DNA from: Eledone cirrhosa
Taxonomy: Eukaryota
Assembly: GCA_964016885.1 (NCBI GenBank)
Contig: CAXHJY010000456.1
Coordinates: 62,001-126,000 of the forward strand
Length of the DNA stretch: 64,000 nucleotides
Reading direction: 5' to 3'
Shown here: one piece after another, positions 1 through 64,000 of the stretch
Layout of the letters: every line of letters starts with the position of its first letter
Position numbering within the stretch: the first letter of the stretch is position 1
Notes under the pieces: model-generated
Told to the model about the DNA's origin: nothing
Databases searched by the model: none
Seen by the model: the letters and a program-made list of their open reading frames with translations, nothing else
Translations under genes and position numbers: made by a program

Positions 1-1792
1 GCTGCTACTTATTGCACCAGAGCACCGGCCACATATAAAATCTATGTTCTTAGTTAGCTTACCTGTGATCCCACTACATCTTTTATGCACCCATACTTTG
101 CATTTGGGACATAAAATGGAGTTTCTACCTACTCCTTTCCTACACACTGAGCATGGCCATTTCCCGGATGGGACCGGTGCCCTATTTTCCTTCCTACAAA
201 CTAGAACTTTAGTCTTAGATAGGTTAATTTTAAGGCCTTTTGATTCTAGGCCATGCTTCCATGTTTGGAATTTCTTCTCTAGTTCGGCCATTGATTCAGC
301 TATGAGCGTTAGATCATCTGCATATAGGAGTTCCCATGGGCAGCCGGTCTTGAACTCCACTGTTATAGCCTGAAGGGCAATAATAAATAGTAGGGGACTA
401 AGAACGGAGCCCTGATGAACACCAACTTTTACTCTAAACTCTTCACTGTATTCATTGTTAATTCTAACCTTGCTGACTGTTTCTTTATACATGGCTTGTA
501 TAGCTCTCACAAGCCATTCATCAACACCTAGTTTTCTGAGAGCCCACCAGATAATGGAACGAGGGACTCTGTCGAAGGCTTTCTCCAAGTCGACAAAAGC
601 TAAGTATAGGGGTTTACTTTTATCTAGGTACTTCTCCTGTAGTTGTCGTACAATGAAAAGAGCGTCTGTGGTACTTTTGCCTGACACAAACCCGAACTGC
701 ATTTCATCTAGATCAATTCTCTCTCTGATTAGTTGCGCTATTACTTTTTCTGTGACCTTCATGACCTCGTCGATTAATTTAATGCCTCTATAGTTACTCC
801 TATCTAGGGCATCTCCTTTACCCTTGTAGCAGTTCATGATGATGCTGCTACGCCAGTCCTTCGGAACAACCCCATTCTGTATGACTTGGTTTACTATCCG
901 GGTGACCATGGTGTGTCCCACCGTTCCAGAAGCTTTCAGCATTTCAGCAACTATTTCCGAAGGCCCAGCCGCCTTACCCGTCTTCATATCTTTGATTGCC
1001 TTACTTATTATACTACCTTCGACTAACACTGCTGTCCCTCTATTGGGTCGATGTGGGGGAGACTGTCTTTCTCCCATTTATTCTCCTCATTTAGTAGCCT
1101 TTCGTAGTGACACTTCCAAGCTACCTTCTTATCAGCGTCAGTGATGGCAAGTACACCATCATCATTAAGTACACACTTCTCCCCGACAATATCACGGTTT
1201 TCCTTGACACATTGCCTAGCAATCCTGAACACCTCACGTTTTTGGTCCTCGCGTTGTAGAACATGCTTGAACTTTCCTTCCTCTGCTTCCCTTCTTGCGA
1301 AGTACACTTGTCTCCTAGCTTCCCTCCTGGCCACTTGATAGTCTTCTCTACTTCCCCCATCCCGCCATACTTTCCAAGCCTGCTTTTTGGCCTTAATTTA
1401 CTCCTCCACCTTACTGTTCCACCACCATGTTACTCTCCTCCTGCCTATAGGCCTGCTCCAGCCACAGACTTCATCTGCCGCCATCAGCAGGTTTGCTTTC
1501 AGGAATTCCCACTGTTCCTCTATATTGTACGACTCTAAATGCTCTTCCTTACTGTCAAAAGCATCAAGCAATATGCTTTTAAATTTATTTCTGGCTGTGG
1601 GGTCCTTTAGCTTCCATATTTTTCTCCTGAGGATAGTCCTTTTCTGCTGTCGAGTACGTCTCGTCCTGACTATGAGGTCGCTAATTATCAGTCTATGTTG
1701 GGAGGTGCATTCTTCATGGGGGAGGGATTTAGTGTTTACAACAGACACTCTGTCACGTCTTCTGGAAAGGATATAATCTACCTGGCTGGTAT
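1..1792 (-). mobile_element. RTE-clade LINE copy, 5'-truncated within the APE endonuclease region; contains RT and a PHD-type zinc finger; runs off the window's left edge
   Basis: Minus-strand translation gives TSQVDYIL, ECTSQHRL, VTWWWN, YKGKGDALDRSNYRGIKL, FVDLEKAFDRVP, GVHQGSVLSPLLF, WELLYADDL (YADD at 313-324) and CSVC..CPKC..HKRC..CGRC (22-153). One in-frame stop at 1398-1400 and one frameshift near 1035. Collinear with the copy at 12190-15273. Confidence 0.95.
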
Positions 1793-1824
1793 GTGTACAT
1801 ATATATATATATATACATATATAT

Positions 1825-4800
1825 GTGTCCTGGGTATGACATTAAACTAATCCAGTGGCAAGGCTCCAGTTCGGGAGTTCAGGAGCTGTGGGGAATGTGG
1901 AGTTACCTCTTAGTTGTCATAACTCCCAGGTCTGCTCTGGCTCGGAGTAGTAGTACCTGTTAGGACTCCATTTATGTGTTAAATAACTACCTTATTTGAG
2001 TGGCGCCGGTAAGGTATTGTCAGCCATTTAAAAGAAATATGGAGAGTCGATCTAACAGCACTAGGGTTAGAGCCCCTAATTACACTGTCAAGGAGCAGTC
2101 TGGTCGTTATGACTCTGCTGGCTTAGAGCCACAGAGAGGTCCAGTGGATGATGTATCAGCTGTCTCTGAGACAAATATAAAGAATGCAGTTTTGTCCTGC
2201 AGAAGAGCCATCAAAATGGGCACTTTGAATGTGAGGACTATTCGGACTCTGGAGAAGAGAGAGGAGTTGGGACATCTGTTCGAGGAGAGTGGTATACAGA
2301 TACTTGCGATCCAAGAACACAGGATCCTACATGATGATCCGTGAGGAGTGTGATGATTGGGGAGAGGAGCCAGCTCATCACCACATTGGCAGCGAGGAAC
2401 ATGACCAATGCTGCAGTGGGAGGAGTGGGTTTTGTTTTCAGCACAAAAACCAGTCTATTGGTGAGGGAAATAATGTCTGTCTCCCCGCGAGTGTTGAGGG
2501 TGACCTTCAATGGAAACCCAAGACTAACCGAGGGAGACAGTAATGTAAGTGCAGAAGAGTTCCATGAGGAGGTGTGTAGAGCTGTCAACACCACACAAGC
2601 ACACAACATCCTGCTTGTTTTGGGGGACTTTAATGCACATCTGAGTAAGGAGGGCAGTGAAGATCCTTGCTGGTACTTCAATAACAACACCAACCGAAAT
2701 GGAAAGCTACTGAGAGACATTCTGCTGGAAGCGAGCTTGATAGCGACCAACCTAAGGTTTAGGAAGAATCCGGGGAAGATGTGGACCTACATCTCAGATA
2801 TGCACCTGTCCAAGTCTCAGATTGATTTCATTCAAGGCTCAGCCCCGGAGAGTAATCTATGACTGGGGAGCTTTCAAGGAAGATAAGCTACAGGCGAGGT
2901 TCACAGTGGAAATGAGGAACAGGTTCAGTGCTCTGTGTGGAGAGACAAAGGAGAGAGAGATTAGATGGACTGAGGAGAGTGTGACGAGGAGGTACGGGCA
3001 CTTCACCAATGCAGTGGCGGAAGCAAGTGAAACCCTGGTGCCGAGGAAAAAGAACAAAAGGAAGCATGTCAGCTCTGCAAACCCAAAAGTGTGTGCAGCC
3101 AGAGAACACCTGAAAGCTGCCAAGGACCAATTCTATGCTGATCCTAGGGAGGAGAGGATGGAGACTGTTGAAGTGATGAGGGAAGAACTGTGTACCGCTT
3201 ACACCGAGGCCAGAGAGGAGGCACTGATAGAGAAGATCAGAAGTGTGGAGAGAGCGGTTGACAGATCTGGATGTAAGGAGAGCTGGATGATCATCAACGA
3301 GATCACAGGGAGGAAGAGAAGGTGTTCGAGTCAGATCCAGGGAACGGGACCCGAGGATAGGAAGAGGAAATGGCTAGACCATTTTAGGACCCTACTAGGA
3401 GAGCCACCCTCCACAGCCCAGAGCACTGGGGAGATCAGGCGGCTGTTTGAGGAACTGGATGTTGAGACAGAGCCATTCACCAGAGAGGAGCTTCAGAGAG
3501 CCAAGAAGAGGATCAAGGAGGGCAAGGCTCATGGAGAAGATGGAGTGGCATCAGAGGTGTGATTTTGAGGATATCATCCTGGGGTTCTGTAACCGGGCAC
3601 TGGAGAAAGGAGTTGCCCCGAATCAGTGGAGGATCAGTAACATCGTCCCAGTGCCAAAGAAGGGAGATCTTTCTAACACCAACAACTACAGGGGGATCTC
3701 ACTGACGTCACTTGTGGCAAAGACCCTCAACAGAATGATTCTTAACAGGATCTAGCCTGAGATGGAGAAGAAGCTCAGGGAAAACCAGAATGGCTTCAGA
3801 GAGGGAAGATCAACCACCAATCACATCCTGATGCTGAGGAGGATATTAGAGGGAGCTAGAGCAAAGTGCCTTCCTGTGGTCATGGTTTTCATTGACTTTA
3901 GGAAGCCTTTGATTCTGTGGACTGTCACTGCCTGATGAAGATCTTACAGGCTTATGGAATCCCCAAGAAGATAGTGGACCTGATATCACTGTTCTACACC
4001 AACACCAAAGCCCAAGTCATTACACCTGATGGGATGACAGAGTTCTTTGAGATACTGGCTGGAGTGCTCCAGGGAGATACATTGGCTCCCTACCTTTTTA
4101 TCATCGTAGTGGACTATTGTATGCGCCTTGCACTGGAGAAACACCAGGACTCTGGCTTTACTGTAGCACCGGCTCAGAGCAGGAGAGTTAAGGCGAAAAA
4201 GGTATCAGATGCTGAATTTGCCGACAATGTAGTTTTGGTGACAAATACAGTGAAGGAGGCAGAGGATTTGATGCAGGAGGTTGAGACAGTGTCGATGAGT
4301 GTGGGGCTGAGAATGAATGAGACTAAAACAAAATATCTGGTAGAGAATGTTGAGAAGCCAGAGGGGATCACTAATGTAGGCGGGAAGCCACTAGAATTGG
4401 TTGAGGGCTTCCTGTATTTGGGAACAAAGATTGGGAATACAGAAGATGATGTGTTTGAGAGGAAGAGCAAAGCCTGGGCGGCGTGCCACAGCTTGAGATC
4501 GGTGTGGAAGTCGGACCTTTGTAAAGACCTGAAGATCCGCCTCTTCATTGCTGTAGTGGAGTCTGTGCTGCTGTACGGGTCTGAGACTTGGACACTGACC
4601 AAGAAACTCACTCAGATGGTGGATGGGTGCTACACAAGAATGCTGAGGATGGCTCTGAACATTAATCAGTATACACTGAGGATGAAAAACTCAGAGCTGT
4701 ATGGGAGCCTCCAAAAAGTCAGCTCAAAAGTGACACAGAGGAGACTGAGATTAGCTGGACATGCTCACTGACATCCAGAGTTGACATTGCGCTCAGTGCT

Positions 4801-4975
4801 CCTGTGGGAGCCCCTACATGGACACACTGGACGAGGAAGACCAAGGTTAACGTATGTTGATGCCCTAAGGACAGACACTGGTCTGTTGGAGACGTAGGAC
4901 ATGGCAGCGATAATGAGGGACAGAGACCGCTGGAGAGAACTCGTTCATGGATCTCGGGAATTTTACCCGCCTTAG
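1825..4975 (+). mobile_element. Near full-length, decayed RTE-like LINE of a different family (APE endonuclease + RT, no PHD finger)
   Basis: ORF fragments 2000-2344, 2341-2862, 2822-3562, 3447-3755, 3917-4771 carry GTLNVRT/IQEHR, LGDFNAH, SQIDFI, PVPKKGDLSNTNNYRGISL, GVLQGDTLAPYLFI, FADN (degenerate YADD box), VLLYGSETW, RRLRLAGH; the frame continues past a stop to GRGRPR..DRDRWR. Several stops and frameshifts; (TA)n on both flanks. Confidence 0.93.
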
Positions 4976-4981
4976 AAAGAT

Positions 4982-4988
4982 AGATATA

Positions 4989-5050
<62 letters not shown>
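4982..5050. repeat. (TG)n/(TA)n microsatellite
   Basis: Direct reading; lies immediately 3' of the LINE. Confidence 0.95.
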
Positions 5051-5052
<2 letters not shown>

Positions 5053-5173
5053 CAATGAATTATTTAATTTGTTGATTATTCAACAAATTTAATTTATAAC
5101 AGATTAGAAGCACTCAACAATTTTTCTGTAGTATAATATTAATAAATGGAATCTATCTTTATAAAACCATATT

Positions 5174-5234
5174 TATTTTATTATATATATTTCAAAGGTA
5201 CCAAAATTTTGGTACGCTGTCATCAGATAAAATA
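5174..5234 (-). ncRNA. Mirror copy of the minimal hammerhead motif (base of stem II degenerate)
   Basis: Reverse complement reads TATTTTAT CTGATGA CAGC GTACCAAAA TTTTGGTAC CTTT GAAA TATATA TA ATAAAATA. Confidence 0.6.
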
Positions 5235-5352
5235 CAAAAATTGGTTTACAGATAGTGACATATTCAGACAAGAACTTAATAGAACCATTCAAATAGAACT
5301 CACAACATTAAGTTCTTGTCTGAATATGTCACTCTCTGTAAACCAATTTTTG

Positions 5353-5413
5353 TATTTTATCTGATGAGAGCGTACCAACATTTTTGTACCCTTGAAATAT
5401 ATATAATAAAATA
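5353..5413 (+). ncRNA. Minimal type I hammerhead ribozyme motif
   Basis: Stem I TATTTTAT(5353-5360)/ATAAAATA(5406-5413); core CTGATGA 5361-5367; stem II GAG-c-GTAC...GTAC-c-CTT; GAAA 5394-5397; palindromic TATATA stem III/loop; AUA cleavage triplet. Confidence 0.7.
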
Positions 5414-5469
5414 AATATGGTTTTATAAAGATAGCTTCCATTTATTAACATTTTTGATTTATATATATA

Positions 5470-6125
5470 TCATCATCCCATCATCATCATCGTTTAACGT
5501 CCATGTTCCATGCTTGCATGGGTTTGGACAGGAGTTTTCCCACTTGAGGCAAGAGTGGTTGTCTTGCTCGCATAGGACTGTCTGGCAGGTTTTCTACAGC
5601 TGGATGCCCTTCCTAACACCAACCACATTTACAGTGTGGGACTGGGAGGTTTTTACCGTGTTGCCTACACGGCCACATTACAGCGTGGACTGTGTTTTTT
5701 TTGTCGTGACACCTACACGATCTCATTTGTTTCGGCCTGGATGTTGTGGCACCAACATAACTTTACATTGAAAGGGGCGGTGTGGATGGGGTGGGGGTTG
5801 TGGGACGGGGGGTGTATTTTGTTAGAGATGCCTACTGACTGTAGTAGGTTTTACTTTGTATTTAGGTAAGGCGGGTCTTCTCTATTACTGAGTACCGCCA
5901 AAGATCTCGGTCCAGTGACATTGTCTTGGAGAGGTGTAAGTGTGTGAGGTCGGAATTTATCAGGTCGTCCCAGGTTTTTCTGGGTTTGCCTACTCCGTGG
6001 CTACCGTCTATCTTTATTGCCCTGCACTTTTTTATACAGCTGTCGTCTTTCATGCGCATCACGTGACCATACCAACGTAGCCTTCTCTTGAGTAAACAAC
6101 ATCTGATGCCTCTTATTTCTAATTT
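5470..6125 (-). mobile_element. 5'-truncated RTE LINE end with a long 3' region terminating in an (ATG)n tail
   Basis: RRLRWYGHVMRMKDD..GKPRKTW..DRDLWR (about 5862-6090), then two 48-bp-like units, GGTGTTAGGAAGGGCATCCAGCTGTAGAAA and CCCATGCAAGCATGG..GGACGTTAAACGATGATGATG; bounded by (TA)n. Confidence 0.8.
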
Positions 6126-6687
6126 TTCCCTATATATATATATATATATATATTGGGGGGGGGGGGGGGGGGGGTCATGTTGCCCAATAAAAAAAACACA
6201 TGCACCATATGATTTTCACTTTTTCATTATTACTAGTTATTGGTTAGTTCATAAAAGTTCTTCAAGAATTGTCTGCTCTCTTTTGTGCTTCTCCTTCTTT
6301 CTGGTGTGTGTGTGGTCTATAGCAGGAGTTGGGTTGGCAACTTTGTTTTAAAGTAGAGCAGATTGGGTGTGTTTTTATGTGTTGTGGGTCTAAGCAAATA
6401 AAAAATGAAACCATGTTCACACAAAACTATGGAAGCAGCTTGTTATTCTAATTACTGAAATGTTTGGCATTGTCAGTATTTAACAGGGAATAAAATATAT
6501 TTTTGTTTGTCTTGCTCTATTAATTTATCTCACACCTGGGCAAACTTTTGTCACCAACTGAGAGCCTCACTTTTTTATTTATTTCGAAACATTATTTCAT
6601 TTGCGGCAACTGAAAAGTGAGCCTTATTTTTCTGTGCAAAATGTTATTGTTTACTATCTGAAGATTAATAAGGAAAATAATTTTTTG

Positions 6688-6885
6688 TATGAGGTGCAGC
6701 TGAAAAGTTCATAGGCTGACCAAGGTACTCTCATGGAATCACCAAATGAGGTTTATTTTCAACATAGTTCTTGGAAAGAAACAAATGCAGTTATTAGCAA
6801 GAATAGTTGAAATTAATGCATGCAAGATTTCACAGCTGTAGCATCACTCCTTCATAGCTTATGAACTTTTCAGTCGACCCTCATA
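6688..6885. mobile_element. Tc1/mariner-like MITE
   Basis: TIRs TATGAGG..GCTGAAAAGTTCATAGGCT / AGCTTATGAACTTTTCAGTCGACCCTCATA with TA at each end; second copy at 19919-20226. Confidence 0.8.
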
Positions 6886-6929
6886 TGCAACATCACATAT
6901 TCATTGAAGTATATTAGTAAATCATATGA

Positions 6930-7400
6930 AATGAAGCTGTGTTCTAGAGTACCTCAATTTTTCACTTGACCTCCTTGGTTTTGTGTTTGTGTCTGTACTG
7001 CTGCTGCTTTATATAGAGAGAAGTGGTTCAGGGACCCACAATGCCAGATGTTTCTGCTGCTGAGGCTCTGATGCTGATTTCATCACAAGTTGTTACTGGA
7101 GAAAATATTACTGTACATTCCCATCTAACCCATGCTAGCATGGAAGATGGACGTTAAATGATGATGATGGTGATGTTGCATCCCAGATGAATTGTTTGCC
7201 ACTTCAGAATGGGAAGATAGTAATGCAATCTTGACTTTTACAGTCCCTTAAGTCGAACCCTGCTGGTTCCATCTGTGATGGAAAGCCAACTGTGTTCAAT
7301 GTACATTTATTGATCTCATTGAGAGCAACATGTAACCATATTAGAGACAGCTTCTGTCTTTTTTTACAGGAAAAAATCTTAGTATCCTTCATCTTGGCCA
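6930..7400 (-). mobile_element. Decayed CRE-like (restriction-like endonuclease) non-LTR retrotransposon remnant, interrupted by an RTE tail
   Basis: HVALNEINKCTLNTVGFPSQMEPAGFDLRDCKSQDCITIFPF*SGKQFIWDAT resembles the recalled CRE consensus RHxALN..EPxGL.R.DGKRPDGxTxFPF..GK...WDAT; AAETSGIVGP follows downstream. Confidence 0.6.
7119..7175 (+). mobile_element. Short RTE/SINE 3' tail insertion
   Basis: CCCATCTAACCCATGCTAGCATGGAAGATGGACGTTAAATGATGATGATG matches the other tails in the window. Confidence 0.75.
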
Positions 7401-8016
7401 AAATCAAAAGTGGTTATCATGTCTACAGCTTCACCATTATCTCACAAAGATTTATTTAAACAGGTCAATATATATAGTTTTTGAACAGCTTCTCAGATCA
7501 ATATAGATACACAGTCTTGGCTATAATCACTGATTAATAAACATATTTGTGATCAACTTATTATATTATTGTACTAAATGTAAAGTCTGCAAAGGCCATT
7601 AAGATATGAATGAAGAACATTTAGAAAGAAAGGTTGGAGTGCAGCAAAATTATTTTCTAATAGCTCAATAGCAGATTTATTTTTTTTATTACTCCACATA
7701 TAGGATATAGATTTCTAAAGTATTGGGTCAGAGGGAGAAGAGAGAGAGAGGGAGAGTTAAGTATAAGAAAGATCTACTTTATTGATTACAAGAAATATCT
7801 CGGTTATTTATTCAATAGACTGATTGTTATTGATTGTGGAAATTTCAACAGATGAAACATTTGGAAATATCTGTGGTTTCAGTGTCTATGATGCTGCTAC
7901 ATTATATAGGATGACTAACACACACACACACCCAAACACGCACAAACACACACATACAAAAACATGCACACAAAGAAAATGGACGCTAAATGATCATAAT
8001 GATGATGGTGAAGATT

Positions 8017-8035
8017 ATATATATATATATTTATA

Positions 8036-8066
<31 letters not shown>

Positions 8067-8206
8067 ATATGTATATATATATATATATATATATCATCAT
8101 CATCATTTTACGTCCGCTTTTCCCTGCTTGCAAGGGTGGGACATATATATGTGTGTGTGTATATACATACATACATATATATATATATATATTATATATA
8201 TATATA
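8017..8206. repeat. (TA)n microsatellite split by a ~50-bp LINE tail
   Basis: Direct reading. Confidence 0.9.
8094..8142 (-). mobile_element. Extremely 5'-truncated RTE copy (3' terminal ~50 bp only)
   Basis: Reverse complement TCCCACCCTTGCAAGCAGGGAAAAGCGGACGTAAAATGATGATG is identical to the 3' end of the LINE at about 15221-15265. Confidence 0.9.
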
Positions 8207-8599
8207 GGATTGATGGAATAAATCTCTTTCTATATTGGACTCAATGGCTTTCTGGGAGGATGTTTGGTTATCTGACTGTCTGAAATTCTTCTTCTTCTAC
8301 ATCTTACATCTATCTATTGCTCCCATCACTTCTATGTTATTGGAATATTCTCTAGTTCTTCATGGAATTCCAAGTAATTATTGGTTTGTTAAACTGAAAT
8401 ATTCTTACATTAGTTGCTTCAACCATTTCTCATCATCATATCATTATCATTGTACATCAATTTTTCTATGGCAGTGAATTGGCAGTGTGTCAGCTGAAAT
8501 GGTCTGCAGCAGTTCTTCTTGTTTCCTGTTCTCAGTTCAATCACCATCAAAGTCAACTTTGTTTTTCATCCTCTCAGTCTTCTTCTCTTTTCACTAGCA

Positions 8600-8845
8600 C
8601 TATCTATTCCTGGGAGGGACAGTCCGCAAACACTCCTTCCAGCAGGTCCTGTCAGAAGCAGCTGTCTCCAACTGTTCCAGTTGGATCCCCAAGTGAGACC
8701 AGCCAAGCTCATGGGTGTTAGCCAACCATTTTGCTTGGAGTCTACCCCTGTGTGTCCTGCCACTTGATTTTACCCATAAAATCTATCCAGTGATTCTTTC
8801 CTGAGACATTCTAACTACGTGCCCATAATATCAGAGCCATGATCT
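8600..8845 (-). mobile_element. Old RTE-type LINE 3' remnant
   Basis: YYGHVVRMSQERITG*ILWVKSSGRTHRGRLQAKW, then in a shifted frame LGIQLEQLETAASDRTCWKE, typical RTE C-terminal motifs. Confidence 0.65.
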
Positions 8846-9039
8846 TTTAATTTAGAGAAGTAGTGGAAAGACTCCCTGATCGCCGAGCTATGAGTCTATC
8901 AAATAACTTTATCCTAAAGATCCTTTGGAGGAACCCCATTGGAATCAACTTAATCGATTTTCTCCTACACCAAAATTGTTGACCTTGTGCCTAAATCTGA
9001 AACCATTATTGAAATATTTTGTTTTTTCTTCATGGACAT

Positions 9040-9200
9040 AGGCATGGCTGAGTGGTTAAGAAAATTGTATCACAATCATGAGATGTCAGGTTGATTTCCA
9101 CTGCACAGAAGCATTTTGAGCAAGTATCTTTACCATTGCCTGAAGTCAAGACAAATCTTGTGAACAACTTTCTATAGATGGGAATTTTATGGAATCCCAT
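9040..9200 (+). mobile_element. Degenerate tRNA-headed SINE
   Basis: GGCATGGCTGAGTGGTTAAG (A-box-like), GGTTGATTTCC (degenerate B box), TTGAGCAAGTATCTT (CORE-like start). Confidence 0.55.
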
Positions 9201-9839
9201 CAGATGGATTGTACTTGTAAATTCAAAGGTCCAGCCTTGTCACATTTAAAATGAAAGAAAGGTCACATTAAATAATATAGTCAAGGCTATACTGAGCCTG
9301 AAAACCTCTCAAGGAGGGTGGTCATTCTCATCAATAGAGAAAGAAATGGTTTTTAATCTAGGCTTTTTCATGGAATTTTCACATCAACTATGTTGTCATG
9401 TATGTCTGTGTGTATATATCTATATATGCATGTATGTATGTTTGTGAGTGTGTGTGTATGTATGTATTTATATATCTAGGTAAGTGTATACATGTATGGG
9501 TGTCTTTCTCTTTTAATATTTCAATTCTCTCTTTTTAGGAGAGAACTGTTTTTTAACAAAGACACAAAGAACTTTTGCTAAAATTTGAATAACACAAAAG
9601 GTGTCATATGCTAAACTTTAGAAAAGTCTTACATATTTTTATTGTTCTTCTTACAAATTGTTTTTAAAAATACATGTGCATATTTTCTTAGCCTGAAAAC
9701 CCTAGCTTTTTCAGATTACCACTTAGATATTTCCTAATATAGCCAAGTGTACAAATAATTATTAGTATAAATATGAATTTATAACCTAAATAAAGATGCT
9801 GAAAAATTTTAAGCAGTTGTCTCTAATTATTCTCATTCT

Positions 9840-10125
9840 CGTGTGTGTATATATACCTGTTTTTATGTATGTATATATATAAATGTATGTATGTACACAT
9901 TTATGTACAAATGTATGAATGTATGTACATATGCATTTATGTACAAGTGTATGTATGTATGTATTTATGCATGTAGATATGTATGTGTGTACATATTTAT
10001 GTATGTACATTTTTATGCATGTATGTACATATTTATGTATATATGTATGTATTTATGCATGTAGATATGTATGTTTGCACAAATGTGTGTATGTATATAT
10101 GCATGTAGATGTGTATGTGTGTATT
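9840..10125. repeat. (TATG/TACA/TG)n low-complexity microsatellite
   Basis: Direct reading; explains the Y/M/C/V ORFs in the track. Confidence 0.9.
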
Positions 10126-10259
10126 AAATTTACAAACTCCAAAATGTTGCATATCATAACAAACCCATGTGGTGAGATAATTTTAGATCTCTTCAAACCA
10201 GCTTGTAAAAGTAGATATCTGTATTGATGTATATTCTTCTTCTTCTGTTGTTCTTGATT

Positions 10260-10530
10260 ATGATGATGATGATACAAAGGAAGGGGAGGAAGAAGAGAGA
10301 GATGATGGGGGTTGTATTGGGCTGTAATGATGACAATGATGATGATGATACTAGGGAGGAAGAAGAAGAGAGAGATTATTATATTGGGCTGTAATGATGA
10401 CAATGATGATGATACTAGGGAGGAAGAAGAAGAGAGAGATTATTATATTGGGCTGTAATGATGATGATGATGGTTACAAAGGATGAGGAAGAAGAGAGAG
10501 AAAGTGTTGATGTATTGAGCTGTAATAATG
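10260..10530. repeat. ~60-bp minisatellite, about 4 diverged copies
   Basis: Unit approx. GATGATGATACTAGGGAGGAAGAAGAAGAGAGATTATTATATTGGGCTGTAATGATGACAAT. Confidence 0.85.
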
Positions 10531-11489
10531 CCACAATCATCCCCACTCCTCATCTAGCTTTCTGTTACTTTCTACCTCACATACACAGACAATGTTTCAG
10601 CAAGATTATTTTGTGTTTTCACAGTATTTTCACTCTAACACTGAACAAACACAAAAATAAAATTTCTAACAGCTTTCATCACCAAATTAGTTTGTTCCAA
10701 AAACAGCCAGAAGAGAGTATGGCAGTAAAAAGCAGTGAAGAACATATTCTATGTTTGCAACTAGTCATCTTATCTTTGTTATTCAAATCTTCTTAACCAA
10801 AATAGATTATCCATATGAAATTGTCAATGATAGCATGCTCCTTAAGCAGCAAGATACCTGTCAGGAAAAGTTGAAGTATAATCCACAGTTACATTACCAT
10901 ATTTATTTTACGTGGAATCTAGTAGTATCTACTTGAAAAATGAATGTTTTTGAAATGTATTCTTTCTCCTCTGTCAAAAACGTTACACGTTTATTTACAT
11001 AACATTTAGTTTGGCATTTATCTGATGATGGTTGAAATGATTCTACCATTTCAATCTGAAGCTGAAACCTTCTCAACACATCAGATTTTAACCCTAATTG
11101 AAATACTATGCTTTAAGTTCAGCACAGTGCAACTATAGCAATAAACTTTGGCATGAAATTTTAAACATTATTTAGAGTGATGGTTGTGTGCATATATATA
11201 TATATATATCACATATACACACACACATTTCTTCTTAGCTTCGTATGGACGTATAATAACACACACACATGCACAAGTATAGCTCTTTTTACAAAACGGT
11301 TTATTTTCCATTTCAGGTAGACGCGCTCCATCATCCACTTTTCTAAAAAATAAATCATACACAAAACGCCAGCACCAACAGTTTTGCAAGAGATGTCAAC
11401 ATGAATGGACCTGTTATTTTTATCTAAAGACATTTTTTCCAATTCCAGCCCGCCCGTCGTCCCCTCTATCTATCTTATTTCTCATTCTT

Positions 11490-11525
11490 TCTTCTGATGA
11501 AGGACTAGCATCCGAAATGTTAAGA
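11490..11525 (+). ncRNA. Minimal hammerhead ribozyme motif, probably in a Penelope-like pseudo-LTR remnant (about 11290-11610)
   Basis: TCTT-CTGATGA-A-GGA ctagca TCC-GAAA-TG-TT-AAGA: 4-bp stem I, 3-bp stem II; GAAATGTT is one C>T change from the palindromic GAAACGTT. Confidence 0.6.
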
Positions 11526-11869
11526 CCCTCTTCCTGCTATATCAAGCGTTAACCTAATATATCCTTTCCATATACTGTACCGATTGTGTTGTTATTTCTG
11601 TTTCCCTTTTACATACATATATATAATATATATATAGTAATAATAATAAAATTGAAGACTAAAATCCAGCGAACGTTACCATGAACCAAAGTATCGTCTT
11701 CCTGTCTTCCTCCGGTTGCAACGTTTTTTGAAATATCCAGTTCTGCGTTTACAGATTGACTTTGTTAGTTTCAGAAGATCCCGTTAAGGGTGAAAGCAGC
11801 GATTCTTTGCTTAAACTTTAATCTGTTATTTTAATAAATAATAAATATATATATATATATATATTTATA

Positions 11870-12165
11870 TCATCATCATCATCATCATCATCACCGTTTT
11901 ACGTCCGTTCTTCCACGCTAGCATGGGTTAGACGGGTTGTCCTGTTGTGGGCAGTGTCTGGTCGGCTGACCATGCCTTGCTCATACAGGAACTGATTTGG
12001 CTTGATTTCTACAGCTGGATGCCCTTCCTAACACCAACCTCATTTACAGTGAGTGCTGGGTGCTTTTTCGTGGCGCCTACACGTCCACTTTACAGTGTGG
12101 GCTGGGTGCTTTTTTTGCCGTGGCACCTCCATGACCACCTTGCGGTGGGGGGGTGTAGGGGCATA
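11870..12165 (-). mobile_element. RTE-tailed SINE / LINE 3' end with two 48-bp-like internal units
   Basis: (CAT)n, CGTTTTACGTCCG, GCTGGATGCCCTTCCTAACACCAACC and two TTTACAGTG..GCTGGGTGCTTTT units. Confidence 0.8.
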
Positions 12166-12189
12166 TTGTCTATATATATATATATATGT

Positions 12190-15100
12190 GGAAGGATGTT
12201 AGGAAGGGCATCCAACCAGTGTATCAATGCCAAAACAATTATAAGCACAGCAACAAATATATAGGAGCAACAAAAATATGAAGACGTCGCATCTCAGAGT
12301 TGCAACACTTAATGTTGGCACTCTCACAGGTAGATCTGGTGAAATAGCGGAGATGTGCTGCGTGCAAGAGGTGAGATGGAGAGGTGCCTCTGCAAGACCA
12401 GTCGCAGACAAACATATTAGCTCTAAGCTTTTCTGGGTAGGTAAGGATGATGGGTTAGGGGGAGTAGGCATTTTCCTGGCTGAGGGATGGATCAATAAGA
12501 CAATAGAGGTAGTTTGAGTTAATAATCGAATAATTAAGCTTAGATTAGTTGTAGGCAGGAGACTACTGACAATCATCTCTGCCTAGGCAAAGAAGAGTAA
12601 GACTGCTTTTACGAACAACTTTTACAAACAACCGCAATGACAGAGGACGGAGACATCATTATGCTAGCAGGTGACTTCAATGGTCATGTTGGACAGCTCG
12701 AGGATGGTTACACTGGGGTACATGGTGGGCACGGTTACAGCTCAAGAAATGAAGAAGGAGTGAGACTTCTTGAATTTTGTGATGCAAGTACTATTTGCAA
12801 CACTAACTTCCAGAAACCTGTCAACCACCTAATAACCTACAAATCAGGCGAGCACATAAGCCAGATTGATTTCTTACTAGTTAGGCAGCAGGACAGGCAG
12901 ATGGTGTCAAATACCAAGGCATACCCTGGGGAAGAATGTACCCCACAGCATAGGTTAGTCGTTAGTGATATCTCGGAGGGCAAGAGATGGAATCAGACAT
13001 ACAGAAAGGTGTGGAGAAGAAAGGTCTGGAAGCTAAAAGACCTTTCACTAAAATACAAATTTAGGAAAGCCCTTCAAGATGTGTATGACGAAATGGAAGA
13101 TGATTTAGAGACGTATGACATAGACAATAACTGGAATTTCTTACATGACAACTTACTGCAGGCTACTGATGAAACTTGTGGCTGGAGCAGAGCTCCAACC
13201 AGACAGAGAGTGACCTGGTGGTGGAACAGCACAGTAGATAAGGCCATTAGAGACAAAAGACTAACATGGAAGGCTTGGAAAAAAGGTGGGAGTAGAGAAG
13301 GATATACAGCAGCTAAGAGAGAAGCTAGACATCAAGTGTACTTAGCACGCAGGGAGGCTGAGAGTAGGTGGTTTGCCAATGTTCTGTGACGGGAAGATCA
13401 GAGGCGTGAGGTGTTCCACATTGCAAGGCAGTGTTTCAATGCAAATCAGGATGTTGTTGGAGATAAATGTGTCTGGAATGATGCCGGTGTACTTAGTGTC
13501 ACAAATGATCAGAAGAAGGAGGCCTGGAAATGTCATTATGAGAGACTGATGAATGTGGAGAACGAATGGGAGAGAGAGAAATTACCCTCAGTAGATCCGA
13601 CAGAGGGACCAGCTATTGAGATTGACGAATATAGAGTCCAAGAGGCGATTAAGGAAATGAAAAATGGTAAGGCTGCTGGACCATCGGGGATAGTTGCTGA
13701 GATGCTGAAGGCATCAGGAGACGTAGGCACTAAACTGGTTGCACGCATCATCAATGAGGCTATATATGGTGGTGTCATACTCAAAGACTGGTGCAGCAGT
13801 ATTCTCATAAATTGCTACAAAGGTAAAGGGGATGCTCTGGAGAGGAGCAATTATAGGGGTATAAAACTGATGGATCAGGTTATGAAAGTGGCAGAAAGGA
13901 TATTAGCACAACTAATTAGAGAAAGGGTCAAACTAGATGAGATGCAGTTTGGTTTTGTGCCTGGGAAAAGTACAACAGATCCCCTCTTCTTGGTGAGACA
14001 ATTACAAAAGAGGTTCTTAGAGAAGAATAAGCCACTATACTTAGCCTTTGTTGACCTAGAGAAGGCCTTTGATAGGGTACCCCGATCTGTCATCTGGTGG
14101 TCCCTAAGGAAACTAGGTGTTGAGGAATGGCTTGTGAGGACAGAGCAAACTTTGTACAGAGGTGCTGTCAGTAAAGTCAGGGTAGGAATGGAGTTTAGTG
14201 AGGAATTCCAGATACAAGTAGTAGTACATCAAGGTTCTGTCCTCAGCCCGCTCTTGTTCATTCTAGTCCTCCAAGCCATAACAGAGGAGTTTAAGACTGG
14301 CTGTCCATGGGAACTTCTCTATGCTGACGATCTGGTTCTTATAGCAGAATCAGTAGAGGAGCTAGAGAATAAATTCTGGCTGTTGGAAACAGCAGTTGGA
14401 AGCAAGAGGACTGAGAGTGAACCTAGCTAAGACAAAAGTGTTGATGAGTAGAAAAGAGGACAAAACTCTGATTCCATCAGGGAAATGGCCATGTTCGATA
14501 TGCAGAAAAGGAACTGGCATAAATTCTATAAAATGCACACAATGCAGATCCTGTGTGCACAAGAGATGTAGTGGGATAGCAGGCAAACTAACAGGTAGGG
14601 AGAAATACGTGTGCAGTAGATGTACAGGGAAATTAGACAGTAGAAGTTGCATTGATAGACACATTTTTCAAGTGCAGGCGGATGCTATAGAAGTGGTGGA
14701 TAGCTTCCGGTACCTAGGAGATCAGATTAGCATGGGAGGGGGTGTTCCGAAGCCATAGTATCTAGAATAAGGACGGGTTGGAAGAAGTTTAGGGAGCTGC
14801 TTCCTCTGCTGACGAAGAAGGGTATGAAAGGCCGGTTATATGATGCCTGTGTGAGGAGCGCGATGCTGCATGGTAGTGAGACATGGGCAGCAACTGCAGA
14901 GGATATGCGACACCTGGAGAGAAAGGAGGCAAGCTTGAACGACCCAGCATGGATGTGTTGAGAGAGAAACTGCGTCTGAGAAGTATAGAATGTAGTGTGC
15001 GAGAGAGGAGACTGCGGTGGTATGGACATGTGATGCGCATGGAGGATGACCGATGGGTGAAGAAATGCCAGGAAATGCCAGTTGAAGGAAGACGTGGTAG

Positions 15101-15273
15101 AGGTAGACCACGAAAAACATGGGCGGAGGTGGTGAGAACAGACCTCAGATCACTGAAGCTCACGGTGGAGATGACGAAGGACCGGGACAAGTGGAGAGAT
15201 GCTGTGCTGAATAAGACCCGTCCCACCCTTGCAAGCAGGGAAAAGCGGACGTAAAATGATGATGATGATGATG
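12190..15273 (+). mobile_element. Near full-length decayed RTE-clade LINE (APE endonuclease, RT, PHD finger, (ATG)n tail)
   Basis: ATLNVGTL/CVQEVRW, AGDFNGHVG, SQIDFLL, FVDLEKAFDRVP, HQGSVLSPLLF, LLYADDL, C4HC3 finger 14492-14623, RRLRWYGHVMR, GRGRPRKTW, stop at 15254 then (ATG)n. Stops, frameshifts and internal deletions; (TA)n on both flanks. Confidence 0.96.
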
Positions 15274-15382
15274 TGTGTGGGTGTATATATATATATATAT
15301 ATATATTTGGTTATAGCATAGTACTTCACTATTTTAAAAGGTAAGATGAGCTTGATGTACTTTACCGTCCTCTGTTCTTCAG

Positions 15383-15497
15383 GAGTGAAAAGAAACTGGA
15401 TGAATTAAGGGCAGTTCAGGTAGCAGCAGAGCATTTTAAGAATTCAAGTTTTAAGAAAACCTTGGAAGAATCTGACTCCCACATGGAATGTTTTTGA
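15383..15497 (+). CDS. Possible isolated terminal exon of an unknown host gene
   Basis: Polypyrimidine tract TTTTACCGTCCTCTGTTCTTCAG followed by an open frame SEKKLDELRAVQVAAEHFKNSSFKKTLEESDSHMECF*; no homology recognised. Confidence 0.2.
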
Positions 15498-15824
15498 TTT
15501 AGCACCATTTATCCAAACACAAATACTTGGGCATTTGTATAGAGACCTCAGGACAACAAGAAGCTGACCATCAATCCCATACTCCTGCAGAACCTTCTAT
15601 ATATAGCTATAGATCCTACTGTTTATTACTTTGGTATAATTTTAGGAAGAGACAAAAGAATGAAGAAAGGTGAAATATAAATATTGTCATCACCATTGTT
15701 GTTCTCATATCTATATATTTCTTACAATATTATATTTGGGGTTTCTTGCAGTATTACAGCAGCTTTTTATTTATAGATTATCTTATTCTATTGGTTACCG
15801 TCTTTTTATATTTTATTGTATTAA

Positions 15825-16162
15825 TTGTTGATGTGAAAGAAAGACAGAGCTTGGATGAGTTGAGGGAGAAGCTGAGTTTAAGAGGAATTCAAAGTGGTGT
15901 GCAAGAGAGAAGACTGCATTGGTATGGACATGTGATGTACATGAATGATAATCACTGAGTGAAGGTAATCCTAGTGGAAGCAAGCCACAGTAGCGGTAGA
16001 CCAAGTAAGACTTGGGAAGCAGTGGTGAGAACTGATCTCAAATCACTGAAACTCACAGAGGAGATGACAAAGGAATGCAATAAGTGGAGAGATGCTGTGC
16101 TGAAAAGAACCCATCCAATCCATGCAAGTGTGGAAAAGCAGACGTACAAACGATGATGATAA
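15825..16162 (+). mobile_element. 5'-truncated RTE 3' fragment related to 12190-15273
   Basis: LREKLSLRGIQSGVQERRLHWYGHVM..GRPSKTWEAVVRTDLKSL..KWRDAVL, with ACGATGATGAT tail. Confidence 0.9.
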
Positions 16163-16459
16163 TGGTTAGACATCATGTATATTAAAATCAGATTATTTAT
16201 TTCAGTTTCTCGCTTAGACCTTTTGAACCATCATCAGTATTCATCTAACATCCATATTTCCATGCTGGCACAAGTCTAATTGTGTGTATCCAGTTTAGAA
16301 TAAAAGGGTTGGTAACAGGAAGGGCTTCTAACTCTAAAATGTAGCCTTAAAAACGATCCTATGGTTTGTATGAAACCTATTGTAGTGCACACAATACTAA
16401 CTTCCTTTTAGCAGCAAAAATGGCCTTAAACATTTTGTGATGTAAACATTGATACCATT

Positions 16460-16830
16460 ATTATAGCCAAGGACAGGCAGTTTTTATCTGTCTGGTGGCC
16501 ATGGCGAAAGAGATAGTGTGGTGGACGCGTTTGAAAGGGTTGAAGATGAACACTTACCTCTTCGGTAATGCCCTGATTAACTTTTTCAAATTTCATTGAA
16601 AAGGAAAATCAGGGTAGAGAGGGAAGTACTCTCTTCCCAGCATTTTGTTGAAAGATGGGTGAGAGAGGCAAGCATGGCCCAAGTAAATGGACCTACTCTG
16701 AGTATGCGCCTGTAAATTGAAGGTGGAAAACTGGGAGAGGTCACTTGCCCTGGTGGTCAGGTTTACTGTGGCTTTTTTTAATGGGCTTTCTCTACGAATA
16801 TCCCTCTGAAGTCCCCCCCCCCCTATTGGG
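16460..16830 (+). mobile_element. Tx1/L1-like ORF2 C-terminus and 3' UTR remnant
   Basis: GQAVFICLVAMAKEIVWWTRLKGLK..LINFFKFH / KRKIRVEREVLSSQHFVERWVREASMAQVNGPTLSMRL* (stop 16713-16715); KxxxWxxR and F.ERW are L1/Tx1-type terminal motifs. Confidence 0.55.
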
Positions 16831-17895
16831 GAATTTTTCATTGTTTTTTTGTTACATCCTCTGTTGTTGTTTTTTACATGCAAAAATGCCCATTTGTACC
16901 GTCCTGTGGGGTTCCAAAGAACACGTCCACGGTTCCATATTTTTGCCCATGTCTGATGTGGGTTTTTTAAGCCCACACATGTCCCAAAGCTTTTTGTATC
17001 TTTTTGTATTTTTTTACCATTCGCTTGGCTTCATTCAATTCTTCCTGATTTACCTCCACCGTTTCATTTTTGTTTGCCGCTTTAGCAAATGACACATTTG
17101 GTTTTGCACTGGTGTTGATGTTGTTGTTGTTGTTCTTATTGTTGTTGTTGATGCTGTTGTTATTGTTATTTTTGTTATTATTATTTTTAGTTTCAGTTGT
17201 GGTGGTGGTGGTGGTGGTGGTGGTGTCAGTGGCGTTCGGCATGGCAGAGTCGATTTTCGGAGAATCCATTTCGATATCACGAGAAAATAATTTATTTTTT
17301 GTTTCAGTTGTTGCTGTGGTGGTGGTAGTGGTATCAGTGGTGATGGTTGTTCTTTTTGACATTGTGGTGGTGAGGATGGTGGCGTTAACACCTGTAGACA
17401 TTGATAATGGCGGGAAATCCATGTCTGTATGTGACAAATCTAAATAATTGCCATTGTTATTACTTATATTTTCAGTGTTGGCATTTTTTTCTGTTGTCTG
17501 TATTTTGGTTGTCGCTGTTATTGTTGTAGTTGGTGTGGTAATTTTTAAAAAATTAGTGTTCTCAGTCTTGTCTTTCTTCACGTTGTTTGTGGTAGTGTTT
17601 GTTGCTTGAATTTTTGTAACCCTCCTCTCAACTTTTACGCCGTTGTTCCATGACAGCAGACATATTGCTGGGGGGTGTGGCTCAACCATGTTTTTTTTTA
17701 TTTTTAAAAGTAAAATGTTCATATATTAATCCAATATTTGGGCCAAAAGGCCCAAATATTATACTTTCCCCTTCCCAGGGCCAAGTCCAAAAGCTTATAT
17801 CCCTTACAGAACAAGAAAAATTAAACAACAAATAATTATAACAGGTAAATAAAGCGACTTACTGGGAGCGAGCAAAAAGACGTCTGAACAGACCA
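16830..17895 (-). mobile_element. Probable LINE (Tx1/L1-like) 5' UTR and T/N-rich ORF1 N-terminus
   Basis: ORF 16967-17722 with low-complexity T/N runs, DFPPL and SFAKAA motifs common in LINE ORF1 disordered regions; putative 5' end GTTCAGACGTCTTTTTGCTCGCTCC abuts (AAT)n. Confidence 0.45.
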
Positions 17896-17939
17896 ATAAT
17901 AATAATAATAATAATAAGGATAATGGTTAGCATTATTAT

Positions 17940-18288
17940 TATTTTCACTCAGCATTCCATTGTTATTCTGGGGTTTTGGGATTGTTAGATAGCAAGCTAC
18001 ATCTCACAGCCTTTCTTCTTATGGTTCTTGTTCGCAAAGCAAACAAATTTGTCAAAGAATTAGGAAATTAACCTTTATGGCCAACATTTCCAACCCATCA
18101 GTTAAACTTCTTGTGACTGTCCCTGAAGCACCAATTACAATTGTGATGATAACAATTTTACAGTAATACCAGATTCTCAACATTTCATATTTTAAATTTT
18201 AGTATTCTCCATTTTCTTACATTCTTTGTCTACCATTTTTGTATCTAATGGACTAGCATCAATTAAGCAATACTCTCTTCTATTGTTA
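17940..18288 (-). mobile_element. R4/Dong-like (restriction-like endonuclease) retrotransposon 3' remnant
   Basis: YCLIDASPLDTKMVDKECKKMENTKNLKYEMLRIW..IVIITIVIGASGTV resembles the recalled CxxIDxxxPxD..KExEKxxKYxxL..RxW..IPIVIGALG motif; ends in (TAA)n, the known Dong-type target. Confidence 0.65.
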
Positions 18289-18430
18289 TCATCATCATCA
18301 TCATCATCGTTAGCATGGATTAGACAAGTTGTCTCGTTTGAGGCAAGTTGGGTCAGGTGACCGTGTCTTGCTCACACAGAACTGTTTCTAGTTTGGTTTC
18401 TGTGGCTGGATACCCTTCTTAATGCCAACC
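18288..18430 (-). mobile_element. RTE-tailed SINE/LINE 3' end contiguous with the 48-bp array
   Basis: (CAT)n, TAGCATGGATTAGAC, GCTGGATACCCTTCTTAATGCCAACCAC. Confidence 0.75.
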
Positions 18431-19732
18431 ACATTTACAGTGTGGGCTGGATGCTTTTGTCGTGACATCTACATGACCACTTTACAGCTGGGGCTGGGTG
18501 CTTTTTGTCGTGACACCTACACAACCACTTTACAGTGTGGGCTAGGTGCTTTTTGTCGTGACACCTACACAACCACTTTACAGTGTGGGCTAGGTGCTTT
18601 TTGTCGTGACACCTACACAACCACTTTACAGTGTGGGCTGGATGCTTTTTGTCATGACATCTACATGACCACTTTACAGTGTGGGCTAGGTGCTTTTTGT
18701 CGTGACACCTACACGACCACTTTACAGCTGGGGCTGGGTGCTTTTTGTCGTGACACCTACATGACCACTTTACAGCTGGGGCTGGGTGCTTTTTGTCGTG
18801 ACACCTACACAACCATGTTACAGTGTGGGCTAGGTGCTTTTTGTCGTGACACCTACACAACCACTTTACAGTGTGGGCTAGGTGCTTTTTGTCGTGACAC
18901 CTACACAACCACTTTACAGTGTGGGCTAGGTGCTTTTTGTTGTGACACCTACACAACCACTTTACAGTGTGGGCTGGATGCTTTTTGTCATGACATCTAC
19001 ATGACCACTTTACAGTGTGGGCTAGGTGCTTTTTGTCGTGACACCTACACGACCACTTTACAGCTGGGGCTGGGTGCTTTTTGTCGTGACACCTACACAA
19101 CCATGTTACAGTGTGGGCTAGGTGCTTTTTGTCGTGACACCTACACAACCACTTTACAGTGTGGGCTGGATGCTTTTTGTCATGACATCTACATGACCAC
19201 TTTACAGTGTGGGCTAGGTGCTTTTTGTCGTGACACCTACACAACCACTTTACAGTGTGGGCTGGATGCTTTTTGTCGTGACACCTACACAACCACTTTA
19301 CAGTGTGGGCTAGGTGCTTTTTGTCGTGACACCTACACGACCACTTTACAGCTGGGGCTGGGTGCTTTTTGTCGTGACACCTACACAACCACTTTACAGT
19401 GTGGGCTAGGTGCTTTTTGTCGTGACACCTACACGACCACTTTACAGCTGGGGCTGGGTGCTTTTTGTCGTGACACCTACATGACCACTTTACAGCTGGG
19501 GCTGGGTGCTTTTTGTCATGACACCTACATGACCACTTTACAGCTGGGGCTGGGTGCTTTTTGTCGTGACACCTACACGACCACTTTACAGTGTGGGCTA
19601 GGTGCTTTTTGTCATGACATCTACACGACCACTTTACAGTGTGGGCTAGGTGCTTTTTGTCATGACACCTACACAACCACTTTACAGTGTGGGCTAGGTG
19701 CTTTTTGTCATGACATCTACACGACCACTTTG
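18428..19732. repeat. 48-bp minisatellite, about 27 copies
   Basis: Unit CCACTTTACAGTGTGGGCTAGGTGCTTTTTGTCGTGACACCTACACAA; 16-aa periodicity in the ORF track. Confidence 0.97.
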
Positions 19733-19795
19733 CAACAATATCAGGATGTGAATATTCCATTTGCTAATCTAATTCAATCTTCATACCCTATGGTA

Positions 19796-19855
19796 CAGCA
19801 GTCCCCAACCTTTTTTGCGCCATGAACCAATGTCATGCAAGACAATATCTCCACC
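19796..19855. mobile_element. hAT/Charlie (MER1-like) terminal remnant
   Basis: CAGCAGTCCCCAACCTTTTT..TCATGCAAGACAAT resembles the recalled CAGnGGTCCCCAACCTTTTT..TCATGGAAGACAAT terminus; no partner TIR seen. Confidence 0.45.
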
Positions 19856-19918
19856 ACTTTTTCACATGCTCAAATTACGAACCTTTTACATATTTACCAA
19901 TATAAGATTGCAGCAACT

Positions 19919-20226
19919 TATGTGGGTAGGCTGAAAAGTTCATAGGTTGACCAAGATTCTCTCATGGAATGACCAAGTGAGGATTATTTTTCAACATAGT
20001 CCCTGGAAGGAAACAATGCATTTATTAATAAGAAGAGTTGAAATTAATCCATACAAGATTTCATAGCTCTAGCATCACTCCTTTGTAGGCTGACCAAGAT
20101 ACTCTCATGGAATGACCAAATGAGGTTTATTTTTCAACATAGTCCCTGGAAAGAAACAATGCAGTTATTAATAAGAAGTGTTGAACCTTCATAGTCAGCC
20201 TATAAACTTTTCAGCCAATCCTCATA
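19919..20226. mobile_element. Tc1/mariner-like MITE with a ~100-bp internal duplication
   Basis: Same TIRs and interior as 6688-6885; 19943-20042 is repeated at 20086-20185. Confidence 0.8.
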
Positions 20227-20252
20227 TAATCATTTTGAGCAAACAACTTACA

Positions 20253-20473
20253 TTAACCCTTTAACATTTACTATATAAACTATTGTATTTTCACGGTAAA
20301 GGCTTTATCTTACATAATATCTCACATAATATCGAATCTGTGAGATTTTGATATTATTCATTTTGAGGACAATACCTTGGCATCAGTATGAGCAGCTGTT
20401 TACAGCTGGTTTGAACAGAAAGAGATGAGAAAGTTCTGGCCGGTTACGGTCGGTTTAAATGCTAAAGGGGTAA
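20253..20473. mobile_element. piggyBac-like MITE
   Basis: TTAA-CCCTTTAACATTTA ... TAAATGCTAAAGGG-GTAA: CCC/GGG termini with TTAA-like target duplication. Confidence 0.65.
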
Positions 20474-20571
20474 GATACTTGCACCAACAGTGCTTCCCTT
20501 TCACTCCAGTTTATATGTAGCCAAGATGGCTTCATTTGTGTTCTTTCTGATGTATCATATTCTCGTTGCTT

Positions 20572-20579
20572 GTTGTTGT

Positions 20580-20634
<55 letters not shown>

Positions 20635-20790
20635 GGTGGTGGTGGTGGTGGTTATTTTGATGATGATGGTGGTGGTGGAGGTGATGATGATGGTGGTGGT
20701 GGTGGTGATGGTGATGATGTTGATGGTGGTTTGGTGGAGGTGGTGATGATGATGATCATCATCATCCTCATCATCATCAACATCATTATT
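20572..20790. repeat. Compound (GTT)(GAT)(GGT)(CAT) triplet microsatellite
   Basis: Direct reading. Confidence 0.92.
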
Positions 20791-20801
20791 ATCAATTCTA
20801 A

Positions 20802-21018
20802 GGGCGGTGGATTGGCAGTATCGGTAGAAGGTCGGACGCCATGCTTTGACGCATAGAGTTATGGCCCTTGCCATTCTGAGTTCAAATCCCGCCGAGGTTA
20901 ACTTTGCCTTTCATCATAACTTTTCCTTTCAGCCTTTCATCCAGGGTCGATAAAATAAAGTACCAGTAATACACTGGGTAATTGCTGGCCTTGTGCCAAA
21001 AGTAGAAACAATTATTAT
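20802..21018 (+). mobile_element. tRNA-derived SINE with Nin/Deu-like central domain
   Basis: TGGCAGTATCGG (A box), GTTCAAATCC (B box), GCCTTTCATCC..GGGTCGATAAAATAAAGTACCAG, ATT tail. Confidence 0.85.
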
Positions 21019-21190
21019 CAATTCTATTATAGTAAAGATGATGCACTAAATAAGAACCACATACATACCCCATACATTTTCCCCAATGGCTGACTGTTGA
21101 TATTCAATGAGGAAACCTTAAATATATAAAACTGCCATGTTTATACATCAATGAAATTTTTATTGCTATCTTTAAACTGTTTCATTGTAC

Positions 21191-21393
21191 ATAATAATAA
21201 TTGTTTCTACTTTTGGCACAAGGCCAGCAATTACCCCAGTACATTACTGGTACTTTATTTTATCGACCTCGTTCGTAATGATGAAAGGCGAAGTTGACCT
21301 CGGCAGGATTTGAACCCAGAATGGCAAGGGCCATAACTCTATGCGTAAAACATGGCGTCCGACCCTCTACCGATACTGCCAATCCACCGCCCC
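21191..21393 (-). mobile_element. Same SINE family, inverted copy
   Basis: Reverse complement of 20802-21018 with high similarity. Confidence 0.88.
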
Positions 21394-21460
21394 CAACATA
21401 ATAATAATTATTATTATTTCTTTATTCAATAATAATGATAATCATTATTACTATTACTAT

Positions 21461-21700
21461 TGAGTTCAAATCCCGCCAAGGTTAATTTTGCCTTTCATCT
21501 TTACGGGGTCGATAAAATAAAGTACCAGTAATGTACTGGATAATTGCTGGCCTTGTGCCAAAAGTAGAAACAATTATTATTATTACTATTATTGTGGATT
21601 GATAAAATAAACTACCAGTAATAAACTGGGTCAATTAATTGACTTTCCCCTCCCCCAAAATTGTTGGCCTTGTGCCTAAATCAGAAACCATTATTATTGT
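21461..21700 (+). mobile_element. Two 5'-truncated copies of the same SINE (21461-21580, ~21595-21700)
   Basis: GAGTTCAAATCCCGCC..GGGGTCGATAAAATAAAGTACCAG..GGCCTTGTGCC, each ending in (ATT)n. Confidence 0.8.
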
Positions 21701-21720
21701 TATTATTTCTTTATTAAATA

Positions 21721-21924
21721 GGGCGGTGGATTGGCAGTATCAGTAAAGGGTCGGACGCCATGCTATGCAGCAGAGAGTTACGGTCCTTAATGATCTGAGT
21801 TCAAATCCCGCCAAGGTTAACTTTGCCTTTCATCCTTACGGGGTCGATAAATTATGGTACCAGTCACACCATGGGGTCGATTTAATCGACTGTCCCCTAG
21901 CCCAAAATTGCTGGCCTTGTGCCT
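21721..21924 (+). mobile_element. Full-length copy of the same SINE
   Basis: GGGCGGTGGATTGGCAGTATC head through TTGCTGGCCTTGTGCC. Confidence 0.85.
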
Positions 21925-21989
21925 ATTCAATAATAAGGTATCCCAGTCTAAATCTGGCCTTGCACAACGTTAAACCCCTAGTTATAGAT

Positions 21990-22135
21990 GGTACTCATTT
22001 TCAGCTGAATATACTGGAGCAATGTGAAATGAAGTGGTTTTCTCAAGGAAACAACACACAACCCAGTCCAGGAATCGAACCTATGACATTATGATCATAA
22101 GTCCAACACACTTACCACTAGGCCACATGCCTCCA
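21990..22135 (-). mobile_element. tRNA-headed CORE-like SINE
   Basis: Minus strand: TGGCCTAGTGG (A box), GGTTCGATTCC (B box), GTTGTTTCCTTGAG..TTGCTCCAG..CAGCTG; related copy at 63615-63763. Confidence 0.75.
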
Positions 22136-22429
22136 TACAATGCCTGACAAAACTGAAGGAAGCAAGAAGATAAAAAACAATACCAGAGCATTAGCTGAAG
22201 AACTTCAAGACTAAAGGATTTTTTAAAACTGCAATACTAGACCAAAATGTTCCCACAAGAAACGACCCCCCCCCCCCCCACACACACAAAAATGGAAGAA
22301 AAGAAAAGACTAATAGACAGCATAAATATGTGTTGGTGGTTTGGTATAAACAATTCAGTATATTGTCTCTTGTTGCTTAGTCTTAGCCAAAACAACTAGA
22401 TAATAGTAATGATAATAAATTAATGATGA

Positions 22430-22790
22430 TGGGACTGATGGTGGTGTGTTGGGCGGTGGTGGTGGTGAAGTGAATGTTGTGTTGTTGTTGTTGTTAGTTG
22501 ATGTTGTTATTTTATGTGTATGTTGATGTTGTTGATGGTAGTGATGGTGATGGTGGTGTGTAATGCTGTTGTTGTTGGTGGCAATAGTGTTGTTGTTGGT
22601 GGTGGTGGTGTTGGTGTTGGTGGTGTTGTTATTGGTGTTGTTGTTGTTGTTATTGTTGGTAGTGGTGTTGTTGTTGTTGGTGTTGGTGGTAGTGTTGTTG
22701 GTGGCGGTGGTAGTGTTGTTATTGGTGTTGTTGTTGTTGTTATTGGTGGTAGTGGTGTTGTTGGTGGTAGTAGTGTTGTTCTTGGTGTTG

Positions 22791-22822
<32 letters not shown>

Positions 22823-25800
22823 AGTGTTGTTGTTGGTGTTGTTGTTGTTGTTGTTGGTATTGGTGGTAGTGTTGTTGTTGGTGGTGGTGGTAGTGTTGTT
22901 GTTGGTGGTGGTAGTGTTGTTGTTGGTGGTGGTAGTGTTGTTGTTGGTGGTGGTGGTGTTGTTGTTGGTGGTGGTGTTGTTGTTGGTGTTGGTGGTAGTG
23001 TTGTTGGTGTTGTTGTTGTTGTTGGTGGTGGTAGTGTTGTTGTTGGTGGTGGTGGTAGTGGTGTTGGTGTTGTTGTTGTTGTTGGTGGTGGTGGTGTTGT
23101 TGTTGGTGGTAGTGTTGTTGTTGCTGGTGGTGGTAGTGTTGTTGTTTGTGGTGGTGGTAGTGTTGTTGTTGGTGGTGGTGGTAGTGTTGTTTTTGTTGTT
23201 GGTGGTGGTGGTAGTGTTGTTGTTGGTGGTGGTGGTAGTGGTGTTGGTGTTGTTGTTGTTGTTGGTGGTGGTAGTGTTGTTGTTGGTGGTGGTAGTGTTG
23301 TTGTTGGTGGTGGTGGTGTTGTTGTTGGTGGTAGTGTTGTTGTTGGTGGTGGTGGTAGTGTTGTTGTTGGTGGTGGTGGTAGTGTTGTTGTTGGTGGTGG
23401 TGGTAGTGTTGTTTTTGTTGTTGGTGGTGGTGGTAGTGTTGTTGTTGGTGGTGGTGGTAGTGGTGTTGGTGTTGTTGTTGTTGTTGGTGGTGGTAGTGTT
23501 GTTGTTGGTGGTGGTGGTAGTGTTGTTGTTGGTGGTGGTAGTGTCGTTGTTGGTGGTGGTAGTGGTGTTGCTGTTGGTGGTGGTGGTAGTGTTGTTGTTG
23601 GTGGTGGTAATGTTGTTGTTGGTGGTGGTGGTAGTGTTGTTGGTGGTGGTGGTGGTAGTGTTGTTGTTGGTGGTGGTAGTGGGGTTGCTGTTGGTGGTGG
23701 TGGTAGTGTTGTTGGTAGTGGTGGTAGTGTTGTTGTTGGTGGTGGTGGTAGTGTTTTTGTTGGTGGTGGTAGTGTTGTTGTTGTTGGTGGTGGTAGTGGT
23801 GTTGTTGTTGGTGGTGGTAGTGGTGTTGTTGTTGGTGGTGGTGGTAGTGTTGTTGTTGGTGGTGGTGGTAGTGTTGTTGTTGGTGGTGGTAGTGTTGTTG
23901 TTGTTGTTGGTGGTAGTGTTGTTGTTGGTGGTAGTGGTAGTGTTGTTGGTGGTGGTGGTAGTGTTGTTGTTGGTGGTGGTAGTGGTGTTGGTGTTGTTGT
24001 TGTTGGTGGTGGTAGTGGTGTTGTTGGTGGTGGTGGTACTGTTGTTGTTGGTGGTGGTAGTGTTGTTGTTGGTGGTGGTAGTAGTGTTGTTGTTGGTGGT
24101 GGTGGTAGTGGTGTTGGTGTTGTTGTTGTTGGTGGTGGTGGTAGTGTTGTTGTTGGTGGTGGTGGTAGTGGTGTTGGTGTTGTTGTTGGTGGTGGTAGTG
24201 TTGTTGTTGGTGGTGGTGGTAGAGTTGTTGTTGGTGGTGGTAGTGGTGTTGGTGTTGTTGTTGGTGGTGGTAGTGTTGTTGTTGGTGGTGGTGGTAGTGT
24301 TGTTGTTGGTGGTGGTAGTGTTGTTGTAGGTGGTGGTAGTGTTGTTGTTGGTGGTGGTGGTAGTGGTTTTGGTGTTGTTGTTGTTGTTGGTGGTGGTAGT
24401 GTTGTTGTTGTTGGTGGTGGTAGTGATGTTCTTGGTGGTGGTGGTAGTGTTGTTGGTGGTGGTGGTAGTGTTGTTGGTGTTGGTGGTAGTGTTGTTGTTG
24501 GTGGTGGTGTTGTTGTTGTTGGTGGTGGTGGTAGTGTTGTTGTTGTTGGTGGTGGTAGTGGTGTTGTTGTTGGTGGTGGTAGTGTTGTTAATGGTGGTGG
24601 TAGTGTTGTTGGTGTTGGTGGTAGTGTTGTTGTTGGTGGTGGTAGTGTTGTTGTTGGTGGTGGTGGTAGTGTTGTTAATGGTGGTGGTAGTGTTGTTGGT
24701 GTTGGTGGTAGTGTTGTTGTTGGTGGTGGTAGTGTTGTTGTTGGTGGTGGTGGTAGTGTTGTTAATGGTGGTGGTAGTGTTGTTGGTGTTGGTGGTAGTG
24801 TTGTTGTTGGTGGTGGTGTTGTTGTTGTTGTTGGTGGTGGTAGTGTTGTTGTTGGTGGTGGTGGTAGTGTTGTTGTTGGTGGTGGTGGTAGTGCTGTTAA
24901 TGGTGGTGGTAGTGTTGTTGGTGTTGGTGGTTGTGTTATTGTTGGTGGTGGTAGTGTTGTTGTTGGTGGTGGTGGTAGTGTTGTTGTTGGTGTTGGTGGT
25001 TGTGTTGTTGTTGGTGGTGGTAGTGTTGTTGTTAATGGTGGTGGTAGTGTTGTTGGTGTTGGTGGTAGTGTTGTTGTTGGTGGTGGTGTTGTTGTTGTTG
25101 TTGGTGGTGGTAGTTTTGTTGTTGGTGGTGGTGGTAGTGTTGTTAATGGTGGTGGTAGTGTTGTTGGTGTTGGTGGTAGTGTTGTTGTTGGTGGTGGTAG
25201 TGTTGTTGTTGGTGGTGGTAGTAGTGTTGTTGTTGGTGGTGGTAGTGTTGTTAATGGTGGTGGTAGTGTTGTTGGTGTTGGTGGTAGTGTTGTTGTTGGT
25301 GGTGTTGTTGTTGTTGTTGTTGGTGGTGGTAGTGTTGTTGTTGGTGGTGGTGGTAGTGTTGTTGGTGGTGGTAGTGTTGTTAATGGTGGTGGTAGTGTTG
25401 TTGGTGTTGGTGGTAGTGTTGTTGTTGGTGGTGGTAGTGTTGTTGTTGGTGATGGTGGTAGTGTTGTTGTTGTTGTTGGTGGTGGTAGTGTTGTTGTTGG
25501 TGGTGGTGGTAGTGTTGTTGTTGGTGGTGGTAGTGTTGTTGTTGGTGGTGGTGGTAGTGTTGTTAATGGTGGTGGTAGTGTTGTTGGTGTTGGTGGTAGT
25601 ATTGTTGTTGGTGGTGGTAATGTTGTTGTTGGTGGTGGTGGTAGTGTTGTTGTTGGTGGTGGTGGTAGTGTTGTTGTTGTTGTTGGTGGTAGTGTTGTTA
25701 TTGGTGGTGGTAGTGTTGTTGTTGGTGGTGGTGGTAGTGTTGTTGTTGTTGGTGGTGGTAGTGTTGTTGTTGGTGGTGGTAGTGTTGTTGGTGGTGATGG

Positions 25801-28800
25801 AAGTGTTGTTGTTGTTGGTGGTGGTAGTGTTGTTGTTGGTGGTGGTAGTGGTGTTGGTTTTGTTGTTGCTGGTGGTAGTGTTGTTGTTCGTGGTGGCGGT
25901 AGTGTTGTTGTTGGTGGTGGTAGTGTTGTTGGTTTTGTTGTTGCTGGTGGTAGTGTTGTTGTTCGTGGTGGCGGTAGTGTTGTTGTTGGTGGTGGTAGTG
26001 TTGTTGTTGGTGGTGGTGGTAGTGTTGTTGTTGGTGGTGGTAGTGGTGTTGGTTTTGTTGTTGCTGGTGGTAGTGTTGTTGTTCGTGGTGGCGGTAGTGT
26101 TGTTGTTGGTGGTGGTAGTGTTGTTGTTGTTGGTGGTGGTAGTGTTGTTGTTGGTGGTGGTAGTGGTGTTGGTTTTGTTGTTGCTGGTGGTAGTGTTGTT
26201 GTTCGTGGTGGCGGTAGTGTTGTTGTTGGTGGTGGTAGTGTTGTTGTTGGTGGTGGTGGTAGTGTTGTTGTTGGTGGTGGTAGTAGTGTTGTTGTTGGTG
26301 GTGGTGGTAGAGTTGTTGGTGGTGGTGGTAGTGGTGTTGTTGTTGGTGGTGGTAGTGCTGTTGTTGGTGGTGGTAGTGTTGTTGGTGGTGGTGGAAGTGT
26401 TGTTGTTGTTGGTGGTGGTAGTGTTGTTGTTGGTGGTGGTAGTAGTGTTGTTGTTGGTGGTGGTGGTAGAGGTGTTGGTGGTGGTGGTAGTAGTGTTGTT
26501 GTTGGTGGTGGTGGTAGAGTTGTTGGTGGTGGTGGTAGTGGTGTTGGTGTTGTTGTTGGTGGTGGTAGTGTTGTTGTTGGTGGTGGTAGTAGTGTTGTTG
26601 TTGGTGGTGGTAGTGTTGTTGTTGGTGGTGGTAGTAGTGTTGTTGTTGGTGGTGATAGTGGTGTTGTTGTTGGTGGTGGTAGTGGTGTTGTTGTTGGTGG
26701 TGGTGGTAGAGTTGTTGGTGGTGGTGGTAGTGGTGTTGGTGGTGGTGGTAGTGGTGTTGGTGTCGTTGTTGGTGGTGGTAGTGTTGTTGTTGGTGGTGGT
26801 AGTAGTGTTGTTGTTGGTGGTGGTAGTGTTGTTGTTGGTGGTGGTAGTAGTGTTGTTGTTGGTGGTGGTAGTGTTGTTGTTGGTGGTGGTAGTAGTGGTG
26901 TTGGTGTTGTTGTTGGTGGTGGTAGTGTTGTTGTTGGTGGTGGTAGTAGTGTTGTTGTTGGTGGTGGTAGTGTTGTTGTTGGTGGTGGTAGTAGTGTTGT
27001 TGTTGGTGGTGGTAGTAGTGTTGTTGTTGGTGGTGGTGGTAGTGGTGTTGGTGTTGTTGTTGGTGGTGGTAGTGTTGTTGTTGGTGGTGGTAGTAGTGTT
27101 GTTGGTGGTGGTAGTAGTGTTGTTGTTGGTGGTGGTAGTGTTGTTGTTGGTGGTGGTAGTAGTGTTGTTGGTGGTGGTAGTAGTGTTGTTGTTGGTGGTG
27201 GTAGTAGTGTTGTTGTTGGTGGTGGTAGTGTTGTTGTTGGTGGTGGTGGTAGTGGTGTTGGTGTTGTTGTTGGTGGTGGTAGTGTTGTTGTTGGTGGTGG
27301 TAGTAGTGTTGTTGGTGGTGGTAGTAGTGTTGTTGTTGGTGGTGGTAGTAGTGTTGTTGTTGGTGGTGGTAGTGTTGTTGTTGGTGGTGGTAGTAGTGTT
27401 GTTGGTGGTGGTAGTAGTGTTGTTGTTGGTGGTGGTGGTAGTGGTGTTGGTGTTGTTGTTGGTGGTGGTAGTGTTGTTGTTGGTGGTGGTAGTAGTGTTG
27501 TTGGTGGTGGTAGTAGTGTTGTTGTTGGTGGTGGTAGTGGTGTTGGTGTTGTTGTTGCTGGTGGTAGTGTTGTTGTTGGTGGTGGTAGTGTTGTTGTTGG
27601 TGGTGGTAGTAGTGTTGTTGTTGGTGGTGGTGGTAGAGTTGTTGGTGGTGGTGGTAGTGGTGTTGTTGTTGGTGGTGGTAGTGTTGTTGTTGGTGGTGGT
27701 AGTGTTGTTGGTGGTGGTGGTAGTGTTGTTGTTGGTGGTGGTAGTAGTGTTGTTGTTGGTGGTGGTAGTGTTGTTGTTGGTGGTGGTAGTAGTGTTGTTG
27801 TTGGTGGTGGTAGTAGTGTTGTTGTTGGTGGTGGTGGTGGTAGTGGTGTTGGTGTTGTTGTTGGTGGTGGTAGTGTTGTTGTTGGTGGTGGTAGTAGTGT
27901 TGTTGTTGGTGGTGGTGGTAGTGGTGTTGGTGTTGTTGTTGGTGGTGGTAGTGTTGTTGTTGGTGGTGGTAGTAGTGTTGTTGGTGTTGGTGGTAGTGTT
28001 GTTAATGGTGGTGGTAGTGTTGTTGGTGTTGGTGGTAGTGTTGTTGTTGGTGGTGGTGTTGTTGTTGGTGGTGGTAGTGTTGTTGTTGGTGGTGGTGGTA
28101 GTGTTGTTAATGGTGGTGGTAGTGTTGTTGGTGTTGGTGGTAGTGTTGTTGTTGGTGGTGGTGTTGTTGTTGTTGTTGGTGGTGGTAGTGTTGTTGTTGG
28201 TGGTGGTGGTAGTGTTGTTGTTGGTGGTGGTGGTAGTGTTGTTAATGGTGGTGGTAGTGTTGTTGGTGTTGGTGGTAGTGTTGTTGTTGGTGGTGGTAGT
28301 GTTGTTGTTGGTGATGGTGGTAGTGTTGTTGTTGTTGTTGGTGGTGGTAGTGTTGTTGTTGGTGGTGGTGGTAGTGTTGTTGTTGGTGGGGGTAGTGTTG
28401 TTGTTGGTGGTGGTGGTAGTGTTGTTAATGGTGGTGGTAGTGTTGTTGGTGTTGGTGGTAGTATTGTTGTTGGTGGTGGTAATGTTGTTGTTGGTGGTGG
28501 TGGTAGTGTTGTTGTTGGTGGTGGTGGTAGTGTTGTTGTTGTTGTTGGTGGTAGTGTTGTTATTGGTGGTGGTAGTGTTGTTGTTGGTGGTGGTAGTGTT
28601 GTTGTTGGTGGTGGTGGTAGTGTTGTTGTTGGTGGTGGTAGTGTTGTTGTTGTTGGTGGTGGTAGTGTTGTTGTTGGTGGTGGTAGTGTTGTTGGTGGTG
28701 GTGGAAGTGTTGTTGTTGTTGGTGGTGGTAGTGTTGTTGTTGGTGGTGGTAGTAGTGTTGTTGTTGGTGGTGGTGGTAGAGTTGTTGGTGGTGGTGGTAG

Positions 28801-31800
28801 TAGTGTTGTTGTTGGTGGTGGTGGTAGAGTTGTTGGTGGTGGTGGTAGTGGTGTTGGTGTTGTTGTTGGTGGTGGTAGTGTTGTTGTTGGTGGTGGTAGT
28901 AGTGTTGTTGTTGGTGGTGGTAGTGTTGTTGTTGGTGGTGGTAGTAGTGTTGTTGTTGGTGGTGATAGTGGTGTTGTTGTTGGTGGTGGTGGTAGAGTTG
29001 TTGGTGGTGGTGGTAGTGGTGTTGGTGGTGGTGGTAGTGGTGTTGGTGTCGTTGTTGGTGGTGGTAGTGTTGTTGTTGGTGGTGGTAGTTGTGTTGTTGT
29101 TGGTGGTGGTAGTGTTGTTGTTGGTGGTGGTAGTAGTGTTGTTGTTGGTGGTGGTAGTAGTGTTGTTGTTGGTGGTGGTGGTAGTGGTGTTGGTGTTGTT
29201 GTTGGTGGTGGTAGTGTTGTTGTTGGTGGTGGTAGTAGTGTTGTTGGTGGTGGTGGTAGTGTTGTTGTTGGTGGTGGTAGTAGTGTTGTTGTTGGTGGTG
29301 GTAGTGGTGTTGGTGTTGTTGTTGCTGGTGGTAGTGTTGTTGTTGGTGGTGGTGGTAGTGTTGTTGTTGGTGGTGGTAGTAGTGTTGTTGTTGGTGGTGG
29401 TAGTGTTGTTGTTGGTTGTGGTGGTAGAGTTGTTGGTGGTGGTGGTAGTGGTGTTGTTGTTGGTGGTGGTAGTGTTGTTGTTGGTGGTGGTAGTGTTGTT
29501 GGTGGTGGTGGAAGTGTTGTTGTTGTTGGTGGTGGTAGTGTTGTTGTTGGTGGTGGTAGTGGTGTTGGTGTTGTTGTTGCTGGTGGTAGTGTTGTTGTTG
29601 GTGTTGGTGGTAGTATTGTTGTTGGTGGTGGTGGTAGTGTTGTTTTTGTTGTTGGTGGTAGTAGTGTTGTTGTTGGTGGTGGTGGTAGTGGTGTTGGTGT
29701 TGTTGTTGTTGGTGGTGGTGGTAGTGTTGTTGTTGGTGGTGGTGGTAGTGTTGTTGTTGGTGGTGGTAGTGTTGTTGTTGGTGGTGGTGGTAGTGTTGTT
29801 GTTGGTGGTGGTGGTAGTGTTGTTGTTGTTGGTGGTGGTGTTGTTGTTGGTGGTGGTAGTGGTGTTGCTGTTGGTGGTGGTGGTAGTGTTGTTGTTGGTG
29901 GTGGTGGTAGTATTGTTGTTGGTGGTGGTGGTAGTGTTGTTGTTGGTGGTGGTAGTGTCGTTGTTGGTGGTGGTAGTGGTGTTGTTGTTGGTGGTGGTAG
30001 TGGTGTTGCTGTTGGTTGTGGTGGTAGTGTTGTTGTTGGTGGTGGTAGTGTTGTTGTTGGTGGTGGTGGTAGTGTTGTTGTTGGTGGTGGTAGTGGTGTT
30101 GTTGTTGGTGGTGGTAGTGGTGTTGCTGTTGGTGGTGGTGGTAGTGTTGTTGGTAGTGGTGGTAGTGTTGTTGTTGGGGTGGTGGTAGTGTTGTTGTTGG
30201 TGGTGGTGGTAGTGTTGTTGTTGGTGGTGGTGGTAGTGTTGTTGTTGGTGGTGGTAGTGTTGTTGTTGGTGGTGGTAGAGGTGTTGTTGGTGGTGGTAGT
30301 GTTGTTGCTGGTGGTGGTAGTGTTGTTGTTGGTGGTGGTGGTAGTGTTGTTGTTGGTGGTGGTAGTGGTGTTGTTGTTGGTGGTGGTAGTGGTGTTGTTG
30401 GTGGTGGTGGTAGTGTTGTTGTTGGTGGTGGTGGTAGTGTTGCTGTTGGTGGTGGTAGTGTTGTTGTCGTTGTTGGTGGTAGTGTTGTTGTTGGTGGTAG
30501 TGGTAGTGTTGTTGGTGGTGGTGGTAGTGTTGTTGTTGGTGGTGGTAGTGGTTTTGTTGTTGGTGGTGGTAGTGGTGTTGTTGTTGGTGGTGGTGGTAGT
30601 GTTGTTGTTGGTGGTGGTGGTAGTGTCATTGTTGGTGGTGGTAGTGTCGTTGTTGGTGGTGGTAGTGTTGTTGTTGGTGGTGGTAGTGGTGTTGTTGGTG
30701 GTGGTAGTGTTGTTGTTGGTGGTGGTAGTGGTAGTGTTGTTGTTGGTGGTGGTAGTGGTGTTGTTGTTGGTGGTGGTAGTGGTGTTGTTGTTGGTGGTGG
30801 TGGTAGTGTTGTTGTTGGTGGTGGTAGTGTCGTTGTTGGTGGTGGTAGTAGTGTTGTTGTTGGTGGTGGTAGTGTTGTTGTTGGTGGTGGTAGTGTTGTT
30901 GTTGTTGGTGGTGGTAGTGTTGTTGTTGGTGTTGGTGGTAGTATTGTTGTTGGTGGTGGTGGTAGTGTTGTTGTTGGTGGTGGTAGTGTTGTTGTTGGTG
31001 GTGGTGGTAGTGTTGTTGTTGGTGGTGGTGGTGTTGTTGTTGGTGGTGGTGGTAGTGTTGTTGTTAGTGGTGGTGGTATTGTTGTTGTGGGTGGTGGTAG
31101 TGTTGTTGTTGTTGGTGGTAGTGTTGTTGTTGGTGGTGGTGGTAGTGTTGTTCTTGGTGGTTGTAGTGTTGTTGTTGGTGGTGGTAGTGTTGTGTTGTTG
31201 TTGGTGGTGGTGGTAGTGTTGTTGTTGTTGGTGGTGGTAGTGTTGTTGTTGTTGGTGGTGGTAGTGTTGTTGTTGTTGGTGGTGGTAGTGTTGTTGTTGG
31301 TGGTGGTAGTAGTGTTGTTGTTGGTGGTGGTAGTGGTGTTGGTGATGTTGTTGTTGGTGGTGGTAGTGGTGTTGGTGTTGTTGTTGTTGGTGGTGGGAGT
31401 GGTGTTGTTGGTGGTGGTGGTAGTGTTGTTGTTGGTGGTGGTAGTAGTGTTTTTGTTGATGATGGTGGTAGTGTTGTTGTTGGTGGTGGTGGTAGTGTTG
31501 TTGTTGGTGGTGGTGGTAGTGTTGTTGTTGGTGGTGGTATTGTTGTTGTTGGTGGTGGTAGTGTTGTTGTTGGTGGTGGTGGTAGTGGTGTTGTTGGTGG
31601 TGGTGGTAGTGTTGTTGTTGGTGGTGGTAGTGTTGTTGTTGGTGGTGGTAGTGTTGTTGTTGGTGGTGGTGGTAGTGTTGTTGTTGGTGGTGGTAGTGTT
31701 GTTGGTGGTGGTGGTAGTGTTGTTGTTGTTGGTGGTGGTAGTGTTGTTGTTGGCGGTGGTCGTAGTGTTGTTGTTGGTGGTGGTAGTGTTGTTGTTGGTG

Positions 31801-34800
31801 GTGGTAGTGTTGTTGTTTGTGGTGGTGGTAGTGTTGTTGTTGGTGGTGGTAGTGTTGTTGTTGTTGGTGGTAGTGTTGTTGTTGGTGGTGGTGGTAGTGT
31901 TGTTGTTGTTGGTGGTGGTGGTAGTGTTGTTGTTGGTGGTGGTAGTGTTGTTGTTGTTTTTGGTGGTAGTAGTGTTGTTGTTGGTGGTGGTGGTAGTGTT
32001 GTTGTTGGTGGTGGTAGTGTTGTTGTTGGTGGTGGTGGTGTTGTTGTTGGTGGTGGTGGTAGTGTTGTTGGTGGTGGTGGTAGTGTTGTTGCTGGTGGTA
32101 GTGGTAGTGTTGTTGTTGGCGGTGGTAGCATTGTTGTTGGTGGTGGTGGTGTTGTTGTTGGTGGTGGTGGTAGTGTTGTTGTTGGTGGTGGTGGTAGTGT
32201 TGTTGGTGGTGGTGGTAGTGTTGTTGCTGGTGGTGTTAGTGGCGTTGTTGGTGGTGGTAGTGTTGTTGTTGGTGGTGGTGGTAGTGTCATTGTTGGTGGT
32301 GGTAGTGTCGTTGGTGGTGGTGGTAGTGTTGTTGTTGGTGGTGGTAGTGTTGTTGTTGGTGGTGTTGGTAGTGTTGTTTGTGGTGGTAGTGTTGTTGGTG
32401 GTGGTGGTAGTGTCGTTGGTGGTGGTAGTAGTGTTGTTGTTGGTGGTGGTAGCATTGTTGTTGGTGGTAGGGGTGTTGTTGTTGGTGGTGGTGGTAGTGT
32501 TGTTGTTGGTGGTGGTAGTGTTGTTGTTGGTGGTGGTGGTAGTGTTGTTGGTGGTGGTGTTAGTGGCGTTGTTGGTGGTGGTAGTGTTGTTGTTGGTGGT
32601 GGTGGTAGTGTCATTGTTGGTGGTGGTAGTGTCGTTGGTGGTGGTGGTAGTGTTGTTGTTGGTGGTGGTAGTGTTGTTGTTGGTGGTGTTGGTAGTGTTG
32701 TTTGTGGTGGTAGTGTTGTTGGTGGTGGTGGTAGTGTCGTTGGTGGTGGTAGTAGTGTTGTTGTTGGTGGTGATAGTGTTGTTGTTGTTGTTGGTGGTGG
32801 TAGTGTTGTTGTTGGTGGTGGTGTTAGTGGTGTTGTTGGTGGTGGTAGTGTTGTTGTTGGTGGTGGTGGTAGTGTTGTTGGTGGTGGTGGTAGTGTTGTT
32901 GTTGGTGGTGGTGGTAGTGTTGTTGTTGGTTGTGGTAGTGTTGTTGTTGGTGGTGGTTGTGTTGTTGGTGGTAGTGTTGTTGTTGGTGTTGGTGGTAGTG
33001 TTGTTGTTGGTGGTGGTAGTGTTGTTGTTGGTGGTGGTGTTAGTGGTGTTGTTGGTGGGGGTAGTGTCGTTGTTGGTGGTGGTGGTAGTGTTGTTGTTGT
33101 TGGTGGTGGTAGTGTTGTTGTTGGTGGTGGTAGTGTTGTTGTTGTTGGTGGGGGTAGTGTTGTTGTTGTTGGTGGTGGTAGTGTTGTTGTTGGTGGTGGT
33201 AGTGTTGTTGTTGGTATTGGTGGTAGTAGTGTTGTTGTTGGTGGTGGTAGTGTTGTTGTTGTTGGTGGGGGTAGTGTTGTTGTTGTTGGCGGGGGTAGTG
33301 TTGTTGTTGTTGGTGGGGGTAGTGTTGTTGTTGTTGGTGGGGGTAGTGTTGTTGTTGTTGGTGGTGGTAGTGTTGTTGTTGGTGGTGGTAGTGTTGTTGT
33401 TGGTGGTGGTGGAAGTGTTGTTTTTGTTGGTGGTGGTAGTGTTGTTGTTGTTGGTGGGGGTAGTGTTGTTGTTGTTGGTGGTGGTAGTGTTGTTGGTGGT
33501 GGTAGTGTTGTTGTTGATGGTGGTAGTAGTGTTGTTGTTGGTGGTGGTGGTAGTGTTGTTGTTGGTGGTGGTAGTGTTGTTGTTGGTGGTGGTGGAAGTG
33601 TTGTTGTTGTTGGTGGTGGTAGTGTTGTTGTTGTTGGTGGGGGTAGTGTTGTTGTTGTTGGTGGTGGTAGTGTTGTTGGTGGTGGTAGTGTTGTTGTTGA
33701 TGGTGGTAGTAGTGTTGTTGTTGGTGGTGGTGGTAGTGTTGTTGTTGTTGGTGGTGGTAGTGTTGTTGTTGTTGGTGGTGGTGGTAGTGTTGTTGTTGGT
33801 GGTGGTAGTGTTGTTGTTGGTGGTGGTAGTGTTGTTGTTGGTGGTGGTGGTAGTGTTGTTGTTGGTGGTGGTAGTGTTGTTGTTGGTGGTGGTAGTGTTG
33901 TTGTTGGTGGTGGTGGTAGTGTTGTTGTTGTTGGTGGTCGTAGTGTTGTTGTTGTTGGTGGGGGTAGTGTGGTTGTTGTTGGTGGGGGTAGTGTTGTTGT
34001 TGGTGGTGGTGGTAGTGTTGTTGTTGGTGGTGGTGGTAGTGTTGTTGTTGGTGGTGGTAGTGTTGTTGTTGGTGGTGGTGGTAGTGTTGTTGTTGTTGGT
34101 GGTGGTAGTGTTGTTGTTGTTGGTGGTGGTGGTAGTGTTGTTGTTGGTGGTGGTAGTGTTGTTGTTGGTGGTGGTAGTGTTATTGTTGGTGGTGGTAGTG
34201 TTGTTGTTGGTGGTGGTAGTGTTATTGTTGGTGGTGGTGGTAGTGTTGTTGTTGGTGGTGGTGGTAGTGTTGTTGTTGGTGGTGGTGTTGTTGTTGTTGG
34301 TGGTGGTGGTGGTGGTAGTGTTGTTGTTGGTGGTGGCAGTTTTGTTGGTGGCGGTGGTAGTGTTGTTGTTGTTGGTGGGGGTAGTGTTGTTGTTGGTGGT
34401 GGTAGTGTTGTTGTTGGTGGTGGTAGTGTTATTGATGGTGGTGGTGGTAGTGTTGTCGTTGGTGGTGGTGGTAGTGTTGTTGTTGGTGGTGGTGGTAGTG
34501 TTGTTCTTGTTGTTGGTGGTGGTGGTGGTAGTGTTGTTGTTGTTGGTGGTGGTAGTGTTGTTGTTGGTGGTGGTAGTGTTGTTGTTGGTGGTGGTGGAAG
34601 TGTTGTTGTTGTTGGTGGTGGTAGTGTTGTTGTTGTTGGTGGGGGTAGTGTTGTTGTTGGTGGTGGTGGTAGTGTTGTTGTTGGTGGTGGTGGTAGTGTT
34701 GTTGTTGGTGGTGGTGGTAGTGTTGTTGTTGGTGGTGGTGGTAGTGTTGTTGTTGGTGGTCGTAGTGGTGTTGTTGGTGGTGGTAGTGTTGTTGTTGTTG

Positions 34801-46800: not shown

Positions 46801-49800
46801 TTGTTGTTGGTGTTGGTGGTAGTGTTGTTGTTGGTGGTGGTGGTAGTGTTGTTGTTGGTGGTGGTAGTGTTGTTGTTGGTGGTGGTTGTGTTGTTGTTGG
46901 TGGTGGTGGTAGTGTTGTTGTTGGTGGTGGTGGTAGTGTTGTTGTTGGTGGTGGTGGTAGTGTTTTTGTTGGTGGTGGTGGTAGTGTTGTTGTTGTTGGT
47001 GGTGGTAGTGTTGTTGTTGTTGGTGGTCGTAGTGGTGTTGTTGGTGGTGGTAGTGTTGTTGTTGTTGGTGGTGGTAGTGTTGCTGGTGGTGGTAGTGTTG
47101 TTGTTGTTGGTGGTGGTAGTGTTGTTGTTGATGGTGGTGGTAGTGTTGTTGTTGGTGGTGGTAGTGTTGTTGTTGATGGTGGTGGTAGTGTTGTTGTTGG
47201 TGGTGGTAGTGTTGTTGTTGATGGTGGTGGTAGTGTTGTTGTTGGTGGTGGTAGTGTTGTTGTTGTTGGTGGGGGTAGTGTTGTTGTTGGTGGTGGTGGT
47301 AGTGTTGTTGTTGGTGATGGTGGTAGTGTTGTTGTTGGTGGTGGTGGTAGTGTTTTTGTTGGTGGTGGTGGTAGTGTTGTTGTTGTTGGTGGTTGTAGTG
47401 TTGTTGTTGTTGGTGGTCGTAGTGGTGTTGTTGGTGGTGGTAGTGTTGTTGTTGTTGTTGGTGGTGGTAGTGTTGCTGGTGGTGGTAGTGTTGTTGTTGT
47501 TGGTGGTGGTAGTGTTGTTGTTGATGGTGGTAGTAGTTTTGTTGTTGTTGGTGGTGGTAGTGTTGTTGTTGGTGGGGGTAGTGTTGTTGTTGATGGGGGT
47601 AGTGTTGTTGTTGGTGGTGGTGGTAGTGTTGTTGTTGGTGGTGGTAGTGTTGTTGTTGGTGGTGGTAGTGTTGTTGTTGGTGATGGTGGAGGTGTTGTTG
47701 TTGTTGGTGGTACTGTTGTTGTTGGTGGTGGTGGCAGTGTTGTTGTTGGTGGTGGTGGTAGTGTTGTTGTTGGTGGTGGTGGTAGTGTTGTTGCTGGTGG
47801 TGGTAGTGTTGTTGTTGCTGGTGGTGATAGTGTTGTTGTTGGTGGTGGTGGTAGTGTTGTTGTTGGTGGTGGTAGTGTTGTTGTTGGTGGTGGTGGTGGT
47901 GGTAGTGTTGTTGTTGTTGGTGGTGGTAGTGTTGTTGTGGGTGGTGGTAGTGTTGTTGTTGGTGGTGGTAGTGTTGTTGTTGTTGGTGGTGGTAGTGTTG
48001 TTGTTGGTGGTGGTAGCGTTGTTGATGTTGTTGGTGTTGTTGTTGTTGTTGGTGGTGGTAGTGTTGTTGTTGGTGGTGGTGGTAGTGTTGTTGGTGGTGG
48101 TGTTAGTGGTTTTGTTGGTGGTGGTAGTGTTGTTGGTGCTGGTAGTGTTGTTGGTGGTGGTGGTAGTGTCGTTGTTGGTGGTGGTAGTGTCGTTGGTGGT
48201 GGTGGTAGTGTTGTTGTTGGTGGTGGTAGTGTTGTTGTTGGTGGTGGTGGTAGTGTTGTTGGTGGTGGTGGTAGTGTTGTTGGTGGTGGTGGTGGTAGTG
48301 TTGTTGTTATTGGTGGGGGTAGTGTTGTTGTTGGTGTTGGTGGTAGTGTTGTTGTTGGTGGTGGTGGTAGTGTTGTTGTTGGTGGTGGTAGTGTTGTTGT
48401 TGGTGGTGGTTGTGTTGTTGTTGGTGGTGGTGGTAGTGTTGTTGTTGGTGGTGGTGGTAGTGTTGTTGTTGGTGGTGGTGGTAGTGTTTTTGTTGGTGGT
48501 GGTGGTAGTGTTGTTGTTGTTGGTGGTGGTAGTGTTGTTGTTGTTGGTGGTCGTAGTGGTGTTGTTGGTGGTGGTAGTGTTGTTGTTGTTGGTGGTGGTA
48601 GTGTTGCTGGTGGTGGTAGTGTTGTTGTTGTTGGTGGTGGTAGTGTTGTTGTTGATGGTGGTGGTAGTGTTGTTGTTGGTGGTGGTAGTGTTGTTGTTGA
48701 TGGTGGTGGTAGTGTTGTTGTTGGTGGTGGTAGTGTTGTTGTTGATGGTGGTGGTAGTGTTGTTGTTGTTGGTGGAGGTAGTGTTGTTGTTGTTGGTGGG
48801 GGTAGTGTTGTTGTTGGTGGTGGTGGTAGTGTTGTTGTTGGTGGTGGTGGTAGTGTTGTTGTTGGTGGTGGTGGTAGTGTTTTTGTTGGTGGTGGTGGTA
48901 GTGTTGTTGTTGTTGGTGGTGGTAGTGTTGTTGTTGTTGGTGGTCGTAGTGGTGTTGTTGGTGGTGGTAGTGTTGTTGTTGTTGTTGGTGGTGGTAGTGT
49001 TGCTGGTGGTGGTAGTGTTGTTGTTGTTGGTGGTGGTAGTGTTGTTGTTGATGGTGGTAGTAGTTTTGTTGTTGTTGGTGGTGGTAGTGTTGTTGTTGGT
49101 GGGGGTAGTGTTGTTGTTGATGGGGGTAGTGTTGTTGTTGGTGGTGGTGGTAGTGTTGTTGTTGGTGGTGGTAGTGTTGTTGTTGGTGGTGGTAGTGTTG
49201 TTGTTGGTGATGGTGGAGGTGTTGTTGTTGTTGGTGGTACTGTTGTTGTTGGTGGTGGTGGCAGTGTTGTTGTTGGTGGTGGTGGTAGTGTTGTTGTTGG
49301 TGGTGGTGGTAGTGTTGTTGTTGGTGGTGGTAGTGTTGTTGTTGCTGGTGGTGATAGTGTTGTTGTTGGTGGTGGTGGTAGTGTTGTTGTTGGTGGTGGT
49401 AGTGTTGTTGTTGGTGGTGGTAGTGTTGTTGTTGGTGGTGGTAGTGTTGTTGTTGTTGGTGGTGGTGGTAGTGTTGTTGTTGTTGGTGGTGGTAGTGTTC
49501 TTGTTGGTGGTGGTGGTAGTGTTGTTGTTGGTGGTGGTAGTGTTGTTGTTGGTGGTGGTGGTAGTGTTGTTGTTGGTGGTGGTAGTGTTGTTGTTGGTGG
49601 TGGTGGTAGTGTTGTTTTTGGTGGTGGTAGTGTTGTTGTTGGTGGGGGTAGTGTTGTTGTTGGTGGTGGTGGTAGTGTTGTTGTTGGTGGTGGTAGTGTT
49701 GTTGTTGGTGGTGGTGGTAGTGTTGTTGTTGGTGGTGGTAGTGTTGTTGTTGGTGGTGGTAGTGTTCTTGTTGGTGGTGGTAGTAGTGTTGTTGGTGGTG

Positions 49801-52800
49801 GTGGTGTTGTTGTTGGTGGTGGTGGTAGTGTTGTTGTTGGTGGTGGTGGTAGTGTTGTTGTTGGTGGTGGTGGTAGTGTTGTTGTTGGTGGTGGTGGTGT
49901 TGTTGTTGGTGGTGGTGGTGGTAGTGTTGTTGTTGGTGGTGGTAGTGTTGTTGTTGCTGGTATTGGATGTGTTGTTGTTGTTGGTGGTAGTCTTGTTGTT
50001 GGTGGTGGTAGTTTTGTTGTTGGTGGTGGTGGTGGTGGTAGTGTTATTGTCGGTGGTGGTGGTAGTGTTGTTGTTGTTGGTGGTGGTAGTGTTGTTGTTG
50101 ATGGTGGTGGTGTTTTTGTTGGTGGTGGTAGTGTTGTTGTTGGTGGTGCTGGTAGTGTTGTTGTTGTTGTTGGTGGTAGTGTTGTTGTTGGTGGTGGTGG
50201 TGGTAGTGTTGTTGTTGGTGATGGCAGTGTTGTTGTTGGTGGTGGTGGTAGTGTTGTTGTTGTTGGTTGTGGTGGTAGTGTTGTTGTTGGTGGTGGTGGT
50301 AGTGTTGTTGGTGGTGGTGGTAGTGTTTTTGTTGGTGGTGGTAGTGTTGTTGTTGGAGGTGGTGGTAGTGTTGTTGTTGGTGGTGGTGGTAGTGTTGTTG
50401 TTGGTGGTGGTAGTGTTGTTTTTGGTGGTGGTGGTAGTGTTGTTGGTGGTGGTGGTAGTGTCATTGTTGGTGGTGGTAGTGTCGTTGGTGGTGGTGGTAG
50501 TGTCGTTGTTGGTGGTGGTAGTGTTGTTGTTGGTGGTGGTGGTATTGTTGTTGGTGGTGGTGATAGTGTTGTTGTTGGTGGTGGTAGTGTTGTTGTTGGT
50601 GGTGGTGGTGGTAGTGTTGTTGTTGGTGGTGGTGGTAGTGTTGTTGGCGGTGGTGGTAGTGTTGTTGTTCGTGGTGGTGGTAGTGTTGTTGTTGGTGGTG
50701 GTAGTGTTGTTGTTGGTGATGGTGGTAGTGTTGTTGTTGGTGGTGGTGGTAGTGTTTTTGTTGTTGGTGCTGGTAGTGTCGTTGTTGTTGGTGGTAGTGT
50801 TGTTGTTGGTGGTGGTGGTGGTAGTGTTGTTGTTGGTGGTGGTAGTGTTGTTGTTGGTGGTAGTTGTAGTGTTGTTATTGGTGGTGGTGGTAGTGTTGTT
50901 GTTGTTGGTGGTGGTAGTGTTGTTGTTGGTGGTGGTGGTAGTGTTGTTGTTGGTTGTGGTGGTAGTGTTGTTGTTGTTGGTGGTGGTAGTGTTGTTGTTG
51001 TTGGTGGTGGTAGTGTTGTTGTTGGTGGTGGTGGTAGTGTTGTTGTTGTTGGTGGTGGTAGTGTTGTTGTTGGTGGTGGTAGTGTTGTTGTCGGTGGTGG
51101 TGGTAGTGTTCTTGTTGGTGGTGGTAGTGTTGTTGTTGGTGGTGGTGGTGTTGTTGTTGGTGGTGGTGGTAGTGTTGTTGTTGGTGGTGGTGGTAGTGTT
51201 GTTGTTGTTGGTGGGGGTTGTGTTGTTGTTGGTGGTGGTAGTGTTGTTGTTGGTGGTGGTGGTGTTGTTGTTGTTGGTGGTGGTAGTGTTCTTGTTGGTG
51301 GTGGTGGTAGTGTTGTTGTTGGTGGTGGTAATAGTGTTGTTGGTGGTGGTGGTAGTGTTGTTGTTGTTGGTGGTGGTAGTTTTGTTGTTGTTGGTGGTGG
51401 TAGTATTGTTGTTGGTGGTGGTGGTGTTGTTGTTGGTGGTTGTGGTGGTAGTGTTGTTGTTGGTGGTGGTAGTGTTGTTGTTGGTGGTAGTGGAAGTGTT
51501 CTTGTTGTTGGTGGTAGTGTTGTTGTGTGGTGGTAGTGTTGTTGTTGGTGGTGGTGGTAGTGTTGTTGGTGGTGGTGGTAGTGTTGTTGTTGTTGGTGGT
51601 GGTAGTGTTTTTGTTGGTGGTGGTAGTGTTGTTGTTGGTGGTGGTGGTAGTGTTGTTGTCGGTGGTGGTAGTGTTGTTGTTGTTGGTGGTGGTAGTGTTG
51701 TTGTTGGTGGTGGTAGTGTTGTTGTTGGTGGTGGTGGTAGTGTTGTTGTCGGTGGTGGTAGTGTTGTTGTTGTTGGTGGTGGTAGTGTTGTTGTTGGTGG
51801 TGGTAGTGTTGTTGTTGGTGGTGGTAGTGTTGTTGTTGGTGGTGGTGGTAGTGTTGTTGTTGGTGGTGGTAGTGTTGTTGGTGGTGGTGGTAGTGTTGTT
51901 GTTGTTGGTGGTGGTAGTGTTGTTGTTGGCGGTGGTCGTAGTGTTGTTGTTGGTGGTGGTAGTGTTGTTGTTGGTGGTGGTAGTGTTGTTGTTGGTGGTG
52001 GTGGTAGTGTTGTTGTTGGTGGTGGTAGTGTTGTCGTTGTTGGTGGTAGTGTTGTTGTTGGTGGTGGTGGTAGTGTTGTTGGTGGTGGTGGTGGTGGTAG
52101 TGTTGTTGTTGGTGGTGGTAGTGTTGTTGTTGTTGTTGGTGGTGGTAGTGTTGTTGTTGGTGGTGGTGGTAGTGTTGTTGTTGGTGGTGGTAGTGTTGTT
52201 GCTGGTGGTAGTGGTAGTGTTGTTGTTGGTGGTGGTAGCATTGTTGTTGGTGGTGGTGGTGTTGTTGTTGGTGGTGGTGGTAGTGTTGTTGTTGGTGGTG
52301 GTAGCATTGTTGTTGGTGGTAGGGGTGTTGTTGTTGGTGGTGGTGGTAGTGTTGTTGTTGGTGGTGGTGGTAGTGTTGTTGTTGGTGGTGGTAGTGTTGT
52401 TGTTGGTGGTGGTGGTAGTGTTGTTGTTGGTGGTGGTAGCATTGTTGTTGGTGGTAGGGGTGTTGTTGTTGTTGGTGGTGGTAGTGTTGTTGTTGGTGGT
52501 GGTAGTGTTGTTGTTGGTGGTGGTGGTAGTGTTATTGGTGGAAGTGTTAGTGGTGTTGTTGGTGGTGGTAGTGTTGTTTTTGGTGGTGGTGGTAGTGTCG
52601 TTGTTGGTGGTGGTAGTGTCGTTGGTGGTGGTGGTAGTGTTGTTGCTGGTGGTAGTGGTAGTGTTGTTGTTGGTGGTGGTAGCATTGTTGTTGGTGGTAG
52701 GGGTGTTGTTGTTGGTGGTGGTGGTAGTGTTGTTGTTGGTGGTTGTAGTGTTGTTGTTGGTGGTGGTGGTAGTGTTATTGGTGGAGGTGTTAGTGGTGTT

Positions 52801-55800
52801 GTTGGTGGTGGTAGTGTTGTTTTTGGTGGTGGTGGTAGTGTCGTTGTTGGTGGTGGTAGTGTCGTTGGTGGTGGTGGTAGTGTTGTTGTTGGTGGTGGTA
52901 GTGTTGTTGTTGGTGGTGGTGGTAGTCTTGTTGGTGGTGGTAGTGTTGTTGTTGGTGGTGGTAGTGTCGTTGGTGGTGGTAGTAGTGTTGTTGTTGTTGT
53001 TGGTGGTGGTAGTGTTGTTGTTGGTGGTGGTGTTAGTGGTGTTGTTGGTGGTGGTAGTGTTGTTGTTGGTGGTGGTGGTAGTGTTGTTGGTGGTGGTGGT
53101 TGTGTTGTTGGTGGTGGTGGTAGTGTTGTTGTTGGTGGTGGTGGTAGTGTTGTTGTTGGTGGTGGTAGTGTTGTTGTTGGTGGTGGTGGTAGTGTTGTTG
53201 TTGGTGGTGGTAGTGTTGTTGTTGGTGTTGGTGGTAGTGTTGTTGTTGGTGGTGGTAGTGTTGTTGTTGGTGGTGGTGTTAGTGGTGTTGTTGGTGGTCG
53301 TGGTGGTAGTGTTGTTGTTGTTGGTGGTGGTAGTGTTGTCGTTGTTGGTGGTGGTGGTAGTGTTGTTGTTGTTGGTGGGGGTAGTGTTGTTGTTGGTGGT
53401 GGTGGTAGTGTTGTTGTTGTTGGTGGGGGTAGTGTTGTTGTTGTTGGTGGTGGTAGTGTTGTTGTTGGTGGTGGTAGTGTTGATGTTGGTGGTGGTGGTA
53501 GTGTTGTTGTTGTTGGTGGTGGTAGTGTTGTTGTTATTGGTGGGGGTAGTGTTGTTGTTGGTGTTGGTGGTAGTGTTGTTGTTGGTGGTGGTGGTAGTGT
53601 TGTTGTTGGTGGTGGTAGTGTTGTTGTTGGTGGTGGTTGTGTTGTTGTTGGTGGTGGTGGTAGTGTTGTTGTTGGTGGTGGTGGTAGTGTTGTTGTTGGT
53701 GGTGGTGGTAGTGTTTTTGTTGGTGGTGGTGGTAGTGTTGTTGTTGTTGGTGGTGGTAGTGTTGTTGTTGTTGGTGGTCGTAGTGGTGTTGTTGGTGGTG
53801 GTAGTGTTGTTGTTGTTGGTGGTGGTAGTGTTGCTGGTGGTGGTAGTGTTGTTGTTGTTGGTGGTGGTAGTGTTGTTGTTGATGGTGGTGGTAGTGTTGT
53901 TGTTGGTGGTGGTAGTGTTGTTGTTGATGGTGTTGGTAGTGTTGTTGTTGGTGGTGGTAGTGTTGTTGTTGATGGTGGTGGTAGTGTTGTTGTTGGTGGT
54001 GGTAGTGTTGTTGTTGTTGGTGGGGGTAGTGTTGTTGTTGGTGGTGGTGGTAGTGTTGTTGTTGGTGATGGTGGTAGTGTTGTTGTTGGTGGTGGTGGTA
54101 GTGTTTTTGTTGGTGGTGGTGGTAGTGTTGTTGTTGTTGGTGGTTGTAGTGTTGTTGTTGTTGGTGGTCGTAGTGGTGTTGTTGGTGGTGGTAGTGTTGT
54201 TGTTGTTGTTGGTGGTGGTAGTGTTGCTGGTGGTGGTAGTGTTGTTGTTGTTGGTGGTGGTAGTGTTGTTGTTGATGGTGGTAGTAGTTTTGTTGTTGTT
54301 GGTGGTGGTAGTGTTGTTGTTGGTGGGGGTAGTGTTGTTGTTGATGGGGGTAGTGTTGTTGTTGGTGGTGGTGGTAGTGTTGTTGTTGGTGGTGGTAGTG
54401 TTGTTGTTGGTGGTGGTGGTAGTGTTGTTGGTGGTGGTGGTAGTGTTGTTGGTGGTGGTGGTGGTAGTGTTGTTGTTATTGGTGGGGGTAGTGTTGTTGT
54501 TGGTGTTGGTGGTAGTGTTGTTGTTGGTGGTGGTGGTAGTGTTGTTGTTGGTGGTGGTAGTGTTGTTGTTGGTGGTGGTTGTGTTGTTGTTGGTGGTGGT
54601 GGTAGTGTTGTTGTTGGTGGTGGTGGTAGTGTTTTTGTTGGTGGTGGTGGTAGTGTTGTTGTTGTTGGTGGTGGTAGTGTTGTTGTTGTTGGTGGTCGTA
54701 GTGGTGTTGTTGGTGGTGGTAGTGTTGTTGTTGTTGGTGGTGGTAGTGTTGCTGGTGGTGGTAGTGTTGTTGTTGTTGGTGGTGGTAGTGTTGTTGTTGA
54801 TGGTGGTGGTAGTGTTGTTGTTGGTGGTGGTAGTGTTGTTGTTGATGGTGGTGGTAGTGTTGTTGTTGGTGGTGGTAGTGTTGTTGTTGATGGTGGTGGT
54901 AGTGTTGTTGTTGTTGGTGGAGGTAGTGTTGTTGTTGTTGGTGGGGGTAGTGTTGTTGTTGGTGGTGGTGGTAGTGTTGTTGTTGGTGGTGGTGGTAGTG
55001 TTGTTGTTGGTGGTGGTGGTAGTGTTTTTGTTGGTGGTGGTGGTAGTGTTGTTGTTGTTGGTGGTGGTAGTGTTGTTGTTGTTGGTGGTCGTAGTGGTGT
55101 TGTTGGTGGTGGTAGTGTTGTTGTTGTTGTTGGTGGTGGTAGTGTTGCTGGTGGTGGTAGTGTTGTTGTTGTTGGTGGTGGTAGTGTTGTTGTTGATGGT
55201 GGTAGTAGTTTTGTTGTTGTTGGTGGTGGTAGTGTTGTTGTTGGTGGGGGTAGTGTTGTTGTTGATGGGGGTAGTGTTGTTGTTGGTGGTGGTGGTAGTG
55301 TTGTTGTTGGTGGTGGTAGTGTTGTTGTTGGTGGTGGTAGTGTTGTTGTTGGTGATGGTGGAGGTGTTGTTGTTGTTGGTGGTACTGTTGTTGTTGGTGG
55401 TGGTGGCAGTGTTGTTGTTGGTGGTGGTGGTAGTGTTGTTGTTGGTGGTGGTGGTAGTGTTGTTGTTGGTGGTGGTAGTGTTGTTGTTGCTGGTGGTGAT
55501 AGTGTTGTTGTTGGTGGTGGTGGTAGTGTTGTTGTTGGTGGTGGTAGTGTTGTTGTTGGTGGTGGTAGTGTTGTTGTTGGTGGTGGTAGTGTTGTTGTTG
55601 TTGTTGGTGGTGGTGGTAGTGTTGTTGTTGTTGGTGGTGGTAGTGTTGTTGTGGGTGGTGGTAGTGTTGTTGTTGGTGGTGGTAGTGTTGTTGTTGTTGG
55701 TGGTGGTAGTGTTGTTGTTGGTGGTGGTAGCGTTGTTGATGTTGTTGGTGTTGTTGTTGTTGTTGGTGGTGGTAGTGTTGTTGTTGGTGGTGGTGGTAGT

Positions 55801-58800
55801 GTTGTTGGTGGTGGTGTTAGTGGTGTTGTTGGTGGTGGTAGTGTTGTTGGTGCTGGTAGTGTTGTTGGTGGTGGTGGTAGTGTCGTTGTTGGTGGTGGTA
55901 GTGTCGTTGGTGGTGGTGGTAGTGTTGTTGTTGGTGGTGGTAGTGTTGTTGTTGGTGGTGGTGGTAGTGTTGTTGGTGGTGGTGGTAGTGTTGTTGGTGG
56001 TGGTGGTAGTGTTGTTGTTGGTGGTGGTAGTGTTGTTGTTGTTGTTGGTGGTGGTGTTAGTGGTGTTGTTGGTGGTGGTAGTGTTGTTGTTGGTGGTGGT
56101 GGTAGTGTTGTTGGTGGTGGTGGTAGTGTTGTTGTTGGTGGTGGTGGTAGTGTTGTTGTTGGTGGTGGTAGTGTTGTTGTTGGTGGTGGTGGTGTTGTTG
56201 TTTTTGGTGGTGGTGGTGTTGTTGTTGGTGGTGGTAGTGTTGTTGGTGGTGGTAGTGTTGTTGTTGGTGGTGGTGGTAGTGTTGTTGTCGGTGGTGGTAG
56301 TGTTGTTGTTGGTGGTGGTAGTGTTGTTTTTGGTGGTGGTAGTGTTGTTTTTGTTGGTGGTGGTGGTGTTGTTGTTGGTGGTAGTGTTGTTGTTGGTGGT
56401 GGTGGTAGTGTTGTTGTTGGTGGTGGTGGTAGTGTTGTTGTTGTTGTTGGTGGTGGTGTTGTTGTTGGTGGTAGTGTTGTTGTTGGTGGTGGTAGTGTTG
56501 TTGTTGTTGGTGGGGGTAGTGTTGTTGTTGGTGGTGGTAGTGTTGTTGTTGGTGGTGGTAGTGTTGTTGTTGGTGGTGGTAGTATTGTTGTTGGTGGTGG
56601 AGGTAGTGTTGTTGTTGGTGGTGGTAGTGTTGTTGTTGGTGGTGGTGGTAGTGTTGTTGTTGGTGGTGGTGGTAGTGTTGTTGTTGGTGGTGGTAGTGTT
56701 GTTGTTGGTGGTGGTGGTAGTGTTGTTTTTGGTGGTGGTAGTGTTGTTGTTGGTGGGGGTAGTGTTGTTGTTGGTGGTGGTAGTGTTGTTGTTGGTGGTG
56801 GTAGTGTTGTTGTTGGTGGTGGTAGTGTTGTTGTTGGTGGGGGTAGTGTTGTTGTTGGTGGTGGTGGTAGTGTTGTTTTTGGTGGTGGTAGTGTTGTTGT
56901 TGGTGGGGGTAGTGTTGTTGTTGGTGGTGGTGGTAGTGTTGTTGTTGGTGGTGGTAGTGTTGTTGTTGGTGGTGGTAGTGTTGTTGTTGGTGGTGGTGGT
57001 AGTGTTGTTGTTGGTGGTGGTAGTGTTGTTGTTGGTGGTGGTGGTAGTGTTGTTTTTGGTGGTGGTAGTGTTGTTGTTGGTGGGGGTAGTGTTGTTGTTG
57101 GTAGTGGTGGTAGTGTTGTTGTTGGTGGTGGTAGTGTTGTTGTTGGTGGTGGTAGTGTTGTTGTTGGTGGTGGTGGTAGTGTTGTTGTTGGTGGTGGTAG
57201 TGTTGTTGTTGGTGGTGGTAGTGTTGTTGTTGGTGGTGGTGGTAGTGTTGTTGTTGGTGGTGGTAGTGTTGTTGTTGGTGGTGGTGGTAGTGTTGTTGTT
57301 GGTGGTGGTAGTGTTGTTGTTGGTGGTGGTAGTGTTGTTGTTGGTGGTCGTAGTGTTGTTGTTGGTGGTGGTAGTGTTGTTGTTGGTGGTGGTAGTGTTG
57401 TTGTTGGTGGTGGTAGTAGTGTTGTTGTTGGTGGTGGTAGTCTTGTTGTTGGTGGTGGTGGTAGTGTTGTTTTTGGTGGTGGTAGTGTTGTTGTTGGTGG
57501 TGGTGGTAGTGTTGTTGTTGGTGGTGGTAGTGTTGTTGTTGGTGGTGGTTGTGTTCTTGTTGGTGGTGGTAGTAGTGTTGTTGGTGGTGGTGGTGTTGTT
57601 GTTGGTGGTGGTGGTAGTGTTGTTGTTGGTGGTGGTGGTAGTGTTGTTATTGGTGGTGGTGGTAGTGTTGTTGTTGGTGGTGGTGGTGTTGTTGTTGGTG
57701 GTGGTGGTGGTAGTGTTGTTGTTGGTGGTGGTAGTGTTGTTGTTGCTGGTATTGGATGTGTTGTTGTTGTTGGTGGTAGTCTTGTTGTTGGTGGTGGTAG
57801 TTTTGTTGTTGTTGGTGGTGGTGGTGGTAGTGTTGTTGTCGGTGGTGGTGGTAGTGTTGTTGTTGTTGGTGGTGGTAGTGTTGTTGTTGATGGTGGTGGT
57901 GTTGTTGTTGGTGGTGGTAGTGTTGTTGTTGGTGGTGCTGGTAGTGTTGTTGTTGTTGGTGGTAGTGTTGTTGTTGGTGGTGGTGGTGGTAGTGTTGTTG
58001 TTGGTGGTGGTAGTGTTGTTGTTGGTGGTGGTGGTAGTGTTGTTGTTGTTGGTTGTGGTGGTAGTGTTGTTGTTGGTGGTGGTGGTAGTGTTGTTGGTGG
58101 TGGTGGTAGTGTTGTTGTTGGTGGTGGTAGTGTTGTTGTTGGAGGTGGTGGTAGTGTTGTTGTTGGTGGTGGTGGTAGTGTTGTTGGTGGTGGTGATAGT
58201 GTTGTTGTTGGTGGTGGTAGTGTTGTTGTTGGTGGTGCTGGTAGTGTCGTTGTTGTTGGTGGTAGTGTTGTTGTTGGTGGTGGTGGTGGTAGTGTTGTTG
58301 TTGGTGGTGGTAGTGTTGTTGTTGGTGGTAGTTGTAGTGTTGTTATTGGTGGTGGTGGTAGTGTTGTTGTTGTTGGTGGTGGTGGTGGTGTTGTTGGTGG
58401 TGGTGGTGTTGTTGTTGGTGGTGGTGGTAGTGTCATTGTTGGTGGTGGTAGTGTCATTGTTGGTGGTGGTGGTGTTGTTGTTGGTGGTGGTGGTAGTGTC
58501 GTTGGTGGTGGTGGTAGTGTTGTTGTTGGTGGTGGTAGTGTTGATGTTGGTGGTGGTGGTATTGTTGTTGGTGGTGGTGATAGTGTTGTTGTTGGTGGTG
58601 GTAGTGTTGTTGTTGGTGGTGGTGGTGGTAGTGTTGTTGTTGGTGGTGGTGGTAGTGTTGTTGGTGGTGGTGATAGTGTTGTTGTTGGTGGTGGTAGTGT
58701 TGTTGTTGGTGGTGCTGGTAGTGTCGTTGTTGTTGGTGGTAGTGTTGTTGTTGTTGGTGGTGGTGGTAGTGTTGTTGTTGGTGGTGTTAGTGTTGTTGTT

Positions 58801-61800
58801 GGTGGTAGTTGTAGTGTTGTTATTGGTGGTGGTGGTAGTGTTGTTGCTGTTGGTGGTGGTAGTGTCGTTGTTGGTGGTGGTGGTAGTGTTGTTGTTGGTG
58901 GTGGTGGTAGTGTTGTTGGCGGTGGTGGTAGTGTTGTTGTTCGTGGTGGTGGTAGTGTTGTTGTTGGTGGTGGTAGTGTTGTTGTTGGTGATGGTGGTAG
59001 TGTTGTTGTTGGTGGTGGTGGTAGTGTTGTTGGTGGTGGTGGTAGTGTTGTTGTTGTTGGTGCTGGTAGTGTCGTTGTTGTTGGTGGTAGTGTTGTTGTT
59101 GGTGGTGGTGGTGGTAGTGTTGTTGTTGGTGGTGGTAGTGTTGTTGTTGGTGGTAGTTGTAATGTTGTTATTGGTGGTGGTAGTAGTGTTGTTGTTGTTG
59201 GTGGTGGTAGTGTTGTTGTTGGTGGTGGTGGTAGTGTTGTTGTTGGTTGTGGTGGTAGTGTTGTTGTTGGTGGTGGTAGTGTTGTTGTCGGTGGTGGTGG
59301 CAGTGTTCTTGTTGGTGGTGGTAGTGTTGTTGTTGGTGGTGGTGGTGTTGTTGTTGGTGGTGGTGGTAGTGTTGTTGTTGGTGGTGGTGGTAGTGTTGTT
59401 GTTGTTGGTGGGGGTAGTGTTGTTGTTGGTGGTGGTAGTGTTGTTGTTGGTGGTGGTGGTGTTGTTGTTGTTGGTGGTGGTAGTGTTCTTGTTGGTGGTG
59501 GTGGTAGTGTTGTTGTTGGTGGTGGTAGTGTTGTTGTTGGTGGTGGTGGTAGTGTTGTTGTTGGTGGTGGTAGTGTTGTTGTTGGTGGTGGTGGTAGTGT
59601 TGTTTTTGGTGGTGGTAGTGTTGTTGTTGGTGGGGGTAGTGTTGTTGTTGGTGGTGGTGGTAGTGTTGTTGTTGGTGGTGGTAGTGTTGTTGTTGGTGGT
59701 GGTGGTAGTGTTGTTGTTGGTGGTGGTAGTGTTGTTGTTGGTGGTGGTAGTGTTCTTGTTGGTGGTGGTAGTAGTGTTGTTGGTGGTGGTGGTGTTGTTG
59801 TTGGTGGTGGTGGTAGTGTTGTTGTTGGTGGTGGTGGTAGTGTTGTTGTTGGTGGTGGTGGTAGTGTTGTTGTTGGTGGTGGTGGTGTTGTTGTTGGTGG
59901 TGGTGGTGGTAGTGTTGTTGTTGGTGGTGGTAGTGTTGTTGTTGCTGGTATTGGATGTGTTGTTGTTGTTGGTGGTAGTCTTGTTGTTGGTGGTGGTAGT
60001 TTTGTTGTTGGTGGTGGTGGTGGTGGTAGTGTTGTTGTCGGTGGTGGTGGTAGTGTTGTTGTTGTTGGTGGTGGTAGTGTTGTTGTTGATGGTGGTGGTG
60101 TTTTTGTTGGTGGTGGTAGTGTTGTTGTTGGTGGTGCTGGTAGTGTTGTTGTTGTTGTTGGTGGTAGTGTTGTTGTTGGTGGTGGTGGTGGTAGTGTTGT
60201 TGTTGGTGATGGCAGTGTTGTTGTTGGTGGTGGTGGTAGTGTTGTTGTTGTTGGTTGTGGTGGTAGTGTTGTTGTTGGTGGTGGTGGTAGTGTTGTTGGT
60301 GGTGGTGGTAGTGTTTTTGTTGGTGGTGGTAGTGTTGTTGTTGGAGGTGGTGGTAGTGTTGTTGTTGGTGGTGGTAGTGTTGTTTTTGGTGGTGGTGGTA
60401 GTGTTGTTGTTGGTGGTGGTGGTAGTGTTGTTGTTGGTGGTGGTAGTGTTGTTTTTGGTGGTGGTGGTAGTGTTGTTGGTGGTGGTGGTAGTGTCATTGT
60501 TGGTGGTGGTAGTGTCGTTGGTGGTGGTGGTAGTGTCGTTGTTGGTGGTGGTAGTGTTGTTGTTGGTGGTGGTGGTATTGTTGTTGGTGGTGGTGATAGT
60601 GTTGTTGTTGGTGGTGGTAGTGTTGTTGTTGGTGGTGGTGGTGGTAGTGTTGTTGTTGGTGGTGGTGGTAGTGTTGTTGGCGGTGGTGGTAGTGTTGTTG
60701 TTCGTGGTGGTGGTAGTGTTGTTGTTGGTGGTGGTAGTGTTGTTGTTGGTGATGGTGGTAGTGTTGTTGTTGGTGGTGGTGGTAGTGTTTTTGTTGTTGG
60801 TGCTGGTAGTGTCGTTGTTGTTGGTGGTAGTGTTGTTGTTGGTGGTGGTGGTGGTAGTGTTGTTGTTGGTGGTGGTAGTGTTGTTGTTGGTGGTAGTTGT
60901 AGTGTTGTTATTGGTGGTGGTGGTAGTGTTGTTGTTGTTGGTGGTGGTAGTGTTGTTGTTGGTGGTGGTGGTAGTGTTGTTGTTGGTTGTGGTGGTAGTG
61001 TTGTTGTTGTTGGTGGTGGTAGTGTTGTTGTTGTTGGTGGTGGTAGTGTTGTTGTTGGTGGTGGTGGTAGTGTTGTTGTTGGTGGTGGTGGTAGTGTTGT
61101 TGTTGGTGGTGGTAGTGTTGTTGTCGGTGGTGGTGGTAGTGTTCTTGTTGGTGGTGGTAGTGTTGTTGTTGGTGGTGGTGGTGTTGTTGTTGGTGGTGGT
61201 GGTAGTGTTGTTGTTGGTGGTGGTGGTAGTGTTGTTGTTGTTGGTGGGGGTTGTGTTGTTGTTGGTGGTGGTAGTGTTGTTGTTGGTGGTGGTGGTGTTG
61301 TTGTTGTTGGTGGTGGTAGTGTTCTTGTTGGTGGTGGTGGTAGTGTTGTTGTTGGTGGTGGTAATAGTGTTGTTGGTGGTGGTGGTAGTGTTGTTGTTGT
61401 TGGTGGTGGTAGTTTTGTTGTTGTTGGTGGTGGTAGTATTGTTGTTGGTGGTGGTGGTGTTGTTGTTGGTGGTTGTGGTGGTAGTGTTGTTGTTGGTGGT
61501 GGTAGTGTTGTTGTTGGTGGTAGTGGAAGTGTTCTTGTTGTTGGTGGTAGTGTTGTTGTGTGGTGGTAGTGTTGTTGTTGGTGGTGGTGGTAGTGTTGTT
61601 GGTGGTGGTGGTAGTGTTGTTGTTGTTGGTGGTGGTAGTGTTTTTGTTGGTGGTGGTAGTGTTGTTGTTGGTGGTGGTAGTGTTGTTGTTGGTGGTAGTG
61701 GAAGTGTTCTTGTTGTTGGTGGTAGTGTTGTTGTGTGGTGGTAGTGTTGTTGTTGGTGGTGGTGGTAGTGTTGTTGTCGGTGGTGGTAGTGTTGTTGTTG

Positions 61801-63080
61801 TTGGTGGTGGTAGTGTTGTTGTTGGTGGTGGTAGTGTTGTTTTTGGTGGTGGTGGTAGTGTTGTTGGTGGTGGTGGTAGTGTCATTGTTGGTGGTGGTAG
61901 TGTCGTTGTTGTTGGTGGTAGTGTTGTTGTTGGTGGTGGTAGTGTTGTTGTTGGTGGTGGTGGTAGTGTTGTTGGTGGTGGTGGTAGTGTTGTTGTTGTT
62001 GGTGGTAGTGTTGTTGTTGGTGGTGGTAGTGGTAGTGTTGTTGTTGGTGGTGGTGGTGTTGTTGTTGGTGGTGGTAGTGTTGTTGTTGGTGGTGCTGGTA
62101 GTATTGTTGTTGTTGGTGGTGGTGGTAGTGTTGTTTTTGGTGGTGGTAGTGTTGTTGTTGGTGGGGGTAGTGTTGTTGTTGTTGGTGGTGGTGGTAGTGT
62201 TGTTGTTGGTGGTGGTAGTATTGTTGTTGGTGGTTGTGGTAGTGTTGTTGTTGGTGGTGGTGGTAGTGTTGTTGTTGGTGGTGGTGGTAGTGTTGTTGTT
62301 GGTGGTGGTGGTAGTGTTGTTGTTGGTGGTGGTAGTGTTGTTGTTGGTGGTGGTGGTAGTGTTCTTGTTGTTGGTGGTGGTGTTGTTGGTGGTGGTGGTA
62401 GTGTTGTTGTTGGTGGTGGTGGTAGTGTTGTTGTTGGTGCTGGTGGTAGTGTTGTTGTTGGTGGTGGTGGTATTGTTGTTGTTGGTGGTGGTAGTGTTGT
62501 TGTTGTTGGTGGTGGTAGTGTTGTTGTTGGTGGTGGTAGTAGTGTTGTTGGTGGTGGTGGTGGTAGTGTTGTTGTTGGTGGTGGTGGTAGTGTTGTTGGT
62601 GGTGGTGGTAGTGTTGTTGTTGATGGTGGTGGTAGTGTTGTTGTTGGTGGCGGTAGTGTTGTTGTTGGTGGTGGTGGTAGTGTTGTTGTTGGTGGTGGTG
62701 GTAGTGTTGTTTTTGTTGTTGGTGGTAGTGTTGTTGGTGGTGGTGGTAGTGTTGTTGTTGGTGGTGCTGGTAGTGTTGTTGTTGGTGGTGGTGGTAGTGT
62801 TGTTGTTGGTGGTGGTAGTGTTGTTGTTGTTGGTGGTGGTAGTGTTGTTGTTGGTTGTGGTGGTAGTGTTGTTGTTGTTGGTGGTGGTAGTGTTGTTGTT
62901 GGTGGTGGTGGTAGTGTTGTTGTTGGTGGTGGTGGTAGTGTTGTTGTTGGTGGTGGTAGTGTTGTTGTTTGTGGTGGTGGTAGTGTTGTTGTTGGTGGTG
63001 GTGGTAGTGTTTTTGTTGGTGGTGGTGGTATTGTTGTTGTTTGTGGTGGTAGTGTTGTTGTTGGTGTTGGTGATGATAAT
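22430..63080. repeat. ~40.6-kb triplet-based satellite (GGT)2-6 AGT (GTT)2-5, typically 21-24-bp units, with higher-order duplications
   Basis: Direct reading; plus strand almost devoid of C; irregular at the left edge; rare variant triplets recur in the same order at multi-kb offsets. Confidence 0.98.
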
Positions 63081-63354
63081 GATTGACACTCAATACTATG
63101 AAGCCAACAACCTACTACACTACACACATTCTACACAGTTGCCACCCATTTATAGAACACCAGTTACAACCCTGAGACAGTTAACCACCCAATACTATAA
63201 CATAATTCACTGTACATGAAGATCTGGATATCAATAACAATATTTACAGTTGTCATTTAATAGTATATGGATGCTAACAACTTACAAAACTCACATCCTA
63301 ACACAACCTTCACACTCCATACAATAAACATCCAATAATATATTACATAACCTC

Positions 63355-63510
63355 CACACTGTAAATGTGGTTGATATTAGGAAGGGCATCCAGCTGTAAA
63401 ATACAGCAAGGTATGATGCGCCCAACTGACCAGATTTGTCTCATAACATGGACGAACTGTCTAATCCATGCAAGCGTGGAAAAATAGAGGTTAAATGGTG
63501 ATGATGATAT
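63355..63510 (+). mobile_element. RTE-tailed SINE/LINE 3' end
   Basis: CACACTGTAAATGTGGTTG..TTAGGAAGGGCATCCAGCTGTA..TCCATGCAAGCGTGG..GTTAAATGGTGATGATG. Confidence 0.8.
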
Positions 63511-63614
63511 ATGTGTGTGTGAAAGCTCACATCTCAGCAGGTTTAGCTGGCCTCCTCCAAGGTATATCTCGTTGGAGGTGTCTTGGGTAATTTTATGATA
63601 GGGACCCCAGTCCT

Positions 63615-63782
63615 ATCATCTCATTTCTACAGCTGAGTAAACTGGAGCAACGTGAAATAAAGTGTCTTGCTCAAGGAAACAACACATCACCCGGTCTGAG
63701 AATTGAACTCACAACCTTTCGATTGCAAGCCCATTCTCTAACCACTAAGCCATGCGCCTTCACGTGAAGGCGCATGGCTTAG
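63615..63782 (-). mobile_element. tRNA-headed CORE-like SINE whose 5' end is mirrored into a perfect palindrome
   Basis: Homologous to 21990-22135; head GTGAAGGCGCATGGCTTAGTGG; palindrome at 63745-63782. Confidence 0.8.
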
Positions 63783-63937
63783 ATGATGATATGGCACATG
63801 CTCTATACAAACCTTGTCAAGTACTGAAATACAAAACCCCAATTACCTGGTACAGGTACACCTAGGCTTACGTCATGTTGAGTTTCATCCTTTTCGAAGC
63901 AACAGTGGTTTTCCTTAATATTATATGGCAAAAATAA

Positions 63938-64000
63938 GGGCGGTAGAGCAGCAGACACCCTGCTTTGTGGCAGACAGACACGTCTCTTTATGTTCTGAGT
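63938..64000 (+). mobile_element. Probable start of another Nin-type SINE, cut by the window edge
   Basis: GGGCGGT head and TTCTGAGT at the B-box position, as in 20802. Confidence 0.4.

Follow-up and report, generated by a model that had tools for sequence, protein, structure and literature searches.

The locus

The window analysed here is a 64,000-nucleotide stretch of Eledone cirrhosa DNA (contig CAXHJY010000456.1, positions 62,001 to 126,000 of the forward strand). It contains two inverted arms, at 5135-5280 and 5307-5452, which are each 146 nt long, 95% complementary and separated by 26 nt. The original prediction placed a 310-bp palindromic unit at 5139..5448. The palindrome is real, but its extent was underestimated: the left arm has an additional tail, absent from the right arm, that extends to 5051, and therefore the insertion spans 5051-5458 (408 bp). 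It lies between two TA tracts and is composed of the following parts.

4999..5050, no strand: (TA)n target, left flank; 26 TA units, just past the 3′ end of a decayed LINE
5051..5280, minus strand: left arm, an inverted, 5′-truncated 3′ end, almost certainly of a Hydra-clade element; long terminus (+141 from the cleavage site), reaching inward to about -101
5051..5134, minus strand: tail; ~88 nt long in the family and slightly shortened by a deletion in the window copy
5174..5234, minus strand: left hammerhead motif, minimal type I; core intact, base of stem II damaged; predicted cut after 5182
5281..5283, no strand: 3-nt filler at the head-to-head junction, which is unique in the genome
5284..5458, plus strand: right arm, the 3′ end in direct orientation; from -122 (the commonest 5′ boundary in the family and the putative RNA start) to the short terminus at +53
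5353..5413, plus strand: right hammerhead motif, minimal type I; core intact, self-complementary stem III (AUAUAUAU); predicted cut after A5405
5460..5470, no strand: TA run, right flank

The hammerhead of each arm points outward from the centre of the palindrome. Contigs from two runs of one sample include thousands of repeat pieces over this stretch, none of them spanning it, and are uninformative on the junction.

The window also holds other repeats. A decayed LINE at 2338-4975, which we take to be of the RTE type, ends right before the (TA)n target and has endonuclease-like and RVT_1 frames (E 6.6e-15); similar remnants are found at 1023-1841 (minus strand) and 12601-15254 (plus strand). 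A tandem array of 27 copies of a 48-bp unit resembling the dispersed repeat at 5620-5720 occupies 18428-19731. From about 22500 to 63400 there is a ~41-kb array of GGT, TGT and TAG triplets with an extreme strand skew (19,546 G, 19,152 T and 469 C from 22501 on). The G-rich skew suggested a telomere, an idea we rejected because these triplets are not telomeric; the array may be a genuine satellite or may have arisen in assembly.

Hammerhead motifs in the window and in related copies

Scanned in full with a descriptor, the 64-kb window yields exactly two hammerhead motifs, which are the oppositely oriented pair of the original prediction. The right motif is made up of stem I (TATTTTAT/ATAAAATA), CTGATGA at 5361-5367, GAAA at 5394-5397, TATATA and TA, with A5405 as H17, and position 5182 is H17 of the left motif. 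Both have a stem I of 8 bp and a complete core (C3 U4 G5 A6 N G8 A9, G12 A13 A14, A15.1-U16.1, H17). Stem II is altered in each: its base in the left motif has C where the family has G, and its top in the right motif carries a G-to-T change. The proposed check against the Rfam hammerhead model was negative, in that no hammerhead family matches positions 4000-6600 at E<=10; the scan gave sub-threshold hairpin matches alone, with weak microRNA scores far below threshold.

Copies elsewhere in the genome nonetheless support the assignment to minimal type I hammerheads with a palindromic stem III. A search of the genome with a 35-letter ribozyme pattern gives 506 exact matches, against none for its reversed control, and therefore the motif is not due to chance; a looser pattern recovers 35,949 motifs of this hammerhead type genome-wide (control 0). 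The core is intact in 120 of the 146 family arms that span it, a set in which 40 loci were chosen on part of the core, and subfamily-diagnostic changes spare the core and stems I and III. Stem III lay outside the search pattern used to collect 95 arms from related families. In these arms it reads TATATA (35) or TGCGCA (24), both palindromes, or TATGTA (21), which pairs via G-U, such that stem III is able to pair with a second copy in 80 of the 95. The palindromic stem III is thus kept by covariation, and the switching among pairable forms supports a dimer-dependent ribozyme in the parent element.

Two positions of stem II, 5369 and 5382 (family -37 and -24), vary in every subfamily (A/T/G and T/G, respectively), and the two arms of an insertion frequently disagree at them. 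Variation at 5382 may come from template switching in the palindromic loop, and that at 5369 could be a reverse transcriptase (RT) error hotspot. Four loci (L101, L104, L107 and L134) are broken at the TATATATA of stem III by a common foreign sequence that ends in a GC-rich hairpin and CTAG or GTAG and is presumably Helitron-like.

The parent element

A search with a single arm returns copies throughout the genome at 90-97% identity (51 matches, obtained by scoring 40 of the 1,868 candidates). Many copies continue upstream through ~1.3 kb of AT-rich sequence into a broken open reading frame (ORF). Of 20 loci retrieved by their ORF matches, 18 have the 3′ end within 10 kb as well. Three loci (L063, L068 and L071) join a window-type 3′ end to an ORF with KSDKTNNLY, GLYRDD, CNCRNKLSCPL and the C-terminal YNYIGATSTKFKERW. 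Two of these, L068 and L071, have a partial tandem form comprising an upstream copy of the end, the tail, an ATG and RRLRWRAF, a conservative variant of the N-terminal RWK motif of the clade discussed below; in these full-length copies the tail continues into the leader and the start of the ORF. By motif order in L063, L066, L072 and others, the RT is followed by a C-terminal GIY-YIG-like endonuclease, in broken frames. The suspected link to Penelope elements is borne out by these copies.

The Hydra clade is described as having an RT with a C-terminal GIY-YIG-like domain, DKT, CxCX5C, CxxC and CxH motifs, a (TA)n target and a hammerhead near the 3′ end (Craig et al., 2021, PMC8557442). In the copies examined here, DKG is replaced by DKT (KSDKTNNLY or KTDKTNNLY in 8 of 20 loci scanned), the CxCX5C linker is present as CNCRNKLSC and variants, and CxxC and CxH motifs lie around a conserved E and N (ICHLCIEE, SCMHR). 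Insertions lie in (TA)n, and the hammerhead stands in direct orientation near the 3′ end, 45-61 nt ahead of the short terminus region. The published Hydra-1_Obim peptide, in the supplement of the same paper, has the same motifs when compared by eye; inspected likewise by eye and without alignment, the L063 endonuclease translation reveals no CCHH motif. The GIY-YIG match of a related family's domain is weak (E 0.04), Pfam has no match for three fragments of L031, and every copy read carries stops or frameshifts, with no intact ORF found. We conclude that each arm is almost certainly the pseudo-LTR, or 3′ end, of a Penelope-like retroelement of the Hydra clade, a clade assignment drawn from motifs and by-eye peptide comparison. 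The Naiad clade was rejected because its domain order differs.

Endonuclease domains of more distant Hydra-type families, with the CxCX5C linker, are present at L034:916-1725, L065 and L074, and L080 and L081 (contig C1706) hold a rearranged block of the element that occurs three times over, at intervals of ~7.5 kb.

Termini, targets and pairing across insertions

We mapped 129 insertions on coordinates anchored at the cut site. Before counting, 11 loci were removed, ten from the same genomic place and one likely segmental duplicate (kept in one mapping step), and for divergent subfamilies the inner boundaries are approximations, having been set by BLAST with a single reference. The 3′ ends fall at two fixed termini, +53 (short) and +141 (long), which are 88 nt apart, and 135 of 162 classed termini adjoin (TA)3+, compared with a background of 614/5000. 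A head-to-head partner is found in 45 of the 129 insertions, or in 33 of 102 when the pattern-anchored set is taken alone. Among 39 short copies that look solo, 8 have a small inverted stub of the long end.

The two termini are paired in a nearly strict manner. Where both ends of a pair could be classed, 35 of 37 combine one long with one short end (p about 5e-9 vs 0.5), and the window copy, with its long left and short right end, fits this rule. The first 50 pairs on contig 1, drawn from several families and including two shared with the mapped set, comprise 34 long+short, 1 long+long and 15 unclassed pairs.

The 5′ ends also cluster. After exclusion of the single-arm-search loci, whose boundaries were biased by the query, 26 of 135 lie within -126..-117, and the right arm of the window begins at -122. 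A TCACT initiator-like word occurs at this position in the family, as has been noted for rotifer elements (PMC3846280), and we infer that the -122 region is the RNA 5′ end. How far the two arms reach inward was counted by hand from the mapping: the short arm extends beyond the long arm by more than 10 nt in 17 of the 35 long+short pairs (window included), the reverse is true in 7, and the arms are about equal in 11.

Arms of one insertion belong to the same subfamily class in 20 of 23 cases. In a second family, 14 of 240 polymorphic cells are discordant between the arms of one insertion, compared with 0.37 between loci, and two different parent RNAs as a general rule are therefore not supported in that family. 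Some pairs of the window's family (L025) may have had two parents. The two variable stem II positions are discordant between arms in 10/28 and 12/31 cases, against a 5% background, which a single template fails to explain without mutation hotspots; either such hotspots or a minority of two-template events could be responsible.

Origin of the head-to-head insertions

The 408-bp insertion is very probably a head-to-head arrangement of truncated Hydra-clade 3′ ends in (TA)n that probably arose in one event from two joined reverse transcripts. That both were primed at the target, one from each cut end, we regard as a reasonably good but less secure part of this reading. The endonuclease would cut both target strands at (TA)n; the long start site would be used at one cut end and the short start site at the opposite one, and both transcripts would be copied from the same source element. 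The right arm may have run off the RNA 5′ end, after which the transcripts would be joined near that end, with end joining adding the filler. The hammerheads would be passengers in this insertion.

Activities of this kind are known for a related protein. In the published in vitro experiments, a Poseidon protein cuts and extends both target strands from two start sites that delimit the tail, and ribozyme cleavage is not required for insertion (PMC11167929). No difference in start site was seen between strands in these reactions, and so the system does not predict the strict long/short rule.

Self-priming, as proposed for rotifer Penelopes (PMC3846280), would instead have a single cDNA fold back at a hairpin near its end and copy itself, with the endonuclease trimming one end. 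The 5′ boundary peak does sit at a hairpin, arms usually share subfamily alleles, and several junctions in the second family are centred on a palindrome. However, in the 17 long+short pairs whose short arm reaches further inward, only the long arm has the tail, such that each arm holds sequence the other lacks; therefore neither can be a fold-back copy of the other. The same difficulty is posed by L031, where a 42-nt inverted stub stands beside a 2.9-kb arm. Because of these non-nested arms, two separately primed cDNAs fit better, and we consider self-priming unlikely.

The original prediction saw here a non-autonomous fold-back ribozyme element, which under this reading would be transcribed and re-inserted whole by Penelope proteins, and its author asked whether the palindrome recurs. 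It does so in abundance: genome-wide, head-to-head pairs with a spacing of 105-135 nt number at least 2,467 and belong to several related families, compared with 6 tail-to-tail pairs (counted with two patterns, the second of which exceeds the first by one base at either side). In the second family, moreover, 4 of 16 sampled loci have the same centre length and central sequence. Yet the window junction has 1 genome match at up to 1 mismatch, junction coordinates differ in 43 of the 45 head-to-head pairs of the window's family, and the ends are asymmetric, a long tail facing a short end. The remaining junctions of the second family differ by short insertions at a shared position, which is what new joining events at a fixed RNA end would produce. 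Since its junction is unique in the genome, the window palindrome was not copied as a unit; it is one of thousands of such insertions, formed separately, and a fold-back element is very improbable. A DNA-transposon MITE was rejected on the same asymmetry and unique junction and on the retroelement source of the arms.

A second head-to-head hammerhead pair, of a related family, lies ~4.5 kb ahead of the window at L050:5251-5514; L050:7139-7402 contains part of a related endonuclease. Nearly all fold-backs of a family whose stem III is TGCGCA (L194, L200, L212, L230 and others) are joined at a single palindromic spot, which makes this family well suited to mapping the 5′ end of the RNA.

We give roughly equal weight to the case for and against two-ended priming as an obligate step of Penelope transposition, in which each side of the cut would be assigned one RT start site, the same source RNA would be copied to a defined 5′ end, and the products would be joined head to head.

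Predicted RNA folding and ribozyme behaviour

Folding predictions bear on the proposal that the locus could self-cleave. Read-through RNA has a predicted folding energy of -206 to -213 kcal/mol, in a structure that pairs the whole core and buries the sense motif in a 146-bp hairpin, and opening the ribozyme is calculated to cost about 70 kcal/mol, such that self-cleavage from this RNA would be disfavoured by that amount. The two window hammerheads cannot pair with each other within one RNA, and an RNA begun at the palindrome centre would carry one monomer. Monomers fold with z-scores of -0.2 to -1.9, and the hammerhead fold is not the minimum. In a tandem transcript of the parent, the hammerheads are predicted to dimerise through the palindromic stem III. 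The genomic copies have no 5′-end peak at the predicted cut site (4 of 135), and thus give no sign of cleavage in vivo; we rejected cut-site truncations as such a sign, since several reflect TA ambiguity or later insertions. The window copy is most likely inert.

Use of the hairpin or ribozyme by the host, as an siRNA source, an ADAR substrate or a site of regulatory cleavage, is the least probable reading of all, for although the predicted duplex has perfect runs of 43, 33 and 27 bp and a LINE remnant on the plus strand ends directly upstream, the arms differ at 8/148 positions, stem II is damaged in both motifs, and the core decays among copies about as fast as the downstream flank (42/1834 vs 142/5780).

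Relationship to published systems

According to the published descriptions, the window's family shares its domain order, motifs, (TA)n target and near-3′ hammerhead with Hydra-clade elements such as Hydra-1_Obim and Penelope-13_HM, and differs from the clade in several respects. These include RWR in place of RWK, a ~1.3-kb AT-rich 3′ UTR, a tail of 88 nt rather than 30-40 nt, a length of ~3.6-3.9 kb rather than under 3 kb as for most Hydra families, an 8-bp A/U stem I with a long stem II, and a very high copy number; the ribozyme sequence also differs from that of Hydra-1_Obim.

The arrangement has clear precedents. Penelope-13_HM is reported to have an inverted 5′-truncated copy with a hammerhead on both strands (PMC8557442), and inverted 5′-truncated copies, often with the tail at one end, and TA targets are described for these clades (PMC8557442, PMC3846280). 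The minimal hammerheads of Penelope pseudo-LTRs, as described by Cervera and de la Pena (2014, PMC4209133), have a conserved core, a long helix II and a palindromic helix III and are proposed to be dimer-dependent, with low activity in vitro. Most are solo motifs from truncated elements, and dual motifs on opposite strands, 100-700 bp apart, are also recorded there. The window motifs resemble these hammerheads in core, long helix II and palindromic helix III, and differ in a longer stem I and, in our pairing, in a stem II closed by G-U rather than G-C.

As far as those accounts go, head-to-head inversion with a one-sided tail is shared with inverted pLTR insertions of Adineta vaga (PMC3846280), and two RT start sites bounding the tail are shared with Poseidon PAc (PMC11167929). 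Unlike in these systems, the shortness of both window arms makes a 408-bp palindrome of the whole insertion, and the long/short pairing in the family is near-strict. Non-LTR retrozymes (PMC7229834; bioRxiv 10.64898/2026.07.22.740005) are likewise short, AT-rich, hammerhead-bearing and related to Penelope ends, but they are head-to-tail tandem repeats, whereas the window holds a single inverted pair; none of the first 100 of the 506 pattern matches has a same-strand neighbour within 1 kb. A search of the openly accessible literature did not find the term 'twin priming' used with Penelope, and the available part of PMC13282606 does not mention hammerheads or palindromes. Thus, opposite-strand hammerhead pairs (2014), inverted 5′ copies, one-end tails and TA targets were known already, and the window's family differs in its 88-nt tail, long 3′ UTR and scale.

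Implications

The single window locus matters little, being one decayed copy among thousands. Its family, however, is a large natural data set on how Penelope elements make inversions and one-sided tails, and it defines the start sites exactly, points to a likely 5′ end of the RNA and offers a long/short rule that can be tested. Palindromes of this kind can be mistaken for MITEs or microRNA hairpins. If two-ended priming is indeed obligate, then one model would account for the tail, the inversion and solo pseudo-LTRs, and the process would have seeded the genome with thousands of near-perfect 150-bp RNA hairpins.

What the first reader, a model, noticed from the sequence alone, without database searches (positions are those of the whole stretch)
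22430..63080. 40-kb punctuated triplet satellite with a strict grammar and extreme strand asymmetry
Seen: well over a thousand units of (GGT)n-AGT-(GTT)m with runs capped at about six triplets; triplet phase breaks only five times; no transposon insertion in 40 kb although the flanks are saturated with them; plus strand nearly C-free. Inference: young or actively homogenised. (GGT)4 runs can form two-tier G-quadruplexes and a plus transcript would be GU-rich and R-loop prone, so a structural chromatin domain or protein-binding lncRNA is plausible.
Basis: partly seen in the sequence, partly recalled or inferred. Interest (0 to 1): 0.7.

Follow-up and report, generated by a model that had tools for sequence, protein, structure and literature searches.

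The report
40-kb triplet-built minisatellite in animal genome
This is a 40-kb run of about 1,800 short DNA repeats built from the triplets GGT, GTT and AGT, the largest found of many such repeat blocks in this animal genome, and it is most likely ordinary non-coding repeat DNA that grew recently by copying errors, with no sign of a special function.

Summary
In detail: 22,560-63,072 is a 40.5-kb array of about 1,800 units AGT-(GTT)3-(GGT)3-4 (21/24 bp), 0.6% C, with five internal phase breaks and no insertion. The array is young: 2-3-kb internal duplicates differ by under 0.1%. Three of the five breaks are copies of one event. Longest exact repeat is 1,065 bp, so wholesale assembler expansion is unlikely, though a 7-10-kb near-identical block could be an allelic mis-join. 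The grammar is not unique: it forms 1.4-8.8-kb arrays at four other loci with unrelated flanks, and control grammars (permuted order, GAT instead of AGT) form similar arrays. The minus strand reads like a mucin (TTTLPPP), but frameshifts, a stop, no synonymous excess and no neighbouring gene domains argue against coding. G-quadruplex potential is weak (no three-tier motif). Strand asymmetry, phase retention and lack of transposons follow from the unit, 3n slippage and youth. Verdict: an unusually long, likely neutral compound-triplet minisatellite.

The parts
22560..63072 (+). Compound-triplet minisatellite, unit AGT-(GTT)3-(GGT)3-4 (21/24 bp), about 1,800 copies
22439..22559 (+). Degenerate left edge of mixed GGT/GAT/GTT triplets with four further phase switches; likely remnant of the seed microsatellite (inferred)
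22560..30177 (+). Left sub-domain with its own variants (AAT, AGTAGT and GGT-GTT-GGT types enriched)
   Evidence: variant map
30174..30182 (+). Phase break 1 (single copy)
31189..31197 (+). Phase break 2 (single copy)
44957..47666 (+). Block duplicated at 51,774-54,417: 2 substitutions in 2,644 aligned bases and one 66-bp indel
48192..49458 (+). Block duplicated at 54,361-55,603: 0 substitutions in 1,243 bases and one 24-bp indel
49471..51645 (+). Block duplicated at 59,459-61,678: 2 substitutions in 2,175 bases and one 45-bp indel; carries the phase break at 51,527 copied to 61,560
61560..61909 (+). Local 175-bp spacing between the second and third copy of the same phase break (61,560 and 61,735)
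42974..42976 (-). Single TGA stop in the minus-strand TTTLPPP reading frame
63073..63340 (.). Single-copy right flank; an acceptor-like AG at 63,097-63,096 (minus strand) precedes the TTTLPPP frame, without a pyrimidine tract
   Evidence: identical in contigs of runs X1 and X2 over 63,087-63,381
21720..21930 (+). Short interspersed repeat about 500 bp left of the array; one of many in the flanks (SINE label recalled, not from a call)

Best explanation
The 40.5-kb stretch is a tandem array of about 1,800 units of AGT-(GTT)3-(GGT)3-4, most likely a non-coding, selectively neutral minisatellite that likely arose from a local patch of mixed triplet microsatellite and likely expanded recently by slippage and unequal exchange. 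Step 1 (inferred): a 21/24-bp word inside a degenerate GGT/GTT/AGT patch, like the one still at the left edge, became the repeating unit. Step 2 (shown as pattern, mechanism inferred): units gain or lose whole triplets, so run lengths scatter around 3-4 and the triplet phase is kept; only three independent non-3n events occurred. Step 3 (shown as pattern): blocks of 0.2-10 kb were duplicated with their variants, including one frameshift now in three copies; the youngest duplicates differ by under 0.1%. Step 4 (inferred): the array is too young and too poor in AT-rich sites to have collected transposons, and its runs have had too little time to drift beyond 6-7. The same process made 1-9-kb arrays of several grammars elsewhere in the genome; this one is the long tail of that class.
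For: Unit and copy number. Nested duplications at offsets of about 150 bp to 13 kb, with 0-0.09% substitutions in three blocks, 0.7% in a fourth, and only 3n indels. Region-restricted variants. Exact two-unit patterns at five other loci only: C1, C6, C24 and C3, C6, C380; all other matches are the window's own 31 and 103. Four are same-grammar arrays of 8.5, 8.8, 3.5 and 1.4 kb with unrelated flanks. The C1 array keeps the grammar through about 20 phase breaks. The C3 array has two internal stops in the TTTLPPP frame and short repeats on both sides. Permuted-order control: 12 matches at 3 loci. GAT control: 26 matches at 6 loci. Of the 12 hit-centred control stretches fetched, 9 held a triplet array over 1 kb (1.2-6.1 kb), and 3 of those 9 had no phase break. 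k-mers shared between this array and its siblings are about as many as with a unit-shuffled control, so there is no sign of shared higher-order descent. No synonymous excess.
Against: It is about 4.6 times longer than the next same-grammar array found (8.8 kb), and why this locus grew so far is unexplained. Only exact patterns were searched, so the genome-wide class is sampled, not counted. Neutrality is inferred from missing signals; no chromatin or expression data were available. The synonymous test has low power (ratio 0.8-1.4, p about 0.3). The right edge is sharp and has an acceptor-like AG in frame with TTTLPPP, unlike the fading left edge. The near-identical 7-10-kb block could be an assembly mis-join of alleles.
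Confidence: 0.8

Rival explanations
1. The array is the giant Pro/Thr-rich exon of a mucin-like gene on the minus strand (TTTLPPP repeated over about 13,500 codons), either mis-assembled at five bases or decayed.
For: One minus-strand phase reads 44% Pro, 39% Thr, 13% Leu. An AG at 63,097-63,096 precedes IECQSLSSPTPTTTLPP in frame. Phase is kept over stretches of up to 20 kb. Mucin repeat exons of 10 kb and more exist (recalled).
Against: Five frameshifts, three being one event copied by duplication, which is hard to explain as independent base errors. One TGA at 42,976. Read straight from the acceptor, the frame leaves TTTLPPP after about 450 codons and stops at 60,910. No stop is one substitution away from CCA, ACA or CTA, so long open frames are trivial, and a plus-strand Gly/Ser/Val frame is just as open. 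No synonymous excess. No convincing donor at the left end. 152 flank and array frames scanned against Pfam gave transposon-type domains (RT, endonuclease, PHD, Pif1) and three weak unrelated hits, no mucin domain; frames under 89 aa were not scanned, so small exons may be missed. The homologue search returned 14 weak hits, 12 without a usable alignment, none named from a mollusc. Sibling arrays are plainly not exons.
Confidence: 0.07
2. The array is a functional chromatin or RNA element, acting through two-tier G-quadruplexes, R-loops or a GU-rich transcript.
For: 597 runs of four or more GGT could form two-tier quadruplexes ((GGT)4 quadruplexes recalled; a paper search, listed one paper, seen as listing and abstract start only). 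The plus strand has no competing hairpin (0 kcal/mol for 34,000-34,200). It is the largest of the same-grammar arrays found.
Against: G4Hunter mean 0.79, 2.3% of windows at 1.2 or more, no three-tier motif; 832 runs have only three GGT. Arrays with other punctuation and order occur at many loci. No evidence of transcription. Very recent structural turnover.
Confidence: 0.07
3. The assembler inflated the array, wholly or by joining two alleles in tandem.
For: About 6 kb of 44,957-51,645 recurs in 51,774-61,678 at 99.9-100% identity. The contig is only 153 kb long. Read laying skipped the repeat, so length was not checked.
Against: Longest exact repeat 1,065 bp; 91% of 500-mers and 97% of 800-mers are unique. 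Duplicates differ by unit-sized indels and their order is rearranged (offsets 6.1, 6.8 and 10.0 kb), with a 3.9-kb stretch in between that has no such partner. At least about 33 kb would remain even if the block were a mis-join.
Confidence: 0.06

Closest known systems
GC-rich minisatellites (VNTRs) with interspersed variant repeats, e.g. human MS1, MS32 (recalled, not from a call)
   Same: Unit of 10-60 bp, variant units mixed along the array, strong strand bias, block duplication, mostly non-coding.
   Different: Unit is itself built of triplet runs that slip; 40 kb is at or beyond the top of the usual size range; hypervariability not tested.
Expanded simple tandem repeats and simple-sequence satellites, e.g. 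mouse Ms6-hm and Hm-2, Triticeae GAA satellite of mixed GAA/GAG triplets (recalled; paper search found nothing)
   Same: Multi-kb arrays of very short words, one strand lacking a base, mixed triplets kept in phase.
   Different: A fixed 21/24-bp punctuated unit; dispersed at few loci of 1-40 kb rather than in megabase blocks, as far as this assembly shows.
Mucin PTS (VNTR) exons such as MUC2 and MUC5AC (recalled)
   Same: One minus-strand frame gives a Pro/Thr-rich repeat, with 3n length variation.
   Different: Frameshifts, a stop, no flanking Cys-rich domains, no synonymous excess.
Simple-repeat fraction of octopus genomes (PMC13282606; part 1 of 3 of the text and three found passages read)
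   Same: That paper reports about 66% repeats in Octopus vulgaris with LINEs and SINEs dominant and groups simple repeats and microsatellites as 'other repeats'; the flanks here are likewise LINE- and short-repeat-rich.
   Different: The word 'satellite' on its own does not occur in its main text; this array type is not described in the parts read. The assignment of this genome to octopods is my inference from recalled repeat features, not a tool result.

Membership tests
Minisatellite / small satellite DNA | Head-to-tail unit of 10-60 bp in many copies | tested here: met
   21/24-bp unit, about 1,800 copies
Minisatellite / small satellite DNA | Variant repeats spread by local and block duplication | tested here: met
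Minisatellite / small satellite DNA | Length polymorphism between alleles or individuals | not testable with these tools
   read laying skips the repeat
Minisatellite / small satellite DNA | No coding constraint | tested here: met
   frameshifts, stop, synonymous/non-synonymous ratio 0.8-1.4 not different from 1; the last test has low power
Dispersed satellite family of common descent | Shared higher-order sequence or shared flanks between loci | tested here: not met
   shared k-mers about equal to a unit-shuffled control; flanks unrelated by inspection
Mucin PTS exon | Pro/Thr/Ser-rich repeat translation | tested here: met
   44% Pro, 39% Thr in one minus-strand phase
Mucin PTS exon | Continuous open frame | tested here: not met
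   five frameshifts and one TGA
Mucin PTS exon | Flanking exons with signal peptide or VWD/CysD/SEA domains | tested here: not met
   none in 152 frames scanned on the 153-kb contig; frames under 89 aa not scanned
Mucin PTS exon | Spliced transcript | not testable with these tools
   no RNA run of this organism was offered
Centromeric or structural satellite | CENP-A or heterochromatin occupancy, chromosomal position | not testable with these tools
   no chromatin data; contig is 153 kb
G-quadruplex-forming repeat | Four tracts of three or more G with short loops, or G4Hunter 1.2 or more | tested here: not met
   0 three-tier motifs; 2.3% of windows at 1.2 or more
G-quadruplex-forming repeat | Two-tier (GG) quadruplex folding in vitro | not testable with these tools
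   597 runs of four or more GGT are candidates

The most novel reading that the evidence does not exclude
This genome turns mixed triplet microsatellites into punctuated 21/24-bp minisatellites again and again, each with its own grammar, and this 40-kb array is a snapshot of the step from microsatellite to satellite.
Probability: 0.1. Interest if true: 0.5.

Novelty: new member of a known kind. Interest (0 to 1): 0.15.

Why it matters
As read here it matters little: it is a large example of ordinary repeat turnover. It has modest practical value. Such arrays give very long open frames (11,509 codons here) that gene finders could call mucin- or extensin-like proteins. The nested duplications with dated variants make a neat natural record for studying how triplet microsatellites grow into satellites. 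If a transcript, protein or chromatin role were shown, it would be a rare case of a function arising in a very young simple repeat.

Tried and rejected
Stop-codon depletion as evidence for coding: rejected, because the dominant codons are two changes away from any stop in three frames. The 11,509-codon minus-strand ORF (28,560-63,089) crosses all five phase breaks and changes composition with each, so it is a by-product. Search for upstream exons in 28 kb right of the array by eye and Pfam: none; one search's output was cut, and 141 of 206 candidate frames (the longest, minus seven already scanned) were scanned. Homologue search with the first 200 codons, longer proteins only: compositional hits. 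Protein Atlas: unavailable. Read laying: the repeat part was skipped; X4 laid nothing; X5 matched only short pieces. Common descent of sibling arrays: not supported. C24:23.62 Mb matched the pattern once but is a looser 1.5-kb array and is not counted as a sibling. Paper searches: octopus + satellite DNA + tandem repeat + genome assembly; octopus + microsatellite + simple repeats + genome size; compound microsatellite + minisatellite + origin + trinucleotide + unequal crossing (none); minisatellite + evolved from + microsatellite + higher-order + triplet; cephalopod + satellite + centromere + tandem repeats; GGT + G-quadruplex + two-tier + trinucleotide repeat; GAA satellite + barley + triplet + GAG (none); octopus + microsatellite + abundance + trinucleotide + genome survey, at least 4 of 5 terms. 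No listing described this array; all but PMC13282606 were seen as listings only, and no supplements were read. Earlier scan notes: none matched by sequence or by words.
Full report
Setting. The window is G000:C483:62,001-126,000, on a 153,121-base contig of a 3.0-Gb assembly with chromosome-sized pieces. The flanks hold reverse transcriptase, endonuclease, PHD and Pif1 fragments, short interspersed repeats and long simple repeats. The repeat landscape looks octopus-like to me.

The observation. A phase-tracking model places the array at 22,560-63,072, with a degenerate edge from 22,439. Of 13,493 triplets, 5,862 are GGT, 5,202 GTT, 1,721 AGT and 708 other. The order is AGT, then GTT, then GGT. 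The commonest units are AGT-(GTT)3-(GGT)3 and AGT-(GTT)3-(GGT)4; TRF reports periods 21, 24 and 45 with about 1,800 copies. Runs reach 6 for GGT and 7 once for GTT. C makes up 259 of 40,651 bases. Phase breaks at about 30,178, 31,193, 51,527, 61,560 and 61,735 confirm the count of five, but the last three have the same surrounding sequence and are copies of one event. No stretch longer than three triplets leaves the grammar, and three repeat probes hit 45 times in 112 kb of flank and never in the array.

Internal history. The longest exact repeat is 1,065 bp, and 97% of 800-mers are unique. Duplicated blocks lie at offsets from about 150 bp to 13 kb. Three blocks of 2.6, 2.2 and 1.2 kb differ from their copies by 2, 2 and 0 substitutions plus one indel each of 66, 45 and 24 bases; a fourth pair differs by 0.7%. 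Variant triplets are confined to sub-regions, with a distinct left 7.6 kb. This is the pattern expected from recent, repeated unequal exchange on top of triplet slippage; the mechanism is inferred. A collapsed-then-expanded short array would not give this uniqueness. A tandem mis-join of two alleles over the 7-10-kb block is not excluded, because read laying skipped the repeat and confirmed only the right flank, in two runs of one sample.

Is the grammar special? Two exact two-unit patterns matched 35 and 140 times. The window accounts for 31 and 103; the rest fall at C1, C3, C6, C24 and C380. Four of these five are arrays of the same grammar, 8.5, 8.8, 3.5 and 1.4 kb long; C24 is looser. Their flanks are unrelated microsatellites and short repeats. 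C1 has about 20 phase breaks; C3 and C6 have none. Run lengths are capped at 4-7 in all of them. Controls with the order reversed or with GAT as punctuation matched at 3 and 6 loci, and a shorter-run variant at 3 more. Of those 12 stretches, 9 held triplet arrays over 1 kb, and 3 of the 9 had no phase break. Sharing of 60-120-mers between this array and its siblings was about the same as with a unit-shuffled control, so the arrays look like independent expansions or spread from very short seeds. Strict grammar, capped runs, kept phase and strand bias are therefore general features of a class in this genome. Only the length is unusual.

The coding rival. This would be a giant mucin exon. Against it: five frameshifts, one of them copied; a TGA at 42,976; termination at 60,910 if read straight; no convincing donor at the far end. 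Changes at the silent T position are not more frequent than at the non-silent T position (ratio 0.8-1.4 by distinct contexts, depending on how ambiguous triplets are assigned; p about 0.3), though power is low. No mucin domain was found among 152 frames scanned. A homologue search gave 14 weak hits, one named mucin-5AC-like from a fish, 12 without a usable alignment. Open frames here are trivial, since stops are two changes away. I put this rival at 0.07.

The functional-DNA rival. 597 runs of four or more GGT could fold into two-tier quadruplexes (recalled chemistry), and the plus strand has no hairpin. But the G4Hunter mean is 0.79, 2.3% of windows reach 1.2 and there is no three-tier motif. 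No RNA evidence was found. Lack of insertions needs no selection: flank repeat copies are 70-98% identical to the probes while the array's duplicates are over 99% identical, and the array has no TATA or AAAA. Earlier notes say several mobile elements here target TA microsatellites; I did not test this.

Comparison with what is known. It works like a minisatellite with variant repeats, or an expanded simple-sequence satellite, and meets the testable features of that class. It fails the tests for a mucin exon, for a dispersed family of common descent and for a canonical quadruplex repeat. Named comparators (human MS1/MS32, mouse Ms6-hm, Triticeae GAA satellite, mucin PTS exons) are recalled. Eight paper searches listed no description of this array. 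PMC13282606 (part 1 of 3 and three passages read) reports about 66% repeats in Octopus vulgaris and lumps simple repeats together; its supplements were not read and may list such arrays.

Verdict. A real, young, unusually long compound-triplet minisatellite, most likely neutral (0.8). New member of a known kind. Interest 0.15.

Noticed in passing
window 18,428-19,731: 48-bp minisatellite, 27 copies, 92% matches. The unit resembles, on the opposite strand, the high-copy repeat tail at 63,350-63,400 (by eye). It gives spurious 476- and 442-aa open frames on both strands.
   Followed up: partly
L012:2,620-7,620 (G000:C1, about 111.9046-111.9096 Mb): A second 5-kb triplet-phased satellite with a unit of about 39 bp lies 1.3 kb from the 8.5-kb sibling array.
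   Followed up: no
L002:267-2,040: Two overlapping open frames (343 and 279 aa) that look like a Penelope-type reverse transcriptase and GIY-YIG endonuclease (label recalled; Pfam gave no family at E 1e-4; translation).
   Followed up: no
L003:2,200-5,290: About 3-kb compound tetranucleotide array (CCAA/CCAT type), almost G-free on one strand: the same kind of strand-biased compound repeat with a four-base period, 21 kb from the array.
   Followed up: no
L003:5,416-6,908: Fragment with a Pif1 2B domain (E 8e-18), likely a Helitron piece.
   Followed up: no
L006-L009 (G000:C483:6,000-35,000): Many kb-scale TA/CA compound arrays with no G on one strand.
   Followed up: no
L038:4,623-7,873 and L039:4,079-6,419: Triplet arrays on opposite strands sit next to each other; not checked whether they form inverted pairs.
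   Followed up: no
L035:1-6,108 of the minus strand (G000:C24, about 25.831-25.837 Mb): Triplet-phased array of at least 6.1 kb with a more complex grammar (GGT, AGT, GTT, GAT, AGA); it runs off the fetched stretch.
   Followed up: no
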